NCBI GenBank assembly: GCA_002419055.1
Contig: DIFI01000021.1
Span: 24,102-88,101, forward strand
DNA from: Peptococcaceae bacterium UBA5752
Lineage (GTDB): Bacteria; Bacillota; Dehalobacteriia; UBA4068
Reading direction: 5' to 3'
Length of the DNA: 64,000 bases
In this document: piece after piece, positions 1 through 64,000 of the stretch
Position numbering within the stretch: position 1 is the first letter of the stretch
Layout of the letters: each line of letters begins with the position of its first letter
Translations under genes and position numbers: made by a program
The notes under the pieces: model-generated
What the model was told of the DNA's origin: nothing
Seen by the model: the letters and a program-made list of their open reading frames with translations, nothing else
The model's database searches: none

Positions 1-142
1 TGTTCATATAATGGCAGAATGGTGATTTCTTTTACATCACCTTTCCGCGATACAAATATCCAAAAGACATTTTTTACGATGCTTTCTAAACAGGGAATAG
101 AGATTGAAATTACGTCTAATTTCTAAAAGAGAGGAGAGTACA

Positions 143-811
143 ATGCAATATTGCAAGCACTGTCATGTGCATATTCGGGGAGAAAATGATCAATGTATTT
201 TATGTGGAAATACCCTTTCCGCCGGCGATACTGTTTATGAACATGAAAAAATATTTCCCCGTATACCGCCTTCCTATGAAGGGCATTTGGCAATGCGGAT
301 GGCGGTATTTATTTCTTTTACATCTGTGATAGCCAGTTTTGCGGTTCGTATCATGTTTCCTACAGATATTAATTGGCCCATATTTGTGGTATTTGGGCTT
401 TTGAGCATGTGGTTAAGTTTAATTATCATTTTACGTAAAAGAAAAGATATACCTAAGACCATCATGTGGCAAGTATCCATTGTGTCCTTGCTTTCTGTTT
501 TATGGGATTGGCTATTCGGCTGGAGAGGCTGGTCGTTGGAATATGTTATTCCGATTATTTATATCGGAGCAATGTGTATAATGTATTTAACAGCGAGAAT
601 TATGAAACTCAGTATCAGGGATTATCTTATCTATGCAGTATTAGATAGTATGTTCGGAATAGTGCCGATTCTGTTTATTATATTTAATTGGGTAAATAGA
701 CCTTATGCTTCCATCTTATGTGTAGCAATCAGTATCATATTTTTAGCAGCAATATTCATTTTCCAGGGTGATAATATCAGAAATGAATTAAGCAAAAAGA
801 TGCACTTATAA
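143..811 (+). CDS. Membrane protein with N-terminal zinc-ribbon (CKHC...CILC) and 4-5 TM helices; function unknown
   Basis: ORF 104..811. The internal ATG at 143 is preceded by GAGAGGAGAG (RBS). Two CxxC pairs are followed by hydrophobic helices. Confidence 0.55.
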   Translation: MQYCKHCHVHIRGENDQCILCGNTLSAGDTVYEHEKIFPRIPPSYEGHLAMRMAVFISFTSVIASFAVRIMFPTDINWPIFVVFGLLSMWLSLIIILRKRKDIPKTIMWQVSIVSLLSVLWDWLFGWRGWSLEYVIPIIYIGAMCIMYLTARIMKLSIRDYLIYAVLDSMFGIVPILFIIFNWVNRPYASILCVAISIIFLAAIFIFQGDNIRNELSKKMHL

Positions 812-918
812 ACAGTTGTTATCAGCTTTGTCTGCATTTTTTTGTAGAGATTAACCGGGTAGCAATTTAATTAATAATCGAATGTTAATAATACTATAAG
901 AGATAAGGAGAAAATATT

Positions 919-1053
919 ATGGGCGATAAGAATATAAAAAAAGAAGCAAAGAAGAAGAAGAAAACAGATGTAAAAACTTCTATATCCTCAATATCACAAA
1001 AACCGGTTATGACGCAACCCGAATTAATCAAAAAAAAGAAAACTCCTATGTAA
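919..1053 (+). CDS. Small lysine-rich peptide (44 aa), hypothetical
   Basis: ATG at 919 is preceded by AAGGAG. It translates to MGDKNIKKEAKKKKKTDVKTSISSISQKPVMTQPELIKKKKTPM and is followed by a hairpin terminator. Not in the ORF track (<60 aa). Confidence 0.25.
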   Translation: MGDKNIKKEAKKKKKTDVKTSISSISQKPVMTQPELIKKKKTPM

Positions 1054-1132
1054 AAATAGCGTATTAGTTGCAGTCATCAATAGCATAACAGTAGCAGTTA
1101 TTTCAGGTATGCTCCTTTGCTATTGCATAAAA

Positions 1133-1173
1133 CAAAGACCTGCCATCATTTTTAGATATCAGGTCTTTTTGGT
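1133..1173 (+). terminator. Rho-independent terminator-like hairpin (AGACCTG...CAGGTCT + T-run)
   Basis: Inverted repeat AAGACCTG / CAGGTCTT followed by TTTTT. Confidence 0.4.
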
Positions 1174-1425
1174 GTGTCTAACTAAAGCACAGCGGTAATC
1201 TCTTGTATCATTGTTGTTACATAACAAAAATCCTTTTTATAGCTAATAATATATATTGTATCCGGCAAAGAATAATCTATAGTGTAAATAATTTTATAGA
1301 GGCCATTTACAATTATTTACAAGAATGGTATAATTAAACCGTTATATTTATTAATGTATAACGAATTGACGTGTGTCAATTTTCGCCATAACGGCTGATA
1401 AAAAATAGATATTGGGTGGGTGAAA

Positions 1426-2496
1426 ATGCATTTAAAAAACTGTTTGATACTGGCTTGTATTATATTTGGCATAGTATTTCTTCTTGGTTGTGATGCCAAA
1501 ACTGATGAAAATACTATTGCCGACTACTCTAATGAAGAGATAACTGTTTCCGGCCTTGCGGATGAGGATTTTACTGTCACTGTTGCGGACTTGGCCGCAC
1601 TGGACAGCGTTGAGCGCAGCGCTTCCGCCCAGCGCTCAAATGGAGAGGAAGTTTCTATTGACGCGGTCGGCCCCCTGTTGGATACTTTTTTAGCACAGTA
1701 TGGCAAAAGTCAGAGCGATTTTACCAGCATCCGCTTTACAGCTTTCGACAAATATTCCATTACTGTTGACAGTCAAGTGCTGGATAACAGGGAAATTGTG
1801 CTGGCGGTTGCGGATGGAGGCGATGCGCTTTCCAAAGATGACCAGCCGCTGCGGGTGGTGATACCGGGGGAGAGGGCGATGTACTGGGTTCGTCATCTTT
1901 GCCGCATTGATTTTGAAAGCGGCGAGACAACCAGTCAGTGCCGGAAGATGGTCTTTCTTTCCGCGGCAGTACAGACGCTCAAAAGCAGTGATTATGATTA
2001 TAACGGCGTAACGGATCAGGTGATTGCTGTCGGCGATTTGCTTGATGCTTATGCGGACAGTGAAAATGCCGATACGGTATCTCTGATTGCCGCCGACGGT
2101 CTGACAAAATCGGAAACCGCCGCCAACTTCCGTTCCGGGTTGCTTAAATACACGGGTGCGGATGCTCCGCGCTTTGTTGCCGATGAGCTTCCGGAAGGGA
2201 TGCAAATTTATGACTTGTTGATGATCGGTTATGGGCAGATGGAATTTCTAACGTTGGATAAACTGATTTCACTCTATGGAAACGAGGATGGTATTTTATT
2301 CTTTGATGTTACCCAAAAGGCTAACGGAGTAAGCGCGGAAAGTTATGTCTTCACTTGTCAGGATGGCAGCAGCGTTACGCTTCCCGTAGACGAGCTGCAG
2401 GATGCGACACTTTCTTTGGACGAAGAAGGCCGAGTTATTTTGCAACCTGCTAGCGGTGAGAAGGTAATTGACCTGCTGCAAATTGAGGCGAAATAA
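1426..2496 (+). CDS. Secreted lipoprotein with two tandem sulfite-oxidase/YedY-like (Oxidored_molyb-like) domains
   Basis: Lipobox FLLGC after a hydrophobic N-terminus. ATG 1426 is preferred over GTG 1420 given the upstream GGGTGGG. The motif QPLRVVIPGERAMYWVRHLCRIDF resembles the YedY/SO C-terminal strand. No Cys at the Moco-ligand position. Confidence 0.65.
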   Translation: MHLKNCLILACIIFGIVFLLGCDAKTDENTIADYSNEEITVSGLADEDFTVTVADLAALDSVERSASAQRSNGEEVSIDAVGPLLDTFLAQYGKSQSDFTSIRFTAFDKYSITVDSQVLDNREIVLAVADGGDALSKDDQPLRVVIPGERAMYWVRHLCRIDFESGETTSQCRKMVFLSAAVQTLKSSDYDYNGVTDQVIAVGDLLDAYADSENADTVSLIAADGLTKSETAANFRSGLLKYTGADAPRFVADELPEGMQIYDLLMIGYGQMEFLTLDKLISLYGNEDGILFFDVTQKANGVSAESYVFTCQDGSSVTLPVDELQDATLSLDEEGRVILQPASGEKVIDLLQIEAK

Positions 2497-3275
2497 TGAT
2501 AAAAAAACGCTGGCCATGGCTGTTAATAATAATACTGGCAGCGGTAGCAGCATATATCTCAGGCAGGCTGATGCAGCCAGCCTATACCCCTGTAATATAC
2601 ATTGTTGGCGATGTTGAGAAATGTTTAGAAACAAATGATATAGACAAGCTGGGGGATTTGCAACAGGTTGATTTTGATAGCGATACATATCAAGCGGTAA
2701 CACTTGCGGATGTTGTTGCCGCAGCGCAGCCCGCTGCACAAACCAAGAGGGTTCTGATGATTGCGGACGATGGGTTTTCGGTGGAGATAGCAGGGGATAC
2801 GCTGGATGATTGCTGGCTGACCTTTACCCCTAAAGATGGTTGGCGCGTTTTGGCTCCGCTGCATCCGCTCTCCGCCAACGGCACGCATATTTGGCGCATT
2901 GTGGTAGTTGCTGACAGTAGCAGCCAAACTGCTCTTACGGTAACTGCCGGCGGCGAAACGAGCAGCTTTACAATTGGACAATTGTATGCAGGAACAACAA
3001 TCAGCTTCCCTTATCCGGAAGGAACGGCGGAAAAGGCAACGGATGACGTTGTTTATTCCTCTACTGTCTATACCCGTCGTGATTGCCTGACATTGGCGCA
3101 GCTTGGCTGTGATGAGGCCGCTGAAATACAGATAAACGCGGCAAATGGTCAAAGTCTGACTGTGAACTCGTCCGAAACAGGGCTGTTCCAGCTGAACGGT
3201 AATAGTTTGAGTTATATCAATGCAATACAGCGCAAACAAATGGAAGATGTTGATGAAATTGTGGTACTGAAGTAA
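2496..3275 (+). CDS. N-terminally membrane-anchored protein with an SO/YedY-like half domain
   Basis: TAATG overlap with the upstream gene (translational coupling). N-terminal TM WPWLLIIILAAVAAYI. Motifs VTLADVV...VLMIADDGFSVEIAGD...THIWRIVVV. Confidence 0.55.
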   Translation: MIKKRWPWLLIIILAAVAAYISGRLMQPAYTPVIYIVGDVEKCLETNDIDKLGDLQQVDFDSDTYQAVTLADVVAAAQPAAQTKRVLMIADDGFSVEIAGDTLDDCWLTFTPKDGWRVLAPLHPLSANGTHIWRIVVVADSSSQTALTVTAGGETSSFTIGQLYAGTTISFPYPEGTAEKATDDVVYSSTVYTRRDCLTLAQLGCDEAAEIQINAANGQSLTVNSSETGLFQLNGNSLSYINAIQRKQMEDVDEIVVLK

Positions 3276-3351
3276 TTTTTTTACCGTTGTATATTCTTTT
3301 GTGAGAATAGTTTTGTACGCAAATAATAAAAAATAGTTTTTAGGAAAGATA

Positions 3352-5274
3352 ATGAACAAATTTAATTTCAAATCACAATGTTTATATAGTTCTAACATAA
3401 AATTGGTGACAATTGCCTTGCTAATGATTGCATTAATTGTTTTTGCTTGGCCTGCACAGCCAGCTTCGGCGGCTAATGCTTTGACCGTGCAGGTGAGCAA
3501 AGGCGGTGAAATCGCAAAAGTTGCAAGCTACAGCAAAGAAGATCTGGAAGCGCTGGGTACGGTGCAGCAGTATTATTCTTCGGTGGATGCTAACAGTGCA
3601 CCGGTAGTAGTTGTGGCGCGCGGCGTGGCCATATCTACCCTGATGGCCGATTTGGGTATTAATATCGCGGATGCTGAAACTTTGCGCTTTGCTTCCTCTG
3701 ACGGCGGCAACCGCAGCTATAGCGTAGCGACTTATGTTTCCGCAGCACGTTATTATTATCCGCAGATTGTAGACGGTTACGATGCGGATGCCGATGAAAT
3801 TCCGGCATTCGTAGCCGGTGCTGATCAAGAAAAAGTTAAAGTCAGCGCTATGTTGGCATTAGCCAGCTATGAAGGACGCTATCAATCGAAGCCAGACGCT
3901 TCACAAATGAGCTCTGCCAATGGTTTACGATTTTGCTATGGGCAAAGCGCTATTAACGAAGCGGTTTCCCTTAATTACAACAAATATATAAACAGCCTGA
4001 CTATTGTCCTCAAAAGCAGCAGTAGCTATCAACTGCCCGAAGAAGATGAGAGCAGTGGAGAAAGCAGCGGTGATACTGCCATACCCAGTACCGGTATTCC
4101 GGAAGTTCTGGATAGGGAAGGATTGATGGCGGATACGCTGACCATCACTGTGGGCTATTACGGCGGTACATATTATACAAAAAAGGTTTTTACCTTGGAA
4201 GAACTGCAGGCCATGGCCAATGTGCAGCAGGTATATAGCTGTATCGATAATATGCCGGCGGTATGTCTGGATGCAGCGGTTGGCGTGAGGCTAACGGATA
4301 TATTGGCGGCGGCTGGTATAGATGTCAATTCAGTGCAGAGCTTCCACTTTTATTGTGCGGATGTCTCCCGAACTTGGTATACGTCCATGAGTAAAACATA
4401 TTTGCTCGATACGCCGCGTTATTATTATCCTAATTTGCCGAAAAGCTGGGATTATGATGAAGCTAAGGCTATTTCCGGCGCGACTGCCGGTGCGCGGGAG
4501 GTTGATGTTATCTTAGCACTGCAGGATAAATGGCGGCGTTTTGCTATGGAAACGGATTATAGTGATCTTACCGATACAACCCGCTTTCGCTTGCTGTTCG
4601 GCCAAAGTGACGTCTATACCGTGGAGGGCTCCCGTTCCGCCAAATGGGTACATACCATAGCCGTCACGCTGGGCGGATCACCACCCAAGGGTGTTACTCT
4701 TAACGCCTCTGCTTTGGATCTGACAGTTGGCAGTGATTATCAGCTTTCCGCTACAGTGGAAAAGACAGATCAAACCACCGATACCCGCGTCATCTGGAGC
4801 AGCAGTGACGAAGATATTGTTTCCGTAGATAAATCAGGCAATATTACGGTTAAGGGCGACGGTCAAGCTACCGTTACCGCTACTACTGTTTTCGGTGGAT
4901 TGACTGCCACTGTGGTGATAAACGGCAGCACCGATGCGGCTGACAGTACCGCCACCGGCAGCAGTACCAATACCAATGGCAGTAACACAACCGGCGGCAG
5001 TAATTCTACGGAGGGCAAGGAGGATACCGATTCTGCTGATGCGGCGCAGACCGAAACCGGCGGCGTATATCGTATTTCGGTAGGTGGCTCGGATACAGCG
5101 AATAGTGAGGCAGGTGTTCAAAGGTGGCGGGACAGTGAAATGGCTGCCAACGCGGTAGCGCTTCCGGATATAGAAACGGATAGTCCTTTGATGAGGATTA
5201 CATTAATTGCAATACTGGCTTTATTTATAGTCGGTATTCTTGGCAGAATAATTATTTATCGTTTGGAGGTATGA
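3352..5274 (+). CDS. Secreted 640-aa surface protein: two RYYYP-type domains, Big_2 domain, S/T/G/N-rich linker, C-terminal TM anchor
   Basis: Signal peptide ending ASA/AN. Motifs ARYYYPQ and PRYYYPNL. Big_2-like VTLNASALDLTVGSDYQLSA...VTATTVFGGLTATVVI. C-terminal LIAILALFIVGILGRIIIYRLEV. Confidence 0.75.
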   Translation: MNKFNFKSQCLYSSNIKLVTIALLMIALIVFAWPAQPASAANALTVQVSKGGEIAKVASYSKEDLEALGTVQQYYSSVDANSAPVVVVARGVAISTLMADLGINIADAETLRFASSDGGNRSYSVATYVSAARYYYPQIVDGYDADADEIPAFVAGADQEKVKVSAMLALASYEGRYQSKPDASQMSSANGLRFCYGQSAINEAVSLNYNKYINSLTIVLKSSSSYQLPEEDESSGESSGDTAIPSTGIPEVLDREGLMADTLTITVGYYGGTYYTKKVFTLEELQAMANVQQVYSCIDNMPAVCLDAAVGVRLTDILAAAGIDVNSVQSFHFYCADVSRTWYTSMSKTYLLDTPRYYYPNLPKSWDYDEAKAISGATAGAREVDVILALQDKWRRFAMETDYSDLTDTTRFRLLFGQSDVYTVEGSRSAKWVHTIAVTLGGSPPKGVTLNASALDLTVGSDYQLSATVEKTDQTTDTRVIWSSSDEDIVSVDKSGNITVKGDGQATVTATTVFGGLTATVVINGSTDAADSTATGSSTNTNGSNTTGGSNSTEGKEDTDSADAAQTETGGVYRISVGGSDTANSEAGVQRWRDSEMAANAVALPDIETDSPLMRITLIAILALFIVGILGRIIIYRLEV

Positions 5275-5275
5275 C

Positions 5276-5908
5276 ATGTTTGCGGAAAATTTAAGTGTTG
5301 CCCTACGGGCAGTGGCAGAAAACCTGCGTAGTCCGGTGATGTGTATTCTGCTGCTGTTGATCATAATAGCGGTAGTAATGTTTGGCTCCATGATAGCGGA
5401 GATTTTTACCGAAAGAATGCGGCTCAAGGCAAAGATGCCCCGATTGGTGGATGATATTAAAGACGAAGATAAAGAGTTGGCGGATACTATCGAAAAAAGC
5501 GGATTGCTCAAGCGTCAGAAGAATGCCTTATTGGAATTGATAATTCATCCGGAATTGACACCTGTGATGCGTGAAGCTTTAGCCAGACGTCTGATTTTTG
5601 AGGAGCAGAACCATTATGACCGGATCGTTAAAATCACTGATTTGATTTCGCGGCTTGGCCCGATGCTGGGTCTGCTTGGTACGCTGATCCCCTTGGGGCC
5701 GGGGCTGATTGCCTTAGGACAGGGAGATACATATTCTTTATCTCAATCCCTGCTTACTGCCTTTGATACAACCATTGCAGGTTTGGCCTCAGCCGTACTG
5801 GCTTTTGTGATATCCGCTATCCGTAGGAGCTGGTACGAAAACTATATGACGATGCTCGAAGCTTTGATGGAATGTATATTGGATAGGGAGGCCGGCCATG
5901 CAAAATAG
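5276..5908 (+). CDS. MotA/TolQ/ExbB-family proton-channel protein (3 TM)
   Basis: GGAGGT RBS. The start lies 1 nt after the upstream stop. Family signature LGPMLGLLGTLIPLGPGLIALGQGD...LLTAFDTTIAGLASAV. Topology is TM1, cytoplasmic loop, TM2-TM3. Confidence 0.75.
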   Translation: MFAENLSVALRAVAENLRSPVMCILLLLIIIAVVMFGSMIAEIFTERMRLKAKMPRLVDDIKDEDKELADTIEKSGLLKRQKNALLELIIHPELTPVMREALARRLIFEEQNHYDRIVKITDLISRLGPMLGLLGTLIPLGPGLIALGQGDTYSLSQSLLTAFDTTIAGLASAVLAFVISAIRRSWYENYMTMLEALMECILDREAGHAK

Positions 5909-6221
5909 TTTAAGAGGCGGCGGCTTGCGAAGCGGCCGTACGCAAAGTGATTTTAATCCTATGGATGGTTTGGCTAATTTGGCCGACTGTATGCTGGTTT
6001 TGGCCTGTGGCCTGCTGCTTTCGTTGATTGTCAGCTGGAATCTGGATATCGCGGTGGACGAAACCGTGGCAAGTCCCAACGAAAGCGCTGTTAGCGAGGT
6101 AGATGGCGTGGAGAATAGCGATCTAAATTCCATAGATGAGAACAGCGGTTATAAGGAAATGGGAAAGGTTTATAAAGACCCAAAGACCGGGCAGCTTTAT
6201 ATGGTAATAGATGATAAATGA
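5898..6221 (+). CDS. ExbD/TolR-like single-pass protein with short acidic C-terminal domain
   Basis: Overlaps the exbB-like stop (ATGCAAAAT at 5898, with GGGAGG upstream). FNPMDGLANLADCMLVLACGLLLSLIV resembles the ExbD N-terminus/TM. The periplasmic part is only ~55 aa and D/E-rich. Confidence 0.55.
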   Translation: MQNSLRGGGLRSGRTQSDFNPMDGLANLADCMLVLACGLLLSLIVSWNLDIAVDETVASPNESAVSEVDGVENSDLNSIDENSGYKEMGKVYKDPKTGQLYMVIDDK

Positions 6222-6240
6222 TAAAGGGGGAAGGGATATT

Positions 6241-8229
6241 ATGAAAAAGATCAAGGGTATATTACTGGTATTATTGACATTGTCGCTGGTGCTTTTTGTA
6301 GCTCTGCCGGCTATGGCAATTGACCCGGTGGAGCCCAGCGACACTCTGGAAGTCTGCCTTAAAACGGCGGACGGTACAGTAACGCTGCATACTTACACAT
6401 TGGCCGAGATGGAGGCCCTAGCAGACGGGGAGGATATCTGCTATTCCGGTATTGATGCCATGCCATGCACGGTAAAAACCGTGGCCAGCGGCGTTTATAT
6501 CGAGGATCTTTTGGATGATGTAGCGCAGTATACCACTATGGACGTATGGGATTTTTCTAAGCTGCGTTTCACATCTACCGATGGCGCGACAGGCATCTTT
6601 ACCGAAGACGATCTCTTCTGCGACCGCTATTATTTTGCTGCACTTCACGAAGAAAGCGGCGGGCTAAATGAAGATGGTTTAGTAGATTACGATTATGGAG
6701 AGGGCGAATTGGTTCAGCCAATGCTTTCCATCAGTGCCGAGCAGGGTCGCCGTCCGATGCCGTCAGAATTCCGCGATGATTATAACCCGGAGCGCTATAC
6801 CATTCTTTTTGGTATAACTGAGGATGAAGTAGAAAACGCTACCCAGCGCGTTTCTCAGTACAAGCGCGGCGTATATAAAATGGTTATTGATCTGGGCAAT
6901 GTATCCGCGCCTCAAGTGGCTGTAACGGGCATTGCTCTTGATAGAACCAGCGACAAGGTTTATACCGGCAAATCGATCCAGCTTACAGCTATCATTAGTC
7001 CGAGTGATGCGACTAATACGGGGGTTACCTGGAGCAGCAGTGATCAGTCGGTAGCGAAGGTATCTTCCACAGGGGTTGTCACAGGGGTTGCCACAGGAAC
7101 AGTTACTATCATCGCTACAGCTGCCGGAAATACCGCATTTAGTGCATCCTGTAACGTAACCGTATCCAACCGGAGCGTATCGGTTTCGGGCGTTTCTTTA
7201 AGCCAAAGCAGCCTGTCATTGGGAGTAGGCGGTAAAAAAGAGCTGACCGCCACCGTACTGCCCGGCAATGCCGACGAGCGCGACGTGACTTGGTTAAGCA
7301 GCAATGAAAAAGTTGCAACTGTCGATGACGGTATGATCACTGCCGTTGCCGTGGGTCAGGCTACTATAACCGTCGAGACCTCTGACGGCGGTTACACCGC
7401 TGTATGCACGGTTACCGTCACAAATGAGGCGATTGCCGTCACCGGAGTGACGCTGAACCGTACTGCCGTATCACTAGCCAAAGGCAGCAGCTTCCAGCTT
7501 GTTGCCAATTTCAGTCCGGAGGGCGCTTCCAATATGGCTGTTGTTTGGAGCAGCAGCGCACCGGGCGTTGTTGCAGTGGATACCAATGGCCTACTTACTG
7601 CAAAGAATATCGGAACCTCGACTATTACCGTTCTGACAAGTGAAGGCAGCTTTACCGCGCAATGTCTGGTAAAGGTTGCGGATTCGGTCGAAGCTTTCAG
7701 TGATATATCGGGTAATTGGGCGAAGACGTATATTGAAAGCATGGTGGATGCAGGATTTATTAGCGGCTATACTGACGGCAGCTTCCGTCCTATGGCTAAC
7801 ATTACCCGTGCTGAATTCATAAGCATACTCATCCGCATCCTTCAAAGCGCCAAGGGTGAAACATTGCAAACAGGGCATGTATTTAACGATACGTCAGCAC
7901 ATTGGGCTAAGGACTATATTTCCACCGCGGTAGCACTTTCGATTACTTCCGGCTACGGCAACGGTAATTTTGGCCCCAATGACCCAATCACCCGCGAGCA
8001 GATAGCAGTAATGCTGACCAAGGCTGCGGATTCAAGCGGCAGCACCACCGCCACCAGCTTCACCGATGTAGCTAAGATTTCCTCCTGGGCGGTTTCTTCT
8101 GTTGCTTATGCTGCGGAACAGGGATGGATCAGTGGCTACAGCAATGGCAGCTTTGGTCCGCAAAGACAAGCCACCAGAGCAGAAGTATGTGCGTTACTCT
8201 GGCGTTTTTATCAACAGATCAATGGTTAA
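6241..8229 (+). CDS. SLH-anchored surface protein: RYYYP-type domain, 4x Big_2, 3x SLH
   Basis: ATG 6241 after GGGGGAAGGG. Signal peptide ...ALPAMA. Four repeats of the type VTGIALDRTS...VTWSSSD...ATGTVTI. Three C-terminal SLH motifs (FSDISGNWAKTYIE.., FNDTSAHWAKDYI.., FTDVAKISSWAV..). Confidence 0.85.
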   Translation: MKKIKGILLVLLTLSLVLFVALPAMAIDPVEPSDTLEVCLKTADGTVTLHTYTLAEMEALADGEDICYSGIDAMPCTVKTVASGVYIEDLLDDVAQYTTMDVWDFSKLRFTSTDGATGIFTEDDLFCDRYYFAALHEESGGLNEDGLVDYDYGEGELVQPMLSISAEQGRRPMPSEFRDDYNPERYTILFGITEDEVENATQRVSQYKRGVYKMVIDLGNVSAPQVAVTGIALDRTSDKVYTGKSIQLTAIISPSDATNTGVTWSSSDQSVAKVSSTGVVTGVATGTVTIIATAAGNTAFSASCNVTVSNRSVSVSGVSLSQSSLSLGVGGKKELTATVLPGNADERDVTWLSSNEKVATVDDGMITAVAVGQATITVETSDGGYTAVCTVTVTNEAIAVTGVTLNRTAVSLAKGSSFQLVANFSPEGASNMAVVWSSSAPGVVAVDTNGLLTAKNIGTSTITVLTSEGSFTAQCLVKVADSVEAFSDISGNWAKTYIESMVDAGFISGYTDGSFRPMANITRAEFISILIRILQSAKGETLQTGHVFNDTSAHWAKDYISTAVALSITSGYGNGNFGPNDPITREQIAVMLTKAADSSGSTTATSFTDVAKISSWAVSSVAYAAEQGWISGYSNGSFGPQRQATRAEVCALLWRFYQQING

Positions 8230-8259
8230 CGGGTAAATGTTTACCGGAAAGGAGCAGAT

Positions 8260-9687
8260 ATGAAGAAGTTAAAAAAGACGGGCCTGTTTTTCTGCGTCTT
8301 GGTGGCAATTTTGATCCCTACTATGTCCTGGGCGGGAGCAACAAGTAGTCTCGATATTACCGGCCCCTGTTACGAGATGCTTTCACCCACCAACAGCGCT
8401 ACTGAGATGGCAGTTACCTGGTGGGATGCGCTGGAGGTAAACACAGCCTCTGTGCAATACAGCACCAGTTCGAACTTTAGCAGTGGTGTTTTCAGTGTTG
8501 CAGCTACCTTATCCAAAAACGATACCACTAACGGATATAGCGCTTTTGCGGCAACGATGACCAATCTTACCGCTGATACTACTTATTATTACCGCGTTGG
8601 TAATGTCACCGCTTGGAGCGATACCAATAGTTTTACAACCGGTGATGCAGCCTCGGCCAGCAGCCTTTCCATCATGTATCTGGGCGATGCCCAGTATGCA
8701 AGCTATAATGCCGCAGTAGAGGAGTATGCTACCTGGGGTAGTTTGATCAATGGCGCATATACAAAATTTCCCAATCTTGATTTTGCGTTAATGGGCGGTG
8801 ATTTAGTTAGTCTAGGTCAGTCGGCTGTCGATTGGCAGCGTTTCTACAATAATGCTAGTCCGGTATTTTCCAAATTGCCTGTATTAGCAGTGCCCGGCAA
8901 CCATGAAAGCAATGCAACTTCCGGCAAGCCGGAGCTGTTCCTGAAACTGTTCGATTTGCCGACCAACGGCCCCACAGGTTTTGAAGAGGAATTCTATTCC
9001 TATGATTACGGAAACTGTCATATCGTTTGTTTGAGCAGCAGCATATTCCTCGATGAGCAATTAGCAGCCGGCACTATGACCGAAGCTGACTTCGACACGA
9101 TTAAGCAGTGGATTGCCAGTGATTTGGCTGATTCCGATGCAACCTGGAAGATTGTGGTCATGCACCATCCTGCTTATGCGGTAGTCAGCGACGACACTGC
9201 TGTTGATGTATTGGCGAACTGGGCGCCGGTTTTTGTCAATGCACAGGTAGACTTGGTCTTATGTGGTCATCAGCATGTTTATATGCGTACCGAAGCGATT
9301 AAGGGCGTTACCTATGTGATGGGCGTATCCGGCAGCAAGTTTTATGCGCCGGCTACTGTGTCCTATTCTGAGTGTATGATCGGCTATACCAGCAATTATG
9401 AAATCATTAACGCTGATAGCAACAGTTTGACGGTAACGGCTTATGATTCTACTGGTACCAGTTTGGATACAGTGACGATTAAACCAAAAAATAGGACCAT
9501 CACGCCGACTTGGCCTGAGGATATTGTCGGTGACCTCAACGGCGACGGGTCTATTACCTCTGCCGATGTAACACTACTGATTAGCGCGATTTTAACCAAT
9601 GCTGCTTATTCCACTGTCATGGATGTAAATGATGATGGAAAAGTAAACATCTGTGACGCTCATCAGCTTAGCTTAAGCTTACTATAA
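8260..9687 (+). CDS. Purple-acid-phosphatase-like metallophosphoesterase with C-terminal dockerin
   Basis: AAGGAG RBS and a signal peptide. Fn3-like PAP N-domain (TTYYYRVGN). Metallophos motifs GDAQY, GGDLVS, GNHE, MHHPAY, CGHQH. C-terminal DLNGDGSITSADVTLL and DVNDDGKVNICDAHQL dockerin repeats. Confidence 0.85.
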   Translation: MKKLKKTGLFFCVLVAILIPTMSWAGATSSLDITGPCYEMLSPTNSATEMAVTWWDALEVNTASVQYSTSSNFSSGVFSVAATLSKNDTTNGYSAFAATMTNLTADTTYYYRVGNVTAWSDTNSFTTGDAASASSLSIMYLGDAQYASYNAAVEEYATWGSLINGAYTKFPNLDFALMGGDLVSLGQSAVDWQRFYNNASPVFSKLPVLAVPGNHESNATSGKPELFLKLFDLPTNGPTGFEEEFYSYDYGNCHIVCLSSSIFLDEQLAAGTMTEADFDTIKQWIASDLADSDATWKIVVMHHPAYAVVSDDTAVDVLANWAPVFVNAQVDLVLCGHQHVYMRTEAIKGVTYVMGVSGSKFYAPATVSYSECMIGYTSNYEIINADSNSLTVTAYDSTGTSLDTVTIKPKNRTITPTWPEDIVGDLNGDGSITSADVTLLISAILTNAAYSTVMDVNDDGKVNICDAHQLSLSLL

Positions 9688-9704
9688 GGAAGGGGGATCA
9701 GCAA

Positions 9705-11402
9705 ATGCGAGTGAGTGATAAACTAAAAATCTTCGTTTTACTGTCTGTAATCTTTTGTTTGATATTGCTGCCGACTGTATGCTTGGCCGCCGGCACCAAA
9801 GTGTCGGATGCCGTCAATAATATATTCGTCTATGCTGACGATGCCACCGGCGCTCAGGTTTTACTTAAAGTCATTCCATTATCTACCCTTAAGTCAATGT
9901 CACATGGTAGTGATGGTACAGCCAATACCGACTATTACGGTTCTTTTCTTGACGCCTATAAAACGCCGACTTACTTAGAAGGGCAGGGCGTTACCATACC
10001 TGAGCTGCTTACCTATGTCAAAAAGAACTCTTTGGTGGCAGATGTTGGTTCGCTGACTTATGCCGGATCGGATATACTATATTTTACTTGCTGCGACGGC
10101 GCTTCCGTTAATTTTACCTATGATGCGCTGTATGGTACTGAATTAAACCCGGTGAACCGCTATTATTATCCAGCCTTATATGATTACTGGGACAGTGAAA
10201 ACGTTGAAGTGCCGGATGCTGATGAGGCTACAGTTTTGGCAAGCGGCATTTCGGCACCGGTTTATCTTGCAACCGTATCCAAGGGCGGACGGGTATTTGC
10301 CAGCGCCGGCGGCACAAATATTTCCTCTTATGTTACAGCTAACGATGGCGTGGTCAGCGGTTGCCTGGCCGGTCAACTTACGGATGAAGATGCGCTGCGT
10401 TTAATCTTTCCGCAGACTGCCAGCGATATTCAAAGTAGTACCGATACATTAAGTTTTATCAAAAAATGGGTGTATAAGGTCCGGCTGAAAACAGCTGAGA
10501 CTTCACCGATTGCCTCGCTTGGTACGATCAGCAATCCCACATGTACCTATACCCTGGACGGCACCACACTCACTATCACCATGAGTTGTGAGGATGCAAA
10601 TGCTTCTCTCTATTATTCAACCATCGGTGGTTATACCGCCACGCCGGTAAACCTCTATACCGAGCCGATAACCGTGGAAAATTACGATACCAGCAAGCCA
10701 TTCACCATCAGCGTGATGGCGGTACGGGAAGGTTATGTGAACAGTACTGCTATATCCGCAAGCTCCGCCAATTATACCGATGGCGAGGGCGCGCCCAGTT
10801 TCACCTATGCTTTAACTTCATCCGATGCTACGCCCACGGTTGGCACCGCTTTTGATCTTTCGGTGACCCTTGCTGCCGATAAAGATTATACGCTTTACGG
10901 TGCCGAATACCGCGTTTCGGTACCGGCAGCTTATACAGTCAACAGCGTTACTCTCGGCACCGGCTGGCAATATGGTACAGCCACTTACGCTAATGAAGCG
11001 ACAATTGTCACATTTACCTATCTGAATACTACAGGGACTGCTGAAACCGCAACTACTGCCGTGCCGGTGGGGTCAATTAATTTGATTCCGGTTACGGCAG
11101 GTGATACTTCCGTTACGGTCAGTGAAGCGATTGTAACCAAAAGCGATGCTACCGCTTACACCAATATTACAGCCGCAGATTCAAGTTTCACGGTTGAGAG
11201 CAATATCACGCTCGGCGATGTGGATAGTGACAGTTATATCACTATGGGCGATGCCCTGCAAGTATGTAAGACTGTGGCTAAGGTAGTGACTCTAAACGAT
11301 GATCAGAAAAAAGCGGCTGATGTAGACAAAGACGGCTATATCACCATGAGCGACGCACTACTCATCTGCAAATATGTAGCCAAAGTTATCAGCGAATTTT
11401 AG
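9705..11402 (+). CDS. Secreted adaptor-like protein: RYYYP-type domain, Fn3/CHB_HEX_C-like, cohesin-like domain, C-terminal dockerin
   Basis: RBS GGAAGGGGGA and a signal peptide. NRYYYPALYD. Cohesin-like FDLSVTLAADKDYTLYGAEYRVSVPAAY...VTFTYLNTTGTAE. Dockerin-like DVDSDSYITMGDALQVCK and DVDKDGYITMSDALLICK. Confidence 0.8.
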   Translation: MRVSDKLKIFVLLSVIFCLILLPTVCLAAGTKVSDAVNNIFVYADDATGAQVLLKVIPLSTLKSMSHGSDGTANTDYYGSFLDAYKTPTYLEGQGVTIPELLTYVKKNSLVADVGSLTYAGSDILYFTCCDGASVNFTYDALYGTELNPVNRYYYPALYDYWDSENVEVPDADEATVLASGISAPVYLATVSKGGRVFASAGGTNISSYVTANDGVVSGCLAGQLTDEDALRLIFPQTASDIQSSTDTLSFIKKWVYKVRLKTAETSPIASLGTISNPTCTYTLDGTTLTITMSCEDANASLYYSTIGGYTATPVNLYTEPITVENYDTSKPFTISVMAVREGYVNSTAISASSANYTDGEGAPSFTYALTSSDATPTVGTAFDLSVTLAADKDYTLYGAEYRVSVPAAYTVNSVTLGTGWQYGTATYANEATIVTFTYLNTTGTAETATTAVPVGSINLIPVTAGDTSVTVSEAIVTKSDATAYTNITAADSSFTVESNITLGDVDSDSYITMGDALQVCKTVAKVVTLNDDQKKAADVDKDGYITMSDALLICKYVAKVISEF

Positions 11403-11463
11403 CTTAGTTGATTATACTCTGCCTTAATATAGATCAAAAAAAAAATTTAAGGAGTGATAGAAA

Positions 11464-14400
11464 GTGTTACAAAAGTTGAAGAAAAAGAACCTGACGGTGT
11501 TAGTAATCTTCATAATGGTTCTAGCCCTTTGCGTTGCTTTACCGATTCTGGCGACAGCGGAAGGCACTGCGACCGTTACAGTGGGCAGTACGACTACAGC
11601 AGCAGCTCCCGGAGATAGTATAACCATCCCCGTTGTCATTACCAGTAACCCCGGTATTACTGCATATGGATTTGCGATTTCGTATGATAGCTCAAATTTG
11701 ACATTGGATAGTATTTCGAAAACGGATAATGATTCGAATACGACCGATCTTTGCACTTCCGGTAGTTTTACCCCCAATACAGCATCTGCAGGCACTGGCT
11801 ATGTTAGCTGGCTGGATGGCGGTGCGGATATTACCGGCACCGGAAATTTGTTCTATTTAACTTTCACCGTCAAGAATACTGCGATGGGTGGCAATTATGC
11901 TGTTTCCTGCACTTTAACCGACGGTAGTGCTGCTAACTGCAAAAACTATGCCGGGTCAAATGTTGGCGTATCCTTCACTGACGGCATTATTGAGGTAGTA
12001 GCACCCGACACAACCGCTCCGACAATGACGAGCGTTGCTCCTGGCGAGGGCTTAGTAGCGCTGGGCGCTAGCGATAACCTCGTGCTTACCGTAACGGCAG
12101 ATGACGACGCGGCGCTTTCCGAGCTGGAGATCGACCACAGCATGGAGGGCACGCTGCCGGAATTCAGCGTCTACGCCGACATTGCGAACCCCTACGGCAC
12201 GGCAGATGATAAAGCTCAGTTTGAATCTGCCGGTGTTTCCGTAACCTACGCTGATGGCGTTTGGACGATTGATTTTGGCAGCACGATAACGAATACTATA
12301 GTGAATAACGGCGGCATCACCTTTTACATGGTGCTCAAGGATACGTCCGGCAACAGCTGGGGCAGCATGAGCCCGACTACTGCCGAGAATACCTATGCCT
12401 ATACCATAGCGCGGGACACAACCGCTCCGACTATGACAAGCGTTGAACCGGCTGAAGGCGCGGTGGAGCTGGACGCCAGCGAGGACTTTGTACTGACCGT
12501 GACGGCGCATGACGATATTGAGCTGTATGAGCTTGAGATCGACCACAGCATGTCAAGCACATTGCCGGAATTCAGCGTCTACGCCAACAGCGAAAACCCC
12601 TATGGCACAGCTGAGGATAAAGCTGAATTTGAAGCCGCCGGTGTTTCCGTGACCTACGGCGGCGGCGTCTGGACGATCGATTTTGGCGATACAGCAACGG
12701 ATGCTTTCGTGGCAAACGGCGGCATAACCTTATACATAGTAGTCAAGGATATGGCCGGCAACAGCTGGGGCAGCATGAGCCCGACTACTGTCGAGAATAC
12801 ATATGCATACACGATTACCCGCAAATACATTGCGGCGGCTAATTTCACTGACGGAGTCTATGCAATTACATCGGGCGGCGAATATAAGCTCGCTACTGAT
12901 GCGGCAGGGACGATTCAGATCAGCACCACCGATCCGGTGACTATTAGCGGCAATGGCACGACCGGCACCGCTAACAGTGGCCTTAGCATTGATAATACCG
13001 TAGCTGGTGCGGACCTGACCATAGAAGACCTCTATATCACCGGCGCAGTTACCGGTTCCGGTATGGTTGAATTTACCGGCAAAGACAATAAACTGTCGCT
13101 TTCCGGTGTCAGCACCCTTCAACGTATCGGAGGATCAGTTTGGGGCAATGCACTGATCCATGTGCCTGCGACTGCTGATCTGACCATTGACGGCGACGGT
13201 ACAGTCTATCTGGCCCAAGATGGCGACGGTGCTGCCATCGGCGGCAATCCTTCCGAGATCAACGGTAATATCACTATTAACGGAGGCGAAATCTTCTGCC
13301 GCAGTAATAAAACAGGCTCCAGCATCGGCGGCGGCCAGAGCGCTAACGGTGGTAATATTACCATCAACGGCGGTGAACTCAATATATTCCACAACGCGCG
13401 CGGCGCCATTTTGGGCGGCGGCGGCTATAGTGGCAGTTTAGTAGGCAACGGCGGTACTGTAACCATGACCGGCGGCAATGTCTCCCTGTTTGTAAATTTC
13501 ACAGGCGCGGCCATTGGCGGCGGCGGCGGGAGCAATTCTGCTCTGGAGCAGGACGGAGGAGACCTTTATATCACCGGCGGCTCGCTCAAAACCTATATCA
13601 ACAGCAATGCACTCAGTTTCTGGGGACTCACAACCGAAGGCGTCACGCCTGTTATCATCACCGCGGATAAATCAACCGGCGTGGGCGGAAATGCAGTCCA
13701 TCTGCTTACTATGGATGTGAGCGGTGTTACGGCCAATGACACCGGCGCCGCTTATGTGGCTTATCTGGATAATGAAACCACCGATCCCATTTATTCCGGT
13801 GGGTTGCACAGCTATGCTTATACCGGTACCAGCACCAACGCTATGACATATTGGCAGAAGTCTACCACGGATAACAACCTCTACCTCTATGTCACCGGTG
13901 AGAATCATACTGTCACCGTTAATGATCAAAAATTCAATGTCACTTGGGATTCCGGCACTTCCGGCTTCAGTGTTGCGGCGGCTCCTAAAATCTGGGATGG
14001 CACTGCGAATACAGGTTGGTATAATACCACTGATACGGAATTCCATCTCACCATGGGTAACCAACTGGCCGGACTTGCGCAGATCGTCAACGGTACGGCA
14101 ACCGGCATCACTCAAGACAGTTTCAGCGGCAAGACCGTCAATATTGATAACGATATCTATCTTAACGACGGTACAACCAGTAATAATTGGACGCCTATCG
14201 GTGATATTACACACCATTTTGACGGTGTGTTTAACGGCGGCGGCTACAATATATACGGTATGAAAATTATTGCAACAAAGGGCTATGCCGGTTTATTCGG
14301 CAACGTATCCGGTACAGTTAAGAACTTTAAACTTTACGGATCTGTTACTATTAATTCGGCGATTGACGGCGATATTGCAAAAGGTAGTAAAACTAATACC

Positions 14401-17400
14401 GATAACGACTTTGTCGGTGCGGCAGTTGGTAAACTCAATGCGGGCGGTACGATCAGTAACGTCATCAACTATGCTCCCATTGAAGCCAAGGAATGCATGA
14501 ACGTCGGCGGTATCGTCGGTTTTGTCGGCACGCCCGTCACGTATGGGACGAAATCAGACGCTTATGCCGAATATAACTCCAACCCCTCCGGCAGTAACAC
14601 CTATGTGCTCAACTGCGGCAATAACGCCACTGTACATGGTTTTTACAAGCTGGGCGGTATCGCCGGTGAAAGCGCGGGTATTGTTATGTACTGCTACAAT
14701 ACCGGCTACATCCTCCCGCACATGCACGGTTCCGGCGGCGGCTGGGGCGGCATTGTCGGACGCAACGGCAACAACAACACAGCGACCGAGGTCGGCACCA
14801 TTGCCTATTGCTGGAACAGCGGTACAGTTACCGACAACGGCATGAACGATGACCACAACGAGACGATCAAGTGGTATGGCGGTATCACTGCCTTTTGCAA
14901 CAGTAAGTCTTCTGTACACAACTGTTACAACATCGGCGCAATTCCTGCCGGACGCAACACTTTTTCGTCCATCATTGGTAACTGCGAAAGCACTATGGTT
15001 TACAACAACTGTTCGCTGATTTCCACCAGCATCAATAGCGACAGCACATATGAGAAAAACTTGGGCATACAGTTTGAGGAATCTGATTTCAAGAGCGCTG
15101 CCAATACGGATACCTCTATATTGACTGTGCTGGGCCCTGTTTTTGTCGCTGATACCGGAAATATTAACAACGGATATCCTGTCCTGCGCTGGCAGGCGGG
15201 CAGCAGCGCCGAACCGACGCTAACCTCTGTTTCGTTATTCTCGGTGCCGACAAAAATCGCTTATTATGAGCTGGAGACCTTTAATCCTGCAGGTATGAAG
15301 CTTAAAGCAACATACAGTGACGGAACTTATGCAATATTATCGGGCGGCTTCACTTATCCCACCGATCCGTTGTCTGACAGCACTAACAGCGTTACCGTTA
15401 GCTATGGCGGTTTTGATATTACTCAAGCCATCACGGTCTACAATCTCGATTCTATCGCTGTTACCACACAGCCTACCAAAACGGTTTACAATGCCACCGA
15501 TTTATTTAACAGATCCGGTATGGTAGTTACCGTTTACTACAGCGATAATACTTCGAAGGTGATTTATTCATATACTTATCCTACAACTCCTTTAACTGAT
15601 GACATGACCAGCGTTACTATCGGCTATGGCGACAAGACCACTACCCAGCCGATCACGGTCAATGCTTTAGGCTTGACCGTGATCGCGGTAACAACTGTGC
15701 CGACCAAGACTTTCTATCTCCCCGACGAATCATTTGATAATACCGGTATGGTAGTTAATGCAACATATAACAGTGCAGTGGTACAGCCTTTGGCTGCGGA
15801 AGACTACGTCGTCACTCCCGCCTCACTGACCATTGGTACAACTGCGGTCACCATCAGCTTTACCTATCTTGGCGTAACTCAGACCGCGTCTACTCCGGTG
15901 ACAGTGATATCTGCAACACCTGCCTTGGTTGACGGGTATTATCAGATAGTGAGCGCAGATGATCTTCGCTGGTTCGCCGATTATGTGAGCGTCCAGGGCA
16001 ATACAACTGCCTGCGCCAAGTTGGTCAATGATATTACCCTCACCTCTGATTGGACGCAGCCGATCGGTAACAGTACCAATAAGTTTGCCGGTACTTTTGA
16101 CGGTAACGGCAAGACGATCAGCGGCCTAGATAATGCTGCGGTGACCACACAGAATTTTGGTCTTATTGGCTATGGCTTAGGGGCTACTGTCAAAGACCTT
16201 ACAGTCGGCGGCGAAATCAGCACGACCGCCTCTAATACCGGTTTGGTTGCCGGTTGGGCCGACGGTTGCACTTTTACCAATATCACAGCCAACGGTTCGC
16301 TGACCAGAGCCAGCGGTACCCTAAACAATACTGCCGGTATCACAGGTTACGCCTGCAATGCCAGCGTATTAACTAACTGCGTGAACAATGCCGCTATTAC
16401 CTCCGGCGGTCAGTATACAGGCGGTATCGCCGGCAGCGCAGACGGCGCGACCAGCTTCTCCGGCTGTATCAATAACGGTGTGATCAATACTACCCATCGG
16501 TATATAGGTGGCATCGTCGGTTCGTTCGGCGGTACGGGCAACATCACATCCTGTATCAATAAAGGTGCAGTTACTGCCACCTATAACGTTGGTGGTATCG
16601 CCGGTAGATATAACTCAACCGGCAGCATGGAGAATTGCTATAACAGCGGTGCCATCGTCGCTACCTTATCATCAACATCTACTGCTTACGCTGCAGGCGG
16701 CGTGATCGGTTATTTCGGCGGCGCCGGTACTATAGACACCTGCTACAACAGCGGTGATGTCACCGGCGCTATCGGTAATGTCGGCGGTGTGGTCGGCTGT
16801 ATGTATGCGGCCAATAGCATACTGACCAACAGTTATAATACCGGCGACGTCTGTTACACCGGCAATGCCACTACTCCTTGCGTGGGCGGCGTTGTTGGCG
16901 CGACCAATGATGTTAGCTGCACGATCCAGAACTGTTACAACCGCGGCGCGGTAACCTTTGCTACAACCAAACCTTTGATCGGCTCCGTCGTCGGTACACC
17001 CAAGATCGGATATACCGCCATCAGCAATAACTATTATCTCAACACCACTTCTGCTGATGCGACATCTACAGCCAAAACTGCCGCTGAACTGAAGAATCTT
17101 GCTGCCACTTTGGGCGCAAGCTACAAGGCAGGCGGCATTTCACCTATCTTCACCTGGCAGCCGGATGAAGTATTTACCTCCGCAGCACCGGTAGTGAACG
17201 TAGATACTGTTACCGCCGATGTTCCGGATACGATCGTCATTGGCGCTAATGCCAATGTGGAAATCAACGCTTCGGCGGTGACTGTGGAAGATATCAACAC
17301 ATCAAATGTTTCAATTCCCGCAGCTTTGGTTGAGAATCTGGACAATGCCCAATCAGTCACCATTGTGACCAACATGGGTAATATCACATTTGACAACGCT

Positions 17401-19356
17401 GCTCTTGCTGATATTGTGGATAACGCTACCACGTCCCTGACCTTAGGCCTCGATCGAACCAGCGATGCGGACGGTGTTACGGTATATGAGCTGACGCTCA
17501 AAGACAGCGGCGGCAATAATGTCTTTACCGAAGGCTCCGCTACAGTCACATTGCCTTATACCCTGGCCGAAGCAAAAAGCCCTGATAGCGTCAAGGTTTT
17601 CTATGTGGCGAGCAACGGTACCAAGACAGAAGTGACCAATTGTACCTATGCCAACGGTTACGTCACTTTCACAGTTGAGCACTTCTCCACATACAGCATC
17701 GAGGCAGACAGCACCACAATCTCCGCAATTACCGCTGCCACTAATGCCAACGCCGGTGAAACCTTTACCGTCGATGTCAAGGTCAGCGGCGATGCAGCTC
17801 AGCAGTTTGCTTCCATGTCCGCCAATCTCAATTATGATAAGACCAAAGTAGCATTTGTAAGCTTTGCTGCGGGGGCCGGTACAACTGAAGCCAGCGCCTA
17901 TGATAATACAACTACCGCCAAGGTAAATATCCTCGAAAGCGGTGCGGATAAGACCATCGGCGCCGACGGCTTTGTGATCGGCACAATCACTTTCCGTGCC
18001 TTGACTGCCATCAGTACCGGCAATAGTGTTGCAGCTTTCTCTATCAGTGACGGTATGGTTGGTGATTCCGGTACACCGACTCCTGCGGTAAGCGCTTTGA
18101 GCGGTGCCAATATTTCCGTCAATTTGCATAATCTGGCGGTTATCTTCCAACAAGGCACGGGCAACACGCTGGCCGCTTCTACCGCATATGCCAAGTACAA
18201 TGCGGCGGGTCTCTTCGCCAGCAATGCCTATACCGATACTTTCACTATTCCTACTCCGGCAGCCTCTGATGGCTACCGCCTGGCGGATATCCTCTGGAAT
18301 AACGGTACCAACAATTACACTTCCGAACAGGTTGCGGCATTGGCTATAACCGCCAATGCGACCATGACTGCGCAATCAGTCAAAACCTACGCTGTAAGTT
18401 TCTATAATAGCGACGCCGCCCAGATAGGCAGCACCCAGAATATAGATACCGGCCTGACTGCCACTGCTCCGGCTGATCCTACTGCCCCGGCGGGCACTGC
18501 TTTTGTCGGTTGGTTTATAGCAGCCTCCAGCGACGCCACCTATGACGGCATTGCCACTCTCTACAGTAAAGCCCAGATTGACTTAGCTGCGGTGACTGCC
18601 GATACCATTTACAAAGCCTATTATTCAGATAATGAGTATGCGATCACCGTTCCTGTCGATGTGACCGTCGTCAGCGGCGTTACCGACAGTAAAGCCAAGC
18701 ACAACACTGACGTAGTCTTCACTGTCAGCACCACCACTGTGGATCAAGGTTATACCATCACTGTTTCCTATAAGGTAGGTACGGCTGATGCAGTAATCAT
18801 CACGAAGGATGCAGAGAACAAGTACACCATCCCCGGCTCTGCTATAACTGATGCGACAGTGATCACAGTCCAGAAAACGATCAACGGCACAATCAGCTAT
18901 ATCAACTATGACAATTACAAAGGCGCACCGGCCAATTATAAAGTGGCTCTGCTGACACTTAGCGACAGCGCTCCTGCGGATAGCAAATACCAGTATGACG
19001 GACAGGATATGTTTTTGGCTCAACCGGTCAATACTACTGCCGCATATGGTACCGGCGCCTACGTATTCTTCGTCGCCTCTGATGAGGATGCGGTGACTAC
19101 GTTATCCAAGATTGCGATTGTCAGCGGCACACAGCTGACTGTCGACTATGACGGAAACGTCAACGGTCTGAGTGAGGTAGAAATCAATGACGCGCAGTTG
19201 GTCTATGATTTGTATAATAATAACACCAATTATTCGTCCGACTTCAATCTCGCCACGATGCTGATGCGCTTTGAAGCCGATGTCAACGGCGACGGCACAA
19301 TCGGCGTCAACGACATCAGAATGATCTACAGCACTATCCGCGGTATCACTGAGTAA
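11464..19356 (+). CDS. Giant 2630-aa secreted multidomain protein: cohesin-like, 2x137-aa tandem repeats, Gly-rich beta-helix, 2 GLUG modules, Ig-like repeats, second cohesin-like, dockerin
   Basis: GTG start 9 nt after AAGGAG. Signal peptide. N-terminal cohesin-like GDSITIPVVITSNPGITAYGFAISYDSSNLTLDSI...NLFYLTFTVKNTA. Repeated GG[IV][AV]G...C[YI]N.GA[IV] GLUG periodicity. C-terminal DYDGNVNGLSEVEINDAQL / DVNGDGTIGVNDIRMI dockerin. A single uninterrupted ORF. Confidence 0.85.
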   Translation: MLQKLKKKNLTVLVIFIMVLALCVALPILATAEGTATVTVGSTTTAAAPGDSITIPVVITSNPGITAYGFAISYDSSNLTLDSISKTDNDSNTTDLCTSGSFTPNTASAGTGYVSWLDGGADITGTGNLFYLTFTVKNTAMGGNYAVSCTLTDGSAANCKNYAGSNVGVSFTDGIIEVVAPDTTAPTMTSVAPGEGLVALGASDNLVLTVTADDDAALSELEIDHSMEGTLPEFSVYADIANPYGTADDKAQFESAGVSVTYADGVWTIDFGSTITNTIVNNGGITFYMVLKDTSGNSWGSMSPTTAENTYAYTIARDTTAPTMTSVEPAEGAVELDASEDFVLTVTAHDDIELYELEIDHSMSSTLPEFSVYANSENPYGTAEDKAEFEAAGVSVTYGGGVWTIDFGDTATDAFVANGGITLYIVVKDMAGNSWGSMSPTTVENTYAYTITRKYIAAANFTDGVYAITSGGEYKLATDAAGTIQISTTDPVTISGNGTTGTANSGLSIDNTVAGADLTIEDLYITGAVTGSGMVEFTGKDNKLSLSGVSTLQRIGGSVWGNALIHVPATADLTIDGDGTVYLAQDGDGAAIGGNPSEINGNITINGGEIFCRSNKTGSSIGGGQSANGGNITINGGELNIFHNARGAILGGGGYSGSLVGNGGTVTMTGGNVSLFVNFTGAAIGGGGGSNSALEQDGGDLYITGGSLKTYINSNALSFWGLTTEGVTPVIITADKSTGVGGNAVHLLTMDVSGVTANDTGAAYVAYLDNETTDPIYSGGLHSYAYTGTSTNAMTYWQKSTTDNNLYLYVTGENHTVTVNDQKFNVTWDSGTSGFSVAAAPKIWDGTANTGWYNTTDTEFHLTMGNQLAGLAQIVNGTATGITQDSFSGKTVNIDNDIYLNDGTTSNNWTPIGDITHHFDGVFNGGGYNIYGMKIIATKGYAGLFGNVSGTVKNFKLYGSVTINSAIDGDIAKGSKTNTDNDFVGAAVGKLNAGGTISNVINYAPIEAKECMNVGGIVGFVGTPVTYGTKSDAYAEYNSNPSGSNTYVLNCGNNATVHGFYKLGGIAGESAGIVMYCYNTGYILPHMHGSGGGWGGIVGRNGNNNTATEVGTIAYCWNSGTVTDNGMNDDHNETIKWYGGITAFCNSKSSVHNCYNIGAIPAGRNTFSSIIGNCESTMVYNNCSLISTSINSDSTYEKNLGIQFEESDFKSAANTDTSILTVLGPVFVADTGNINNGYPVLRWQAGSSAEPTLTSVSLFSVPTKIAYYELETFNPAGMKLKATYSDGTYAILSGGFTYPTDPLSDSTNSVTVSYGGFDITQAITVYNLDSIAVTTQPTKTVYNATDLFNRSGMVVTVYYSDNTSKVIYSYTYPTTPLTDDMTSVTIGYGDKTTTQPITVNALGLTVIAVTTVPTKTFYLPDESFDNTGMVVNATYNSAVVQPLAAEDYVVTPASLTIGTTAVTISFTYLGVTQTASTPVTVISATPALVDGYYQIVSADDLRWFADYVSVQGNTTACAKLVNDITLTSDWTQPIGNSTNKFAGTFDGNGKTISGLDNAAVTTQNFGLIGYGLGATVKDLTVGGEISTTASNTGLVAGWADGCTFTNITANGSLTRASGTLNNTAGITGYACNASVLTNCVNNAAITSGGQYTGGIAGSADGATSFSGCINNGVINTTHRYIGGIVGSFGGTGNITSCINKGAVTATYNVGGIAGRYNSTGSMENCYNSGAIVATLSSTSTAYAAGGVIGYFGGAGTIDTCYNSGDVTGAIGNVGGVVGCMYAANSILTNSYNTGDVCYTGNATTPCVGGVVGATNDVSCTIQNCYNRGAVTFATTKPLIGSVVGTPKIGYTAISNNYYLNTTSADATSTAKTAAELKNLAATLGASYKAGGISPIFTWQPDEVFTSAAPVVNVDTVTADVPDTIVIGANANVEINASAVTVEDINTSNVSIPAALVENLDNAQSVTIVTNMGNITFDNAALADIVDNATTSLTLGLDRTSDADGVTVYELTLKDSGGNNVFTEGSATVTLPYTLAEAKSPDSVKVFYVASNGTKTEVTNCTYANGYVTFTVEHFSTYSIEADSTTISAITAATNANAGETFTVDVKVSGDAAQQFASMSANLNYDKTKVAFVSFAAGAGTTEASAYDNTTTAKVNILESGADKTIGADGFVIGTITFRALTAISTGNSVAAFSISDGMVGDSGTPTPAVSALSGANISVNLHNLAVIFQQGTGNTLAASTAYAKYNAAGLFASNAYTDTFTIPTPAASDGYRLADILWNNGTNNYTSEQVAALAITANATMTAQSVKTYAVSFYNSDAAQIGSTQNIDTGLTATAPADPTAPAGTAFVGWFIAASSDATYDGIATLYSKAQIDLAAVTADTIYKAYYSDNEYAITVPVDVTVVSGVTDSKAKHNTDVVFTVSTTTVDQGYTITVSYKVGTADAVIITKDAENKYTIPGSAITDATVITVQKTINGTISYINYDNYKGAPANYKVALLTLSDSAPADSKYQYDGQDMFLAQPVNTTAAYGTGAYVFFVASDEDAVTTLSKIAIVSGTQLTVDYDGNVNGLSEVEINDAQLVYDLYNNNTNYSSDFNLATMLMRFEADVNGDGTIGVNDIRMIYSTIRGITE
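12004..12825 (+). repeat. Two tandem ~411-nt (137-aa) near-identical coding repeats inside the giant gene
   Basis: PDTTAPTMTSVAPGEG...NTYAYTIA and RDTTAPTMTSVEPAEG...NTYAYTIT. High amino-acid identity; the nt-level similarity is visible by eye. Confidence 0.7.
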
Positions 19357-19384
19357 ATGCAGTAAGTAAGTTAGGAGAATACAA

Positions 19385-20722
19385 ATGAAACGATTTACAA
19401 TTACTATTATCGTTTGCATATTGATCTTTGCTTTGAGTATCTCCACCGCTTTGGCTGTTGATAACAGCAGAACATATTCTTTTCAACTCACCTCCAATGG
19501 CAGCAGTACTGCTGCCATTGGAGTGGGGGATATGATTACGGTGAAGTTTACTCTGGCGGCAGACAACAGCTATGCTTTGTATGCGATGCAGAATGAGATT
19601 AAGTATGACAGCCGCTATTTGCAATATGTTGATGGAAGCCTTAGTATGACCTCCGGTTTTAATTCCGGCTTTCGGGATATGGAGGATGGCATCAATAAAC
19701 TGGTGCTGATGAATTATGTTTCCGATACAGCAGAGGGAGAAACCATAAACTCCAGTGTCGTGGTGGGAACCTTCCAGTTGAAGGCCATCGCTAATGGAAC
19801 TTCGACTGTCAGCAACGAGGATTATTATTGCACAACCAAAACCGGTGCAAATAATTACACTGCTACCGCCAGTGATCTTATTGTCAACATTAAATCTTCC
19901 GGCGGCGGTGGCGGCGGTAGTAGTGTCACTTATTACACCATCAACGCCAGCGCCGGCGAGGGTGGCAGCATATCGCCTTCCGGCAGCGTCAGCGTAGCTC
20001 AGGACGGTTCACAAACTTTCACTATAAACCCCAACTATAGATATATTATAGAAGACGTACAGGTAGATGGCAAAAGCGTCGGCGACGTCAGCACATATGC
20101 CTTCTCCGCTGTCACTGCCAACCACACCATAAAAGCAACGTTCATTGCGGGAGAAGAGGAGCCAAACCTCACCGATCAATTCACCGACCTTGTCCCCGGC
20201 GCCTGGTATATAAACGGCATCAATTATGTTTTGCAGGCTGGACTGTTTAACGGTACCTCGGCAACCAGATTTAGTCCTGATGCCAATATGACGAGATCTA
20301 TGCTGGTAACGGTATTGTGGCGTTTAGACGGCACGCCTGACGCAACAGTAGACACCATCTTTAATGATGTGGCAGACGGTCTCTGGTACAGCGACGCTAT
20401 CGAATGGGCTGCGGCCAATAATATCGTCAACGGCTATGGCAACGGTAGGTTCGGTACCAATGACAGCATCACGCGCGAACAGATGGCGGTAATCTTATAT
20501 AACTATGCCAAAATTAAAGGTTACGATGTCAGCCAAACCACTTCACTCAGCAAATACACCGACACCGGCGATATTTCCGATTGGGCCAGCACAGCTATGG
20601 CCTGGGCCAATGCTACCGGCCTTGTCAACGGACGCACCGCTACAACTCTCGCTCCCGGCGGTACTGCCACAAGAGCTGAAGTTGCTACGATCTTAATGCG
20701 CTTTATCGAATATTACGTTTAA
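19385..20722 (+). CDS. Anchoring scaffoldin-like protein: cohesin-like domain + InlB-B-repeat-like middle domain + 3x SLH
   Basis: AGGAG RBS and a signal peptide. Cohesin-like MITVKFTLAADNSYALYAMQNEIKYDSRYLQYVDGS. Gly8 linker. Three SLH motifs (FTDLVPGAWYING.., FNDVADGLWYSDA.., YTDTGDISDWAST..). Confidence 0.85.
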   Translation: MKRFTITIIVCILIFALSISTALAVDNSRTYSFQLTSNGSSTAAIGVGDMITVKFTLAADNSYALYAMQNEIKYDSRYLQYVDGSLSMTSGFNSGFRDMEDGINKLVLMNYVSDTAEGETINSSVVVGTFQLKAIANGTSTVSNEDYYCTTKTGANNYTATASDLIVNIKSSGGGGGGSSVTYYTINASAGEGGSISPSGSVSVAQDGSQTFTINPNYRYIIEDVQVDGKSVGDVSTYAFSAVTANHTIKATFIAGEEEPNLTDQFTDLVPGAWYINGINYVLQAGLFNGTSATRFSPDANMTRSMLVTVLWRLDGTPDATVDTIFNDVADGLWYSDAIEWAAANNIVNGYGNGRFGTNDSITREQMAVILYNYAKIKGYDVSQTTSLSKYTDTGDISDWASTAMAWANATGLVNGRTATTLAPGGTATRAEVATILMRFIEYYV

Positions 20723-20874
20723 GTAACCAGTAAATTGACATTTAGCATAAAATTATAAGACCTTCCAATATATTGCAGTGCCCCCTAAGAAGACACAGGA
20801 AAAAGCGTGCAAAATCTACTTAGGGGGTATTATTATGGGTGAACATAGGAATTATGGTTTGGAAATTTAAACAA

Positions 20875-20907
20875 AAGGCCTGATATCTTTAAAATATCAG
20901 GCCTTTT
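20875..20907 (+). terminator. Rho-independent terminator (AGGCCTGATAT...ATATCAGGCCT TTTTT)
   Basis: Perfect 11-bp inverted repeat plus a T-run, downstream of 19385..20722. Confidence 0.55.
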
Positions 20908-20950
20908 TGGTGGGGCTATACAAAAGTCAACCAGTGACCTTGCATGTCAA
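20906..20950 (-). pseudogene. Degenerate copy of the 3' half of tRNA-Val (anticodon loop to CCA end)
   Basis: TGGTGGGGCTA...CCAGTGACCT...TGACATG here, versus TGGTGGGGCTAACTGGGCTCGAACCAGTGACCTCTACGATGTCAA in the intact gene at 22385. Same orientation. Confidence 0.4.
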
Positions 20951-21011
20951 ACAAGTATCTAAACAGCTGGGCTATAAGTTCGCAACAAATTTCAGACAAA
21001 GCCGCGCTTTT

Positions 21012-21515
21012 TTAGCGCCGGCGAATGATTCCACAAGCAATTTTAGGGCCTGATTTACCCGCGGGCTGTGTTGTAAAATCGTCGGGAGATCTGTGTAGCA
21101 CTACGGTTCGTCCGATTACTTCGGCAACGGTAAAGCGGTTGGTTAATACCGACATTAGTGCAAACCCGTTATTTCCAAACAGTGGAGGAAGATCGCCGGC
21201 ATGGTGAGGATGGTCGCAGTTGCCGGGATTATAGTGCATGCCGGTATTGGCAAACGGATCCTCGGCGTTTCCTGTACAGGCCGTTCCCTCATGGATATGG
21301 AAACCGAAAACATTGCTGTTGCATGGACCCGGCTCATTCGGTAGTCCGGTGACTCTGGCTGCCAGTATTACGCCTTTTTTTGTTTGATATAAATACACAA
21401 TTCCGTTTATATCTGGAAAATCGCTGCTGCCAGACAATTTCGCCATTGCTTCAGGCGACTTTTTAAGCAGTGTCCCCATATCGATAATTCGTGGCAATGA
21501 AATCATTTTTACCAC
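21012..21515 (-). CDS. Cu/Zn superoxide dismutase family protein (SodC/YojM-like)
   Basis: Motifs GFHIHE..C..., HYNP, HPHHAGDLP, ACGII. No obvious signal peptide. Confidence 0.75.
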   Translation of the reverse strand: MVKMISLPRIIDMGTLLKKSPEAMAKLSGSSDFPDINGIVYLYQTKKGVILAARVTGLPNEPGPCNSNVFGFHIHEGTACTGNAEDPFANTGMHYNPGNCDHPHHAGDLPPLFGNNGFALMSVLTNRFTVAEVIGRTVVLHRSPDDFTTQPAGKSGPKIACGIIRRR

Positions 21516-21660
21516 CTCCTGATAAAAATGTATGCCAAACTAATAAAAAAAATTTTAATATTTTATTTACTTTCCTTCCTGTAGCTTAGCATCTTTATTG
21601 GCGCGGATGTATTTGCAACATCATTGCGGTGTCTTCATATACTGTATCGAGGTGGTCAAT

Positions 21661-22341
21661 ATGCAGGCATCAGATTTAATTGAAGCGATGGAGTTATCGG
21701 CTGTCGCATACCGTAAGGTTCAGCCAGATTCCTTTGGCGGCTCTCTTATCACGATAGATGATCCAAAAACCGATATTCAATGCTACCTGCGCAAAAGAGA
21801 CGGCTGCCTTAGCATCACATTTAGGGGATCAAACTCCGGTAAGGACTGGAAAACGAACCTTGCTTTCGGACAAAAAACTATACCATATGGAAACAGCGCA
21901 TCAAAAATAAGAGTACATTACGGATTCATCGAGGCTTATAAATCTCATGCCGTGAGAGATGTCATCAACGATATAATATCCGACGACATTCATCAAGTAA
22001 AGATAACCGGTCATTCACAAGGCGCGGCGCTGGCCGTTTTGTGCGCAGTGGATCTGGAATATCACTACCCCGACAGGGACTTTGAGGTAATACTGTTCGG
22101 CGCACCGCGCGTGGGAAACCGTGCTTTCCAGAAATCCTATAACAAGAGATTATTCAAAACCATGCGCATCGAAAACGGCAACGATATCGTAACCAAGATT
22201 CCGTTTGCCTGCATGGGATATCGCCATGTCGGCATGGGTGTACATATCGGCAAACCGAAGATTCTGGGCGTCATCTCATTTAATGACCACTATCCTCAAG
22301 CCTATTACAAAAATCTTTTTAAACGAATTGAACTAAGATAA
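21661..22341 (+). CDS. Lipase class 3 / alpha-beta hydrolase
   Basis: ITGHSQGAALAVL nucleophile elbow. ATG 21661 (MQASDL) inside the longer ORF 21598. Confidence 0.7.
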   Translation: MQASDLIEAMELSAVAYRKVQPDSFGGSLITIDDPKTDIQCYLRKRDGCLSITFRGSNSGKDWKTNLAFGQKTIPYGNSASKIRVHYGFIEAYKSHAVRDVINDIISDDIHQVKITGHSQGAALAVLCAVDLEYHYPDRDFEVILFGAPRVGNRAFQKSYNKRLFKTMRIENGNDIVTKIPFACMGYRHVGMGVHIGKPKILGVISFNDHYPQAYYKNLFKRIELR

Positions 22342-22354
22342 ATACAACAAAATA

Positions 22355-22384
22355 CCTGCTATCTTATGGATAGCAGGTATTTTT

Positions 22385-22385
<1 letters not shown>
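22355..22385 (+). terminator. Rho-independent terminator (ACCTGCTATC...GATAGCAGGT + T7)
   Basis: 10-bp inverted repeat followed by TTTTTT, abutting the tRNA 3' end. Confidence 0.55.
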
Positions 22386-22461
<76 letters not shown>

Positions 22462-22585
22462 GCGACAAACTATATTATGCCTGAAAAAAGACAATAAGTC
22501 AATAATATTTTCAATAAAAATGTAGTAAAAAAGAAAGAAAACTTAAATAAGCAGCCTTTTTAGATTAATTATTTAGTGGTTAGTA

Positions 22586-22846
22586 CTATTCATCTGTCTG
22601 ATCATCATCGGGGAAGATTGGTTTACTGTTGCGGATATCATTTAAAATTGCCAGTATCCGCTGTTTATCTTCGGCAAAGCCAAAAACGCGCCCCCAACAG
22701 CCTTCGGTTAGTTCAAAGAGGTTGCCGTAAGCGCTGTCATCATTGCTTTGGATACGGAAGCTAATGCCTTCGTCGGTTAAGCATTGCTCAAGCAGCGCCG
22801 CCTCAAAGTTGTTTCCAATATCGGCTATTTTTATCACTTTAGACAT
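22586..22846 (-). CDS. Hypothetical 86-aa acidic protein
   Basis: GAAGGAG RBS 8 nt upstream. Lies immediately downstream of ftcD on the same strand. Confidence 0.45.
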   Translation of the reverse strand: MSKVIKIADIGNNFEAALLEQCLTDEGISFRIQSNDDSAYGNLFELTEGCWGRVFGFAEDKQRILAILNDIRNSKPIFPDDDQTDE

Positions 22847-22850
22847 AATT

Positions 22851-23780
22851 TTACTCCTTCATTAATAAACCATGTTCAACAAGTTGGGATTCGAGTATTT
22901 GACGTGGTGAAAAGTTGGTCATTCTCATCAACTGCCAATCACACCCGGCAAGGGATGCTTGCGGCGGCAAGCCGATAATCTCCGTTTCGGCGACTGCCGT
23001 ATTATAAGCGGCAGCCAGTTGACTGACACGCTCGAATACCTGTACGGGGGAAGTAATGCGATAATCCAACAAATTGCAGGATACCTGTGCGATACCGCGG
23101 GAATGCAAATCGACGGCTATCGATTTTACCTCTGCCATGCCGTTAGAGGAAAAGCGGATGGCTTTAGCGATAGCGCGGGCTGCCTCCATATCGTAACGGT
23201 TGAGATTGAAGTTGATGGCAATCAGGAAGAAGCGGCTGCCGATTACCGCTGCACCAAACGTCGGATGGGGGTGTCGGCGGCCGAAATCGGGACGCCATTC
23301 TTGGGTCTGCAGTTTAGCGCTCAAGCCCTCAAAATTACCTCGCCGCAGTTCTGAAAGATTGTCACGGCCGCTAATCAGAGCAGCTTGGCCGTATAGATAA
23401 ACAGGTAGTTGCAGTTCCTTGGCTACATTTTCCCCAAAATTGCGGGCGACAATACCGCAATATTCCAGATCAGCACCGGCAACGGGTATAAAAGGTGTGA
23501 CATCAACGGCGCCGATCCGCGGATGTGCGCCTCGGTGTGTGTTGAGATCAAAATGTTCTAAAGCAAATACAAATCCGTTGAACAGCGCCTCCGTTATACT
23601 TTCCGGTTTGCCGGCCAACGTATAAACGCTGCGGTTGTGGTCATAATCGCTACTGTAATCAAGCAAGCCAACGCCGCTGATTTTGTCCATAGTTACCGCC
23701 AATTTTTCTAAGAGACGAAGATCGCGTCCTTCGCTGAAATTAGGGACCGATTCAATTAGTGGCGGTGTTTTAATCATCAT
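22851..23780 (-). CDS. ftcD: Glutamate formimidoyltransferase (formiminotransferase domain only)
   Basis: N-terminal IESVPNFSEGRD is the classic FtcD formiminotransferase start. Length 309 aa with no cyclodeaminase domain. Confidence 0.8.
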   Translation of the reverse strand: MMIKTPPLIESVPNFSEGRDLRLLEKLAVTMDKISGVGLLDYSSDYDHNRSVYTLAGKPESITEALFNGFVFALEHFDLNTHRGAHPRIGAVDVTPFIPVAGADLEYCGIVARNFGENVAKELQLPVYLYGQAALISGRDNLSELRRGNFEGLSAKLQTQEWRPDFGRRHPHPTFGAAVIGSRFFLIAINFNLNRYDMEAARAIAKAIRFSSNGMAEVKSIAVDLHSRGIAQVSCNLLDYRITSPVQVFERVSQLAAAYNTAVAETEIIGLPPQASLAGCDWQLMRMTNFSPRQILESQLVEHGLLMKE

Positions 23781-23913
23781 TTATCCTCTAAATAGAAATT
23801 CGATAACAATTTAAATATATTATATATATTATTTAATGTCAAATTAGCTTTATTAAATATAGGAAAATATGTTATAATTTACTGAAATTTAATTCAGAAA
23901 GCAGGGGAAAAAA

Positions 23914-25296
23914 TTGAAAATTTGCTTTCAAAAACTAATTGTTATAATGATAATTACATCATTGGTAATTGCGTGCGGCAGTGCAGTATTAGCAGCCGAT
24001 ATCACTGTTACCATCAGCGGCGACGGTGTTACTACGCAACAAAGCTTTACCGGTGAGCAATTGGCGGCAATGACTGATCAAATACAGCAGCATTATTATT
24101 CCTCAATTAATAACTGGCCCACCAATAAAAATGTTTATGCGAAAGGCATCTCGCTTTCATATTTGTTGCAGCTGTCGGGTATCAAGGATGAGGCTACCTT
24201 GATTAAGATCACCAGCACCGACGGATATTACAAAACTTTTACCGTCTCCGAGTTGCTAGATTCCGAGCGTTACAGCTACAGTGACGGTAGAGCTACAGAA
24301 GTGCCGGTAATTTTAGGCTTGCAAAGCAGCGATAGTTCTTTCGCATCTATGACGGACGATCAGGCCCCGGTATTGGTAATAGGACAGCGCGCGGCAACAG
24401 AACAAACATTTCCTTGGTTTATTAAAAACGTTAGTACTATAGAAGTCAGCGCTGATACGTTAGCGCGGTGGCCGCAAGCAACATATGAGATTAACGATGC
24501 TGCAAACGGTTATCAGCTGGAGCTGAATCATAGCAATTTTGATACGGTTAAGCTCTATTATACAACTGACAGCACTACCCCGTCTGTTGAGAGTAATATG
24601 TATAATATCAGCACTACCTATTGGCAACCGGATCTGATCGTGCCGCTGCAGCTTACCGCCGGTACGGTTGTCAAAGTTATCGCCATCGGCCCCGGCAAGC
24701 CGGACAGTGAAGTTGTGACCATCAACTTGCCGACAACATCTGCCGGAACAGACCTGTCGTTTAGCGATGTGGCAAAAAACAGCTGGTATTATGATGCAGT
24801 TGATTATGTTAGTAACAAGGGATTATTCCAAGGCACATCGATAACAACATTTTCGCCCATGGCTCCAATGACACGCGCCATGTTTGTAACGGTACTTTAT
24901 CGGCTTTCCGGTGAGATATATTCGTCTACTACGGCCAAATTTAGCGATGTAGAATCCGGCAGTTGGTATGCCGATGCCGTTACCTGGGCTTCCGAAAAGG
25001 GAATAGTCAACGGTTACGGTAATGGTACATTCAGACCGTTAAATGCGGTGACCAGGGAGCAGATGGCTTTGATAATGTTCAATTATCTTAAATGCATTGG
25101 CGAAGGACCGCAGGGAGCTTGGATGATCAACCTAAATTACCCGGACAAATCTGCTATCAGTGATTGGGCTTTTGAAGCGGTAACGTATTGTACAATGAGA
25201 GGTTTGCTCAGCGGACGCAGTAACGGCAATTTTGATCCGCAGGGAACGGCCAACAGAGCGGAAGTGGCGACAGTGATGATGCGCTTTGACAAATAA
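23914..25296 (+). CDS. SLH-anchored (3x SLH) surface protein with N-terminal RYYYP-type domain
   Basis: TTG start (ATG 23947 is an alternative). Signal-like N-terminus. HYYSSINNWP...GISLSYLLQLSGI...ITSTDGYY...ERYSYS. Three SLH motifs at the C-terminus. Confidence 0.75.
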   Translation: MKICFQKLIVIMIITSLVIACGSAVLAADITVTISGDGVTTQQSFTGEQLAAMTDQIQQHYYSSINNWPTNKNVYAKGISLSYLLQLSGIKDEATLIKITSTDGYYKTFTVSELLDSERYSYSDGRATEVPVILGLQSSDSSFASMTDDQAPVLVIGQRAATEQTFPWFIKNVSTIEVSADTLARWPQATYEINDAANGYQLELNHSNFDTVKLYYTTDSTTPSVESNMYNISTTYWQPDLIVPLQLTAGTVVKVIAIGPGKPDSEVVTINLPTTSAGTDLSFSDVAKNSWYYDAVDYVSNKGLFQGTSITTFSPMAPMTRAMFVTVLYRLSGEIYSSTTAKFSDVESGSWYADAVTWASEKGIVNGYGNGTFRPLNAVTREQMALIMFNYLKCIGEGPQGAWMINLNYPDKSAISDWAFEAVTYCTMRGLLSGRSNGNFDPQGTANRAEVATVMMRFDK

Positions 25297-25432
25297 AGAT
25301 AAATAAAAGCTAAGAAAGTATTTGCATTTTAATAAACAGCGTGCTATAATGTGTTATAGTTTGAAGTTGCTAGCAGGAAGTGGGTGTTTTTACCCACTTT
25401 TTGTTTTACGAATGGAGATTAAAGATAATATA

Positions 25433-25918
25433 ATGGCTAAAAAAAAGTCATTCACGGTTGATTATAATCGTATTGAAAAATTAATTTGGCAGTTGACCGA
25501 ACCTGTGATGGTTGAAGTCGGCTGCGAATTGGTAGATGTGCAATATGTTAAAGAAGGTCCTAACCGGTATTTGCGCCTGTTCATTGATCGCGAGCCGCCG
25601 GTTGACCATATTTGTTGTCAGTCAGTCAGCGAACGGATCAGCGATATAATAGACAAAGTAGACCCGATTGAACAAAGTTACTATCTTGAGGTATCTTCTC
25701 CGGGGGTTGAGCGTCCTTTGCGCAAAGCCGAGGATTTCGCCCGTTTTGCCGGTGAGCAGGTTATTGTTAATCTTTATGCACCTTTAAACGGCGTAAAACA
25801 ATATAAAGGTCTATTAATCGGACTTGAAGAAGAGCAGATCGTTATTGAGGCAGAGGGTAATCGCCTTGCATTCGCAAAAGAAACAGTTGCCAATGCTCAT
25901 ATAGCGGCTGATTTATAA
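25433..25918 (+). CDS. rimP: Ribosome maturation factor RimP
   Basis: ATG 25433 after GGAG. Contains the LEVSSPGVERPL motif. Confidence 0.85.
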   Translation: MAKKKSFTVDYNRIEKLIWQLTEPVMVEVGCELVDVQYVKEGPNRYLRLFIDREPPVDHICCQSVSERISDIIDKVDPIEQSYYLEVSSPGVERPLRKAEDFARFAGEQVIVNLYAPLNGVKQYKGLLIGLEEEQIVIEAEGNRLAFAKETVANAHIAADL

Positions 25919-25969
25919 AAAAATCAAGTTTATTTTTGTATTTGTTAGTTTTGATAAGGAGAGAAGAAC

Positions 25970-27079
25970 ATGGCAGTGAATTTAGAATTAATCGAGGCCC
26001 TAAAAAATCTGGAAAAAGAAAAGGGCATTGAAATGGATGTCTTAATCGAAGCGATTGAAGCAGCTTTGATTTCTGCGTATAAAAAACATTTTGGCTCTTC
26101 GCAAAATGTTCGGGTTGAGATTAACAAAAGCAATGGTGATATTCACGTATATTATCGAAAAACGGTAGTCGAGCAAGTTGAAGATTCGACTTTGGAAATG
26201 TCGATTGAGGAGGCCAAAAACTATGATCCCGATTTCGAAATAGGCGATATATTTGAATCAGAAGTAACACCCCGCTCTTTTGGCAGGATTGCTGCCCAAA
26301 CAGCCAAACATGTGGTAGTACAAAGAATTCGCGAGGCTGAACGCAGCATGGTTTACGATCAGTATGCTACAAGAATGGAAGATATAGTGATAGCCACTGT
26401 GCTTCGTTATGAAGGACGAAATGTAATCATCGATTTGGGACGCAGCGAGGCAGTCTTAATGCCTTCCGAGCAAATCCCGCGTGAAAATTATATTCAGGGA
26501 GAACGTATCAAGGTTTATATACTAGAGGTAAAAAAGACCACCAGAGGACCGCAAATTATGGTTTCGCGCACTCACCCCGGGATGCTCAAAAAACTTTTTG
26601 AACGCGAGGTGCCGGAGATTCACGACGGTACGGTTGAAATTAGATCGGTAGTCCGTGAGCCCGGTTATCGTTCAAAAATTGCCGTATTCAGTAAAAATGA
26701 AAACGTTGATCCGGTGGGCGCGTGTGTCGGCGCCAAAGGAATGCGTGTTCAGTCAATAGTCAACGAACTTGCCGGCGAAAAGATCGAAATTGTTCGCTAT
26801 GACGATGATCCGGCCGTATATGTAAGTAACGCATTGGCCCCTGCAAAAGTAATCAGCGTTTCTGTTAGTGTTCCAGATAAATTCACCCAAGTGGTTGTGC
26901 CTGATTATCAACTGTCGCTGGCTATTGGCAAGGAAGGTCAAAACGCACGTTTGGCCGCACGATTGACCGGCTGGAAGATCGATATTAAGAGCGAAAGCCA
27001 AATGGTGGAAATTATGGGCGAGCAAGATCCGAATGATGATAATGATATAGAAGACCTGGTTGAGGATACGGAGGCGTAA
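25970..27079 (+). CDS. nusA: Transcription termination/antitermination factor NusA
   Basis: S1 and two KH domains (GxxG). Conserved synteny. Confidence 0.95.
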   Translation: MAVNLELIEALKNLEKEKGIEMDVLIEAIEAALISAYKKHFGSSQNVRVEINKSNGDIHVYYRKTVVEQVEDSTLEMSIEEAKNYDPDFEIGDIFESEVTPRSFGRIAAQTAKHVVVQRIREAERSMVYDQYATRMEDIVIATVLRYEGRNVIIDLGRSEAVLMPSEQIPRENYIQGERIKVYILEVKKTTRGPQIMVSRTHPGMLKKLFEREVPEIHDGTVEIRSVVREPGYRSKIAVFSKNENVDPVGACVGAKGMRVQSIVNELAGEKIEIVRYDDDPAVYVSNALAPAKVISVSVSVPDKFTQVVVPDYQLSLAIGKEGQNARLAARLTGWKIDIKSESQMVEIMGEQDPNDDNDIEDLVEDTEA

Positions 27080-27367
27080 ATGGCCAAAAAAGTGCCTAAG
27101 AAAGAGCCGGAAAGAATGTGCGTGGCCTGCCGCCAGTTAAAGGACAAAAAGCAGCTACTGAGGGTTGTCAAATCACCGCAAGGAGAGATTGCTCTTGATG
27201 AAAGCGGCAAAAAACCGGGGCGCGGAGCTTATGTATGCCGTCAAAGTGAATGCTTAATTAAAGCACGAAAAACTAAAAGTTTTGATAAAATATTTAAAAT
27301 AAAATTACCCGAAGAAATGTGGCAGCAATTATCGGAAAAAATTACTGCCGGCGAGACAGATTTATGA
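27080..27367 (+). CDS. ylxR: YlxR/RnpM family RNA-binding protein (DUF448)
   Basis: Motif RMCVACRQLKDKKQLLRVV. Confidence 0.8.
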   Translation: MAKKVPKKEPERMCVACRQLKDKKQLLRVVKSPQGEIALDESGKKPGRGAYVCRQSECLIKARKTKSFDKIFKIKLPEEMWQQLSEKITAGETDL

Positions 27368-27699
27368 GTGAATGCAAACCGTTATCTGCGGAAATTGAGC
27401 AAAAAGTTGCCGGTTATCTGGGATTGGCACAAAAAGCTAGACGATTGGTAGCCGGAGATGCAGCAACAGTGACAGCCTTATCGGCAGGGAAAGCTTGTTT
27501 GGTTGTTTTGGCAATTGATGCTGCGGCAAAGGTACAAGAAGAAATAGGCGGACTTGCTACGGCTAAGCATGTACCGCTAATCTATTGGCGAGATAAGAAT
27601 TCTTTAGGCGCTGTGGTTGGCCGTTCACGGCGTGGCGCTATCGCAATAATAGATACAGGTTTTGCTGCTGCTATTGAAAAATGTTTATCGGAGTTTTAG
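27364..27699 (+). CDS. ylxQ: L7Ae/L30e-family ribosomal-protein-like protein (YlxQ)
   Basis: ATG 27364 overlaps the ylxR stop. Sits between nusA and infB as in Bacillus. Confidence 0.7.
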   Translation: MSECKPLSAEIEQKVAGYLGLAQKARRLVAGDAATVTALSAGKACLVVLAIDAAAKVQEEIGGLATAKHVPLIYWRDKNSLGAVVGRSRRGAIAIIDTGFAAAIEKCLSEF

Positions 27700-27724
27700 T
27701 AAACGGGAATAGGGAGTGATTTTT

Positions 27725-30574
27725 TTGGCGAGAGTCAAAATATATGAATTAGCTAAAGAGCTTTCAATCGAGAGCAAAGATATTATGCATAAACTACAAA
27801 AAATGGGAGTGGAAGCGAAAAGTCATATGAGCAGCATCAGCGAAAGCAATGCTGAAATGATTCGCCAAAGTGTAGTCAATAAGTCATCTAAGGATAAAAC
27901 CGTTATAGATAGCGGCTTTGTGCCCAAAATAACTCGTATTCCCAAAGCAGTAATTGAGCAGGAACAAATAAGTCTTATTAATACAGCGGATAAGGAAGAA
28001 CAAGGTAAGCCGGAAACAGAATCAGTTGTGTCAGCACCGCAAGAGGTTAGTGTTACTGAACCGATCGCAATTGCACAGACCAAACCTGAACCGACACCTG
28101 AACCTAAATCTGAACTTGAACCCAAGCCGGAGGCTAAACCAGAGCCCGAGCCTGAGGTTAAACCAGAGCCAAAGCCAGAGGCTAAACCAGAGCCCCAACC
28201 AGAACCCAAGCCAGAGGCTAAACCAGCGCCGAAACCTGAGCCTATGCTGGAGTCTCAAGCTGCGACCAAACCAATAACCGAGGCTAAACCAGAGGCTAAA
28301 CCTGAGTACAAACCACAACCTAAATCTGAGTTCAAACCACAACCCAGGTCTGATTTTAAGTCTCAATCTAAGCCGCATTCATTTACGCAAACGAGACAAT
28401 TTGCGGTCGGAGAAAATAAAACAGAAGGAAAGCCGCAGCCCAATCAGTCCAATCAGCTGAATCAGCCCAGGTATGCCAAGCCTTTACCAAAAGCCGAGGC
28501 AGGTCGTACTGATAATAAGAGTGGTACCTATAAAGACAAACCACATGATCAAAATCGTACGCCGTCAGCCAGACCGGATAATCGTCCGGCTAAGGATAAC
28601 AAGGGTGGTAAGGATAATAAAACAAACGGCAAGCCTGCGACTTTTGCTGCTCCGGTTGCCGCAAAACCTGCTGTCAATTACAGGCCTAGCCGTAATAAAC
28701 CTTCTGCCAAAGATTTGGCTGTCGAAAAAGATAACGAAGCAATCAGAAATAGAGGCTACCGGCCTAATAAAGGGCGTCGCGATAAGTTTAAAAAAGTACA
28801 AAAAGTGGTTATGCCACCTGTTGTGCCGAAAAAAATATTTATCGGTGAAACCGTCATCCTTGGTGAGTTAGCTAAAACTATGGGTAAATCTGCGGGAGAA
28901 ATAATCAAGAAACTTTTTGAGATGGGCACAATGGCGACCATTAATCAAGAATTAGATGCAGAATCCGCAATCTTACTAGCCGAGGAATTTGGCGTTACCG
29001 TTGAAGTCAAAACCGATAAAGCGGAAGAAATCATGGAAGACCTTGAAGACGATGAAGCTTTACTTAGCTTCCGTCCGCCGGTAGTGACAATTATGGGGCA
29101 TGTTGACCATGGTAAAACTTCCTTACTTGATGCCATCCGTCATACTAATGTTATTTCAACAGAAGCAGGAGGAATAACACAGCATATCGGTGCTTATCAG
29201 GTGGAAATTAATGGTAGAAAAATAACCTTCCTGGATACTCCGGGTCACGAAGCATTTACTGCAATGCGTGCCCGTGGTGCTCAGGTTACAGATATTGCAA
29301 TTATAGTTGTTGCCGCCGATGATGGAGTAATGCCTCAGACAATAGAGGCTATCAACCATTCCAAGGCAGCTAAAGTGCCTATTATAATTGCGATTAATAA
29401 AATTGACAAGCCCGGCGCCAATCCCGACCGTGTAAAACAGGAATTGATGGAATACGGTTTGGTTGCCGAAGAATGGGGCGGCGAAACGATAATGGTTCCG
29501 GTTTCCGCCAAAGCTCGTGAAAATATTGAGGGACTTTTGGAGATGATACTATTGGTAGCCGAAGTTGGCGAGTTAAAGGCCAATCCTAATCGCCAGGCGC
29601 GCGGTACCGTCATCGAAGCCAAACTTGACAAAAACAGAGGTCCTTTAGCAACGCTGTTGATTCAAAAAGGCACCCTTCATTTAGGGGACAGTATTTTAGC
29701 CGGGCCGGTATTTGGCAAGGTTAAAGCTATGAACGATGACAAAGGCCGCAAAGTTAAAGCTGCGCTGCCTTCAATGCCGGTGGAAGTATTGGGATTTTCC
29801 GAAACGCCGGCCGCCGGTGAGGTATTTATTGCTGTAAAAGATGATAAGGATGCACGTTTTGTAGCTTATAAACAGCAGATCAAGAAACGTGAAGAAGGCC
29901 TGACCAAAACGGCAAAAGTCAGTCTTGACGATTTATTTGAACAAATTGCTCAAGGCGAAATCAAAGAGTTGAATCTGGTTGTCAAGGGCGATGTCCAAGG
30001 ATCGGTGGAAGCTTTAAAGCAAAGTTTGGTTAAGCTCAATACCGATGAAGTCAAGGTTAATGTAATTCATGCCAGTGTTGGCGGTGTCAGCGAATCTGAT
30101 ATCATGCTGGCATCGGCCTCCAATGCAATCATCATAGGTTTCAATGTCCGTCCGGCCCCGGCTTCGCTTAAAGCAGCCGAGCACGAGAATGTTGACATTC
30201 GTCTTTATCGCGTTATCTATGATGCCATCGAAGATATCAAAAAGGCAATGACCGGTCTGTTAGCTCCTGAGTTTAAAGAGCAGGTAATCGGTCAGGCCGA
30301 AGTGCGTAGCATCTTTAGGGTACCCAAAGTTGGCGTTGTTGCCGGAGGCTACGTTATCTATGGTAAGATCACCAGAAATGCACTGGTGCGTGTAATTCGC
30401 GACAGTGTAGTTGTAGCAGAGGATAAGATAGATAGTCTACGCCGTTTCAAAGACGATGCCAAGGAAGTAATGTCCGGCTTTGAATGCGGTATCGGTTTGG
30501 AATCGTTTGCCGATATTAAAGAAGGGGACATCATCGAAGCCTATGTGATGGAAGAAATTAAGAGGGAGCTCTAA
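27725..30574 (+). CDS. infB: Translation initiation factor IF-2
   Basis: TTG 27725 lies 8 nt after AGGGAG, giving (M)[13 protein letters not shown]-domain [17 protein letters not shown]. Confidence 0.95.
28083..28260 (+). repeat. Low-complexity PEPKPEAK-type repeat tract in the IF2 N-terminal linker
   Basis: (P-E-[PA]-K)n at both nt and protein level. It generates spurious repetitive ORFs on both strands (28026..28378). Confidence 0.7.
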
Positions 30575-30575
30575 T

Positions 30576-30977
30576 ATGGCTCGTTATAGAAGCGGCCGTC
30601 TGGCCGGAGAAATCCAAAAACAAGTGGCGCAAATTATCAGCAGAGATCTCAAAAATCCGCAACTGGATCTGGTATCGATATTGGCTGTTGACGCTTCTCC
30701 CGATTTCAGCTCAGCGCGGATTTATATCAGCCCGCCGCTGGGACGAGAAGATGAGAGTGATTTAATTGCGGCAGCTTTAGAAAATTCCAAAGGTTATATC
30801 CGTCATTTGTTGGGGCAGCGGATGAAGATGCGGCAAATACCCGAACTGTATTTCCATATCGATAATTCGATTGCCTATGGTGTGAAAATGATCAGTATTA
30901 TAGATAAACAAATAGAGGACGATAAGGCAAAGGCTGCCTTGCGTCCGCCGGAAGAGGAAAATAAGTATGAAAAGTGA
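30576..30977 (+). CDS. rbfA: Ribosome-binding factor A
   Basis: Follows infB by 2 nt. RbfA-like sequence. Confidence 0.9.
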   Translation: MARYRSGRLAGEIQKQVAQIISRDLKNPQLDLVSILAVDASPDFSSARIYISPPLGREDESDLIAAALENSKGYIRHLLGQRMKMRQIPELYFHIDNSIAYGVKMISIIDKQIEDDKAKAALRPPEEENKYEK

Positions 30978-31941
30978 TTACGGAGTATTGATCGATAAAC
31001 TCCGTGACTGCCATGAGATAATTGTTTGTGGTCATGTAAACCCGGATCCGGATTGCATAGGCACTATGCTGGCGTTGGATCAAGCTTTTGCTGGGAAAAG
31101 CAAAGGTTGGCGATTGGTAATGGATGAACCGGTACCGTCATATCTTGACTATCTTGACGGTATCGATAGATTTATTACTTCGGATGCGTTGGATATTCGG
31201 CCGCAAAAGGTGTTGTTGGTGGATTGCAGTGAACCGGAACGTTGTGGCAGCTGGCTGCCGCCGTTGATTGAGCAATATCAGCCGCAGCTTTATTGCCTTG
31301 ACCATCATCTCAGCAATGAATTTGTCGGTGATGGCATGGTACTGGAGACCGACGCTGCCGCCAGCGGCGAAATTGCCGCCGTATTGTTGGAGAAAGCCGG
31401 TATCGAAATTGATACGGCTATAGCTACCCAACTTTATACTGCGATTGTCGGTGATACCGGTTGCTTCCGTTATACCAATACTACACCGCGAACGCTGCGT
31501 ATCGGCGCTGATTTGTTAGCCAAACATATCGATGTAGAACAGATCAGAATCAGGCTATTTGAAAGTCATTCATATACAAATATGCAAATGATCCGCGTGG
31601 CCTTCGAAAATATGCAGGTAGAACTCAACGGTCAGCTATGCTATATGATAATCGATCATCAATCGATGCTGGATGCGGGTGCAGCAAGCGGTGATTGTGA
31701 TAATATCGTCAGCAATACATTGACATTGAGCGGTGTTAAAATCGGTTTGCTGTTTGAAGAATATCCGGATATGGTCAAAGTCAGTATGCGTTGCCGCAAT
31801 GGTTATCGCGTTGATCATTTAGCACAGAGTTTCGGCGGCGGAGGCCATTTACTGGCTAGTGGCTGTCGTATCAAGGCCAGCCTGGAGCAGGCCAAGACAG
31901 AGGTTTTAGCGGCAGCGCGTCAGCTGTTGCAAGCGCAATAG
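30967..31941 (+). CDS. nrnA: DHH/DHHA1 phosphoesterase (NrnA-like oligoribonuclease/pAp phosphatase)
   Basis: Motifs DHH (LDHH), GGGH. Conserved position between rbfA and truB. Confidence 0.8.
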   Translation: MKSDYGVLIDKLRDCHEIIVCGHVNPDPDCIGTMLALDQAFAGKSKGWRLVMDEPVPSYLDYLDGIDRFITSDALDIRPQKVLLVDCSEPERCGSWLPPLIEQYQPQLYCLDHHLSNEFVGDGMVLETDAAASGEIAAVLLEKAGIEIDTAIATQLYTAIVGDTGCFRYTNTTPRTLRIGADLLAKHIDVEQIRIRLFESHSYTNMQMIRVAFENMQVELNGQLCYMIIDHQSMLDAGAASGDCDNIVSNTLTLSGVKIGLLFEEYPDMVKVSMRCRNGYRVDHLAQSFGGGGHLLASGCRIKASLEQAKTEVLAAARQLLQAQ

Positions 31942-31988
31942 CATTGCAGTAAATAATTATAGAGCCAAAAGATGTGGTGGTAGATATC

Positions 31989-33827
31989 ATGGACGGTTTC
32001 ATCAATATCAACAAAGAGCCTGGCATCTCTTCTCATGGTGTCGTGGCCGCCGTGAGGCGGCTTTTGCATTGTAAGGCTGGCCATTGCGGTACGCTTGATC
32101 CTGCGGCCGGCGGAGTGCTGCCGGTTTGCATCGGCAAAGCGACCAGACTGGCCGAATATATCAGCGGCGGCGTTAAACGTTATCGCGGCACGGTAGTTTT
32201 CGGCATAGAAACAGACAGTTACGATGCGATGGGTGCTGAGGTCGGTCGAGCCAGCGCCGCGCATTTAAACCGCCAGGATATTGAAGCATTGCTGCCGCAA
32301 TTCATAGGTGAAATCGACCAGATACCGCCTGTGGTATCGGCCCTAAAAAGCGGTGGCGTACCGCTTTATAAGCGCTTTCGCCGTGGAGAGGATATCGAAG
32401 TTGCTGCCCGCAAGGTGCGGATTTATGATATTGAGCTTAAAAATTTTCGGCCGGGCGTTGAAACAGCCGAGGCAGAAATTGAGGTCGAATGCGGGCAGGG
32501 GACATATATCCGTTCGATTGCCCACGATTTGGGACAGCTTTGCGGTTGTGGCGCTCACCTTGCTCATCTACAGCGTTTGCAAGTTGGCGATTTTAGGATT
32601 GAAACGGCGCTGACGCTTGAACGATTGGCGGAAATTATTGCTGCGGGTGAAGACGATTGGTTATTGCCGATGCAGTATCCATTGGCTAATTGGCCGCGAT
32701 TTGTGGTTACCGATCAGCAACTGCGTCAGGTTTTGCATGGCAACCCTTTATGCTTAGGGCCTGAAACAGAACCGGTGGAGTTGTGTTTAGTGGAAAACAG
32801 TGACGGAGTATTACTTGGCATAGCTAATATTCTTAACAATGATACTAAGGAAGGTGCAGTACTGAATATGACAAAGGTATTGGCTGATCCGCCTGCTGCC
32901 AAAAAATATGATGCGGTGGTAATAGGTAATTTTGACGGAGTGCATTTGGGACATCGTGCTTTATTTAGTGAGCTTTATCGGATTAAACAGCAAACAGGGG
33001 CTGTGACGGCGGCTGTGACGTTCGATCCTCATCCGATGGCATTGATCAAAGGCAAAATGCCGCCGTTACTCAATGCTGCGGAAGCAAAAATTGCGCTGAT
33101 CAAAAAATATTTTGCTGTTGATGAAGTAGTGGTGTTACCTTTTGATCAGCAACTGATGAACAGCACGCCGCAGCAATTTGTGGATAGGATAATTTGTTGC
33201 GTACTCAAAGCATCGCAGGTAATCGTTGGCTATAATTTTAGTTTCGGCGCCGGTGGACAAGGAAACGCCCAGATGCTCAAAGAACTGTGTGAACCCCGCG
33301 GCATCAAAGTGATGATCATAGATCAAGTGACGTCACCTTATGGCGATATCTCATCATCCAATATTCGTGAGCGTCTGTCGCGCGGCGATATGGAAGCGGC
33401 TAATTATATGCTTGGCTATTGGTATACATTGGCCGGTGAGGTTGTTCGCGGCAAAAGTATTGGCCGTACACTAGGTTTTCCAACGGCTAATTTTTATCCG
33501 GCGACTGATAGAGTTTATATACCCTGCGGCGTATATGCCGTTCGTGTAGAACATAATAGAATAACTTATGATGGTGTAGCCAATTACGGTTACAAACCGA
33601 CGGTTGGCAATTTCCTGCAGCCATCGATTGAGGTGCATATTTTCAATCAAGATATCACGCTCTACGGCGAAAATATCAAAGTTTGTTTTGGTGAATTTAT
33701 TCGTCCCGAACATAAATTTGACAATCTTGATCAACTGAGAGAGGAAATCGGCAGAAACAAGGAAACAGCCAAAGATTTTTTAATTACTCAAAATGCAGAT
33801 AAACACTTGCCAAAGCCGATCAAATAG
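31989..33827 (+). CDS. In-frame fusion of tRNA pseudouridine55 synthase TruB with bifunctional riboflavin kinase/FAD synthetase RibF
   Basis: The ORF is uninterrupted. TruB motifs GHCGTLDP through the PUA-like end run to about aa 295. RibF follows: VVIGNFDGVHLGH ... the riboflavin-kinase domain. A possible internal start (MTKV) sits at 32868. Confidence 0.75.
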   Translation: MDGFININKEPGISSHGVVAAVRRLLHCKAGHCGTLDPAAGGVLPVCIGKATRLAEYISGGVKRYRGTVVFGIETDSYDAMGAEVGRASAAHLNRQDIEALLPQFIGEIDQIPPVVSALKSGGVPLYKRFRRGEDIEVAARKVRIYDIELKNFRPGVETAEAEIEVECGQGTYIRSIAHDLGQLCGCGAHLAHLQRLQVGDFRIETALTLERLAEIIAAGEDDWLLPMQYPLANWPRFVVTDQQLRQVLHGNPLCLGPETEPVELCLVENSDGVLLGIANILNNDTKEGAVLNMTKVLADPPAAKKYDAVVIGNFDGVHLGHRALFSELYRIKQQTGAVTAAVTFDPHPMALIKGKMPPLLNAAEAKIALIKKYFAVDEVVVLPFDQQLMNSTPQQFVDRIICCVLKASQVIVGYNFSFGAGGQGNAQMLKELCEPRGIKVMIIDQVTSPYGDISSSNIRERLSRGDMEAANYMLGYWYTLAGEVVRGKSIGRTLGFPTANFYPATDRVYIPCGVYAVRVEHNRITYDGVANYGYKPTVGNFLQPSIEVHIFNQDITLYGENIKVCFGEFIRPEHKFDNLDQLREEIGRNKETAKDFLITQNADKHLPKPIK

Positions 33828-33829
33828 GT

Positions 33830-34013
33830 TATAATAGCTGCACAGCAGCTCGAAATCTATGATTTCGAGGCTGAGCGTCTATTTAAGCTCATGCTTTTCC
33901 CATAAGGGAAAAGACAGCTAGAATAGCTGCGCGTACTAAAAATCCCTATCTGGGTTTGACGATGCTCCGACGCTTTCTCGGATATGGGGGATAAAAATAA
34001 AGGAGGTGCCGTT
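33830..34013 (+). promoter_or_regulatory. Structured rpsO leader (three consecutive perfect hairpins)
   Basis: Stems AGCTG/CAGCT, CTCGAAATC/GATTTCGAG and TTTTCCC/GGGAAAA lie upstream of the AGGAGG RBS. Confidence 0.3.
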
Positions 34014-34277
34014 ATGGATTCGGCAGCAAAACAACAAATTATTGAAAAATATCGTGTTCATGAGACCGATACCGGTTCGCCGGAAGTACAAATCGCTATC
34101 CTCAGTTATCAAATTAATTATTTGACTGAGCATCTGAAGATCCACAAAAAGGATTTTCATAGCCGCCGCGGTCTTTTGAAGATGGTTGGCCAACGCCGTG
34201 GTCTTTTGAATTATCTTAAGGGCAAAGACATTGACCGTTATCGTAAGATAATTACTTCTCTTGGCCTGCGTCGTTAA
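34014..34277 (+). CDS. rpsO: 30S ribosomal protein S15
   Basis: ATG 34014 after AGGAGG. S15 sequence. Confidence 0.95.
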
Positions 34278-34296
34278 ATTAAAAGCAAAAGTAAAA

Positions 34297-34327
34297 CACC
34301 CTCTATTGACAGAGGGTGTTTTTTTAT
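34297..34327 (+). terminator. Rho-independent terminator (CACCCTCT...AGAGGGTG + T9)
   Basis: 8-bp perfect stem followed by TTTTTTTAT. Confidence 0.7.
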
Positions 34328-34468
34328 ATGTAAAATTATCTAAATATTTTTTAATGTTATTAAGTCAGATAATATGGCAAGCAGGAGATGAGATATATTT
34401 GTTGAATATTCATAAGTTAATAAAAAAGTGAAAAAGTGAAAGAATAAGTAGGTATGGAGGGTAATTTT

Positions 34469-36622
34469 ATGAATCAAATTTTAACAAAGAGTATTGAAGT
34501 CAGCGGACGGCAGCTGACGCTGGAAACGGGGCGGATGGCCAAGCAGGCCGGTGGTGCTGTTTTCGTATCCTATGGCGATACCATGGTATTGTCGGCCGCG
34601 ACTATGAGCGACGTGCCTCGTAACGGAGTTGACTTTTTTCCGTTATCTGTTGATTATGAAGAAAAAATGTATGCTGTCGGCAAGATTCCCGGCGGTTTTA
34701 TCAAAAGAGAAGGACGCCCCAGTGAGAAAGCAGTGCTTTCATCGCGGATTATCGATAGACCATTGCGTCCGCTGTTTCCCAAAGCGATGCGTAACGATGT
34801 GCAGGTAATTAATACCGTAATGTCGGTTGATAATGATAATGCTCCGGATATGACGGCGATGATCGGCGCTTCAGCGGCGCTGCATATTTCTAAAATACCT
34901 TTTGGCGGACCTATTGCCGGTGTTATTGTCGGTTATGTTGACGGTGAATTTATCTTAAATCCCACAGTTGACCAAGAGGAAAAAAGTTTGATGCATTTGG
35001 CGGTCGCGGGTACTGCTGATGCGGTTATGATGGTAGAGGCGGGGGCAAAAGAGGTGCCGGAGGAAATAATCCTTGAAGGTATTTTGTATGCTCATCAAAA
35101 TATCAGATTAATTGTTGAATTCATTGAAGAGTTCAGAGCCGAAGCCTTAACGATGGGATTGGCAAAAGAAAAATGGCTATATGTTGAAGAAGAGATAGAT
35201 GCCGCGTTGGTGGAAAAAATTAAAGAACTTGCCACTCAACCGATGAAAGATCTGATGTACCGTTGTTGCCAGGAGCATTTGGATAAAGCAACGCGGGAGA
35301 ATTTGATTAAAGAATTAAATGATAGTATTAAACAACAATTAGCAGAAGAATATCCCGATTCTTCCGCACAAATCGGCGGAGTCATTTATAAAATAGAAAA
35401 AGAAACTATGCGTTCGCTGATAGCCAAAGATAAAATCAGAATTGATGGCCGCGCGATCAACGAAGTACGTCCGATCTCCTGTGAAGTGGGCGTTTTGGCG
35501 CGGGCACACGGTTCTTCGCTGTTTACCAGAGGTCAAACACAGATATTAAATGCGCTGACTCTGGGCACTATCAGCCAGGAACAGATCTTGGATGGGCTTG
35601 GCGTAGAAGATTCAAAACGGTATATGCATCAATATAACTTCCCGCCTTACAGCGTCGGCGAGACGCGTCCGATGCGCAGCCCGGGCCGCAGAGAAATCGG
35701 TCATGGCGCTTTGGCGGAACGTGCACTGTTGCCGGTAATACCTTCCGAGGAGGCTTTCCCCTATGCGCTGAGGCTGGTTTCGGAGGCTATCGAATCTAAC
35801 GGTTCTACTTCGATGGGCAGCGTTTGTGCCAGCACTTTGTCGCTGATGGATGCCGGTGTTCCGATATCCTCGCCTGTCTCCGGTTGTGCAATGGGCCTGA
35901 TTAAAGAGGGCGAAGATATTACAATTCTTACCGATATTCAGGGTATGGAAGATTTTCTCGGCGATATGGACTTTAAAGTTGCCGGTACGGTGCATGGAGT
36001 GACTGCTATCCAAATGGATATCAAGATTGCCGGTATCGGTAAAGAAATTCTTACCCGTGCTTTAACACAGGCCAAAGAAGGCCGTGCCTTTATCCTTGGC
36101 AAGATGCTGGAAGCACTAGCCGAGCCGCGTCAAGAGCTTTCACCATATGCGCCGCGGATTATCACCATCCAGATTAATCCAGATAAAATAAGAGAAGTCA
36201 TCGGTTCCGGCGGTAAAGTAATCAAGAAGATTATTGAAGAAACAGGCGCTGCAATTGATATTGAAGATGACGGCAGAATATTTATTGCCAGCGTCGATGC
36301 GTTAGCCGGTGACAGAGCTCTGAAAATTATCAATAGTATTGTAGCGGAGCCGGAAGTCGGCAAAATTTATGAAGGCAAAGTAGTAAAAATTATGGATTTT
36401 GGCGCTTTTGTAGAGATTATTCCCGGCGTGCTGGGAGCCGGCGGTAAAGACGGTATGGTCCATATATCCCAATTGGCGAGCAAGCGCGTAGATAAAGTCA
36501 CTGATGTTTGCGCGGAAGGCGATACAATGTGGGTTAAGTGCATAGGCGTCGAAGCTGCAACAGGTAAAGTTAAGCTTTCGCATAAGGATGCGTTGAAGGA
36601 AATGGGCTTAAAAGAGGAATAA
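34469..36622 (+). CDS. pnp: Polyribonucleotide nucleotidyltransferase (PNPase)
   Basis: ATG 34469 lies 6 nt after GGAGGG. Two RNase PH domains, KH, S1. Confidence 0.95.
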
Positions 36623-36638
36623 TCAGGAGGCGTTGAAT

Positions 36639-37268
36639 ATGAAGGTTTTACTGATAAACGGTAGTCCCCATAAACAAGGCTGCACATTTACGGCATTAAC
36701 GGAAGTAGCGTCCGCGATCGCGGACGCTACTATCGATACAGAAATATTTCATATCGGTAGTCAGCCTCTTCGCGGTTGCTGCGGTTGTAAAGTTTGCCGC
36801 AAAGACAATATTAACCGCTGCGCCTTTGACGATGATTGCGTCAATATCGCATTGGCAAAAGCCAAGGAAGCAGACGGCTTTGTTTTCGGTTCTCCGGTAC
36901 ATTTTGCGGGAGCTTCCGGCAGCATCACCTCATTTTTAGACCGCTTATTTTATGCGGGAAGCGGCTTCTTTGCTTATAAACCGGGCGCTGCTATCGTAAC
37001 TTGCCGCCGTGGCGGTGCGACAGCAGCCGTGGAGCAACTGAATAAATATTTCATGTATGCCCAGATGCCGGTAGTATCATCTCAATATTGGAATATGGCT
37101 CATGGCAATACGCCCCAAGAGCTGGTTCAGGATGCCGAGGGTATGCAGATCATGCGGGTTTTAGGTAAAAACATGACCTGGTTACTTAAATCAATCGAAG
37201 CCGGACGTTTGGCAAATGTTGAATTACCAAAACAAGAAAAAAAGGTCGCAACGAACTTTATTCGATAA
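36639..37268 (+). CDS. Iron-sulfur flavoprotein (NADPH-dependent FMN reductase family, compact Cys motif)
   Basis: MKVLLINGSPH flavodoxin-like start. GCCGCKVCRKDNINRC cysteine cluster. AGGAGG RBS. Confidence 0.7.
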   Translation: MKVLLINGSPHKQGCTFTALTEVASAIADATIDTEIFHIGSQPLRGCCGCKVCRKDNINRCAFDDDCVNIALAKAKEADGFVFGSPVHFAGASGSITSFLDRLFYAGSGFFAYKPGAAIVTCRRGGATAAVEQLNKYFMYAQMPVVSSQYWNMAHGNTPQELVQDAEGMQIMRVLGKNMTWLLKSIEAGRLANVELPKQEKKVATNFIR

Positions 37269-37526
37269 AATGCTTGTATAATTTACAAAAAATGGTACTA
37301 TTAGTAAAGAATATAAATATATTTAATGACAAATGTATGAGAAAATAATGACGCTTCAAGTGTAACGCATAAGCTTTGTGAAGCAATTCCTATAGTATAT
37401 TGCGTAAAAGATTCTATCAGATGGCAACCTTTTAAACGGAGGCGTACGGTTTTATTCTGTTACGCTTCCTTTTTGTTATATTATCTTTGTTAATGGAAAT
37501 TATATTAGCGAGGAGGATTAAAGTCT

Positions 37527-38618
37527 ATGGAATCAAAAACTCCATTGTACGAATGTCACCTACGCGCCGGCGGTAAAATGGTGGCCTTTGCCGGTTATTT
37601 GTTGCCTGTGCAATATGCGGGAGGCGGAGTAATTGCCGAGCATAATGCTGTTCGCAAAGCAGCCGGACTATTTGATGTTTCCCATATGGGGGAATTCATT
37701 TTAAGCGGCAAAGACGGATTGGTCAATCTGCAATTGTTATTGACCAATGATTACAGCAATTTGGCGGATGGGTTTGTGCGGTACAGCCCAATGTGTTATG
37801 AAAACGGCGGCGTGGTTGACGACCTGCTGGTATATAAATTAAAAGATAATCAATATCTGATAGTTGTTAACGCTTCTAACAGAGCTAAGGATTATCAATG
37901 GATCAAAGACCATTTAAGCGGCGATGCCAAACTGAATGATGTTTCCGATCAGATAGCACAATTGGCCCTACAAGGGCCTATGTCTATTAGTATTATGCAA
38001 AAGTTGGTAGCTGCTGCAGATATTCCTCAAACAAATTATTCATTTAAGCCTAAGGTTAAGGTCGGTAATATAGAATGTTTGCTTTCCCGTACCGGCTATA
38101 CCGGCGAGGACGGCTTTGAATTATATTGTTCTGCCGCCGATGCGCCTTTTTTATGGGATATGTTATTGCAGGCAGGGGAGCAATTTGGTCTGCGTCCATG
38201 TGGTCTGGGTGCGCGTGATACACTGCGCCTGGAAGCGGCAATGCCACTGTATGGACATGAGATCGATGCCGATATCTCACCGCTGGAGGCCGGCCTTGGC
38301 TATTTTGTCAATCTTGACAAAGCAGATTTTATTGGCAAGCAGGCGCTGATAGAAGCAAATCCACCGCCGCGCTGTCGGGTCGGGCTGAAAATGATTGACA
38401 AAGGGATAGCCCGCGAAGGCTGTTTTGTTTATGCCCAAGACCGAACAATCGGTCATATCTGTTCCGGCACCATGTTTCCTTATTTAGGTTATGCGGGCGC
38501 AACCGCGCTGGTAGATAGAGCATATAAGCCAATCGGCAGTCTGGTTATTGTTGATGTGCGGGGGCGCAAATTGCAGGCGGAAGTTATAAAAACGCCCTTT
38601 TATAAACGGCAAAAATAA
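37527..38618 (+). CDS. gcvT: Glycine cleavage system T protein (aminomethyltransferase)
   Basis: GGAGG RBS. GcvT sequence. Confidence 0.9.
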   Translation: MESKTPLYECHLRAGGKMVAFAGYLLPVQYAGGGVIAEHNAVRKAAGLFDVSHMGEFILSGKDGLVNLQLLLTNDYSNLADGFVRYSPMCYENGGVVDDLLVYKLKDNQYLIVVNASNRAKDYQWIKDHLSGDAKLNDVSDQIAQLALQGPMSISIMQKLVAAADIPQTNYSFKPKVKVGNIECLLSRTGYTGEDGFELYCSAADAPFLWDMLLQAGEQFGLRPCGLGARDTLRLEAAMPLYGHEIDADISPLEAGLGYFVNLDKADFIGKQALIEANPPPRCRVGLKMIDKGIAREGCFVYAQDRTIGHICSGTMFPYLGYAGATALVDRAYKPIGSLVIVDVRGRKLQAEVIKTPFYKRQK

Positions 38619-38647
38619 AATTTTTATAGATTTAAGGAGGAATCACA

Positions 38648-39028
38648 ATGAGTAAAATTAAAGAAGGCATATTTTATACCGATAGCCATGAATGGGTAGA
38701 GTATATCGATGATATTGCCGTAATTGGGCTAAGCGATTATGCCCAGGAAGAATTAGGCGATGTTGTATTTGTCAATCTTCCTGAAATCGGCGATAAGATT
38801 AGCGCCGGGGAAGCTTTTTGTGACGTGGAAAGTGTTAAAGCAGTATCCGACATAATTGCTCCGATCTCCGGCGAAGTAACTGAAATCAATGATGAACTTG
38901 CCGATAATCCGGAAATGCTTAATAGCGATTGTTATAGCGCTTGGATATGCCGCGTTGGCAAAATCACCGGCGAGGGAAAGCTGATGGATGCCAAAGTATA
39001 TGGAAAGTTTTTGGTGGAGCAGGAATAA
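38648..39028 (+). CDS. gcvH: Glycine cleavage system H protein
   Basis: Lipoyl-lysine motif ESVKAVSD. Confidence 0.9.
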   Translation: MSKIKEGIFYTDSHEWVEYIDDIAVIGLSDYAQEELGDVVFVNLPEIGDKISAGEAFCDVESVKAVSDIIAPISGEVTEINDELADNPEMLNSDCYSAWICRVGKITGEGKLMDAKVYGKFLVEQE

Positions 39029-40350
39029 TGGGAAACTATATCGCCACTACCGCTTCCGAACAAGAGGATATGCTTGCCAAAATAGGCGTATCTTCTATTG
39101 ACGAGCTCTATGGCATGGTACCGCAGCAATTACTGGTAGACAAATTAGCTTTGCCGGAGGGCTTAAGTGAAATAGAAGTACGGGCAGCTATGGAGGATCT
39201 GGCAGCAAAAAATACGGTATTTAATATTATTTTTCGCGGCGCGGGCGCATACGATCATTATATTCCGGCGATAGTCAAGCAGATTGCCGCCAAAGAAGAA
39301 TTTGTCACTGCCTATACGCCATATCAGGCCGAGATCAGCCAAGGTATCTTACAGGCGATATTTGAATATCAAACAATGATTTGCGAATTAACCGGCATGG
39401 ATGTTGCCAATGCCTCCGCTTATGACGGCGCTTCGGCGGCGGCGGAAGCAGCTACGATGTGCCGTGATAAAAAACACAACCGCGTTTGTATTGCGGCTAC
39501 TTGTCATCCCGATACGATAGAAACAGTCAAAACATATTGTTTTGCCGCTGATTGCGAGTTTTTGATTATTGACGCAGTTGACGGTCTGACCGATGCAGCG
39601 GCATTAGAGACGATTGCTGAAGATACAGCTTGTTTGATCGTCCAGCAGCCTAATTTTTACGGATTAATAGAAGATGCGGCGGCATTGGCCGATAAAATTC
39701 ATCAAAAAGGCGGCAAATTAGTATTAAGCTGCAATCCAATTGCTCTGGGTTTATTATCTTCACCGGCGGAAGTCGGTGCCGATATTGCAGTTGGCGAAGG
39801 CCAGCCGCTGGGTTTACCTTTGTCATTCGGCGGGCCGTATTTGGGATATATGGCTTGTAAAAACTCTCTAATGCGCTCTTTGCCGGGACGGATAGTCGGT
39901 GAAACAACCGACGCTGATGAGCAGCGTGCATTTGTATTGACGCTGCAAGCACGCGAACAGCATATTAAAAGAGAAAAAGCCTTGAGTAGTATTTGTTCCA
40001 ATCAGGCTTTGTGTGCCTTGACTGCTGCCGTCTACTTGGCGGTGGTGGGCAGTAGCGGTTTGCGCGAGGTAGCAGAGCAGTCGGCAGCCAAGGCGCATTA
40101 TCTGGCCGCACGGCTGTGTGCTATTGATGGTTTTGAACTAGTATATAAAGGCGAATTCTTTAATGAATTTGTGGCGACTACACCGATTAGCGCCGAAAAA
40201 TTGTTATTGGAATTAGAAAAAGCAGGCATACTGGGCGGCTATCCGCTCAGCAATAATACAATTCTGTGGTGCGCTACCGAAAAGAACAGCAAGGCCGATA
40301 TCGACCATTTGATTGCTTTGACCGAAAGGGCGGTGAGCCAATGCGATTAA
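39028..40350 (+). CDS. gcvPA: Glycine dehydrogenase (decarboxylating) subunit 1
   Basis: TAATG overlap with gcvH. MGNYIATT start. Confidence 0.9.
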   Translation: MGNYIATTASEQEDMLAKIGVSSIDELYGMVPQQLLVDKLALPEGLSEIEVRAAMEDLAAKNTVFNIIFRGAGAYDHYIPAIVKQIAAKEEFVTAYTPYQAEISQGILQAIFEYQTMICELTGMDVANASAYDGASAAAEAATMCRDKKHNRVCIAATCHPDTIETVKTYCFAADCEFLIIDAVDGLTDAAALETIAEDTACLIVQQPNFYGLIEDAAALADKIHQKGGKLVLSCNPIALGLLSSPAEVGADIAVGEGQPLGLPLSFGGPYLGYMACKNSLMRSLPGRIVGETTDADEQRAFVLTLQAREQHIKREKALSSICSNQALCALTAAVYLAVVGSSGLREVAEQSAAKAHYLAARLCAIDGFELVYKGEFFNEFVATTPISAEKLLLELEKAGILGGYPLSNNTILWCATEKNSKADIDHLIALTERAVSQCD

Positions 40351-41771
40351 TATTCGAAAAAAGCCGTCAGGGCATTAGCCAAAGTATACTGCCGTCCTTA
40401 GACGTACCCAAATATAAATTTGCGCCGCAGCTGCAGCGCAAGACCGCGCCGCGCTTACCGCAAGTGACCGAAAACGACTTATCACGCCATTATTCGCAAT
40501 TGGCGCGGCGTTCCTATGGCGTCAACACCGGCTTTTATCCGCTTGGCTCTTGCACTATGAAATACAATCCGAAAATCGATGAAGAAATAGCCGCATTATC
40601 CGGTTTTGCAGCTATCCATCCGCTGCAACCGCCAAGAACTGTGCAAGGCTGTATGCAGGCATTAGAACAAACAAGCAGATTGCTTTGCGAAATCTGCGGC
40701 ATGGATGAAATGACCTTCCAGCCATCGGCCGGCGCTCATGGCGAATTTACCGGCATGATGCTAATCAAAGCCTATCACCGTTCCCGTGGAGATTTTGATC
40801 GCACCAAAATCATTGTGCCCGATTCAGCTCACGGTACAAATCCCGCATCTGCCGCCATGAACGGGTTTTCTATAGTCAATGTTCCGTCATCAGCCGACGG
40901 TTGTGTAGATATTGAGGCTTTAAAGTCTGTGCTCGGCGACGATGTGGCCGGATTGATGCTGACCAATCCCAATACGATGGGGTTGTTCGATAAAAATATT
41001 CTCCAGATTACTCAATTGGTGCATGATGCAGGCGGACTAAACTATTATGACGGTGCTAATCTCAACGCTATTATGGGTGTAGTTCGTCCCGGCGATATGG
41101 GTTTTGATGTGATCCATCTTAATCTGCATAAGACCTTTGCTACTCCTCACGGCGGCGGCGGCCCGGGCAGCGGACCTGTCGGTTGCAAAAAAATATTGGC
41201 GGACTTTTTGCCGTCGCCTGTTTTATACCATACTTGCTGTGCGCTTGATTTCGCGGCACCGCCGCAAAGCATTGGCAAAGTACGCGCCTTTTGGGGCAAC
41301 TTTTCGGTCATCATCAAGGCCTTAACTTATTTACTGACATTAGGCGGCGAAGGTATCAAGCAGGCAGCGCAAATTGCAGTGCTCAATGCTAATTATCTCA
41401 AGAGTCTGTTGGCCGATGATTATGATTTAGCCGTCCCCGGCATTTGTATGCATGAATTTGTGCTTAGTTTGGAGAGATTAAAGAAGGAAACAGGCATCTC
41501 GGCACTTGATATAGCAAAAGGCCTGCTTGATTGCGGTGTTCATCCACCTACCATCTATTTCCCGTTGATAGTTCATGAAGCTTTGATGATTGAGCCGACA
41601 GAAACGGAATCTAAGGAAACGTTAGATGAAGCCGCCGCGTGCTTTTTGAAGTTATATAGGTTAGCTTATGATGATGCTCAAATTCTGCATAATTCTCCTT
41701 TAACAACACCGATTCATCGTCCTGACGACGTTTCGGCGGCGCGTAATCCCCGGCTTAAATATCAGTTCTAA
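40341..41771 (+). CDS. gcvPB: Glycine dehydrogenase (decarboxylating) subunit 2
   Basis: ATG 40341 (MRLIFEKS) overlaps the gcvPA end. PLP-lysine region HLNLHKTF. Confidence 0.9.
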   Translation: MRLIFEKSRQGISQSILPSLDVPKYKFAPQLQRKTAPRLPQVTENDLSRHYSQLARRSYGVNTGFYPLGSCTMKYNPKIDEEIAALSGFAAIHPLQPPRTVQGCMQALEQTSRLLCEICGMDEMTFQPSAGAHGEFTGMMLIKAYHRSRGDFDRTKIIVPDSAHGTNPASAAMNGFSIVNVPSSADGCVDIEALKSVLGDDVAGLMLTNPNTMGLFDKNILQITQLVHDAGGLNYYDGANLNAIMGVVRPGDMGFDVIHLNLHKTFATPHGGGGPGSGPVGCKKILADFLPSPVLYHTCCALDFAAPPQSIGKVRAFWGNFSVIIKALTYLLTLGGEGIKQAAQIAVLNANYLKSLLADDYDLAVPGICMHEFVLSLERLKKETGISALDIAKGLLDCGVHPPTIYFPLIVHEALMIEPTETESKETLDEAAACFLKLYRLAYDDAQILHNSPLTTPIHRPDDVSAARNPRLKYQF

Positions 41772-41783
41772 TGGAGGATCAAT

Positions 41784-42854
41784 ATGATACCATTTTTTAT
41801 CGTTAGCGATAGCAGAAATGTTTATGATAATCAGGCTTTGGAAGAGTATTTATTTGATAACGTTGAAGATGATCAAGTTATACTCTATATGTGGCAAAAT
41901 GATAATACAGTGGTAATCGGCAAAAATCAAAATGCCTATAAAGAGTGTAATCTTGCGGCCATGGAAGAGCGTCAAATTAACTTAGCCAGGCGTATTTCCG
42001 GCGGCGGCGCGGTATTTCATGATAAAGGCAATCTCAACTTTACTTTTATTGCTCATAAGCGCAATTATGATACAAAAAGACAATTTGAAATTATTATTGC
42101 AGCGTTGTCACGTTTTGGTATTAATGCAGAGATGAGAGGACGTAACGATTTGTTGGTCGATGGTCGCAAAATTTCCGGCAGCGCCTTTTGCCGTCGCGGT
42201 GATCGCTGCCTTCATCACGGTACCATATTAATGTCCAGTGATTTGGATATCTTAACCGAAGTCCTCAATGTGGATAAACAAAAACTAATATTAAAAGGCG
42301 TCGATTCGGTGCGCTCACGGGTGGCAAACCTTAATGAATTTGATCCCTATATTACAGCCGTAAGAATAATTACCGATTTAATTGTGTTATTCGGCGCAAC
42401 TATCAAAGGTAGGGTAAGTGAGCTTGCAATGCCTTCCGACAATCAACTTAAACCTTATCGTGACAGATTCTCATCGGAAGAATGGATCATGGGTCGGAAT
42501 TTTGATAGCGACTTGGCCGCTTACAAACGTTTTCATTGGGGAGAGATCGATTGTCGGGTAAAATTAAACGAAGGTATTATCGCCGACGCGATTATATATT
42601 CCGATGCCCTGAACGAGCAGTTGATTGCCGCAGTAACGAAGTCGCTGATCGGCCGCAATTTTGAAACCTCCGAACCCTTGCTGCCGTTGCAAACAGATAC
42701 AGACAATTCCTTGCTCCATGATATCGGCGGGTTTTTATTGGCAGAGAATTTTACTGTTATTGAAAAGTCTGTTGAAAGCCTACCAGATGAAACAGAAGAA
42801 GCAGAAGAAATAGAGCAAATAGAGGAAATATCAGACCAAGGTGTCGGTGAGTAG
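41784..42854 (+). CDS. Lipoate-protein ligase A-type protein with acidic C-terminal tail
   Basis: GGAGG RBS. Contains RRISGGGAVFHDKGN. Confidence 0.8.
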   Translation: MIPFFIVSDSRNVYDNQALEEYLFDNVEDDQVILYMWQNDNTVVIGKNQNAYKECNLAAMEERQINLARRISGGGAVFHDKGNLNFTFIAHKRNYDTKRQFEIIIAALSRFGINAEMRGRNDLLVDGRKISGSAFCRRGDRCLHHGTILMSSDLDILTEVLNVDKQKLILKGVDSVRSRVANLNEFDPYITAVRIITDLIVLFGATIKGRVSELAMPSDNQLKPYRDRFSSEEWIMGRNFDSDLAAYKRFHWGEIDCRVKLNEGIIADAIIYSDALNEQLIAAVTKSLIGRNFETSEPLLPLQTDTDNSLLHDIGGFLLAENFTVIEKSVESLPDETEEAEEIEQIEEISDQGVGE

Positions 42855-42979
42855 AAAAGTATATTATCAATAAAGCAATTAACGAGGCTGCGGGGGCTGC
42901 TTTGAGGTGTAGTATCCATTCGTTGCCGCGAAAATTATACAATACTAGTTTATAAGATGCTTAAATAAGGAGTGATACT

Positions 42980-44737
42980 ATGCTGGATCCCCGGGAATTT
43001 GAGGATTGGCAGATTGCCGAAGAGGCAGAAAAGCATATGCCTACCCCCATGGAGTTTCAAAAGAGGCTATCTCTTGAAGATGGGGAATTAATTGCCTACG
43101 GAAAAGTAGCCAAACTCGACTTTATGTCGATAATGAACAGACTTAAAAATAAGAAAAATGGTAAATACATTGAAGTAACCGCAATCACACCCACTCCTTT
43201 GGGTGAAGGTAAGTCAACTACTTCCTTGGGTTTGATTGAAGGTATGGGAAAATTAGGTCTTAATGTAGGCGGCTGTCTGCGCCAACCGTCGGGCGGCCCG
43301 ACGATGAATATTAAAGGCACGGCTGCCGGCGGCGGCAATTCGCTGCTAATTCCCATGACAGAGTTTTCTTTAGGTCTGACCGGCGATATTAATGATATTT
43401 CCAACGCCCATAATCTGGCAATGCTGGCGCTCAATGCGCGGATGCAGCATGAGTACAATTATAGCGACGAGGTTTTATTCTCCAAAGGGTTGCGTCGTCT
43501 CGATATCGACTCTCGCAGGGTAGAATTCGGTTGGGTGATCGATTTTTCCGCTCAATGTTTGCGTAATATAATCATCGGCTTGGGCGGTAAAATGGATGGT
43601 TTCACAATGAGTTCTCAGTTTAATATTACCGTTAGCAGCGAATTGATGGCGATACTGTCCGTTGCCAGGGATTTAGCGGATTTACGCCAGCGTATCAGCG
43701 AGATTATACTTGCTTATGATAAGTATGGTAATCCGGTTACAACTGCCGATCTGGAAGTAGATGGAGCCATGGCGGCCTGGATGCGTAATACGATAAATCC
43801 AACGCTCTGCTCGACTATCGAATACCAGCCTTGTTTTATCCATGCCGGTCCTTTTGCCAATATTGCGATTGGCCAATCATCTATTATCGGCGACCGCCTC
43901 GGATTGAAGATGTTTGACTATCATGTTACAGAAAGCGGCTTTGCCGCGGATATCGGTTTTGAAAAATTTGCCGATGTCAAATGTCCGTTAAGCGGCCTGA
44001 AGCCGGATGTCAGCGTATTGGTAGCAACAATTCGTTCGTTAAAGATGCATGGCGGAGGACCGCAGGTTACACCGGGTCGCCCCATCTCCGATGAATATTA
44101 TAAAAATAATCCCAAGCTGGTTGAGGCAGGTATCGAAAATCTCCTTCATCATATCAATACTGTCAAAAAAACCGGCTTAACGCCGGTGATCTGTCTTAAT
44201 AGTTTTGATAGCGATACCAAAGAAGAGATCAGGATTGTCCGCGATGCGGTAGAAGCGGCAGGCGCCAAATTTGCATTATCCGAACATTGGCGTTACGGCG
44301 GTGAAGGTGCTATTGAACTGGCGGAGGTTGTTAAGGAAACCTGTGAGGAGCCTCACGATTTTCACCCGATTTATGATTTGTCGCTGCCTCTCAAGGATAA
44401 GGTTGAGATAATCGCCAGAGAAGTATACGGCGCTGACGGTGTTGACTGGCTGCCGTCATCTTTGCCGAAACTCAAAGAGTACAGCGAAAACCCGGCCTAT
44501 CAAGATTTTTCTGTGATCGTAGTTAAGTCTCACTTGAGTTTGAGTCATAATCCGAATCTTAAAGGCGTGCCAAAGAACTGGCGTTTACCTATTCGCGATA
44601 TTCTGGTTTACGGTGGTGCCCGCTTCCTCTGTCCTTGCGCCGGTGATATTACACTGATGCCCGGCACCGCTTCCGACCCGGCATATCGCCGCGTTGATAT
44701 TGATGTAAATACCGGCAAGGTCAAAGGCTTATTCTAA
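42980..44737 (+). CDS. fhs: Formate-tetrahydrofolate ligase
   Basis: AAGGAG RBS. Contains [14 protein letters not shown]. Confidence 0.9.
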
Positions 44738-44770
44738 TAAAAAAAAATATATCAGATATAAAAAACCAAA

Positions 44771-44793
44771 CCCCTCCGTAATGGAGGGGTTTT
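44771..44793 (+). terminator. Rho-independent terminator (CCCCTCC...GGAGGGG TTTT)
   Basis: 7-bp G/C stem plus a T-run after fhs. Confidence 0.65.
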
Positions 44794-44972
44794 GCACGTC
44801 TTAATATTTACAGCATATACTGAACAAGGGTGATGTATATGTTACGGTTGATTGGCTGCTGGCTGCTTTTACCTTTTTGGGTAATCCAATGCTATATCAA
44901 TAATATTACAGGCAAAGAAGATGATTACTGGCAGGAAAATCCCTGATTTGATTGGGGAGAAAGGACTTTACA

Positions 44973-45377
44973 ATGCAAAAGGGCATAGCCGAGCAGGTAT
45001 TGGAAGCGATGAATATTGAAAAGCGGGCGGTGCGTTCGCTGGCCATAATCGCGGCGGAGGCGGTACGGATATCCGATCGTGAACTGCTGACTGCTGTGCG
45101 GCGTGAGGATCGGCGCCACTATTATTTGCTTGAAGGTATTTACGAAGAATTGACCGGTAAACCTCGTCCCACGTATAAGGCTGCTGTGAGTCTGCCGAAA
45201 AACTATCACGATATGTTGAAAACGGCGATCTGTGACAAATTGACGGCAGTTGAATATTTTGAAGAATTGGAACAACAAATCCGCTGTGCGAAGCAAAAAG
45301 AATTAATTAGATTGATTGTAAACGATCAAAAGGAACATGCCCGTATTTTGGCAGGACTATACGATCGGGTAGTCTAA
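44973..45377 (+). CDS. Hypothetical helical protein (ferritin-like?)
   Basis: ATG 44973 after GGGGAGAAAGG. Preferred over the antisense ORF 44925..45296. Confidence 0.45.
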   Translation: MQKGIAEQVLEAMNIEKRAVRSLAIIAAEAVRISDRELLTAVRREDRRHYYLLEGIYEELTGKPRPTYKAAVSLPKNYHDMLKTAICDKLTAVEYFEELEQQIRCAKQKELIRLIVNDQKEHARILAGLYDRVV

Positions 45378-45381
45378 GTAA

Positions 45382-45921
45382 TTAAAAATCTTTGGGGAAT
45401 TGCGCATGCAGAGCACGGTGGACAGCATGGCCGCATGGCGTAAATATTGCGACCTTGGCCAGATCAATCGGTATAAACGGTACTACAGAGGTAGCAAATG
45501 ATACGCTAAGCGGTACCGAGCTGATATAAGCAAACCAGACGCCGCCACAAACCCAACAGATGACAGCGGCAGTAATTGTGGCGATATAGCAGTATTTAAG
45601 ACTTTGCCATTTTTTATTGCGCAGCAAGGCGGCGCCGATGGCGGCTGCCAAGATGAAGCCGATCATGAAGCCGCCGGTAGGTCCAAGCAGTACGGCCGGC
45701 CCGGCTTTGCCTGCGGCAAAGACGGGCAGTCCGATTGTACCCAAAAGTATATATACTGCAAAGCTCAGGGCGGCCCGGCGGCTGTCAAAGATGCAAACCG
45801 CAAAGAATAGCGCTGCTGTTTGCAGTGTTATAGGTATCGGTCCGATCGGGAAGGCTATCTGAGCCATTATCGCAATCAGTGCGGCCATCATCGCTACAGT
45901 GGTTAAGGTGCGGATTTTCAT
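45382..45921 (-). CDS. bioY: Biotin transporter BioY (ECF S component)
   Basis: BioY-like TM pattern. Overlaps the birA stop. Confidence 0.85.
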   Translation of the reverse strand: MKIRTLTTVAMMAALIAIMAQIAFPIGPIPITLQTAALFFAVCIFDSRRAALSFAVYILLGTIGLPVFAAGKAGPAVLLGPTGGFMIGFILAAAIGAALLRNKKWQSLKYCYIATITAAVICWVCGGVWFAYISSVPLSVSFATSVVPFIPIDLAKVAIFTPCGHAVHRALHAQFPKDF

Positions 45922-46886
45922 ATGCTGTCTCCTTCTATTAACATGTCTCCGGCCGCGATTGTCTGTATTTGTCCGTCAACCTCCAGCAACAGACAACCGT
46001 AGTTGTCAATACCGCGTGCAATGCCACTGATGCTGCGGCTACTGTCTTTGATTACGACTTGCTTATCAATATTAACCGCGAATTTTAACCATTGGTCGCG
46101 GATCGGCGCAAAACCTTGTTCAAGGTATAATTGATAATTTTTATTAAAACTTGTTAAACAGGCGGCGGCAACCTGCGGTGTGGAATACTTATTGCCTGTT
46201 TCCAGTAATAGGGACGAGGCGACCTCATCAAGAGGCGACGGGAAAAAGTTGTTTTTGATATTGATACCGAAGCCGATGATCAGCCATTTGATGTTGTCCA
46301 TATCGGCGCGCAGCTCGCATTTAATACCGCAAAGCTTACGATGTTGCGGGGTCAGTACGTCGTTTGGCCATTTGATGCGGCTGTCGCAGCCTAATTGGGA
46401 CAAGGCTTGTTGTACGGCAACGGCGGTCAGCAGCGTCATATGCGGGGCCTGCTGTGGCGCAAACGGTGGTTTAAGCAGCAGCGATAGATAAAGGCTGCAG
46501 CCCGGCGGCGAATACCAGCCGCGATCTAAACGTCCTTGACCGGCTGTTTGAGTTTCGGCGATTATGACGCTATAAGGCGGCGCGCTGTTCTCTGCGGCCA
46601 GACGCAGCTGTTTGTTGGTTGAATCAACCTCGTTAAGATAAGTGATCAGCCAAGGTGCATCCGGCGGTAAATAGGTAGTTGTTTCCGCAGCGTTGGCGAT
46701 ATCCGGCGCTGCTATCAATTTGTAACCGCGTTTGGGTGAAGCCTCAATGATATATCCCGCCTCGCGCAGTGCCTTAATGTGCTTGGCGATAGCGGTGCGG
46801 CTGATATTGAATTGACGGCTTAAATCTTCACCGGATACTAACTGTCCTTGATTTTGACGTAAAATGGTCAGTATTTGTTTACGCAT
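45918..46886 (-). CDS. birA: Bifunctional biotin-protein ligase / biotin operon repressor BirA
   Basis: N-terminal HTH, GRGRxGR-like loop (GQGRLDRGW), AAGGAGG RBS. Confidence 0.9.
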   Translation of the reverse strand: MRKQILTILRQNQGQLVSGEDLSRQFNISRTAIAKHIKALREAGYIIEASPKRGYKLIAAPDIANAAETTTYLPPDAPWLITYLNEVDSTNKQLRLAAENSAPPYSVIIAETQTAGQGRLDRGWYSPPGCSLYLSLLLKPPFAPQQAPHMTLLTAVAVQQALSQLGCDSRIKWPNDVLTPQHRKLCGIKCELRADMDNIKWLIIGFGINIKNNFFPSPLDEVASSLLLETGNKYSTPQVAAACLTSFNKNYQLYLEQGFAPIRDQWLKFAVNIDKQVVIKDSSRSISGIARGIDNYGCLLLEVDGQIQTIAAGDMLIEGDSI

Positions 46887-46900
46887 GTACGCCTCCTTAT

Positions 46901-46930
46901 TGTAAACCCAATAAATAATTCTGGTTTACA
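46901..46930 (-). promoter_or_regulatory. Putative BirA operator (bioO): TGTAAACC-N14-GGTTTACA, overlapping a TATAAT box
   Basis: Perfect 8-bp inverted repeat 15 nt upstream of the birA start. Confidence 0.6.
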
Positions 46931-47140
46931 TTATAATTAAGCGGATAGAACAAGTCAATAGAGAATTCAACGGAATTAATTAAAACGAAACAATAAATAA
47001 TAAATATTGGCATTTATGCAAATAAAAGATATAATAATAAGCAAAGTAAATAAATATAAAAAGCTGAGTACTGCTCGGTTTTTATTGCATAACGGTTGAT
47101 TGTTTTGATGATTTGAAGTGGTTTAAAGGAGGGGTTGACA

Positions 47141-47917
47141 ATGTTATTTGCTATCGATTGCGGCAATACCCATATTGTGGCCGGTATTTATGATGAAAGC
47201 AAGCTTGTTCGCTATTGGCGCTTGGGCAGTGATATCAAAAAAACAGAAGACGAATATATGGCAACATTCTGTGAGCTGTTCCGCTCAGAACAAATTGAGG
47301 CTGAAAGTATTGATGCGATGATCATCGCATCTGTAGTACCTGATATAACTTTTGTGATGAATAAATTGGCGCGTAAATATTTACAGCTTAAGCCAACGAT
47401 AGTTGGTAGCCGCACCGATACCGGCATTACTATTGATTACGACTATCCGGAAGAAGTAGGCGCCGACCGGATAGTTAATGCAGTTGCCGCGCACCGGATT
47501 TATGGCGGCTGTTTAATTGTGGTTGATTTTGGCACAGCCACTACGTTTGACTGTGTTTCCGAAGACGGCTGTTATTTGGGCGGAGCGATCGCGCCCGGCA
47601 TTGAAATATCGAAGCGGGCCTTGTTTGAGCATGCCGCCAAGCTGGCAAATATCCCGTTGGAGCGGCCGGAGCATGTGATTGGCAAAAATACTACCGAGAG
47701 CCTCCAATCCGGTATTCTCTGGGGCTTTGCCTCGCAGGTAGACGGAATAGTGGCGCGTATGAGCGAGGAATTAGCGCAAAAGCCGCGGGTGATTGCCACC
47801 GGCGGGCTGGCGCGGATCATTTCCGCATATAGCGAAAGTATTGACAGCGTTAATCCATTGCTGACGCTTGAGGGGTTGCGGTTTATCTATGAGCGTGGAA
47901 TGGCAGCGGTTGAATAG
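47141..47917 (+). CDS. coaX: Type III pantothenate kinase
   Basis: MLFAIDCGNTH; GADR; AGGAGGGG RBS. Confidence 0.9.
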   Translation: MLFAIDCGNTHIVAGIYDESKLVRYWRLGSDIKKTEDEYMATFCELFRSEQIEAESIDAMIIASVVPDITFVMNKLARKYLQLKPTIVGSRTDTGITIDYDYPEEVGADRIVNAVAAHRIYGGCLIVVDFGTATTFDCVSEDGCYLGGAIAPGIEISKRALFEHAAKLANIPLERPEHVIGKNTTESLQSGILWGFASQVDGIVARMSEELAQKPRVIATGGLARIISAYSESIDSVNPLLTLEGLRFIYERGMAAVE

Positions 47918-47931
47918 ATTACCATTATAAG

Positions 47932-47960
47932 ATAAAAACAAAAGCAAAGCTATATTGGCC
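47932..47960 (+). terminator. Terminator-like hairpin after coaX
   Basis: AAGCAAAGC...GCCTTGCTT + T6 (one mismatch). Confidence 0.4.
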
Positions 47961-48339
47961 TTGCTTTTTTACTTAATATACTTATTTGTACAATTAAAGC
48001 AAATGAATTATCATTTTGCTTAATAGGGAAAAATTTTAGATTTAATTAACCGGGAATTTAAAGCATCTGCTTACCCTTTTACTTTCTTAAATGTTAGACC
48101 TTGGAGAAATTATTTGGATGAAATTAAAAATGTGATACAATTAGATGCAAATAGAATAAGAACTTATATATTTTTGATGTTGATGATGATACCATGTAAA
48201 CCTGCTTGTCTAAAAGTAGTGTGATGAATGGTTGATTTTTTTTATTTCATGCCGATATACAAATAGGATAGGATGAGCTTTTTTTCATGGTAAATCCGGT
48301 AAATAGCATGAGGTTTATTACTAGGGAGGGTTAATATAT

Positions 48340-49197
48340 ATGAAAAATGTTGCTATCGTAGGCGCGGGGCATGGTGGTACGTCTATTCTTAAATCATTGC
48401 AGGGAATAGCAGCCATAAATGTGATGGGTATATGTGATTTAGATGATAATGCCCCGGGAATTGTCATGGCTCGCAGACTTGGCGTAGATACCTACTCTGA
48501 TATAAAGAAGATTGTGACGCTTCCGTTGCTGGATCTATTGATAGAAGTCACCGGTGTGCCAAAAGTACAAGAGCTGATCAACCAACATAAAAGTGAACAT
48601 GTTGCTATAATCGATTCTCATGGTGCCAACCTGATGATGAATATTGTTGAGGCCCGTGAAGAAATGATTGCCGGACTACATCATGAAGCGGAAAAGCTGG
48701 CAAATCTGTCTACCGAATTATCCAGCACTATGGAAACGGCAACCCAGCTGGTAAAAGAGGTAAGTGGCTATGCCCATGATGTTAACGCCAAAAGTATAGA
48801 ACTAATAGATTCTGCCGGTGAGGCTAACATACAATTAAAAGAAACCGGGGAAGTCTTAGTTATTATCAATAAAATTGCCCAACAAACCAAATTTTTGGGT
48901 CTAAATGCCGCCATTGAAGCAGCTCACAGCGGGGTACACGGTAAAGGTTTTGCGGTTGTGGCCGATGAGGTCAGAAAACTGGCAGAAGATAGCACCGTCT
49001 CGGTATCGAAAATTTCTACGATCTTGTCCAATATTCAAAAATCAGTTGTAGTTATTAACAACGGCGTAAATGAGGCCGCCGTGGTGATACAAAAACAAGA
49101 CCAGCTAACAGATTCGGTCTCCAATAGTATTTATTCGCTGAAATCAATGTCGCAGGAATTGAATACGCTGGCCCAACACCTAGCTCAATTAGCTTAA
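48340..49197 (+). CDS. Soluble MCP-signalling-domain protein with N-terminal Rossmann-like domain
   Basis: AGGGAGGG RBS. N-terminus [15 protein letters not shown]-terminus [37 protein letters not shown] (MCP signature). No TM segments. Confidence 0.75.
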
Positions 49198-49203
49198 ACC
49201 GAA

Positions 49204-49256
49204 GCTAAAAAGCAAGGAAAGCACGGAAGGCAAGGAAAGCAAGGAAAGCAAGGGAA
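49204..49256 (+). repeat. Short tandem repeat (GCAAGGAAA-like x4-5)
   Basis: aaaaagcaaggaaagcacggaaggcaaggaaagcaaggaaagcaaggg. Confidence 0.5.
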
Positions 49257-49260
49257 AAAT

Positions 49261-49370
49261 TGGCGCGGATCATTTCCGCTTATAGTGAGAGCATTGATAT
49301 CGTCAATCCTTTGCTGACGCTTGAGGGGTTGCGGTTTATCTATGAGCGGCCAAGGGCGACGGTTGAATAG
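49261..49370 (+). pseudogene. Duplicated 3'-terminal 110-nt fragment of coaX (about 85% identity to 47808..47917)
   Basis: TGGCGCGGATCATTTCCGC...CTGACGCTTGAGGGGTTGCGGTTTATCTATGAGCG...GGTTGAATAG is shared between the two sites. Confidence 0.7.
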
Positions 49371-49412
49371 GCAGCGGTTGAGATTGTTTCCCTTTAATAT
49401 GCAAGCAAAGAA

Positions 49413-49447
49413 AAAGCAAGGCTAATAAAATAGCCTTGCTTTTTGGC
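49413..49447 (+). terminator. Terminator hairpin, paralogous to the one after coaX
   Basis: AAGCAAGGCTA...TAGCCTTGCTT + T5. Confidence 0.5.
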
Positions 49448-49466
49448 TTAGAACAAAGATTGCTGA

Positions 49467-50777
49467 TTATCCCAGTTTGTTGATAGCCAGTCCGGCGATA
49501 ACTTTGGGAGAGAAAAACGTTGATTTTTGGGGCATCTTTTCGCCTTCGTCGGCGACTGCCAGCAATTCATCAACCGATGTACTGTTAAGCAGCAAGGCGA
49601 AATTATGCTCGCCGCTGTCGACCATGGCAATCGCTTCTTTGTCGTCGCGGCTGTAGGAGATAGCAGCGCCGGAAGCCAATTCTTCTTTTCCGATCGAGAA
49701 GATGTTTTCCAATATCAGCTTATGAGCGATACTGACATCCAGCTTGCGGGAGGCGTCAGACGTATTGGGCATCATTTTGGTCAGCAAGTGATGGCTGCGG
49801 TTGGTGGTCAGCAGATAGTAGCTGCCCTGCATATATAAACCAAAGGCTGCATTTTCTTTGTCGCTTTTTTCTTTCATAGCGTCTAATGTCATGTCTAATG
49901 GATCTTGCCCATTATCTGCAGTGATTTTATTAATAGCAAACCCTGTATTTGTTAATTGATCAAGAAAAAATTCGGGGCGAAAATCCGCTTGCTTCTTTAA
50001 CAATCTGTGGGTCGGCAGTACAATCAATCCCGGATCGAAAAGATTAACCAGGTCAATTAAGAGATAATCGCAGTTGCTCCAGCCATTTTTGGCAGCTTCT
50101 TTGGCAAAATTGGTTGCGGTTTCGTAACGGTGATGACCGTCTGCAATATATATTTTTTGGCTGGCCAGCTCTTTTTCGACTTGTGCTACTGTTTCCGCAT
50201 CATCGACGACCCAAATCTGGTGACGGACATTAAGCTCGTCGGTAAAATCGATAGCAGCTTCTTTATTTTGGGCAGCCGCCGCCAGCGCTTTGTCGCAGCT
50301 GCGGTCGGGTTGGGAATAGAGGCCGAAAATGGGGCTAAAATTTGCCAGGCAGGCATGCATCAGATTCAAACGGTCGCTTTTGTGATGCGGCAGCGTTTGT
50401 TCATGTGGCAGCACGTTGCCCGAGGAATAGCCTTCCGCCTTGATCGTCGCCAGAAAACCGCTGCGGCGGTAACGGTTGCCTTTGGCGGTAAATTCTTGAC
50501 AGTAAAGATAAAATGAGGGCTTTTGTTCCTGTAATAACACACCCGCTTGCTGCCATTCGCCAAAAAATTCGGCAGCGCGCGTATAGCGGTTATCGGTATC
50601 GCTGTCTTGCGGGTATTGTTTGCCCAATTCGAGGCGGATAATATTGTACGGGCTGCGATTATAATAATCATCTTGCTGCTTTTCATCTAACACGTCATAA
50701 GGTTGGGTAACTGCGTCAGCAATCTTGACCATTTGTTGATTATAGCGTAAAGCGCGAAAAGCTTTGATATCTGCCAT
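49467..50777 (-). CDS. DUF1015-family protein
   Basis: N-terminal MADIKAFRALRYN and an IADGHHR motif. AAGGAG RBS. Confidence 0.65.
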   Translation of the reverse strand: MADIKAFRALRYNQQMVKIADAVTQPYDVLDEKQQDDYYNRSPYNIIRLELGKQYPQDSDTDNRYTRAAEFFGEWQQAGVLLQEQKPSFYLYCQEFTAKGNRYRRSGFLATIKAEGYSSGNVLPHEQTLPHHKSDRLNLMHACLANFSPIFGLYSQPDRSCDKALAAAAQNKEAAIDFTDELNVRHQIWVVDDAETVAQVEKELASQKIYIADGHHRYETATNFAKEAAKNGWSNCDYLLIDLVNLFDPGLIVLPTHRLLKKQADFRPEFFLDQLTNTGFAINKITADNGQDPLDMTLDAMKEKSDKENAAFGLYMQGSYYLLTTNRSHHLLTKMMPNTSDASRKLDVSIAHKLILENIFSIGKEELASGAAISYSRDDKEAIAMVDSGEHNFALLLNSTSVDELLAVADEGEKMPQKSTFFSPKVIAGLAINKLG

Positions 50778-50927
50778 CTTTTATCATTCTCCTTATATTT
50801 AATACTCCAATATTATAAGATATCGGCGGCGAAATAGCAACCGTTTGCTGGTAGCAGGGATATTCTTTCTGTATGGCGAAATTATTACCGAATAAGTATT
50901 AATTTATGCGGAAAAGAGGTAATTGCT

Positions 50928-52466
50928 TTGCTGTATATGGTCAATAGCTGCGCTGTATTCGGTTTGAGCGGTTATAATCTGAGGGTCGAGGTGGACGTCG
51001 GTCGCGGTCTGCCGGCCTTTGATATTGTCGGTTTGCCCGATGCGACGGTGCGCGAGAGCAAGGAACGCGTCCGTTCCGCTTTGCGTAATGCCGGTTACGA
51101 ATTTCCCCTGCAAAGGATTACCGTAAATCTGGCGCCTGCTGATATCAAAAAAGCCGGAACTTTACTGGATCTGCCGATTGCGGTTGGTATTTTGGCGGCC
51201 AGCGGCCAGATCACAGACGGCTCGTTATTGCGCCGTTCGGCGATCGTCGGTGAGTTATCTCTCGATGGCACAGTGCGTGCTGTACCCGGCTGCCTCTCCA
51301 TGGCCGACTGCTTAATCAATAACGAAGATATCGATAATTTTATTGTGCCGGCGGCAAATTCGAAAGAAGCTGCTATCTACGGCAAAATCAATGTTTATGG
51401 TATAGAACATTTATCCGAGCTGGTAGCAGCTTCCAACGGCGAACAGCAATTGTCGCCGACGGTTATCGACGCCCATACTTTGCTTAATAATAAACCGCAG
51501 CACCCGATATTGGATATGGCCGAGGTCAAGGGACAACTACAGGCGCGGCAGGGGTTGGAAATTGCCGCAGCAGGCGGTCATAATCTGCTGATGGTCGGCC
51601 CGCCCGGTACCGGCAAAACTATGCTGGCCAAAAGGCTGCCGGGGATAATGCCTGATATTTCGCTTGCAGAAAGTATCGAGATTACTAAAATATATAGTAT
51701 TGCCGGTATGCTGCCGCAGGGTACAGCTTTGATGTGCGAGCGGCCTTTTCGCTCACCGCATCACGGAGCATCGGCGGCGGCGATTATCGGCGGCGGCGGT
51801 AACCCCCGTCCCGGCGAGATCAGCCTTGCCGGTCACGGCGTTTTGTTTCTGGACGAAATGCCGGAATTCTCCCGTGATGTATTAGAGGCTCTGCGTCAGC
51901 CGTTGGAAGACGGCGTGGTTACGGTATCGCGCGTACAGGCGCATATTGATTATCCGGCCCGTTTTCAGTTGGTTGGCGCGCTCAATCCTTGCCCTTGCGG
52001 TTATTTTGGCGATAAGCAAAAGCAATGCACTTGTACGCCGCTGATGCGCCAGCGTTATCTGCATAAAATTTCCGGTCCCTTAATGGACAGGATAGACCTT
52101 CATGTTTTTGTGGCAAGAGTTGAATACGATGATATATCCGATAGAAATAATAGAGGAGAGAGCAGTGCGTTAATCAAGGCCAGAGTTGAAAAGGCCCGCG
52201 CTGCCCAATTGGTGCGCTTTGATGATCCGCTGATGGTTAATGCACGGATGACTCACAGTGATATTGACCAATATTGCCCGCTGGATGCCACCGGCCAGCA
52301 TTTATTGGCCGATGCCTTCCGTCGGCTCAATATGAGCGTGCGGGCACACGATAAAATAATCAAAGTGGCGCGGACAATCGCCGACCTGGCAGGCGAAGTT
52401 AACATTGAATTCGAGCATATTGCGCAGGCATTGCAGTTTAGAGGTTTGGATAGGCCGATAGTATGA
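50928..52466 (+). CDS. YifB/ComM-family Mg-chelatase-like AAA+ ATPase
   Basis: Walker A GPPGTGKT. Lon-like N-terminal and ChlI domains. Confidence 0.85.
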   Translation: MLYMVNSCAVFGLSGYNLRVEVDVGRGLPAFDIVGLPDATVRESKERVRSALRNAGYEFPLQRITVNLAPADIKKAGTLLDLPIAVGILAASGQITDGSLLRRSAIVGELSLDGTVRAVPGCLSMADCLINNEDIDNFIVPAANSKEAAIYGKINVYGIEHLSELVAASNGEQQLSPTVIDAHTLLNNKPQHPILDMAEVKGQLQARQGLEIAAAGGHNLLMVGPPGTGKTMLAKRLPGIMPDISLAESIEITKIYSIAGMLPQGTALMCERPFRSPHHGASAAAIIGGGGNPRPGEISLAGHGVLFLDEMPEFSRDVLEALRQPLEDGVVTVSRVQAHIDYPARFQLVGALNPCPCGYFGDKQKQCTCTPLMRQRYLHKISGPLMDRIDLHVFVARVEYDDISDRNNRGESSALIKARVEKARAAQLVRFDDPLMVNARMTHSDIDQYCPLDATGQHLLADAFRRLNMSVRAHDKIIKVARTIADLAGEVNIEFEHIAQALQFRGLDRPIV

Positions 52467-53473
52467 TGGATATTAACTGGCAAAATGCGGTATTTGCCGC
52501 ACCGATGGCCGGTATCAGCAGCCGTGCTTATCGGGAAATAGTGCGTGCCCATGGCGCTGCGGTTGCCTGCAGCGAGATGATCAGCGCGCAGGCGCTTTGT
52601 TATAATAACAAAAAGACACGTGAACTGATCGATATTGATGACGAACTCTCGCCGAAAATGGTGCAACTAAGCGGCAGCAGTACCGATTTTATCAAAGAGG
52701 CGTCGCTGATACTGCGTCAACTTGGCGCGGATATTATTGACCTCAATATGGGATGTCCCGTGCCGAAAGTGGTGCGTAACGGCGAGGGCGCGGCGTTGAT
52801 GCTGCAGCCGCAGCTGGCAGCAGATTTGGTGAAAGCGGCGCGTAGTGCCTATCTGCCGGTATCGGTGAAGTTCCGCTCCGGCTGGGATAATAACAGCATC
52901 AATTGCGTGGAGTTTGCCCGCTGTCTGGAGGATGCCGGCGCGGCGTTTATCACTATCCATGCCCGCAGTAGGGAGCAAATGTATCGCGGCAGCGCCGATT
53001 GGCAGCAGATTGCCGCAGTTAAAGAGGCGGTAAACGTGCCGGTAATCGGAAACGGCGATATCGTTTCTGCCGCTGATGCTGTGGCGATGCAGGAGATCAG
53101 CGGTTGTGACGCGGTAATGGTAGGGCGGGGTATGTTAGGCAATCCCTGGCTTTTTGCTGATATAGATTCTATATACAACGGGCGCAAACAGCCGGGGCGT
53201 CCCGACGCGGAGCAAATATTAACACAGGCGCTGGCGCATCTGCAGCGGGAGATGGAGCGGGCGCGATATTGGGCGAAAATGCGTGGTGGCGACAGCGTTG
53301 AAGAAGACACCGCCGCAACAGCGGCCTTGCGCAGCCTGCGCACCCATTTGGGTTTTTATCTTAAAGGTTTACGCGGCGCCGCTTTGATGCGAAATGAGCT
53401 TAATCATTTGTTGAGTTATAGCGAAATAGAGTTGTTGTTTAAAGAATATTTACAAAACAAAGCGGAGGATTAA
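52463..53473 (+). CDS. dusB: tRNA-dihydrouridine synthase
   Basis: ATGATG overlap with the yifB stop. TIM-barrel Dus motifs (NMGCP). Confidence 0.85.
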   Translation: MMDINWQNAVFAAPMAGISSRAYREIVRAHGAAVACSEMISAQALCYNNKKTRELIDIDDELSPKMVQLSGSSTDFIKEASLILRQLGADIIDLNMGCPVPKVVRNGEGAALMLQPQLAADLVKAARSAYLPVSVKFRSGWDNNSINCVEFARCLEDAGAAFITIHARSREQMYRGSADWQQIAAVKEAVNVPVIGNGDIVSAADAVAMQEISGCDAVMVGRGMLGNPWLFADIDSIYNGRKQPGRPDAEQILTQALAHLQREMERARYWAKMRGGDSVEEDTAATAALRSLRTHLGFYLKGLRGAALMRNELNHLLSYSEIELLFKEYLQNKAED

Positions 53474-53486
53474 ATCCTCCGCTTTA
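53462..53486 (+). terminator. Terminator hairpin (GCGGAGGAT...ATCCTCCGC TTT)
   Basis: 9-bp stem spanning the dusB stop codon. Confidence 0.55.
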
Positions 53487-53592
53487 TAATAAATAATTAT
53501 TATAGTTATCTGATTATATATAAACAAAATCTATTTTACGCAGGTGTTTTACCATGTTATAATTGACAAAGAAATTTTTAGGAGGAACACAT

Positions 53593-54177
53593 ATGCAAAA
53601 TGACAAAACATGGAAAACAAAAGAAGTAGTAGTAGCGGCAATGGTTTCGGTAGTAATCGGTATTTTATTTATATTATTAGATTTGGCTTATATGCCATTA
53701 GCTGCAGTATTAGGCGCTACATTTATGGAAGTTCTCTTTGGCGTTTATATGCTTTCGGCATTTTTGCCTGCTTATATTATGCAAAAACCGGGGTTCGCGC
53801 TCTTTGGCGCCGTAGTAGCAGCCGGTGTCAATATCTTAGGCGGCAGCGCATATGGCATTCAGGTGCTGCTGGCGGCATTGTTACAGGGGGTGGCTGCGGA
53901 AATAGTTTTTGCCGGCCGTAAATACAAATACTCGGATCTTACTATGTACCTGGCGGGTATATTGATGGCTGTCTTCGTATTTGTCCGTGATTACTTCGTA
54001 TTCGGTTATTCCGCGATGCCGGTTAGCGTTTTACTCGGCATGATGGCGGTAAGGCTGGTTAGCGCAATCTTTATCGGCACTTATCTGACTAAGGGCATCA
54101 GCTTAGCTTTAGTTAAAACCGGCGCTTTGAAGAATTATCAAGTTGCCAATGTGGCAAGGAAAGGTAAAGCGGCTTAA
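53593..54177 (+). CDS. ECF transporter substrate-specific (S) component (YkoE/HmpT-like)
   Basis: AGGAGG RBS. Six TM helices. Immediately followed by the A and T components. Confidence 0.65.
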   Translation: MQNDKTWKTKEVVVAAMVSVVIGILFILLDLAYMPLAAVLGATFMEVLFGVYMLSAFLPAYIMQKPGFALFGAVVAAGVNILGGSAYGIQVLLAALLQGVAAEIVFAGRKYKYSDLTMYLAGILMAVFVFVRDYFVFGYSAMPVSVLLGMMAVRLVSAIFIGTYLTKGISLALVKTGALKNYQVANVARKGKAA

Positions 54178-56016
54178 ATGTCTGAAAAACCGTATGGTGT
54201 TCAATTCCGGGATCTGGAATTCACTTATAGCGGAGAAACGTTGCCGGTTTTAAAATGTTTAAACTGCAATTTCCCCAAAAATAAGCTAAACCTGTTACTC
54301 GGCCCCTCGGGCTGCGGCAAAAGCACCGCTATGTATATGCTAAACGGCATTATCCCCCATGCCATACAAGGAGTCTATCAAGGAAGCATCTATCTGGATG
54401 GGGAAAATATTACGGGGAAGCGGCCGCAGGAATTGTCAGGTAAGGTTGGCTTTGTTTTTCAGGATCCCGAAAGCCAGTTTTGTACTTTTACAGTTGAGGA
54501 CGAGATTGCCTTCGGTCTGGAAAATATCAATACCCCTCCGCAAAAAATTAGCCAGAGAATCAGTGATTCTCTGGCTATGGTTGGCTTAAAGAACAGTGAA
54601 AAATTAATTATCAACAATCTCTCCGGTGGTGAAAAACAGAAAGTAGCACTGGCGGCTGTTCTGGCTATGGAGCCTGATACCATTATATTGGACGAACCAA
54701 CCGCTAACCTGGATCCGGCCAGCACCTGTGAGGTATTCCTCTTGCTGGAAAAGCTAGTTAAGGAACAGGGTAAAACACTAATAGTTATAGAACACAAACT
54801 GGACGGTTTTCTGGATAAAACCGATTATATCGTAGTTATGGATCAAAACGGAGTCGTGCGGCTGGAGGGCGGTCTCAATAGCGTGCTGCCACGGCTGCTC
54901 TTCGACCCTGATTTTGATTCACTGAAAGTGTTTTTGCCGGAACATCTGCTGATTATCAGAAATATATATTCCAAACTGTCAGAATGTCAAGCCATTCGTG
55001 ATTTACGTAAAGAAGAGCTTGCCGAAGTTGGCGGCGACAATCTTAATCATCACGGCTACGGTCTGGATTTTGGCGTAAAAACATTAAAGAGAACAGCTAC
55101 TGCATTAGGAATAGAACAACTCCCGGTTTTGGGGCACAGCCGCCGCACCGCAAAACCACTGCTGGTTTTGGAGAGTGTCGGATTTTCCTATCAGAAAGCC
55201 GGTGCGGGAAAATTGTTCGGCGGAGGCTTAAAAAAATCCGCCTCCCGAGACATTCTTGATGATATTGATCTGACTATCAATGAGGGCGATTTTGCCGCTA
55301 TTCTCGGACCAAACGGGGCAGGCAAATCCACGCTCTTAAATCTGATATTTCAGATCGAAACCTCTTACCGAGGCAAAATAACCCTCGGCGGCAAGGATAT
55401 TAGAACATTGAAACGGCAAAAGCTCTATCAGCACTTAGGACTGGTATTTCAAAATCCGGAATGGCAATTTGTAACCAACGATGTGGAGCAGGAATTACTC
55501 TATAGCCTCCGTAACTTAGAATTAAGCGATCAGCAAAAGAACAAAAAAGTACAAGAAATGCTTAGAACTTTTCATCTCGAAGACGAAAAGGGTCAAAGTC
55601 CCTTTCTGCTCAGCCAGGGACAAAAACGCCGCCTCAGTGTGGCGGCAATGCTGCTGACCGGACAGAAAATGTTGTTTTTGGATGAGCCTACTTATGGACA
55701 GGATTATCAAAATCAGTTGGAACTGATGGAATTGATGAAAAATCTCAATCAAAATGGCATTACGATCGTACTGGTCACTCATGATATGTCTTTGGTTGCG
55801 GATTATGTGGATACCGTGCATTTGCTGCTCGACGGCAAGATCGGGTTCAGCGGTACCCCGGAGCAATTGTTTGCTGATGACGACCTGGTAGAAGAAGGAA
55901 GGTTACTTAGACCGGTTACCTGGGAGCTTAGCCGAAAATTGGCAGAACATTTTCCCGGCTTTCGGCCGCTGATCAGCAAGGAAAAAATCATCAAGGTCTT
56001 CAGCGAACCGGCTTAA
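54178..56016 (+). CDS. ECF transporter fused duplicated ATPase (A-A') component
   Basis: Two Walker A sites (GPSGCGKST, GPNGAGKST) and two LSGG signatures. Confidence 0.9.
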   Translation: MSEKPYGVQFRDLEFTYSGETLPVLKCLNCNFPKNKLNLLLGPSGCGKSTAMYMLNGIIPHAIQGVYQGSIYLDGENITGKRPQELSGKVGFVFQDPESQFCTFTVEDEIAFGLENINTPPQKISQRISDSLAMVGLKNSEKLIINNLSGGEKQKVALAAVLAMEPDTIILDEPTANLDPASTCEVFLLLEKLVKEQGKTLIVIEHKLDGFLDKTDYIVVMDQNGVVRLEGGLNSVLPRLLFDPDFDSLKVFLPEHLLIIRNIYSKLSECQAIRDLRKEELAEVGGDNLNHHGYGLDFGVKTLKRTATALGIEQLPVLGHSRRTAKPLLVLESVGFSYQKAGAGKLFGGGLKKSASRDILDDIDLTINEGDFAAILGPNGAGKSTLLNLIFQIETSYRGKITLGGKDIRTLKRQKLYQHLGLVFQNPEWQFVTNDVEQELLYSLRNLELSDQQKNKKVQEMLRTFHLEDEKGQSPFLLSQGQKRRLSVAAMLLTGQKMLFLDEPTYGQDYQNQLELMELMKNLNQNGITIVLVTHDMSLVADYVDTVHLLLDGKIGFSGTPEQLFADDDLVEEGRLLRPVTWELSRKLAEHFPGFRPLISKEKIIKVFSEPA

Positions 56017-56033
56017 AAAATCAAGGAGCAATA

Positions 56034-56834
56034 ATGTTTACTTATGACGACAGGGATTCTTATTTGAAAGACACCAATCCTGTGATCAAGCTGTTTTTGA
56101 TTATAGGCATTACTATCCTTGTCAGTCTTTCCTTTTTCCCGGTTGTTCCTCTTGTCACGATCATCGTTATTGTTTTGGGTTTGATGATTTTAGGCCGTTT
56201 TCAGCTTAGCGAGATCATCTATCTGGCCAGATATTTTATATTTATCTGCTTAAGTTTTATGGTCTTTTTGTTAGTGACCAGAGGCTTAGTTGGCCCCGGC
56301 GCTTATAAACTTGCCTTTTTGCATTTTCAGTATAATGATTTTATATATGCTTTCTCTCTGGGGTTAAGGATCATGGTTTTGGCCTTACTATCCCTTGCTT
56401 TTGTACTGACCACAGATCCCAACGATCTGGTATTGAGCATGATGCTTCAGCTCAAGCTGCCGCATGTCCACGGTTATGCCGCCTTGGCCGCGTACCGCTT
56501 TATTCCGACCTTTAGCCGCGAAGTGCAGAAAATTCAATTGGCGCAAACAATCCGCGGCGTCAAAGATGAAAAGGGGATAGCAAATAAATTGAAAAGGCCG
56601 TTCAAGCTTTTTCTGCCTTTGTTATCAACTGCGATCCGGCGCGGTGAAAGGGTATCAATGGCTATGGAAAGCAGAGCCTTGGGTGCTTATCCGACAAGGA
56701 CTTTTTACCGCAAGACCTCGATCAAGAAAAAAGACCTGGTGTTTCTCATAGGTGCAGTAATCGTTTTTGCTGCAATTGTGATTATCCTCATAAAATTTAA
56801 TCTGTTCCGTTTTAATTTCGGTTTTACTTCATAA
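56034..56834 (+). CDS. ECF transporter transmembrane (T) component
   Basis: CbiQ-like TM protein; AAGGAG RBS. Confidence 0.8.
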   Translation: MFTYDDRDSYLKDTNPVIKLFLIIGITILVSLSFFPVVPLVTIIVIVLGLMILGRFQLSEIIYLARYFIFICLSFMVFLLVTRGLVGPGAYKLAFLHFQYNDFIYAFSLGLRIMVLALLSLAFVLTTDPNDLVLSMMLQLKLPHVHGYAALAAYRFIPTFSREVQKIQLAQTIRGVKDEKGIANKLKRPFKLFLPLLSTAIRRGERVSMAMESRALGAYPTRTFYRKTSIKKKDLVFLIGAVIVFAAIVIILIKFNLFRFNFGFTS

Positions 56835-56853
56835 ACAATTTGAGGAGAAAAAT

Positions 56854-57696
56854 ATGCCTTATAAACATCCTAAGATCAGCTACGGCCTACCCGCCGATAG
56901 CCATAATAGCGAGCTTACTTCGGAGTATATCGAAGATCTGCAAATGGCTATTGGTATCAAAGAAAACCGCCGGATTGTTGGCGTACGGTTCTTCTTTAAT
57001 AAAGAAGATTACGACGCTTGCCCTGATCCGCAGGTATCGGGAAAACTGGCCTATTGCGTAATGGTAAAAAAAGCCTGTGAAGGTAAAAGCTATAAGAGCC
57101 GCCTGCAAAATCATAACTGTGATGGCGGCACCACCGCGTTGGGACTGGAAAAAAGCAACAACAGTATCGAAAGCGGCGAAGAATATTTCTCCTATAACCT
57201 CTACGGCAACAGAGGCGCTGCCCGGCGCATGCGCCAAAGTGTTGACAGCCTGCACCGGCTGGAAGCCGATACCTACGGCATACTTGTCAAACCTTTAAAT
57301 GAATTTATTTCTGCACCGGATGTGGTTATTTGCCTGGTAAATCCTTATCAGGCGATGCGTATTGTCCAAGGATACGTCTATCACGACGGACGAAAACCTA
57401 ATTTTAATATTGGCGGTATGCAGGCCTTATGCTCTGAGATCACTGCAACTCCCTACATTACCGGCGAACTCAATCTCAGTGTGCTATGCCCCAGCACCAG
57501 AATGCTTTGCCGTTGGGACGACGATATAATGGCTGCAGGGCTGCCTTTTGATAAATTTTTTCCGACAGTGGAAGGTGTGATCGCCACAATTAATACCACG
57601 GATCTAAAAAAATACAAAGAAGAGATTATCAAACGTTTTGCTGCCCGCGGTAAAGAACTATCGCTTACCCTCAATGAAGATTACTCAGCTGATTGA
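56854..57696 (+). CDS. DUF169-like (COG2043) protein
   Basis: GAGGAG RBS. Soluble, Cys-containing. The family assignment is from memory of COG2043 features. Confidence 0.5.
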   Translation: MPYKHPKISYGLPADSHNSELTSEYIEDLQMAIGIKENRRIVGVRFFFNKEDYDACPDPQVSGKLAYCVMVKKACEGKSYKSRLQNHNCDGGTTALGLEKSNNSIESGEEYFSYNLYGNRGAARRMRQSVDSLHRLEADTYGILVKPLNEFISAPDVVICLVNPYQAMRIVQGYVYHDGRKPNFNIGGMQALCSEITATPYITGELNLSVLCPSTRMLCRWDDDIMAAGLPFDKFFPTVEGVIATINTTDLKKYKEEIIKRFAARGKELSLTLNEDYSAD

Positions 57697-57706
57697 TAAA
57701 AATATG

Positions 57707-58090
57707 TTATTGATTACAGGCGTTTTCGATTGCTTTTAAATAGGCTTTGCTGGTTACCGTAGCGCCCGAAACGGCGTCAACAGTGGTGTTATGCTCGGCA
57801 ATTACGCGGTCGAAAAGCTCATCTGACACGTCCTTCTGGGCAAAGGTAATATCGTCGGTGATTTCGATAGCGGTGATTCGGTGATTTTCTACCGTTACAT
57901 TCAGTTGGTTGCTCCATCTACCGCCTTGATATTGGCCGCTATAAACGCCGTCAGCCAACGTAGCTGTATCAATGCTATTGATGGCGACATTTTCGCCATC
58001 TTTTAGGCCCTGTAGTAAATACAAAAACACAAAAAGAAAAATAATGACTATAATTGTCAGGATAATCATGATGACTTTTAATATTTTCAA
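57707..58090 (-). CDS. Membrane-anchored FMN-binding-domain protein
   Basis: N-terminal TM plus the C-terminal FMN_bind motif DAVSGATVTSKAYLKAIENA. Start TTG 58090 (GTG 58099 is possible). Confidence 0.65.
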   Translation of the reverse strand: MKILKVIMIILTIIVIIFLFVFLYLLQGLKDGENVAINSIDTATLADGVYSGQYQGGRWSNQLNVTVENHRITAIEITDDITFAQKDVSDELFDRVIAEHNTTVDAVSGATVTSKAYLKAIENACNQ

Positions 58091-58144
58091 ACAACACACC
58101 CCTTTCCCTTATTATAAATGCACTGTTACATAACAATTATACAA

Positions 58145-58176
58145 AAATGCGGCCCTTTTTGATGGGCCGCATTTTT
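58145..58176 (-). terminator. Terminator hairpin (AAAATGCGGCCC...GGGCCGCATTTT)
   Basis: 12-bp perfect stem flanked by A/T runs (bidirectional). Confidence 0.6.
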
Positions 58177-58234
58177 GTATTAATAGCATATGTTGTTTGC
58201 TGCCGCGGCTTTCTTCTATATGACTATACCACGG

Positions 58235-58831
58235 TTATTTATTTATCAGTAATTTTTCATTTTTAGTTGCTTCATCGCCGCATTTTTTACGAAGTACTTT
58301 AATTTCGGCTCCGTATTTGTTTTCGGGATTGTTTTGGAAATTAAACATCGGTACATTATAAGCGATGATGGTGTTTAGTAGTTGATCTGTTACTTCCGAT
58401 TCGGATTGGTAAAATGCGCCGGTGAAATTGTCTTTCATCCAGGCTGTCAGCTTTTCTTCACCTTGTTCGTCGAGCGTATAATTGATATAACGGTCGGCAT
58501 CATTGGTGTCGAGGGTACGCGGCACAGGTACCAATTCTAGTTGCGATTGCATAAGTGCTGCCAGCGACCGGCGCAGTGTCGAAAAGCCGGTATTGCCGCT
58601 GATAAAATGGCGAGAGCTGTTAGATTTGGATTTGCCCACATATACAATGCGGGGTTCATCGTTGCGCCAGAGGTGGTAGCCGAGTTCGTTACCGTTGTAG
58701 GCAATAACATAGATGCCATTTTGACTGTCAAAGCTGTCTAAGAGCGCTTGATCGAGTTGGCAGAGGCGGGACAGCAGCTCTTTGGTCACCGCCTCTGAAT
58801 CCTGCCAGGTGATAGTATCCTCTTTGTTCAT
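58235..58831 (-). CDS. GIY-YIG-like domain protein, function unknown
   Basis: GIYVIAYNGNELGYHLWRNDEPRIVYVGKS. ATG 58831 lies 9 nt after GGAG. Confidence 0.55.
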   Translation of the reverse strand: MNKEDTITWQDSEAVTKELLSRLCQLDQALLDSFDSQNGIYVIAYNGNELGYHLWRNDEPRIVYVGKSKSNSSRHFISGNTGFSTLRRSLAALMQSQLELVPVPRTLDTNDADRYINYTLDEQGEEKLTAWMKDNFTGAFYQSESEVTDQLLNTIIAYNVPMFNFQNNPENKYGAEIKVLRKKCGDEATKNEKLLINK

Positions 58832-58857
58832 AAAAATCAACTCCGTTCTGCTATTTA

Positions 58858-59430
58858 TTACTCGTTGGCATAAGTCTCCGGATTTAAGATCGCTACATAG
58901 GGCAGATGGCGGTAACGTCCGGCATAATCAAGGCCGTAACCGACCAGAAACTCGTCAGGAACCTCAAAGCCGCGAAAATCGACTTCGATCTTTGTCTGTC
59001 TGCGGGCGGGTTTATCAAGCAATGAGCAGAGGCTCAGTGATCGGGGGTTACGCGCCCAGAGCATATCCTTGAGGCAGCGCAGTGTAATACCTGTATCAAT
59101 AATATCTTCGATTACCAATACGTGTTTTTGGGCTATCGGTTCGGATACGTCCTTAATGATTCGCAAAGTGCCGGAAGATTGTGTTTTGTCCTCATAGCTG
59201 CTCACGGCCATAAAGTCTATTGATATAGGCATTTTGAGCTCACGAATCAGATCGCTTAAAAATACCACCGAACCACGAAGTATACCGATCACTATTAGTT
59301 GATCAGCATTAAGAGAGGCATAATGAGCTGTAATTTGTCTTCCTAATTCTTCAACCTTCTTTTTGATATCTGTTTCGGAAATGATAATACCGGCAATATT
59401 TTTTTCAAGATCCTGCTGCCAATCTTTCAT
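58858..59430 (-). CDS. hpt: Hypoxanthine phosphoribosyltransferase
   Basis: PRPP motif VLVIEDIIDTGIT. ATG 59430 lies 7 nt after GGAGGTG. Confidence 0.9.
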   Translation of the reverse strand: MKDWQQDLEKNIAGIIISETDIKKKVEELGRQITAHYASLNADQLIVIGILRGSVVFLSDLIRELKMPISIDFMAVSSYEDKTQSSGTLRIIKDVSEPIAQKHVLVIEDIIDTGITLRCLKDMLWARNPRSLSLCSLLDKPARRQTKIEVDFRGFEVPDEFLVGYGLDYAGRYRHLPYVAILNPETYANE

Positions 59431-59570
59431 GCTAAACACCTCCATATGGATAGTAATTCTTGATTGCGACTCCAACACCTTCTTATAGAGACTTATTAAT
59501 CAATATTTTCCAGACATTTTTATCTACATTCTTCCATAGATATGTGATATAGCAAAGGAGGAGCAATATT

Positions 59571-60302
59571 ATGAAATTCATCGAAAATTGTCGTCAGTGG
59601 ATTAAAGATCATATTCTACTACATATACCGCAGCTACCGGACAGATACCGCAATCTAATTGTCGGCTTGCTGGTGGCAGCAGCGCTGTTTGGTTGTTATT
59701 ATTTGGTTTCGGATACAGGCAGTATGGACACAGCCTCGGTAGAACAGGCAATTGTAAATACCTTTACAGCCGAAAGCTATACTTTCAAAAGCCGCTCCGT
59801 TGTTTATATTAATGAGGAAGAGCGTGTTTTCGCGGTAATAAGCGGCGAAAAGTCAGGTGAAAACCGCCATGTTTCCGGTAGCGTGCTTGGCACCGCGCTT
59901 AATATTTATTATGTCGACGGACAGCTTTATCAGCAGGACGCCATCGACGGCGATTGGCTGCGAATCAGCGGTGATTGGGGCAATGTCACCATGCTGTTGG
60001 CGGAGACCGACCCCCAAACGAATTTTAATTTTGAACAGTTGGGAGAAGTCGTAATCCAGGGCCATGAGCAGGTAGAAGGGCAGAGAACAGTCAAAGTCTC
60101 CTGTTCTCCTGTATTATCCGACGTCTGGATCGAGGAATATTTTTCCGATATCAATTATACGCTTTGGATTTCTACACGCAGCAATTATTTGATTAAGGCC
60201 GAGATTACCGCTGTCTTGCGCGAAGATCCCAATGCCTCACTGATGATTGAAAACTACTTCGCCGATTTCGGCGATAAAATCACTATCAATGCACCTATTT
60301 AA
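59571..60302 (+). CDS. Hypothetical membrane-anchored or secreted protein
   Basis: AAGGAGG RBS. One N-terminal TM. Confidence 0.55.
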   Translation: MKFIENCRQWIKDHILLHIPQLPDRYRNLIVGLLVAAALFGCYYLVSDTGSMDTASVEQAIVNTFTAESYTFKSRSVVYINEEERVFAVISGEKSGENRHVSGSVLGTALNIYYVDGQLYQQDAIDGDWLRISGDWGNVTMLLAETDPQTNFNFEQLGEVVIQGHEQVEGQRTVKVSCSPVLSDVWIEEYFSDINYTLWISTRSNYLIKAEITAVLREDPNASLMIENYFADFGDKITINAPI

Positions 60303-60483
60303 TTAATATTTAAAATAAAATATGTTATACATATTGATCCACAGTGTAAAAGTGATAGAGAGTTATCTTGAAATGGGACTCGCTATTACTTTTTCGTAAA
60401 AATAAGAAGGTAAAGCAATGTTTATGGATAAATATTAGACTAGATAATTACCTGTTTAATTGCATATAAAAAAGAGGATTTTT

Positions 60484-60897
60484 ATGAAAAAGAGAAATAA
60501 GATATTATTGACTATCCTAATAATAATTATCGCAGTTGTATGTATTGGGTCTATAGTATATTATAATATTGAAGCAAAATTAAATAACCTTGCCGATTTG
60601 CCTATATCGGATGTCGATTTAACAAAGTTAGATGACGGTGTTTATAGCGGCAGTTATAGTACATTTCCCATTACCGCTGAGGTGAAAGTGATAATTAAAG
60701 ACCATCAAATAACAAAAATAGATCTTGTCAAGCATACCAATGGCCAGGGGCAGGCAGCTGAAGTATTGCCGGGGAGAGTTGTTGAAGCTCAGTCATTGGA
60801 TGTGGATGCGATAACAGGAGCTACATATAGCAGCAAAGTAATCTTAAAAGCAATAGAAAATGCATTGAATAGTGACGTAGTGACGGCAAATAGATAG
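60484..60897 (+). CDS. Membrane-anchored FMN-binding-domain protein
   Basis: ATG 60484 after AGAGGA. N-terminal TM. DAITGATYSSKVILKAIENAL. Confidence 0.65.
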   Translation: MKKRNKILLTILIIIIAVVCIGSIVYYNIEAKLNNLADLPISDVDLTKLDDGVYSGSYSTFPITAEVKVIIKDHQITKIDLVKHTNGQGQAAEVLPGRVVEAQSLDVDAITGATYSSKVILKAIENALNSDVVTANR

Positions 60898-60899
60898 GA

Positions 60900-61385
60900 T
60901 TGAGGAGGTCGCTTATGAAAATAGGTATAATTATTCATTCCGCAACAGGCAATACGTATGCTGTAGCGCAAAAACTTCAGCAAAAACTAATAGCGGCAGG
61001 TTATGAGGCAGAGATCGAAAAATTAGAATCTAGCGGCGGCGAGCAAACGGATAAAAATAAAATCCGCCTTGAAAAAATACCGGAAATCGAAAAGTATGAT
61101 GCTTTTGTATTCGGCGGTCCGGTCAGAGGATTTTCGATTTCTCCGGTATTGTCAGCTTTTTTGAATGAGGTTAAAAATTTTCATGGTAAAAAGGCCGCTT
61201 GCATGGTTACTCAATCTTTTTCAAGCCCCCGTTTAGGTGGAAACCGTACAATTAAACAGATCCAAGAGCTTTGTGAATCCAAAGGAGCAAAGATCATAGA
61301 AACCGGTATTGTTAATTGGAACAATCCCCGGCGCGAAAGTATGATTTACGATGTAGTAGAAAAGATAAGCAAATCATTCAAATAA
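60900..61385 (+). CDS. Flavodoxin-like protein
   Basis: MKIGIIIHSATGNTYAVAQ flavodoxin P-loop. GGAGG RBS. Confidence 0.7.
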   Translation: MRRSLMKIGIIIHSATGNTYAVAQKLQQKLIAAGYEAEIEKLESSGGEQTDKNKIRLEKIPEIEKYDAFVFGGPVRGFSISPVLSAFLNEVKNFHGKKAACMVTQSFSSPRLGGNRTIKQIQELCESKGAKIIETGIVNWNNPRRESMIYDVVEKISKSFK

Positions 61386-61391
61386 TATTAA

Positions 61392-61994
61392 TTAGTTAGC
61401 CTTGTTTACTAAAAAGCTATAAACTTTTATTTCATCAGATGAATTGACAGTTAGTACTACATCAATAACATTTATTTTATCTGAATCGTACATTGTAACT
61501 AAGTATTTGTTCTCTTCTATTTTTTGTGGTGCTTTGATAAAGAAAGGCTTTTTATCTTTACTTAATTCCGCTAATTTAACAACCTGATTCCCTCCATAGT
61601 TATAAGATGCCTCGTTAGTGTCCGATAGAGCCTGCTCTATTTCCGCCATAAGTTTGGTGTCTGAATATGCTTTTACATATTCGAGGTCATCTATGTATGC
61701 TTCTATGTAGAAGCGAACAGCTATTGCCATTAACCTTTCAGATAAATTGGATGAGATTTCTTGATAGCTTTCTCCTAAAAAAGTCATTTTTTCGCCACTT
61801 ACTTCAACAAGGGGAAATTCAGCGCAATTAACAACTTCATAGGATTCAAATTCTTCAATTTTAGTTTTACTATCATCTAATGCCGGTTTGTTTTCATCTT
61901 GAGGGGTAACATTCTCCGAGCTTGTATTATTGGTACAACCGTTAAGCAACAAGAGCATAATTATAATCAATAGCCCAAACAAAAATTTTCTCAT
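61392..61994 (-). CDS. Hypothetical lipoprotein
   Basis: Lipobox LLLLNGC. Confidence 0.55.
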   Translation of the reverse strand: MRKFLFGLLIIIMLLLLNGCTNNTSSENVTPQDENKPALDDSKTKIEEFESYEVVNCAEFPLVEVSGEKMTFLGESYQEISSNLSERLMAIAVRFYIEAYIDDLEYVKAYSDTKLMAEIEQALSDTNEASYNYGGNQVVKLAELSKDKKPFFIKAPQKIEENKYLVTMYDSDKINVIDVVLTVNSSDEIKVYSFLVNKAN

Positions 61995-62111
61995 AATCCC
62001 TCCGGTATGATATTTATCTAAGTTACTTACTCATTGATATAAATATGACAACTCGCTCATTAAAAAAGTTTCACAAATTGCTTTGCCAAGCGGATTAAAG
62101 CTTAATTAAAA

Positions 62112-62139
62112 AGGGGAGCGGATAAATATACCCGCTCCC
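62112..62139 (-). terminator. Terminator hairpin (GGGAGCGG...CCGCTCCC)
   Basis: 8-bp G/C stem immediately 3' of the acyl-CoA synthetase stop. Confidence 0.5.
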
Positions 62140-62153
62140 TTAAATATTGATTT

Positions 62154-63716
62154 TTAAAAAGCAACAACGCAACCGTGGCAATACTGCTGGCGCAGCCGCG
62201 GTTTTTCTATTTTGCCGGTGGCATTGCGCGGCACATCGGCAAAGATGATTTGGCGCGGCCGTTTGTAGCGAGGCAGCTGCTGACAAAATTCTTTGATATC
62301 GGCTTCGCTGCAAGATGCGTTATTTTTTAGCTCAATGATCGCGGCCACGATCTCGCCGAGTCTTTGGTCAGGCAGGCCGATTACCGCCACGTCTTTGATC
62401 GCCGGATGACTGTGGAGGAAATCTTCTATCTGCACCGGGAAGATATTTTCGCCGCCGCAGATCACCACGTCTTTTTTACGGTCGACCAGATAGATAAAAC
62501 CGTCATTGTCAATACGCGCCATATCGCCTGTATAGAGCCAGCCGTTTTTGATTGCAGCGGCAGTAGCCTTTGCGTCTTTGTAGTAGCCTTTCATAACGCC
62601 GGGGCCTTTAATCAGCAGCTCGCCGACGTTACCGTCGGGTACGGGTTTGCCTTCCTTATCCGCCACGATGGCCTGCCAGCTGTAGCCGGGTTTACCGATA
62701 GCGCCGACTTTATGAATATTCTCGATGCCCAGATGTACGCAGCCGGGGCCGGTCGATTCGCTTAGTCCGTAATTGGTATCATAGAGATGATGCGGAAAGA
62801 CCTCTTTCCAGCGCAGTATCAGGCTCGGCGGTACCGGTTGAGCGCCGATATGCATCAAGCGCCATTGGTCGAGTTGGTAATTTTTAAGGTTAACTTCGCC
62901 GCATTCGATCGCGTCCAGTATATCCTGCGCCCAGGGAACCAGCAGCCAAACAACGGTGATTTTTTCCGCTGAGACAGCCTCAAGTATCCATTGCGGCCGT
63001 ACGCCGCGCAGCAGCACCGCGCGACTGCCGGAGATGAGGCTACCGAACCAGTGCATTTTGGCGCCGGTATGATAAAGCGGCGGTATGCAGAGGAAGTTGT
63101 CTTTGCGCGTCTGGCCATGATGCTTCTGCTCGGTGACGCAGGCCGACATCAGGCTGGCATGAGTATGTAAAATCGCTTTGGGAAAGCCGGTAGTTCCGGA
63201 GGTGAAATAGAGCGCGGCATTATCGTCGTCGGTCAGTTTCATATCAACCGGTGCGGAGGAGGCCTTTTCCATCAGCTTGCTGTAACTTTCGCAAAAGTCG
63301 GGCGTATTGGCTCCGACAAAAATAAATTTTTTCACTTTCGGTATCTGCTTTTTGACCGCTGTCACCCGTTCCACAAATTCCGGCCCGAAGACCAGTATCT
63401 TGGCATCGCAGATATTGAGGCAGTCGCGAATCTCATCCGAGATGTAGCGGAAATTGAAAGGCGAGGCCAACGCTCCTGTTTTAATGACGCCAAAGTAGAT
63501 CGGCAGCCATTCAAGGCAGTTGGTCATTAAGATAGCCACTTTATCGCCCTTTTTGATGCCTTTGGAAATCAGTACGTTGGCGAAACGGTTGGCGTCATCT
63601 TCAAATTGGCGCCATGTTATAGTACGGCGGCTGCCAACCGCCGGATCTCTTTCGATCAGGCTGATTTCCTCGCCGTATAGCTCGGCGTTACGAGTCAAAA
63701 AATTAGTAATAGGCAT
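62154..63716 (-). CDS. AMP-dependent acyl-CoA synthetase/ligase
   Basis: AMP-binding motif FTSGTTGFPKA, GELLIKG, GDMARID. ATG 63716 after GGAGG. Confidence 0.85.
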   Translation of the reverse strand: MPITNFLTRNAELYGEEISLIERDPAVGSRRTITWRQFEDDANRFANVLISKGIKKGDKVAILMTNCLEWLPIYFGVIKTGALASPFNFRYISDEIRDCLNICDAKILVFGPEFVERVTAVKKQIPKVKKFIFVGANTPDFCESYSKLMEKASSAPVDMKLTDDDNAALYFTSGTTGFPKAILHTHASLMSACVTEQKHHGQTRKDNFLCIPPLYHTGAKMHWFGSLISGSRAVLLRGVRPQWILEAVSAEKITVVWLLVPWAQDILDAIECGEVNLKNYQLDQWRLMHIGAQPVPPSLILRWKEVFPHHLYDTNYGLSESTGPGCVHLGIENIHKVGAIGKPGYSWQAIVADKEGKPVPDGNVGELLIKGPGVMKGYYKDAKATAAAIKNGWLYTGDMARIDNDGFIYLVDRKKDVVICGGENIFPVQIEDFLHSHPAIKDVAVIGLPDQRLGEIVAAIIELKNNASCSEADIKEFCQQLPRYKRPRQIIFADVPRNATGKIEKPRLRQQYCHGCVVAF

Positions 63717-64000
63717 TTTCTGTTTCCTCCTTGAATACGGCAGCGCTCTAATAAAAAACAGCTTTCGTGAAGGAAAGCTGCACAAATTAGACTATTGCAC
63801 CTACCGCTTTGCCATCCTTCGTTTTATTAGATGATTTCAAATCTCTGTTTTACTTTTCGGCGAATGCCGAAACCTACGGCTGATATTATATCAGATAATA
63901 TCAAATTTGTGAAGAGGTTTGCTAAATTTTTGTCTATTTGCCAATATCTACTAATATTATATGATCAAATTCTCTAATATACCATTTAATCTTGTTCATT

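Follow-up and report, generated by a model that had tools for sequence, protein, structure and literature searches.

The window analysed here, a stretch of 64,000 nucleotides from Peptococcaceae bacterium UBA5752, contains a run of ten co-directional open reading frames on the plus strand (positions 1420/1426-20722), as an earlier sequence-only reading had described, and an eleventh, detached member further downstream (Table 1). The second gene has no Pfam match; the pair it forms with the first gene (N_1420a-C_1420b with g2496) is found again in the related loci L012, L018, L023, L024, L029 and L031. The product of the third gene matches Pfam Big_2 (E 1.7e-8) and Oxidored_molyb (E 1.2e-4). 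The start of the DUF2149 gene overlaps the end of the ExbB-like gene, a second possible start being located at 5961. In the detached member, the N-domain matches N_3352a/b by phmmer (5e-7 and 1.5e-5).

Table 1. Genes of the locus, with positions in the window.
Product	Position	Strand	Features
Lipoprotein, lipobox LLGC	1426..2496	+	Tandem SUOX-fold domains without Mo-ligand cysteine; PruR-like candidate ligand-binding protein
Extracellular protein, N-terminal membrane anchor	2496..3275	+	Found together with the 1426 gene in other loci
Candidate motor-coupled receptor	3352..5274	+	Signal peptide, 2 SUOX-like N-domains, Big_2, Ser/Thr/Gly-rich linker, C-terminal transmembrane anchor
MotA/TolQ/ExbB-family proton-channel subunit, 210 aa	5276..5908	+	PF01618, E 3e-11
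DUF2149, ExbD/TolR-like single-pass subunit	5898..6221	+	PF09919, E 8.2e-12
Wall-anchored receptor	6211..8229	+	N-domain, 3x Big_2 (E 1.6e-45), 3x SLH (E 4.3e-45)
Secreted metallophosphoesterase	8260..9687	+	Pur_ac_phosph_N, Metallophos, C-terminal dockerin (nt 9529-9672)
Adaptor/receptor	9705..11402	+	N-domain, Fn3_assoc-like middle domain, cohesin (nt 10767-11204), dockerin (nt 11211-11378)
Giant surface protein, 2630 aa	11464..19356	+	Cohesin 1 (nt 11572-11907), two repeats, beta-helix-like region, Big_3, GLUG region, cohesin 2 (nt 17728-18075), Flg_new-like repeats, probable divergent dockerin (nt 19150-19341)
Anchoring scaffoldin	19385..20722	+	Signal peptide, one cohesin (nt 19514-19885), small middle domain, 3x SLH (E 3.4e-33)
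Eleventh, detached member	23914..25296	+	N-domain, Fn3_assoc/CHB_HEX_C_1, 3x SLH (Pfam SLH E 2.5e-38)

Cohesin, dockerin and SLH modules

Profile searches upheld the cohesin, dockerin, SLH, GLUG, Metallophos and MotA_ExbB assignments of the sequence-only reading, the ExbD call becoming DUF2149. The four cohesin modules that had been placed in the 9705 protein, in the giant (two) and in the 19385 protein are all present, three recognised by Pfam and one by structure. Those of the giant span residues 37-148 (E 1.3e-11) and 2089-2204 (E 1.2e-12); that of the 19385 protein (residues 44-167, E 6.4e-6) is over the gathering score and, together with the SLH repeats, gives this protein the expected architecture of an anchor like SdbA or OlpB. 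Dockerins had been assigned to three carboxy-termini, two of which, in the phosphoesterase (Dockerin_1, E 2.2e-10) and in the 9705 protein, pass the Pfam gathering score. The carboxy-terminus of the giant falls under the Pfam threshold (E 0.48); against a dockerin HMM of the locus family, built without the giant, it scores 14.4 bits, with an iE of 1.7e-5 that refers to a ten-protein database, and its second calcium loop, DVNGDGTIGVND, is canonical. To judge by this sequence, it is probably a divergent dockerin. Triple SLH repeats had been counted in three genes between 1426 and 20722, one too many: only the 6211 and 19385 genes carry them there, the third SLH gene being the detached one. The payload was correctly described as including a phosphoesterase like purple acid phosphatases, with both of its domains matched in Pfam, and GLUG modules in the giant (E 3.9e-13). 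Neither glycoside hydrolase nor CBM families were matched by Pfam in any gene of the locus, and the claim that the ten genes lack glycoside hydrolases stands.

In three related loci (L004, repeated as L088; L007; and L089) the cohesin-dockerin array is kept together and not scattered, and in L089 the cohesin and SLH orthologue of the 19385 gene comes after the giant gene. Among the related loci, dockerins appear in eight listings and cohesins in five, L088 being a repeat of L004; the cohesin counts are lower bounds, since the pooled cohesin HMM detected no type other than that of 9705/19385 and passed over the cohesins in the giants of relatives. Orthologues of the phosphoesterase carry a dockerin in L004, L007 and L089 and SLH repeats in its place in L003, L012, L029, L047 and L057. 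In the lineage of the window, dockerins are present on the phosphoesterase, one receptor and the giant, where orthologues have SLH repeats, while cohesins are located on the giant, a receptor and the SLH anchor. As far as the domain content of the orthologues tells, the cohesin-dockerin parts are a rare, lineage-specific mounting that replaces their SLH anchors.

Motor, receptor fold and conservation of the cluster

The core of the cluster, confirmed in at least 576 species genomes, mostly of Clostridia, consists of the motor, a receptor with a carboxy-terminal membrane anchor, a giant surface protein with GLUG modules and a small protein of the SUOX fold. Sporobacter termitidis DSM 10068 and Eubacterium oxidoreducens DSM 3217 are among the carriers in culture. 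In 80 of 84 loci, a DUF2149 gene lies next to the ExbB-like gene. An orthologue of the 3352 receptor with its N-domain was detected in 70 of the 84; on the maps, its gene is in most cases immediately upstream of that for the ExbB-like protein. Giants of the GLUG/G_800 type are present in 40-44 of the 84 related loci, and a FecCD-type ABC importer with its binding protein (Peripla_BP_2), often joined to the core operon, in 39-40. The motor had been regarded as embedded in a scaffoldin operon; from these gene neighbourhoods, it is instead the conserved core of a widespread cluster, not an oddity inside such an operon, and the cohesin-dockerin parts are the rare addition. The system was said not to be a described one, and no published account of it was found in the open-access literature, nor one of a Gram-positive ExbB system or of a surface system controlled by Moco riboswitches.

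A surface scaffold resembling a cellulosome, on which adhesins would serve attachment and a phosphatase the scavenging of phosphate, with the ExbB/ExbD pair as an unrelated or accessory passenger, would fit the cohesin, dockerin, SLH, GLUG and Metallophos domains, all of which are real, and the c-di-GMP-I riboswitch that precedes the giant gene of L089, as is common for clostridial adhesins. It is nevertheless unlikely, as conservation lies with the SUOX-fold proteins and the motor pair whereas the cohesin-dockerin modules are rare, and it leaves the importer and the Moco riboswitches described below without a role.

The ExbB-like gene has 3349 homologues at E<=1e-5, and in 22 homologues its GLLGT motif and the acidic residue of AFD164TT are invariant. 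Its presumed ExbD-like partner matches Pfam DUF2149, not Pfam ExbD, and has the transmembrane aspartate motif 'D.MLVL' in common with the latter; the longer motif 'NPM..NLAD.MLVLA', which includes this aspartate, is kept in at least 90% of 80 homologues. The existence of an exbB/exbD-like pair is confirmed, and the MotA/ExbB-DUF2149 pair, judged by these motifs, has retained the residues that a functional proton channel needs. A Zorya-like defence system with MotA-like parts was considered and rejected, none of six locus proteins having a PADLOC match. Motors of the MotA/ExbB family power adhesin movement and secretion in other phyla (PMC8986121), and about half of the loci have giant adhesin-like genes next to the motor. 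A motor that moves or exports giant surface proteins, comparable to GldLM/SprB gliding with type IX secretion or to AglRQS, and for which the SUOX-like domains are structural, is nonetheless highly improbable: no secretion or track components were seen, and Moco riboswitch control and the importer are left unexplained.

The domain that had been called novel is a cysteine-less, Sec-exported domain of the SUOX/PruR type, present in six genes, whose N-domains are paralogous by sequence. The top structural match in the fold search is PruR, and the nearest solved relatives are this pterin-binding protein and the Moco domains of sulfite oxidases. A PDB sequence search with the N-domain proteins gave only Big_2 and dockerin matches, and a profile search of the PDB reached the SorA Moco domain alone. 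Both the molybdenum-coordinating cysteine and a twin-arginine signal are absent. The family-invariant residues D110, Y112 and W156 resemble N102, Y104 and W160 of PruR, compared without superposed coordinates, and may line a pterin cleft. Equivalence to the hemoglobin-interacting domain (HID) of Shr was first considered because orthologues list PF07550, and was rejected: HID is a separate 82-residue module, found in L003 (residues 413-487) and in S. wolfei, and a direct scan showed it to be absent from the window proteins. In the candidate motor-coupled receptor, the carboxy-terminal region is poorly conserved in sequence.

PruR binds pterins in a truncated Moco site and acts through a membrane partner to control the formation of biofilms (PMC11194511). 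Together with the adhesin-like giant genes and the c-di-GMP riboswitch of L089, this would suit a signalling device like PruR-DcpA, in which surface SUOX-fold domains sense excreted pterins and the motor transduces the signal to adhesion control. We regard such a device as very unlikely, since the locus contains no diguanylate cyclase, phosphodiesterase or kinase partner, and the association with an ABC importer and with Moco riboswitches favours uptake.

Molybdenum and tungsten context and candidate function

Thirteen RF01055 Moco/Tuco riboswitches (38-72 bits) are located on the coding strand, 5' of operon starts, in 10 of 57 scanned loci, some of the ten having been chosen beforehand by a sequence-pattern screen. 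The screen was used since six Moco aptamers, aligned with MAFFT, gave too rough a basis for a separate covariance model; it yielded true and false candidates, L065 and L068 being unconfirmed. One riboswitch is present in L089, which is fully syntenic with the window, and in L003, L019 and L025 the GLUG/G_800-type giant gene has a Moco riboswitch of its own. A palindrome upstream of the first gene, TTGACGTGTGTCAA, was considered as a shared operator and rejected: it is unique in the window and absent from every related locus, and therefore gives no evidence of a shared operator.

Genes for molybdenum and tungsten metabolism lie near several related loci. The modA/modB genes adjoin L003, L004 and L067; loci of the L022 type have XdhC-family maturation factors, a DVU_1551-type NTP transferase and an AFOR-like gene; and L025 has an AFOR (tungsten aldehyde oxidoreductase), a MOSC protein and a ThiF-family protein. 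The best PDB match of the importer permease is the molybdate/tungstate importer MolB (HI1471, 6.7e-63). This context (Moco riboswitches, mod, XdhC, AFOR and MOSC neighbours, FecCD-type importer) had been missed by the sequence-only reading, whose proposal of a non-cellulosomal cohesin-dockerin-SLH assembly is supported, and which as a whole is partly supported.

A system for uptake of heme, an iron chelate or a corrinoid, as a Gram-positive equivalent of the hmu operon of Bacteroidota, would account for the motor, as HmuU and HmuV of these operons are likewise MotA/ExbB and DUF2149 proteins (PMC10434189; PMC12094164). FecCD/Peripla_BP_2 importers typically carry heme, siderophores or B12, and some orthologues have Shr-like HID domains. 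However, the 57 loci contain no cobalamin riboswitch against thirteen Moco riboswitches; NEAT, HmuY, HmuR and CobN-like genes are absent; and the receptor fold is that of SUOX/PruR, with the HID module missing from the window. Heme or B12 uptake was downgraded because only Moco riboswitches were returned from Rfam and SUOX/PruR from the fold search, and is now quite unlikely.

We favour, with slightly better than even confidence, an apparatus for capture at the cell surface and import in a monoderm bacterium of the Clostridium type, coupled to the proton-motive force and most likely acquiring molybdenum or tungsten, as a pterin-bound cofactor or another chelate; scavenging of these metals is the probable use because related loci carry molybdenum-cofactor riboswitches. 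In such an apparatus, the SLH anchor (19385) would hold the giant through the dockerin of the latter, and the two cohesins of the giant would hold the phosphoesterase and the 9705 receptor. The distal SUOX-fold domains would bind the ligand, which the phosphoesterase could trim, and the ligand would be handed inward to the membrane-anchored receptor. By analogy with TonB acting on outer-membrane receptors, the proton motor may pull or rotate this receptor, releasing the ligand to the importer. Expression of the cluster would be off when the Mo/W cofactor is abundant.

Several observations count against this explanation. No riboswitch, RF01055 included, was matched in the window even at E<=1 (positions 1-26000), no importer gene adjoins the locus, no Mo/W gene is present within the 64-kb window, and the Moco riboswitch is present in only ten of the 57 scanned loci. 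PruR-type folds bind small pterins, not Moco, and MoeB-like and mod genes nearby suggest that the cofactor is synthesised by the organisms themselves, an argument against its salvage. The best named family match of the importer's binding protein is the heme protein IsdE (1e-13, far under the cutoff), and the poor conservation of the receptor carboxy-terminus also weighs against it.

Molybdenum and tungsten limit formate, aldehyde and purine metabolism, and the Mo/W explanation, if right, would show how strict anaerobes obtain both metals in sulfidic habitats. It would also give a Ton-like motor its first job without an outer membrane and provide a testable hypothesis on the DUF2149/MotA pair of the heme operon of Bacteroides and Porphyromonas. 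The motor is the conserved heart of a cluster in hundreds of gut, rumen and digester Clostridia, linked to receptors of a cofactor-binding fold and to Mo/W-cofactor riboswitches.

Comparison with known systems

Among cellulosome scaffoldins (SdbA, OlpB and OlpA/OlpC of C. thermocellum) and cellulosomal pairs, cohesins and dockerins with duplicated calcium repeats are found as in our locus. The locus differs in having no carbohydrate-active enzymes or CBMs, its payloads being SUOX-fold receptors, the phosphoesterase and the GLUG giant, and its scaffold is an optional substitute for SLH anchors inside a different, conserved system. The non-cellulosomal modules of Clostridium perfringens NanJ/NagJ and of Archaeoglobus link secreted glycoside hydrolases, whereas those described here would fix to the wall the proteins of a cluster of uptake type that is linked to riboswitches. 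Cohesin-dockerin modules appear to have been recruited as exchangeable wall anchors beyond polysaccharide degradation.

In Proteobacteria, PruR is one small protein of the periplasm, and its partner is the DcpA cyclase. The N-domain, like PruR exported and without the molybdenum-ligand cysteine, is instead multiplied on wall- and membrane-anchored proteins of Firmicutes, and no GGDEF or EAL domain of a DcpA-type partner is present in the locus. Unlike SUOX-family molybdoenzymes, the locus proteins have neither the coordinating cysteine nor a twin-arginine signal for export of a folded, cofactor-loaded protein. Gram-positive heme relays (Isd, Shr-Shp-SiaABC) and MolBC-A (HI1470-72) follow the same logic, in which wall-anchored receptors feed a FecCD-type ABC importer, and MolB is the nearest solved relative of the permease. 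In contrast to the heme relays, the locus family has no NEAT domains or sortase anchors, a proton motor is added, and regulation is by a Moco riboswitch in place of Fur or some other regulator responding to iron.

ExbB/TolQ/MotA motors are thought to serve energisation of the outer membrane or the flagellum, scattered single-membrane cases being dismissed as vestigial. With the Ton system the locus shares a subunit of the MotA/ExbB family, a partner that crosses the membrane once and has an aspartate there, and a neighbouring receptor-bearing envelope protein, and the locus family a coupled binding-protein ABC importer. However, there is no outer membrane, TonB or beta-barrel receptor, the partner is DUF2149, and the presumed force-receiving protein is held by a carboxy-terminal helix. 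Domains of TonB or of TonB-dependent transporters were seen neither in the locus nor in the scanned neighbour genes of related loci, whose hosts are monoderm Clostridia; Ton parts in such Clostridia are regarded as probably non-functional (PMC12204202). We tentatively propose a functional analogue of the Ton system, in which a 5:2-type MotA/ExbB-DUF2149 motor would work on a wall-spanning, carboxy-terminally anchored receptor, stripping the SUOX-fold receptors of the surface of pterin-bound Mo/W cofactor, or of a different Mo/W chelate, for delivery to the ABC importer. This possible analogue, if real, would be the first energised uptake route across a Gram-positive wall and the first bacterial salvage system for Moco or a molybdenum chelate. 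The hmu operon (HmuYRSTUV) is the sole studied operon found with a MotA/ExbB-DUF2149 pair; it has the HmuY hemophore, the HmuR barrel, the CobN-like dechelatase HmuS and iron regulation, all of them absent from the locus, which has only the HmuU/V-type pair. A Ton analogue of this kind could also account for the action of HmuU and HmuV in Bacteroidota.

Gene array and surface domains

The window belongs to a 161-kb contig of JGI metagenome 3300002219 (record SCADCLC_10011851). The array between positions 1420/1426 and 20722 is made up of ten open reading frames (ORFs), all on the plus strand and with no more than about 80 nt between neighbours. An eleventh, detached member follows beyond genes for a Cu/Zn superoxide dismutase, a lipase, a tRNA and a formiminotransferase. 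Upstream, the array is flanked by a DUF6320 protein unrelated to the system; downstream, the dismutase, lipase and formiminotransferase genes, equally unrelated, are succeeded by rimP-nusA-infB and other housekeeping genes. Genes are named below by their start coordinates.

Table. Features of the window, with Pfam family names; N-domain copies are from the all-against-all comparison
Positions	Strand	Feature
920-1054	+	Lysine-rich 44-codon ORF (MGDKNIKKEAKKKKK...), also called in the source record
~1134-1170		Hairpin and T-run 3' of the 44-codon ORF, just 5' of the locus
1364-1381		18-nt palindrome AATTGAC-GTGT-GTCAATT, ~45 nt 5' of the first gene, like a Crp/Fnr-type site
1426-2496	+	One N-domain (Oxidored_molyb, E 6.8e-10)
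2496-3275	+	Looks related to the N-domain proteins, by sequence pattern only
3352-5274	+	Signal peptide, two N-domains, Big_2, Ser/Thr/Gly-rich linker, C-terminal transmembrane helix
5276-5908	+	MotA_ExbB
5898-6221	+	DUF2149
6211-8229	+	One N-domain, three Big_2, three SLH
8260-9687	+	Pur_ac_phosph_N, Metallophos, Dockerin_1
9705-11402	+	One N-domain, cohesin (see text), Dockerin_1
11464-19356	+	Giant protein, 2630 aa: cohesins (aa 37-148, 2089-2204), GLUG, Big_3, weak Flg_new, weak dockerin (see text)
19385-20722	+	Cohesin, three SLH
21012-21515	-	Secreted-type Cu/Zn superoxide dismutase, directly 3' of the locus
23914-25296	+	Detached member: one N-domain, Fn3_assoc/CHB_HEX_C_1, three SLH
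31974-33827	+	617-aa fusion of TruB pseudouridine synthase and bifunctional riboflavin kinase/FAD synthetase

The palindrome occurs once in the window (chance expectation 0.07) and in none of the related loci, though 22 of these encode Crp-type regulators. The dismutase belongs to a host from an anaerobic methanogenic enrichment. TruB and riboflavin kinase/FAD synthetase are usually encoded by two neighbouring genes. In a second metagenome copy of the contig (L002; sister assembly, sample 3300000568), the 6211, 9705 and giant genes are broken into several ORFs, which suggests frameshifts or assembly errors there.

A sequence-only reading had described a cohesin-dockerin-SLH surface locus; as an observation this is confirmed, with corrections to the SLH gene count and to one dockerin. 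Three of its four cohesins are matched by Pfam, and the fourth, in 9705, has no Pfam match and is homologous to the cohesin of 19385 (iE 1.7e-8 by sequence comparison). The AlphaFold model of the 9705 cohesin-dockerin region (pLDDT 82.7, 16-sequence alignment) is matched by Foldseek to cohesin entries (1G1K, 6KGD and 2VO8 among them) with a probability of 1.00, and its dockerin superposes on 2CCL_B at 0.8 Å. Two of the three proposed dockerins (8260 and 9705) are found by Pfam; that at the carboxy-terminus of the giant protein is weak, falling below the Pfam threshold (E 0.48) and scoring 14.4 bits against a profile of the locus-family dockerins built without it, while its second calcium loop is canonical. 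Three SLH genes had been placed within 1426-20722, where only 6211 and 19385 carry these repeats; the third is the detached gene, which has the same N-domain. The purple-acid-phosphatase-like phosphoesterase, the GLUG modules and the ExbB/ExbD-like pair are borne out by the Pfam matches, and no glycoside hydrolase or carbohydrate-binding module families were detected in the locus genes. A cohesin-dockerin-SLH wall assembly in this locus is highly probable.

A conserved motor and SUOX-fold receptors

A database search at E<=1e-5 finds 3349 relatives of the MotA/ExbB protein, and a separate scan of one genome per species confirmed at least 576. Most hosts among the matches listed there belong to the Oscillospiraceae, Lachnospiraceae, Anaerovoracaceae, Peptococcaceae and Eubacteriaceae; a few are Coriobacteriia and one is from the Dehalococcoidales. 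In 84 related loci (L-numbers) ORFs were called and searched with the domains of the window. DUF2149 adjoins the ExbB-like gene in 80, and an N-domain protein of the 3352b type is present in 70, in mapped loci usually immediately 5' of the ExbB-like gene. The small (~165 aa) 1426-type protein was found in 42 loci, the GLUG/"G_800" giant protein in 40-44, SLH in 28 and the phosphoesterase in 17. Dockerins occur in 4 of the 84 (8 listings by the family profile, L088 repeating L004) and cohesins in 2-5.

In Sporobacter (L003), L012, L029, L047, L057 and others, the orthologues of the phosphoesterase, the 9705 receptor and the giant protein end in SLH, whereas in the window's clade (Formimonas L004/L088, L007, L089) they end in dockerins and are followed by a cohesin-SLH gene. 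The cohesin-dockerin layer is thus a replacement, specific to the lineage, for direct anchoring by SLH; separate uses of dockerin or cohesin occur in L013, L040 and L067. The genes are not scattered in relatives, a possibility raised in the sequence-only reading, since the array is conserved in L004/L088, L007 and L089. The last, in a genome of 4.6 Mb, is syntenic with the window gene for gene (phosphoesterase-dockerin, receptor-cohesin-dockerin, giant-dockerin, cohesin-SLH anchor). In Syntrophomonas wolfei (L087; CP000448, 2261144-2282247), phosphoesterase, SLH, SUOX-fold, 2496-like, Big_2 and Shr-like HID proteins are clustered, and neither MotA/ExbB nor DUF2149 is encoded within 10 kb; these surface proteins can thus exist where no motor adjoins them.

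In the 210-aa MotA/ExbB protein, the GLLGT and acidic-residue motifs are invariant among 22 homologues. At least 90% of 80 homologues keep the DUF2149 motif NPM..NLAD.MLVLA, which resembles the transmembrane segment of E. coli ExbD with its essential Asp. By analogy with TonB-dependent uptake, the motor would act in uptake through a putative contact with the receptor.

The N-terminal domain common to several locus genes was modelled with a pLDDT of 92.4; 50 homologues were gathered for it, and the alignment holds 43 sequences including the query. The molybdenum-ligand cysteine is missing from the family and the signal peptides are of the Sec or lipoprotein type, not twin-arginine, so these proteins would arrive at the surface without cofactor. 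In export, SUOX fold and absent cysteine the family is the same as PruR, in which a Tyr and a Trp enclose the bound pterin (PMC11194511). Judging from the alignment, the invariant D110, Y112 and W156 may be counterparts of the pterin-binding residues of PruR. The N-domain of 3352 (aa 51-150) has a further match, far below the cutoff (E 5e-8), to NCBIfam NF041762, 'GEGP motif-containing diheme protein'; elsewhere, then, this fold is found in fusion with c-type cytochromes.

Riboswitches, importers and molybdenum/tungsten neighbours

Rfam scans revealed 13 Moco/Tuco aptamers (RF01055, 38-72 bits) in 10 of 57 related loci, a biased frequency because some loci were picked by a pattern pre-screen. 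L025 contains three, L003 two, and L055, L079, L035, L005, L011, L081, L089 and L019 one each. All are on the coding strand, nearly all immediately 5' of an operon start, a placement that is far from random. They precede the receptor-ExbB-DUF2149-small protein-giant operon (L005, L035), an operon of importer genes and motor (L025, L055, L079), a phosphoesterase-first operon (L003), the giant-protein gene alone (L003, L019, L025) and the operon of the syntenic L089; in L011, aptamer and ExbB-like gene are about 2.2 kb apart, with unlabelled sequence in between. Riboswitches of this family, according to Regulski and colleagues in 2008, are reportedly off-switches, as a rule, for molybdenum uptake and cofactor biosynthesis genes. 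L089 also carries a c-di-GMP-I riboswitch (11716-11806, plus strand, 53.5 bits) directly 5' of its giant cohesin/GLUG gene, where the window has a gap of only 61 nt. Rfam gave no riboswitch match at E<=1 in positions 1-26000 of the window.

Immediately 5' of the receptor gene, three Pfam families recur: a FecCD permease, an ABC ATPase and a Peripla_BP_2 binding protein, with permease and binding protein present in 39-40 loci. The best solved relative of the permease is the molybdate/tungstate importer HI1471 (MolB; 6.7e-63), followed by the heme permease HmuU (8e-49) and BtuC (1e-35). The Sporobacter and Formimonas loci have modA (TIGR01256, 6.6e-65 and 2.6e-56) and modB as neighbours. Around Anaerovoracaceae loci lie genes for two XdhC-family aldehyde-oxidoreductase maturation factors and a DVU_1551-type NTP transferase, along with an AFOR-like gene, and L025 encodes a genuine AFOR (E 2e-111), MOSC and ThiF-family proteins and a 1997-aa giant protein with Oxidored_molyb domains. 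In Ca. Formimonas warabiya (L004/L088, CP017634), a co-directional ECF-type transporter (PF09819 S-component-like, two ATPases, CbiQ) lies directly 5' of the locus, where other lineages carry the FecCD importer; just past it are a divergent modABC operon and a ModE-like gene.

The operons carry riboswitches of the RF01055 class, which responds to the molybdenum/tungsten cofactor. These, the receptors with their cofactor-binding fold, an importer of the chelate type and the neighbouring molybdenum/tungsten genes together indicate acquisition of molybdenum or tungsten, an overall reading of moderate confidence. Both the SUOX/PruR fold and the class of the importer speak for a ligand in which the metal is pterin-bound or chelated. 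The adjoining mod and ThiF-family genes, the latter possibly MoeB-like, suggest that these organisms in addition synthesize the cofactor themselves, which makes uptake of the metal likelier than salvage of the cofactor.

Comparison with known systems

The interpretation in the sequence-only reading is partly supported, with a conserved motor and SUOX-receptor system lying behind the scaffold. A recent survey judged Ton components of monoderm Clostridia likely non-functional (PMC12204202). In the open-access papers searched, the MotA/ExbB-DUF2149 pair is found only as HmuU/HmuV of the Bacteroidota heme operon, where its role is called unclear. No account of the cluster was found among them in work on Moco riboswitches together with ExbB/MotA and S-layers, or on clostridial Moco riboswitch regulons, and within that scope the core cluster seems to be undescribed. 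Cohesin-dockerin pairs outside cellulosomes, with solved structures, have been reported from, for example, C. perfringens and Archaeoglobus, and the pairing here is a further case of this known type; of more interest than the scaffold is the conserved motor-plus-SUOX-receptor system, linked to the molybdenum/tungsten cofactor.

Follow-up and report, generated by a model that had tools for sequence, protein, structure and literature searches.

A recurrent cysteine-less surface domain with a predicted sulfite-oxidase fold and its probable link to molybdenum or tungsten acquisition in Firmicutes

Gene content of the cluster

The window analysed here is a stretch of 64,000 nucleotides from Peptococcaceae bacterium UBA5752 (GCA_002419055.1, DIFI01000021.1:24102-88101), and the features of its cluster are listed in Table 1. 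P1 matched PF00174 with 39 bits (cut-off 24), and its two partial repeats cover residues ~176-271 and ~274-357. The P2 of the window is the short form of a ~490-aa type; in relatives, the C-terminus of P2 is a nucleotide pyrophosphatase/phosphodiesterase domain, and full-length homologues match PF01663/PF01676. P3, whose tail motif is kept in 45 homologues, is followed by a MotA/ExbB/TolQ-family protein, which matched MotA (6e-6) and ExbB (0.045) in the PDB, and by a DUF2149 protein with a single TM helix containing a conserved Asp (N.vDaMLVfACGL in 35 sequences), which we take to be ExbD/TolR-like. P3 is the proposed partner of this ExbB/ExbD-like pair. Further downstream, the 2630-aa cohesin protein presumably serves as scaffold for P8 and the phosphatase, both of which carry a dockerin.

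Table 1. Features of the cluster, with positions counted from the first nucleotide of the window
Feature	Position	Strand	Description
Candidate operator (tentative)	1340..1381	+	two neighbouring perfect palindromes
P1, lipoprotein	1426..2496	+	PF00174 match and two small partial repeats
P1a, full cysteine-less SUOX/PF00174 domain	aa 37-171, about 1528-1932	+	E 7e-10
P2, membrane-anchored	2496..3275	+	partial SUOX-like repeat (P2a) about 2574-2930
P3, type-I membrane protein	3352..5274	+	signal peptide, two domain copies, Big_2, linker, TM helix
P3 domain copy 1	3466-4020	+	HMM domain E 2e-58
P3 domain copy 2	4123-4680	+	HMM domain E 8e-80
P3 Big_2	about 4690-4905	+	followed by low-complexity linker
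P3 C-terminal TM helix, preceded by the conserved juxtamembrane motif Q.WR..EM...A..L	about 5113-5271	+	
MotA/ExbB/TolQ-family proton-channel protein	5276..5908	+	PF01618 E 3e-11
DUF2149 protein	5898..6221	+	PF09919 E 8e-12
P6, S-layer-anchored	6211..8229	+	domain copy 6331-6903 (HMM E 2e-43), 3 Big_2 (1.6e-45), 3 SLH (4e-45)
Purple-acid-phosphatase-like metallophosphoesterase	8260..9687	+	Pur_ac_phosph_N 2e-16, Metallophos 2e-16, C-terminal Dockerin_1 2e-10
P8	9705..11402	+	domain copy 9810-10502, with insertions (HMM E 8e-28), C-terminal Dockerin_1 (1.3e-10)
2630-aa surface protein	11464..19356	+	two cohesin domains (Cohesin 9e-17, 2 stretches)
Cohesin and SLH anchoring protein	19385..20722	+	3 SLH (3e-33), Cohesin 6e-6
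P10	23914..25296	+	domain copy 23992-24456 (HMM E 5e-40), Fn3_assoc (1.4e-10)/CHB_HEX_C_1, 3 SLH (2.5e-38)

A recurrent domain of about 185 residues

An earlier note on this DNA had described a recurrent extracytoplasmic domain of ~100 aa in seven proteins. The family HMM revealed five full-length copies in the window (domain E-values 8e-28 to 8e-80), spread over four proteins, with two copies in P3 and one each in P6, P8 and P10. In pairwise BLASTP the copies matched one another at 1e-18 to 7e-3, and only the pairs P6a/P8a and P10a/P8a lacked significance. The recurrence is thus real and far beyond chance. However, the domain is ~185 aa long, and what had been delimited before is only its N-terminal half. 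The carriers number six rather than seven; neither the 2630-aa protein nor the cohesin-SLH anchoring protein contains a match to the domain HMM. The domain occurs here fused to Big_2, SLH and dockerin (in P8) but never to cohesin. Where two copies had been assigned to P1, the first is a true PF00174 match but the second is a partial, divergent repeat of the N-terminal subdomain; P2 likewise holds only such a partial repeat, its C-terminal half being unrelated.

An alignment of 211 family domains showed conservation of Y40 (95%), S/T41 (98%), I43, D/N44 (95%), G56 (99%), V57, D82 (95%) and the R98-Y-Y-Y-P102 motif (R98, 94%), and the YS.[IV]D, GV, DG and RYYYP motifs noticed earlier are therefore real. 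The conserved Arg, Lys and Tyr residues are R98, R138, R155, K173 and the YYY run. Mean identity within the family is ~23-30%, and the polar residues are nonetheless strongly conserved; because this holds across a very divergent family, a specific site is suggested. The family comprises 1275 cluster representatives (50% identity) at E<=1e-3 and 752 at <=1e-10. Its proteins reach up to 2800 aa, contain up to 7 copies, and join the domain to Big_2, SLH, MG2, CWB2 and dockerin modules. In addition, Shr-like hemoprotein-interacting domains (Shr-like_HID) are fused in 15 of 67 members and also occur among the neighbours in Pelotomaculum and S. wolfei.

Fold and loss of the molybdenum-ligating cysteine

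The SO/YedY-like fold that had been suggested for the domain was supported by the structure that AlphaFold2 predicted for copy P3b (pLDDT 81), which in Foldseek matched exclusively sulfite-oxidase-family Moco domains, the top 32 matches being to SO, SorA, NR, SorT, SoxC and YedY. Of 67 diverse family members, 14 matched PF00174 (best 4e-19). P1a is homologous to the family: when the family profile (RY) was compared by hhalign with those of the P1 type, the result was 94-97% (best 97.3%), and the second-copy repeat of P1 and the partial repeat of P2 gave 73-80% (P2a, 79.7%) with HMM E-values of 3e-4 to 0.03 (P2a with the P1-small HMM, 3e-4). The secondary-structure pattern of these partial repeats recurs in a model with pLDDT 91.

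No column of the 211-domain alignment contains a conserved Cys, the maximum being 27% in an unrelated column, which confirms that the Mo-ligand cysteine is not conserved. In a low-confidence profile alignment, MsrP Cys146 falls on the variable x of YSxID, where the residues (n=211) include F 52, S 51, Y 22, T 21, A 16 and C 7; the near-invariant S/T41 and D/N44 flank this position, and some P1-small homologues have an N-C-x3-C-G insert in the same loop. Moco enzymes are exported folded via the Tat pathway, whereas the export signals of the family are of the Sec or lipoprotein type, with an RR motif in only 3 of 176 proteins. All characterised SUOX enzymes require the Cys, and the solved structure of PruR, a periplasmic pterin binder, is a precedent for a SUOX fold without it (PMC13259868). 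The absent Cys, the export signals and this precedent support the non-catalytic role proposed earlier, and we consider it highly probable that the domain adopts the SUOX fold and serves for binding. The earlier note had mentioned neither PruR nor the gene context that ties the domain to Mo/W cofactor metabolism. The domain nevertheless differs from its closest counterparts. PruR (Agrobacterium, Vibrio and Klebsiella; PDB 7KOS, 7KP2, 7RKB) is a proteobacterial protein of ~170 aa with a single domain, and its gene accompanies that of the DcpA or DTB signalling protein, while the proteins here are multi-domain surface proteins of Firmicutes that occur together with phosphoesterases, a proton-driven motor and an importer; the surface domain has no detectable sequence similarity to PruR, and that of the P1 type is marginal (7kom E 0.008, 7kos E 1.3). 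Unlike the PF00174 enzymes (SO, SorA, SoxC, nitrate reductase, YedY/MsrP), the family has neither the Mo-ligand Cys, a Tat signal nor a dimerisation or redox partner domain, and shows multiple copies and cell-surface anchoring modules.

A conserved gene system in Firmicutes

Comparison of 47 Firmicute loci revealed an ExbB-like gene in 34, DUF2149 in 35, P1 in 37, the phosphatase in 22, the S component in 20 and P2 in 12. The ExbB-like gene directly follows the P3-type gene in 31 of the 40 loci with room downstream, and the surface proteins tightly adjoin ExbB/DUF2149 and P1/P2. The system thus contains an ExbB/ExbD-like pair (MotA_ExbB and DUF2149), PF00174 lipoproteins, a phosphodiesterase and purple-acid phosphatases, and in relatives it is often accompanied by an ECF importer, made up of EcfA, EcfA', EcfT/CbiQ and an S component (PF09819) with an invariant GHRVCCxxC motif, whose operon never lacks genes for extracytoplasmic SUOX-fold proteins and the phosphodiesterase. 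ECF genes of this type are absent from the cluster in the window, and in the sole ECF module of the window (53563-57696) the S component is unrelated to this one. A core of S component, P1, P2 and ECF genes without the surface layer occurs in Natranaerobius, Anaerosalibacter, Thermoanaerobacterales, Wukongibacter and Delongbacteria. The last of these are diderm, and their core lies directly downstream of a TonB-dependent receptor, a gene found in none of the Firmicute loci. We found no description of this system in the literature; it is conserved and previously undescribed.

Link to molybdenum and tungsten

The Moco/Tuco riboswitch RF01055 was detected in 7 of about 47 loci, from 5 lineages, with 42-71 bits (gathering threshold, 36 bits). 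Four of these riboswitches lie on the same strand 90-165 nt upstream of a domain-bearing gene (loci L009, L024, L025 and L044), and one lies at an operon start; the cluster in the window has none. MoeA adjoins the cluster in C. ragsdalei, fusions of a MobA-like part with a ModE-HTH occur in two loci, and an FmdE-domain protein occurs in one. In the relatives without surface layer, the core operon adjoins MobB (3 of 5) or, in one case or another, a molybdopterin oxidoreductase, a regulator of ModE type, a small Mop-like protein with a TOBE domain, or a binding-protein-dependent ABC transporter with Pfam families (PBP_like_2, SBP_bac_11) that would fit a Tup/Mod-type system. These findings make it likely that the domain proteins belong to a molybdenum/tungsten-linked acquisition system. 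Moco riboswitches also precede genes of Moco-using enzymes, so regulation alone is no proof of uptake; since the system is riboswitch-controlled in relatives, the domain probably does the capturing in a new uptake route for the cofactor or its metal.

Proposed function and alternative explanations

The best overall explanation, which we put forward with a little less than even confidence, is a tiered surface relay that would capture a molybdopterin-type cofactor, or failing that tungstate/molybdate, for import. The domain would be exported unfolded by Sec and act as a reversible ligand-binding module like PruR, not as a molybdoenzyme. The copies would lie at several depths of the envelope: that of P8 on the cohesin scaffold through its dockerin, those of P6 and P10 on the S-layer or cell wall through SLH domains, those of P3 on a long stalk held by its C-terminal TM helix, and those of P1 and P2 close to the membrane in lipoproteins or anchored proteins. 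The proton-driven ExbB/ExbD-like pair probably acts on the P3 anchor, and together with the domains and surface phosphoesterases would form a capture-and-relay layer, which in relatives may feed the dedicated ECF importer under Moco/Tuco riboswitches that would repress or tune the system. The most likely ligand would be Moco or Tuco, or else one of their dinucleotide or precursor forms, scavenged from anoxic surroundings; the phosphodiesterase and phosphatase may trim its nucleotide and phosphate groups, and MobA, MobB and MoeA may reprocess it within the cell. If true, this would be a new uptake route for a Mo/W cofactor or metal in anaerobic Firmicutes.

That the ligand is a pterin cofactor rather than an oxyanion is a tentative preference, held with some doubt. 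It is favoured by the Moco-binding fold, by the nucleotide pyrophosphatase/phosphodiesterase as an obligatory core gene, by the vitamin-type nature of ECF importers and the use of a TonB-dependent receptor in diderms, by the invariant H..CC..C motif of the S component and, by analogy, by the Shr-like fusions, which recall cofactor extraction from proteins. Several points count against it: Moco is very labile, we know of no bacterial Moco importer, the window's cluster has neither riboswitch nor ECF genes of this type, most loci likewise have no riboswitch, MoeA and possible Tup/Mod-type neighbours equally fit oxyanion handling, and the ExbB/DUF2149 pair and Shr-like domains are otherwise tied to heme uptake. 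PruR itself is also reported to have a pocket too small to hold Moco (PMC13259868).

Capture of tungstate, molybdate or a thio-oxyanion by the domains and purple-acid-phosphatase-like proteins, concentrating it for import in sulfidic, metal-poor habitats, with the Cys-rich S-component ECF importing metal instead of pterin, appears rather unlikely. Purple acid phosphatases have a high affinity for tungstate and molybdate, and the hosts, being syntrophs and acetogens, need much W/Mo for formate dehydrogenase and AOR; the riboswitch control, the MoeA, TOBE-domain, ModE-type and possible Tup/Mod-type neighbours and the conserved Arg, Lys and Tyr residues agree with it, and a thiophilic metal species would suit H..CC..C. 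However, the Natranaerobius operon already adjoins an ABC transporter, maybe of Tup/Mod type, and an oxyanion of ~160-250 Da would need no TonB-dependent receptor or nucleotide phosphodiesterase; to our knowledge, neither oxyanion-binding proteins with this fold nor ECF importers for oxyanions are known. PruR-like binding of another small pterin or redox metabolite for sensing or uptake, with no direct Mo/W role (monapterin, neopterin, or folate- or methanopterin-related compounds from syntrophic partners), is improbable: none of the loci has a DcpA- or sensor-kinase-type partner, an importer, Moco/Tuco riboswitches and MobB/MobA/MoeA neighbours being present instead, and the domain exceeds PruR by ~45 residues, its alignment with SO Moco domains being about as long (125-132 residues) as that with PruR (117-121).

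A ligand-free structural or adhesive S-layer module, the surface proteins being unrelated passengers of a P1/P2/ECF core to which alone the Mo neighbours pertain, would explain the many generic surface modules combined with the domain and the missing riboswitch and ECF core of the window; it seems quite unlikely in view of the polar-residue conservation at such low identity, the riboswitches directly 5' of domain-bearing genes as well, and the close adjoining of surface proteins to ExbB/DUF2149 and P1/P2. Acquisition of heme or another tetrapyrrole, with the domains acting like NEAT domains, is very improbable. The pair is of the HmuU/HmuV type and Shr-like_HID are fused to family proteins, but a CobN/HmuS-like gene and a NEAT domain are absent from the conserved gene families of 46 loci, the fold is a pterin/Moco fold, and the riboswitches and neighbours concern Moco/Tuco and Mo. 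We regard as equally remote true extracellular Moco/Tuco enzymes with a Ser, Asp or Tyr ligand, whose expression the riboswitch would couple to the cofactor. Near-invariant S/T41 and D/N44 beside the lost Cys and the N-C-x3-C-G insert would suit such enzymes, as would the Tuco-type Moco RNAs that precede 'putative sulphite oxidase' genes in Syntrophomonas wolfei (Regulski et al. 2008); against them stand Sec signals throughout, the lack of any redox partner in the clusters, whether as domain or as gene, the presence of up to 7 copies in one protein, fusions to non-enzymatic modules, and loss of the Cys that all characterised SUOX enzymes require.

Relation to known uptake systems

The proposed cofactor relay resembles the Isd/Shr NEAT relay in logic only, with one small repeated domain at different wall depths and a membrane importer at the end; many family members carry a fused Shr-like HID. 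The fold is different here, regulation is by a Moco/Tuco riboswitch rather than iron, the importer is ECF instead of a binding-protein ABC type, and an ExbB/ExbD-like motor is added. As in TonB-ExbB-ExbD and HmuU/HmuV, a MotA_ExbB protein and a single-helix partner with a TM Asp are encoded beside a protein that is anchored in the membrane and has a long extended linker; in the iron-regulated hmu heme operon of Bacteroidota, the MotA/ExbB protein is HmuU and the DUF2149 protein is HmuV (PMC11681262). In contrast to TonB systems, the hosts are S-layer Firmicutes whose loci have no TonB-dependent receptor gene, and the candidate 'TonB', P3, is anchored C-terminally, ends in SUOX-fold domains and lacks TonB_C. 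With the ECF importers RibU, ThiT, FolT, CbrT and CbiMNQO, the system of the relatives shares an S component with EcfA/EcfA'/EcfT and a cofactor riboswitch, but differs in the GHRVCCxxC S component, in the SUOX-fold proteins and phosphodiesterase always in the operon, and in the absence of the module from the window's own cluster.

A candidate operator upstream of P1

Two perfect palindromes, CGTTATA-N10-TATAACG (1340-1363) and AATTGAC-N4-GTCAATT (about 1364-1381), lie just 3' of a TTTACA-N17-TATAAT-like promoter, and P1 follows 40-80 nt downstream. They presumably resemble the E. coli ModE operator, and we tentatively regard them as a candidate operator; the closest relative, L040, has not kept the site. 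The pattern occurs once in the window and in 0 of 100 shuffles.

A recurrent surface domain with the sulfite oxidase fold

An earlier note on this DNA had described, from the sequence alone, a domain of about 100 amino acids recurring in seven proteins, with a sulfite oxidase (SO)/YedY-like fold lacking the molybdenum ligand. The recurrence of the domain is real, but its length is not, as about 187 columns could be aligned across the five named copies. BLASTP comparisons between copies gave E values of 1e-18 to 7e-3, and only the P6a/P8a and P10a/P8a pairs, formed by the copies in surface proteins P6, P8 and P10, fell short. The family HMM recovered five full copies with domain E values of 8e-28 to 8e-80. 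It found none in the cohesin proteins, where copies had also been placed, and the count is six proteins rather than seven, made up of those with the five full copies plus P1 and P2. The motifs named at that time are real and strongly conserved among 211 domains from public data, with Y40, S/T41, I43, D/N44, P47, G56-V57, D82 and R98-Y-Y-Y-P102 (RYYYP, after which we call this the RY family) as conserved positions, in addition to V126, A131, R138, R155, G159-Q160 and K173.

The second copy claimed in P1 and the copy claimed in P2 turned out to be weak partial repeats and not full copies. For aa 37-171 of P1, the PF00174 match was significant. What remains of P1, like the N-terminal half of P2, matched the family more weakly, with hhalign values of 73% and 80% and HMM E values of 3e-4 to 0.03. 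In the P1 model (pLDDT 91), the strand/helix order of the first domain is repeated in residues 176-271, and a further small module occupies residues 274-357. The P2a profile in homologues matches both of these extra modules and the centre of the P1-small proteins. In our reading, these stretches of P1 and P2 repeat the N-terminal subdomain only in part.

Comparison of folds was needed because a PDB sequence search with the family profile was too weak (E 0.17-1.1). For the AF2 model of P3b, the second copy in P3 (pLDDT 81), the Foldseek matches were sulfite-oxidase-family chains only, and the P1 model scored 15.3 with PruR, 14.8 with SorA and 14.3 with SO. These models predict that the domain has the three-dimensional fold of the SO-family molybdenum cofactor (Moco) domain. 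Against the PF00174 gathering cut-off of 24 bits, P1 scored 39.2 bits and P3b 22.2-22.5 bits, just below it, and no match was found for the other window copies. PF00174 was also matched by 14 of 67 diverse family members at E<1e-3 (best 4e-19), and profile-profile comparison of the family with P1-type proteins, the homologues of P1, gave 97.3% (E 2e-11). The near-threshold score of P3b, the 14 matches and the profile match together tie the surface domain to PF00174.

There was no conserved cysteine column in the alignment of the 211 domains, and no cysteine in the P1-type loop of the window protein. Cys146 of MsrP falls on the variable x of YSxID, a placement that is indicative only, given the very low hhalign probability of this alignment. 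An RR motif was present in 3/176 family proteins and in 1/47 P1 proteins, in the latter outside the signal, and the window proteins carry Sec or lipoprotein signals of the types found throughout the family. Sec-type signals are incompatible with export of a molybdoenzyme loaded in the cytoplasm. Judging by these sequence features, with neither an invariant Mo-ligating cysteine nor Tat export, the family does not appear to consist of catalytic sulfite-oxidase molybdoenzymes. Therefore, the fold matches, the lack of a conserved cysteine and the Sec or lipoprotein signals, along with the PF00174 links, support the interpretation in the earlier note, which made a real observation and assigned the fold correctly. 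In a membrane-anchored P1-small subgroup (L023, L033, L034, L027 and L019; e.g. L034 126-689), we observed an N-C-x3-C-G insert and, after it, an acidic/Ser-rich stretch; the insert is placed exactly in the loop aligned with the Mo-ligand Cys loop of SoxC/SO and is absent from window P1 and from the P1-small proteins of the core operons described below.

Size, hosts and relatives of the family

Searched against 1.84 billion cluster representatives, the family profile matched 1275 proteins at E<=1e-3 (752 at <=1e-10), with lengths of 220 to 2809 aa and one to seven copies each. Among 67 representatives, the partner domains were Big_2 (27), SLH (16), Shr-like_HID (15), CHB_HEX_C_1 (13), Fn3_assoc (12), MG2 (7), Metallophos (3), CWB2 (2) and Dockerin (2). 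The named hosts are strictly anaerobic Firmicutes, including Pelotomaculum, Desulfoscipio, Syntrophomonas, Ca. Formimonas warabiya, Clostridium ragsdalei, Anaerovorax, Petroclostridium, Dethiobacter, Ruminococcus bicirculans and Pseudobutyrivibrio. The domain is a new, large Firmicute branch of cysteine-less SUOX-fold, putative binding proteins, and defines a surface-domain family of more than 1200 50%-identity clusters not captured by Pfam; the widespread label 'molybdopterin-dependent oxidoreductase' on P1-type proteins would be corrected. The precomputed annotations also show PF26918, but this is the Ig_Eae family, which differs from the domain described here.

The solved periplasmic protein PruR combines a cysteine-less SUOX fold with binding of tetrahydromonapterin and control over a c-di-GMP enzyme (PMC13259868), and it shares with the present family the secreted, cysteine-less fold. 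However, PruR is a single domain of about 170 aa whose gene forms a two-gene operon with that of a DcpA or DTB-type regulator, whereas here the domain occurs in multi-domain surface proteins, and no such regulator was found among the conserved gene families of 46 related loci. In addition, PruR has a pterin-contacting Trp in place of the Cys, plus Tyr104, while the position aligned with this Trp, at low confidence, varies among F/S/Y/T/A/W in our family.

The gene cluster in the window

The contig derives from JGI metagenome 3300002219 (SCADCLC), and the nearest genome is that of Peptococcaceae bacterium UBA4068, with 91% identity across the domain. The cluster lies in a run of plus-strand genes, in which Dockerin_1 is found in P8 and the phosphatase, cohesins in the scaffold and anchor proteins, and SLH on the latter; these genes would encode a cohesin-dockerin surface assembly with dockerin subunits, a cohesin scaffold and an SLH anchor. 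No family was matched along most of the scaffold protein; its N terminus has two near-identical repeats of about 135 aa (TTAPTMTSV.P.EG...YAYTI.R), and a dockerin-like EF-hand segment below the Pfam threshold lies at its C-terminal end. A DUF6320 zinc-ribbon membrane protein is encoded just upstream of the cluster, and the C-terminal part of such a protein is likewise encoded upstream in related locus L040. A lipase and a tRNA gene separate P10 from the remaining cluster.

Coordinates of the features discussed in the window
Feature	Position	Strand	Description
DUF6320	104-811		zinc-ribbon membrane protein
Palindrome pair	1340-1381		CGTTATA-N10-TATAACG + AATTGAC-N4-GTCAATT
First palindrome	1340-1363		CGTTATA-N10-TATAACG
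Gene run	1420-25296	+	
P1	1426-2496	+	lipoprotein
P2	2496-3275	+	anchored in membrane
P3	3352-5274	+	signal peptide, 2 domain copies, Big_2, C-terminal TM helix
Domain copy 1 in P3	3466-4020		
Domain copy P3b	4123-4680		
ExbB-like	5276-5908	+	MotA/ExbB protein
DUF2149	5898-6221	+	DUF2149 protein
P6	6211-8229	+	domain + 3 Big_2 + 3 SLH
Domain copy P6a	6331-6903		
Phosphatase	8260-9687	+	purple-acid-phosphatase-like enzyme with dockerin
P8	9705-11402	+	domain + dockerin
Domain copy P8a	9810-10502		
Scaffold	11464-19356	+	2630 aa, two cohesins
Anchor	19385-20722	+	cohesin + SLH
Lipase	21598-22341		class-3 lipase
tRNA gene	22388-22461	-	
P10	23914-25296	+	domain + Fn3_assoc + SLH
Domain copy P10a	23992-24456		
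Separate ECF module	53563-57696		PF09819 S component, fused double ATPase, CbiQ, DUF169 protein

Between a TTTACA-N17-TATAAT-like promoter and the start of P1 there are two perfect palindromes next to each other, the first of which is unique and non-random in the window. This first palindrome resembles the E. coli ModE operator, but we rejected it as such an operator, since it is missing from the 91%-identical L040 and from all other loci. L040 keeps neither palindrome and has a different one at the same place.

A conserved gene system in related loci

We gathered 46 related loci with the P3b-type alignment A3, and the set is therefore biased towards P3-type genes; the diverse alignment A2 had no stretch conserved enough for a locus query. 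An ExbB-like gene was present in 34/47 loci, DUF2149 in 35, P1-type PF00174 proteins in 37, a purple-acid phosphatase in 22, an ECF S component (PF09819) in 20 and P2-type genes in 12. Separate gene-family clustering of the 46 loci placed ECF ATPases in 24 and EcfT/CbiQ in 19. Where downstream sequence was available, the ExbB-like gene immediately follows the P3-type gene in 31 of 40 loci. P3-type proteins have in common a domain copy close to the membrane, Big_2, a linker of low complexity, the motif Q-P-W-R-v-x-E-M-s-x-x-A-v-x-L and a helix at the C terminus, and full-length P2 has a nucleotide pyrophosphatase/phosphodiesterase domain at its C-terminal end.

The window ExbB-like protein matched PF01618 (E 3e-11) and MotA in the PDB (6e-6), and the cluster is predicted to encode a proton channel component of the MotA/ExbB family. 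DUF2149 has a single TM helix with an invariant Asp in N.vDaMLVfACGL, and no ExbD match was found in Pfam or the PDB. The same ExbB + DUF2149 pair constitutes HmuU/HmuV of the Bacteroidota hmu operon. In TonB-ExbB-ExbD, TonB is N-terminally anchored and has a TonB_C domain and an outer-membrane receptor, whereas P3 is anchored C-terminally; the window cluster contains no TonB_C or Plug domain, and a Plug-domain receptor was found only in a diderm relative, L058.

The S component, or substrate subunit of the ECF importer, has an invariant G-H-R-V-C-C-x-p-C with one His and three Cys (L018 12115-12717, L007 5800-6381 and 18 other loci). This motif is unusual for vitamin S components and suggests, as far as sequence can tell, direct ligation of a thiophilic centre. 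ECF genes of this GHRVCCxxC family are absent from the window cluster and present in 20/47 related loci and 5/5 core operons. The window also contains a separate ECF module, which we rejected as the partner of the cluster, its S component being unrelated in sequence to the GHRVCCxxC family. A search for S-component homologues gave 224 matches and led to a core operon without the surface layer, in the order P1-large, P1-small, S, P2, P1-small, EcfA, EcfA', EcfT, in Natranaerobius, Anaerosalibacter, a Thermoanaerobacterales MAG, Wukongibacter and a Delongbacteria MAG. Our incomplete coverage of the literature yielded no paper describing this system, and the system around the domain is, as far as can be told, undescribed.

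Association with molybdenum and tungsten cofactor metabolism

RF01055, the Rfam family of Moco/tungsten cofactor (Tuco) riboswitches, was found in 7 loci from five lineages at 42-71 bits (gathering threshold 36). It lies 140-162 nt upstream of the P3-type gene in L009, L024 and L025, and in L044 (R. bicirculans) 92 nt upstream of the gene for a 1804-aa two-copy protein heading a P3/ExbB/DUF2149/P1 operon; it stands at the operon start in L010 (Dethiobacter), within the cluster in L046 and nearby in L032. Forms with and without the P3 RNA stem, which distinguishes the Moco-type from the Tuco-type class (PMC2408646), are both present. Upstream of the aptamers in L024 and L009 there are promoter-like hexamers, and a simple terminator scan of the expression platform in L024, L009 and L044 found nothing. 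In the window, there was no RF01055 match at the gathering threshold and none at E<=10 in 780-1450.

The neighbouring genes include MoeA in C. ragsdalei and a TrmO_N+FmdE protein in Syntrophomonas. Fusions of a MobA/MocA-like NTP transferase with a ModE-type HTH (NTP_transf_3 + HTH_1; TIGR00637 E 3e-5) occur inside or beside clusters (L046 5162-6115, L011 2911-3846) and may be a cofactor-responsive regulator-enzyme. MobB follows the core operon in 3/5 cases, and a molybdopterin oxidoreductase adjoins that of Anaerosalibacter. In Natranaerobius (CP001034.1 340894-357445), the core operon has as neighbours a ModE-type regulator, a small Mop-like protein with a TOBE domain, and an ABC transporter of the binding-protein kind; the Pfam families of this transporter, PBP_like_2 and SBP_bac_11, would fit a Tup/Mod-type system. 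In the Candidatus Delongbacteria MAG, a TonB-dependent receptor gene (Plug + OMP_b-brl_3; L058 4984-6927) lies immediately upstream of the P1/S/P2/ECF/MobB core operon, and this diderm receptor may be the counterpart of the surface domains and the ExbB/DUF2149 pair in S-layer Firmicutes. The riboswitches, the Mo-gene neighbours and the core operons are several independent observations, and we therefore associate the system with Mo/W cofactor metabolism.

Genes for a Nitro_FeMo-Co-family protein (NifX/NafY-like, weak match) and a CobW-type metallochaperone GTPase were observed about 6-8 kb upstream of P1 on the same contig (L001 131-1714). In L029, the vicinity of the cluster likewise holds CobW genes, as well as DUF364/DUF4213 genes for 'heavy-metal chelation'.

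In S. wolfei, Regulski et al. (2008) reported, as an unexplained exception, Moco RNAs of the Tuco type preceding 'putative sulphite oxidase' genes. The S. wolfei locus in our set (L053, CP000448.1 2261144-2282247) encodes a phosphatase, an SLH protein, P1, P2, Cu_amine_oxidN1+Big_2 and Shr-like_HID, and no RF01055 match was found within 10 kb of it. The identity of this locus with the flagged genes is thus unproven, and the riboswitch genes reported in 2008 must lie elsewhere in the genome.

Possible function and significance

The cysteine-less, Sec-exported SUOX-fold domain is borne by dockerin, SLH, membrane-stalk and lipoprotein carriers, and its linkage to an ExbB/ExbD-like pair and phosphoesterases, and in relatives to an ECF importer and Moco/Tuco riboswitch control, is conserved. 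By analogy with the homologous clusters, we infer for the window cluster that the surface domains would reversibly bind a ligand and relay it inwards, on the principle by which NEAT domains relay heme, that the motor would act on the P3 anchor to cause ligand release or hand-over, and that the phosphodiesterase and phosphatase would process the ligand. Heme itself would accord with the HmuU/HmuV-type pair and the Shr-like domains, and we rank heme uptake low. The main rival is free tungstate or molybdate. An oxyanion would be equally compatible with MoeA, the ModE-type regulator, the small TOBE-domain protein and the possible Tup/Mod-type transporter, and the conserved Arg/Lys/Tyr of the domain, like the Cys-rich S component, would also match either an oxyanion or a thio-oxyanion. 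Several points make us favour a molybdopterin-type cofactor: the fold is a Moco-binding fold, and its cysteine-less form in PruR binds pterins; the system has an obligatory nucleotide phosphodiesterase; ECF systems are importers of vitamins; in diderms the system uses a TonB-dependent receptor; and MobA and MobB adjoin.

Tentatively, and with the balance of probability somewhat against so specific a proposal, the cluster could be the surface layer of the first bacterial Mo/W cofactor uptake (salvage) system, with capture, trimming, a motor, ECF import and reprocessing. In such a salvage system, S-layer cysteine-less Moco-fold domains would capture Moco/Tuco or dinucleotide forms from neighbouring cells in anoxic communities, and the surface phosphodiesterase and phosphatase would trim the cofactor. 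The proton-driven ExbB/ExbD-like motor would power hand-over across the wall via the C-terminally anchored P3, a TonB-like function in a bacterium without an outer-membrane receptor, and the dedicated ECF importer with its His/Cys-rich S component would take the cofactor in for reprocessing by MobA, MobB and MoeA.

Syntrophs and acetogens depend on W/Mo formate dehydrogenases and must secure W/Mo in sulfidic habitats. The system bears on this acquisition by anaerobes, as a testable candidate for the uptake of Mo/W cofactor or of Mo/W itself. To our knowledge, no bacterial Moco/Tuco importer is known, and a riboswitch-controlled ECF system with Moco-fold extracytoplasmic parts is a concrete, testable candidate for this gap. 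The only demonstrated exchange of Moco is that from bacteria to the nematodes that feed on them (PMC9793310). Molybdoenzymes are encoded in hundreds of genomes that have neither a complete Moco pathway nor a known Mo transporter, and cofactor salvage, if true, would explain such 'orphan molybdoenzyme' genomes without Moco biosynthesis and Mo transporters (PMC6147048). No outer-membrane receptor gene was found in these S-layer Firmicute loci, and coupling to a C-terminally anchored surface protein there would widen the supposed range of ExbB/ExbD-like motors.

What the first reader, a model, noticed from the sequence alone, without database searches (positions are those of the whole stretch)
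3352..6221. C-terminally TM-anchored 640-aa surface protein translationally coupled to ExbB/TolQ- and ExbD/TolR-like genes; ExbD-like has a truncated acidic tail
The stop of 3352..5274 lies 1 nt before the ExbB-like start. The ExbB-like and ExbD-like genes overlap. The ExbD-like stop lies 20 nt before the SLH-protein start. The big protein ends in a single TM helix plus a basic tail (LIAILALFIVGILGRIIIYRLEV), which is reminiscent of TonB/TolA-type energy-transducing partners except that the anchor is C-terminal. The ExbD-like periplasmic part is only ~55 aa and very acidic, lacking the usual ~90-aa folded domain. This suggests a pmf-driven stator energising a surface-protein complex, analogous in concept to GldLM/PorLM or Tol-Pal, in a Firmicute.
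Basis: inference. Interest (0 to 1): 0.7.

Follow-up and report, generated by a model that had tools for sequence, protein, structure and literature searches.

The report
Proton-motor-coupled pterin-binding surface uptake system
An ExbB/TolQ-like proton channel, a tiny ExbD-like partner and a membrane-anchored surface protein made of pterin-binding domains form a gene module conserved in hundreds of Gram-positive anaerobes, and in related species it sits beside cofactor-type importers under a molybdenum-cofactor riboswitch, which suggests an undescribed proton-powered, TonB-like system for scavenging molybdenum/tungsten cofactor or its metal.

Summary
Three tightly coupled genes encode a 640-aa type-I membrane protein, a MotA/TolQ/ExbB-family protein (PF01618) and a 107-aa single-pass protein.

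The third protein is not ExbD by HMM. It belongs to DUF2149 (PF09919), the family of HmuV in the Bacteroidota hmu operon. Its short acidic tail is typical of the family, and its transmembrane Asp is invariant.

The triad is near-universal in 80 genome loci from Firmicutes and Coriobacteriia. At least 560 species genomes encode a relative.

- **Transporters:** 46 of 80 loci carry a FecCD or Peripla_BP_2 gene of a type-II ABC importer. The binding protein's closest characterised relative is the molybdate/tungstate binder MolA. Ten loci carry an ECF S-component.
- **Regulation:** eleven loci carry a Moco/Tuco riboswitch on the operon strand, seven of them at the 5' end of the operon.
- **Other links:** Clostridium ragsdalei has moeA adjacent, and 13 loci have tungsten AOR nearby.

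Best reading is a proton-driven, TonB-like acquisition machine for a Mo/W-pterin cofactor or its metal in bacteria that mostly lack an outer membrane. The mechanism is inferred. The window itself has no riboswitch and no importer.

The parts
1306..1334 (+). Best sigma-70-like promoter match (TTTACA-17-TATAAT with TG), about 90 nt before the first gene of the cluster. Candidate operon start.
   Evidence: This is a consensus match only. The number of sites in the region equals the chance expectation, although this one scores 11 of 12 and is well placed.
1420..2496 (+). Lipoprotein of 356-358 aa (lipobox LLGC). It has an N-terminal degenerate sulfite-oxidase-fold (PruR-like) domain followed by two further domains. 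Small one-domain versions of it are a conserved companion of the triad in other genomes.
2496..3275 (+). 259-aa protein with an N-terminal helix and no Pfam family. It is homologous to part of the 480-493-aa proteins that follow the 1420-type gene in C. ragsdalei, D. acetoxidans and S. wolfei.
   Evidence: tblastn E=9e-30 to the C. ragsdalei 493-aa protein. The D. acetoxidans homologue has a weak Phosphodiest hit.
3352..5274 (+). 640-aa type-I membrane protein. Signal peptide (residues 1-41), PruR/SUOX-like domain 1 (43-220), domain 2 (262-440), Big_2 Ig domain (447-523), disordered Ser/Thr/Gly/Asn/Asp-rich linker (534-610), C-terminal helix (612-639) and a short tail.
5125..5271 (+). Conserved C-terminal module of the 640-aa protein. 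It comprises the juxtamembrane motif W592-R593..M597..A601, a helix with Gly628, and a tail of the form Y-R/K-x-E-V.
   Evidence: These residues are at least 90% conserved in 96 homologues, while the linker before them is not. Across 76 more distant genome loci only the helix Gly (at least 70%) and M...A..L (at least 40%) persist.
5276..5908 (+). MotA/TolQ/ExbB-family protein, 210 aa, three predicted helices. Helices 2 and 3 are very conserved (GPMLGLLGTLIPLGPG ... SLLTAFDTTIAGL).
   Evidence: Pfam PF01618 E=3e-11. 3349 homologues, the listed ones 59-100% identical. Invariant columns. The profile hits MotA 9luc at E=7e-4 and E. coli ExbB 5sv0 at E=8e-4 over its whole length.
5898..6221 (+). 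DUF2149 protein (HmuV family), 107 aa. Basic cytoplasmic N-terminus, helix with invariant P21, N27, D30, M32, L33, acidic linker, and a C-terminal G-x-V-Y-x-D-x-x-T-G-x-x-Y hairpin motif.
   Evidence: Pfam PF09919 E=8e-12. Conservation in 78 sequences. hhalign places D30 on ExbD D25, weakly. No ExbD hit. The start at 5898 is supported by the ribosome-binding site and by homologues that align from residues 2-17.
6241..8229 (+). SLH-anchored surface protein. N-terminal PruR/SUOX-like domain (homologous to domain 2 of the 640-aa protein), Big_2 repeats and three SLH repeats.
   Evidence: Pfam. BLASTP to the 640-aa protein E=2e-14.
8260..9687 (+). Secreted purple-acid-phosphatase-like metallophosphoesterase with a dockerin. 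Found again in 9 of the 80 genome loci and in Sporobacter, Formimonas, S. wolfei and D. acetoxidans.
   Evidence: Pfam..
9705..11402 (+). Secreted 565-aa protein. Its N-terminal region is related to domain 1 of the 640-aa protein, and it has a C-terminal dockerin.
   Evidence: BLASTP E=1e-4.
11464..19356 (+). 2630-aa surface protein with an N-terminal cohesin and a C-terminal dockerin-like repeat. Giant proteins of this kind follow the triad in 31 of 80 loci.
19385..20722 (+). Cohesin plus three SLH repeats. The presumed wall anchor for the dockerin-bearing proteins of the cluster.
   Evidence: Pfam.

Best explanation
The three genes encode the membrane core of a widespread, undescribed acquisition system of mostly outer-membrane-less Gram-positive anaerobes.

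**Proposed mechanism**
1. The MotA/ExbB-family protein and the DUF2149 protein form a proton-conducting stator. Protonation of the invariant Asp30 would drive it, as in ExbB-ExbD, TolQ-TolR and MotA-MotB.
2. The 640-aa protein is the force-transmitting partner, playing the role of TonB or TolA in reversed orientation. Its conserved C-terminal helix and juxtamembrane motif dock on the stator. A roughly 75-residue flexible linker and an Ig domain cross the wall. Two PruR-like pterin-binding domains sit at the tip.
3. The same domain occurs in a lipoprotein and in SLH- or dockerin-anchored proteins of the cluster. Together these would form a capture and relay layer.
4. The cargo is a molybdenum/tungsten-pterin compound (Moco, Tuco, molybdopterin or a precursor) or the Mo/W it carries.
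5. In related genomes the cargo is passed to a MolA-like type-II ABC importer and/or an ECF transporter.
6. Proton-driven movement would strip tightly bound ligand from the surface binders, or from foreign proteins, and hand it inward.

**Shown**
Gene structure, family memberships, folds, conserved synteny, and the riboswitch, transporter, moeA and AOR associations in homologous loci.

**Inferred**
Complex formation, proton use, ligand identity, direction of transport, and that the window's own copy, which has no riboswitch or importer next to it, does the same job.
For: **Stator**
- PF01618 scores above its cut-off.
- The profile matches MotA and ExbB chains.
- The partner's helix has an invariant Asp in the motif N-L-x-D-x-M-L-V-L, aligned on ExbD D25.
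- The pair belongs to the same two Pfam families as HmuU and HmuV of the hmu haem operon.

**Third partner**
- The genes are translationally coupled.
- A protein with a C-terminal helix sits directly upstream of the MotA-like gene in 63-70 of 74 loci.
- Its C-terminal motif is at least 90% conserved while its linker is not.

**Pterin link**
- The small-lipoprotein profile hits PruR 7kom at E=4e-6 and SorA at E=1e-7 by sequence.
- PruR is an experimentally shown periplasmic pterin binder with a degenerate SUOX fold (PMC11194511).

**Mo/W link**
- Rfam RF01055 was found at gathering level in L003, L013, L034, L046, L056, L072, L073 and L076.
- My own covariance model adds L007/L010, L083 and L089.
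- All hits are on the operon strand. Seven lie directly at the 5' end of operons that contain the triad.
- moeA is adjacent in C. ragsdalei.
- AOR is present in 13 loci.

**Uptake**
- A FecCD or Peripla_BP_2 gene is present in 46 of 80 loci.
- The binding-protein profile's best characterised PDB match is MolA/HI_1472 at E=5e-33, ahead of siderophore, haem and B12 binders.
- A PF09819 ECF S-component lies next to DUF2149 or the PruR-like genes in 10 loci.

**Modularity**
Coriobacteriia variants swap the PruR-like lipoprotein for a NEAT-like protein and keep the stator and importer.
Against: - No riboswitch, ABC or ECF importer or Moco gene lies next to the triad in this window.
- Only 11 of about 85 distinct loci show the riboswitch.
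- Homology of DUF2149 to ExbD is not statistically supported (hhalign probability 9%; no PDB or Pfam ExbD hit).
- Nothing shows physical contact between the 640-aa protein and the stator.
- S. wolfei keeps the surface genes and the conserved C-terminal helix without MotA/DUF2149 within 10 kb.
- PruR binds small non-Moco pterins and lacks the deep Moco cleft, so Moco binding by these domains is unproven.
- The MolA-like binding protein fits a plain oxyanion cargo at least as well as a pterin cargo.
- Why a bacterium without an outer membrane would need mechanical energy for uptake is unexplained.
Confidence: 0.5

Rival explanations
1. Same machine, simpler cargo. The operon is a high-affinity molybdate/tungstate (or thiomolybdate) uptake system. 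The ABC importer is a MolBCA-type oxyanion transporter, and the SUOX-like domains bind the oxyanion rather than a pterin.
For: - The binding protein's closest characterised structure is the molybdate/tungstate binder MolA, E=5e-33.
- Moco riboswitches classically control molybdate and tungstate transporters (PMC2408646).
- moeA, which inserts the metal, is adjacent in C. ragsdalei.
- The SUOX active-site region is an oxyanion pocket. This last point is from my own knowledge, not a tool result.
Against: - The closest fold is the pterin binder PruR.
- ECF S-components, which typically carry vitamins and cofactors, recur in the clusters.
- Three uncharacterised structures match the binding protein far better than MolA does.
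- A small oxyanion should not need giant wall-anchored proteins and a motor.
Confidence: 0.2
2. The SUOX-like proteins are real extracytoplasmic molybdoenzymes, for example MsrP-like repair or sulfite/sulfur oxidoreductases on the cell surface. The riboswitch merely matches their expression to cofactor supply, and the stator helps assembly or turnover.
For: - Pfam Oxidored_molyb hits and NCBI names such as 'molybdopterin-dependent oxidoreductase'.
- Moco riboswitches also precede genes for Moco-using enzymes.
Against: - The 1420-type family has no conserved Cys outside the lipobox.
- A Cys seen in small lipoproteins is present in only 23 of 37 sequences, is Ser in the window, and does not align with the SoxC molybdenum-ligand Cys.
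- The signal peptides are Sec or lipoprotein type with no twin-arginine motif. Moco enzymes are normally exported folded through Tat; that is my own knowledge.
- The domains are about 140-180 aa, like PruR, not about 250 aa like catalytic domains.
- Importers in the same operons are unexplained by this reading.
Confidence: 0.08
3. The stator energises display, movement or maintenance of an S-layer or cohesin-dockerin surface complex (adhesion, gliding, wall or S-layer homeostasis), analogous to GldLM or Tol-Pal, with no transport role.
For: - SLH, cohesin, dockerin, CWB2 and giant surface proteins accompany the triad in many loci.
- The window itself has no importer.
Against: - No motility, secretion or division genes recur in the 80 loci.
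- The recurrent partners are importers, binding proteins and a cofactor riboswitch.
- There are no PADLOC, Zorya-like or other hits.
Confidence: 0.1
4. The window's copy works on a tetrapyrrole (haem or corrinoid), as the Bacteroidota Hmu system does, or serves as a pterin sensor in the manner of PruR-DcpA.
For: - HmuU and HmuV belong to the same two Pfam families.
- Shr-like_HID hits appear in neighbouring proteins of homologous loci.
- The Coriobacteriia variant has a NEAT-like protein and a marginal cobalamin riboswitch.
- PruR is a signalling protein.
Against: - No CobN/HmuS, NEAT or haem-related gene lies in the window cluster.
- All Firmicute riboswitch hits are Moco-type.
- No diguanylate cyclase or kinase partner recurs.
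Confidence: 0.07

Closest known systems
HmuU/HmuV of the Bacteroidota hmuYRSTUV haem operon (Porphyromonas gingivalis PG1555/PG1556; Bacteroides thetaiotaomicron BT_0491/0492)
   Same: Same two Pfam families in the same order: a MotA/TolQ/ExbB protein followed by a DUF2149 protein. Both are embedded in an operon for harvesting a metal-containing cofactor. The function of the pair is still unknown there too.
   Different: Hmu works in bacteria with an outer membrane. It has a TonB-dependent receptor (HmuR), a hemophore (HmuY) and a CobN-like dechelatase (HmuS). Here there is none of these. The partners are PruR-like surface proteins, SLH or dockerin anchors and, in relatives, Moco riboswitches. 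I could not retrieve HmuT to compare it with the 640-aa protein.
ExbB-ExbD-TonB (and TolQ-TolR-TolA)
   Same: An ExbB-family channel and a small single-pass partner with a membrane-embedded Asp near the cytoplasmic end (D-x-M-L-V-L, compared with ExbD D-V-M-L-V-L). A third single-pass protein has a long flexible spacer and a distal binding domain. All are genetically linked to uptake of scarce cofactors through BtuCD/FecCD-type importers.
   Different: DUF2149 lacks the ExbD periplasmic domain of about 90 aa and is not detected by ExbD models. The third protein is anchored by its C-terminus, has no TonB_C domain and no Pro-rich rod. There is no outer-membrane receptor to open.
PruR, the periplasmic pterin-binding protein of Agrobacterium, Vibrio and Klebsiella (PDB 7kos, 7kp2, 7rkb)
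   Different: PruR is a single-domain signalling protein paired with a diguanylate cyclase in Proteobacteria, and it binds monapterin or neopterin. Here the domain is multiplied on wall-anchored and membrane-anchored proteins, linked to importers and a stator, and regulated by a Moco riboswitch in relatives.
MolBC-A (Haemophilus influenzae HI1470-1472) type-II molybdate/tungstate importer
   Same: The binding proteins of homologous loci match MolA best among characterised structures (E=5e-33). The permease is FecCD family (E=1e-85).
   Different: The match does not reach any NCBIfam equivalog cut-off. Three uncharacterised structures are much closer. The importer is absent from the window itself.
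Isd/NEAT haem relay of Gram-positive bacteria
   Same: A concept of wall-spanning, repeated ligand-binding domains that hand a cofactor to a Peripla_BP_2/FecCD importer. A NEAT-like variant of this module exists in Coriobacteriia.
   Different: Isd transfer is passive and anchored by sortase. Here a proton-channel pair is an obligatory neighbour, and the binding domain is PruR-like.

Membership tests
[quoted passage not shown] | Match to the family HMM above the curated cut-off | tested here: met
   43.6 bits against a cut-off of 22.9, E=3e-11. The profile also hits MotA 9luc and ExbB 5sv0 at E about 8e-4.
[quoted passage not shown] | ExbB/TolQ-type topology: three helices with a large cytoplasmic loop between helices 1 and 2 | tested here: met
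   The hydropathy scan gives segments at about 20-42, 126-148 and 160-183. No dedicated topology predictor was available.
[quoted passage not shown] | Conserved polar (Thr) residues in the last two helices facing the partner's Asp | tested here: inconclusive
   T136 and T166 are invariant in 18 homologues. Their equivalence to ExbB T148/T181 rests on my memory, not on a residue-level alignment.
[quoted passage not shown] | 5:2 complex with the partner, and proton-driven activity | not testable with these tools
   No multimer prediction or experiment was possible.
ExbD/TolR family (PF02472) | Match to the family HMM, or to solved ExbD/TolR sequences | tested here: not met
   No ExbD hit at E<=0.1 in Pfam. 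None at E<=10 in the PDB sequence search.
ExbD/TolR family (PF02472) | Single N-terminal helix with an essential Asp near the cytoplasmic face | tested here: met
   D30 is invariant in 78 of 78 sequences. hhalign aligns residues 25-44 with ExbD 20-39, placing D30 on D25, E=0.0036, probability 9%.
ExbD/TolR family (PF02472) | Folded periplasmic alpha/beta domain of about 80-90 aa | tested here: not met
   Only 57 residues follow the helix. Most of them are variable and acidic, with one conserved hairpin motif.
DUF2149 (PF09919; HmuV family) | Match to the family HMM above the cut-off | tested here: met
   45.7 bits against a cut-off of 27.1, covering profile positions 1-90 of 92.
TonB / TolA energy transducers | N-terminal membrane anchor, Pro-rich or helical spacer, TonB_C or TolA_C domain | tested here: not met
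   The anchor is C-terminal. The spacer is Ser/Thr/Gly/Asn/Asp-rich and disordered. No TonB or TolA Pfam hit.
Hmu haem-acquisition system (Bacteroidota) | HmuY hemophore, HmuR TonB-dependent receptor and HmuS CobN-like dechelatase next to HmuTUV | tested here: not met
   None of these families occurs in the window cluster or in the recurrent clusters of the 80 loci.
SUOX-family molybdoenzymes | SUOX Moco-domain fold | tested here: met
SUOX-family molybdoenzymes | Conserved molybdenum-coordinating Cys on the extended hairpin | tested here: not met
   No conserved Cys beyond the lipobox in 43 homologues of the 1420-type protein. The Cys in small lipoproteins occurs in 23 of 37 sequences and does not align with the SoxC ligand Cys.
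SUOX-family molybdoenzymes | Export of the cofactor-loaded enzyme by Tat (twin-arginine signal) when extracytoplasmic | tested here: not met
   Sec-type and lipoprotein signals, with no S/T-R-R-x-F/L motif.
PruR-type pterin-binding proteins | Degenerate, short SUOX fold | tested here: met
PruR-type pterin-binding proteins | Pterin ring sandwiched by conserved Tyr and Trp, with an Asn hydrogen bond (Y104, W160 and N102 in A. tumefaciens) | tested here: inconclusive
   An invariant D-x-Y (D108, Y110) and W154 exist in the 1420-type family. No residue-level superposition could be made.
PruR-type pterin-binding proteins | Demonstrated pterin binding | not testable with these tools
   This needs biochemistry.
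Moco/Tuco riboswitch regulon | RF01055 aptamer upstream on the coding strand | tested here: not met
   For the window: none at gathering level, none at E<=5 in positions 700-3450, and none with my own model. For homologous loci the feature is met in 11 loci.

The most novel reading that the evidence does not exclude
MotA/ExbB-DUF2149 pairs (HmuUV-class stators) are general proton-powered 'cofactor harvesters'.

- In Firmicutes they drive a C-terminally anchored, wall-spanning pterin-binding protein. This would be the first known bacterial salvage system for molybdopterin, Moco or Tuco.
- It would also be the first TonB-like energised nutrient capture in bacteria without an outer membrane.
- Sister variants would be tuned to tetrapyrroles: a NEAT-like variant, possibly B12-riboswitch-controlled, in Coriobacteriia, and HmuS with haem in Bacteroidota.
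Probability: 0.3. Interest if true: 0.92.

Novelty: new variant of a known kind. Interest (0 to 1): 0.8.

Why it matters
**Proton-driven stators.** Stators of the MotA/ExbB/TolQ class are known to power flagella, TonB uptake, Tol-Pal, gliding with type 9 secretion, and Zorya defence. Apart from the flagellar motor, these jobs belong to bacteria with an outer membrane. A conserved third-partner stator module in at least 560 species of mostly outer-membrane-less Firmicutes and Coriobacteriia, many from gut and rumen, would open a new functional class. It would also give the uncharacterised HmuUV proteins of Bacteroidota a testable mechanism.

**Cofactor salvage.** No bacterial uptake or salvage route for the molybdenum or tungsten cofactor is known. 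A comparative survey of riboswitch regulons lists transporters for B12, thiamin, riboflavin, queuosine and folate but none for Moco (PMC3766115). A Moco-riboswitch-controlled operon that combines pterin-binding surface proteins, importers and moeA makes that question directly testable. It is also relevant to acetogens and syntrophs that depend on W/Mo enzymes.

Tried and rejected
- **Anti-phage Zorya-like stator:** no PADLOC hit for any of the three proteins.
- **C-terminal helix as a sorting signal** (sortase LPXTG type or similar): the LPDIE stretch before the helix is not conserved as LPXTG in homologues. Both the juxtamembrane motif and the cytoplasmic tail Y-R/K-x-E-V are conserved, which a cleaved signal would not require. 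Rejected, but not experimentally excluded.
- **Truncation or mis-call of the small gene:** all 150 listed relatives are 78-181 aa. The JGI start at 5961 is less likely than 5898.
- **DUF2149 C-terminal motif as a propeller blade:** the PDB search returned only designed 'Cake' propellers, through summed weak repeats of about 3-4 bits each. I treated this as spurious.
- **Protein A hits of the MotA profile:** summed weak helical repeats in the cytoplasmic loop. I treated these as spurious.
- **Riboswitch in the window:** none found by three searches.
- **Cobalamin control:** only one marginal hit, in L037 at 32.6 bits against a cut-off of 31.5.
- **Literature:** there were seven papers for DUF2149. 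The three I read place it in Bacteroidota hmu operons, and none of the seven titles concerns Firmicutes. No paper combines MotA/TolQ/ExbB with molybdopterin oxidoreductase or Ig-like annotations. No listed paper links a Moco riboswitch to ExbB/TolQ or to Moco uptake.
  - retrieving Bacteroidota HmuT, HmuU or HmuV sequences for direct comparison;
  - scanning whole genomes for Moco-biosynthesis genes;
  - any multimer prediction.

Full report
**1. The observation**

Stop 5272-5274 is followed by one base and then ATG 5276. The second and third genes overlap by 11 nt. Each start has a Shine-Dalgarno sequence. The SLH gene most likely starts at ATG 6241, 19 nt after the stop of the small gene.

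A hydropathy scan gives the following:
- The 640-aa protein has a cleavable signal peptide and one C-terminal helix with the tail RIIIYRLEV.
- The 210-aa protein has three helices.
- The 107-aa protein has one helix after a basic N-terminus, then an acidic 57-aa tail (13 Asp/Glu, 5 Lys/Arg).

The window is identical to a 161-kb JGI metagenome contig. The genes from 1420 to 20722 all lie on one strand with gaps of 76 nt or less. The best promoter-like site is at 1306-1334.

**2. What the proteins are**

*The channel protein.* The 210-aa protein is a MotA/TolQ/ExbB-family member (PF01618, above the cut-off). A profile of 18 homologues matches MotA and E. coli ExbB chains at E about 8e-4, in the ExbB case over its whole length.

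*The small protein.* The 107-aa protein is not recognised as ExbD by Pfam or by a PDB sequence search. It is DUF2149 (PF09919).
- In 78 sequences the helix carries invariant Pro21, Asp30, Met32 and Leu33, and Asn27 in 77 of 78.
- hhalign places Asp30 on ExbD Asp25, in the shared motif D-x-M-L-V-L. The statistics are weak (probability 9%). I checked the ExbD sequence against PDB 6tyi.
- The tail is variable and acidic and ends in a conserved G-x-V-Y-x-D-x-x-T-G-x-x-Y motif.
- The 150 best of 434 relatives at 50% clustering are all 78-181 aa long, so the shortness is a family trait.
- MotA/ExbB followed by DUF2149 is exactly the HmuU/HmuV pair of the Bacteroidota hmu haem operon. Its role there is still unknown.

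*The 640-aa protein.* Its AlphaFold model has mean pLDDT 83. It shows two similar alpha/beta domains (43-220 and 262-440), a Big_2 domain (447-523), a disordered stretch (534-610) and a terminal helix.
- Foldseek finds sulfite dehydrogenases and Big_2 structures.

*The shared domain.* The same domain type occurs in several neighbours:
- It occurs at the N-terminus of the SLH protein and in the dockerin protein at 9705 (BLASTP).
- In the lipoprotein at 1420, Pfam Oxidored_molyb gives E=7e-10 and the model has pLDDT 91.
- The small one-domain lipoprotein relatives hit both SorA (E=1e-7) and PruR 7kom (E=4e-6) by sequence.

These proteins have Sec or lipoprotein signals without a twin-arginine motif. 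They have no conserved Cys at the molybdenum-ligand position. They are therefore PruR-like degenerate SUOX folds, not catalytic molybdoenzymes. PruR was shown experimentally to bind pterins in the periplasm (PMC11194511).

**3. Conservation of the triad**

The MotA-like protein has 3349 detected homologues, and the listed ones are 59-100% identical. A scan of one genome per species returned at least 560 relatives. I examined 80 loci. They come from Oscillospiraceae, Anaerovoracaceae, Mogibacterium, Peptococcaceae, Lachnospiraceae and Coriobacteriia.
- DUF2149 follows the MotA-like gene in 77 of 80 loci.
- A 350-930-aa protein ending in a hydrophobic helix with a basic tail precedes it in 63 of 74 loci that have enough upstream sequence, by a strict cut-off. 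By eye the figure is about 70 of 74.
- In 96 closer homologues of the 640-aa protein, the juxtamembrane residues W592, R593, M597 and A601 and the helix residue Gly628 are at least 90% conserved, while the preceding linker is not.
- In more distant loci only the helix Gly and an M...A..L motif persist.
- An exception is Syntrophomonas wolfei. It has the surface genes and the conserved C-terminal module but no MotA/DUF2149 within 10 kb.

**4. What travels with the triad**

I clustered all ORFs of the 80 loci and annotated the recurrent clusters.

| Recurrent neighbour | Loci (of 80) |
|---|---|
| FecCD permease | 38 |
| ABC ATPase | 43 |
| Peripla_BP_2 lipoprotein | 41 |
| FecCD or Peripla_BP_2 | 46 |
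| Small PruR-like lipoprotein, usually right after DUF2149 | 32-40 |
| Giant surface protein | 31 |
| Crp-type regulator | 14 |
| Tungsten aldehyde:ferredoxin oxidoreductase (AOR) | 13 |
| Purple-acid-phosphatase-like esterase | 9 |

- The importer genes usually lie directly upstream of the big gene.
- A profile of the binding proteins matches three uncharacterised structures best. The next match is MolA/HI_1472, the molybdate/tungstate binder of a type-II importer (E=5e-33). That is well ahead of siderophore, haem and B12 binders.
- A PF09819 ECF S-component occurs in ten distinct loci, eight of them among the 80. It is often followed by a membrane-anchored SUOX-like protein.
- In Clostridium ragsdalei P11 the gene order is:
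  - moeA, FecCD, NTPase_1, binding protein, ATPase;
  - then the 731-aa protein, MotA-like and DUF2149;
  - then ECF-S, a SUOX-like protein, EcfA, EcfA' and EcfT;
  - then the 1420-type lipoprotein and further genes.

**5. Regulation**

Rfam scans of about 75 loci found, besides tRNAs, essentially one riboswitch class. This was the Moco/Tuco aptamer RF01055, in L003, L013, L034, L046, L056, L072, L073 and L076 (E from 7e-7 to 4e-15). A covariance model built from these hits added L007/L010, L083 and L089 (E of 2e-8 or lower).

All hits are on the operon strand. In L007, L013, L034, L056, L072, L073 and L089 the aptamer sits at the 5' end of an operon that contains the triad, with or without the importer in front. 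L076 has the same layout, but an ORF lies just upstream on the same strand. Both P3-containing and P3-lacking forms occur. Regulski et al. associate these two forms with Moco and Tuco respectively (PMC2408646).

By rough reasoning, a few Moco aptamers per genome would give about one chance hit in this much sequence, so eleven strand-matched hits are a clear enrichment. This estimate is an inference, not a computed statistic.

The window itself has no such element, no importer and no Moco gene. The rest of the window is housekeeping.

**6. A modular energiser?**

In three Coriobacteriia-type loci (L037, L062, L080) the protein upstream of the MotA-like gene is unrelated in sequence to the 640-aa protein. 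In L037 and L062 it still ends in a helix. The small protein after DUF2149 gives consistent sub-threshold NEAT hits (E of 2-4e-4). The giant protein carries CWB2 wall-binding repeats. In L037 a Peripla_BP_2/FecCD importer follows. L037 also has a marginal cobalamin riboswitch. This suggests that the stator module is reused with different ligand-binding modules, much as TonB systems are.

**7. Best explanation and its limits**

The families, folds, synteny and regulatory links are shown. The following points are inferred:
- the MotA-like and DUF2149 proteins form a proton-driven complex;
- the 640-aa protein is its mechanical output;
- the PruR-like domains bind a Mo/W-pterin compound;
- the flow is inward.

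The chief uncertainties are these:
- The cargo could be a pterin cofactor or a plain molybdate/tungstate oxyanion.
- There is no evident need for force in a cell without an outer membrane. One possibility is stripping cofactor from very tight binders or foreign proteins, or pulling it through a thick wall and S-layer.
- The window's own locus lacks the regulatory and transport genes.
- The source organism is unknown. I infer that it lacks an outer membrane from its closest relatives only.

I put about 0.75 on a functional stator. I put about 0.5 on the TonB-like coupling to the upstream protein. I put about 0.55-0.6 on a Mo/W-cofactor-related role for this protein family.

**8. Comparison and novelty**

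The system works like a TonB or Hmu-type energised uptake system. It fails the membership tests for ExbD, TonB, Hmu and catalytic SUOX enzymes. It passes those for PF01618, PF09919 and the PruR-like fold.

Literature searches turned up no paper that describes this module in Gram-positive bacteria, and none on bacterial Moco uptake. I rate it a new variant of a known kind, namely a stator-energised envelope system. There is a realistic chance that it represents something categorically new in function.

Noticed in passing
window 31974-33827 (+): A single 617-aa ORF carries TruB (pseudouridine synthase) domains followed in frame by the FAD synthetase and riboflavin kinase domains of RibF. This is an apparent truB-ribF gene fusion.
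   Followed up: no
window 104-811 and 812-1419 (+): A DUF6320 zinc-ribbon membrane protein lies directly upstream. It is followed by a 600-nt AT-rich leader holding a 44-aa Lys-rich ORF (920-1054, called by JGI). No Rfam family matches the leader.
   Followed up: partly
window 8260-20722 (+): A cellulosome-like cohesin-dockerin assembly with no glycoside hydrolase. It comprises a dockerin-tagged purple-acid-phosphatase-like esterase, a dockerin-tagged PruR-like protein, a 2630-aa cohesin-bearing giant and a cohesin-SLH anchor.
   Followed up: partly
window 5898 versus 5961: The public gene call for the DUF2149 gene starts at 5961 (86 aa). The ribosome-binding site and homologue alignments favour 5898 (107 aa), which restores the basic cytoplasmic N-terminus.
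   Followed up: yes
L002 10966-19807: A second metagenome contig with the same locus has the SLH, dockerin and giant genes broken into several ORFs. The cause could be frameshifts, assembly errors or decay of the surface genes.
   Followed up: no
L037 722-10879; L062; L080: A Coriobacteriia-type variant of the module. The order in L037 is CWB2 giant, unrelated helix-anchored protein, MotA-like, DUF2149, NEAT-like small protein (sub-threshold Pfam), Peripla_BP_2, FecCD. L037 also has a marginal cobalamin riboswitch.
   Followed up: partly
L092 3529-18088 (Clostridium ragsdalei P11): moeA, a FecCD-type importer, the triad, a complete ECF transporter and the PruR-like lipoprotein lie in one co-directional cluster of a cultured acetogen. 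This makes it a good experimental entry point.
   Followed up: partly
L091 6245-16584 (Syntrophomonas wolfei): The surface genes, including a homologue of the 640-aa protein with the conserved C-terminal helix, are present without MotA/DUF2149 within 10 kb. Regulski et al. mention a triple Moco-RNA operon with genes of unknown function in this species. I did not check whether it is related.
   Followed up: partly
L090 9476-14416; L072 10460-12283; L089 11757-13679: Tungsten-type aldehyde:ferredoxin oxidoreductase genes lie next to the module in 13 loci. In L090 they sit with ferredoxin, NuoF-like and 2Fe-2S thioredoxin-like genes.
   Followed up: partly
window 22388-22461 (-): This tRNA gene is the only Rfam gathering-level hit in the whole window.
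   Followed up: no
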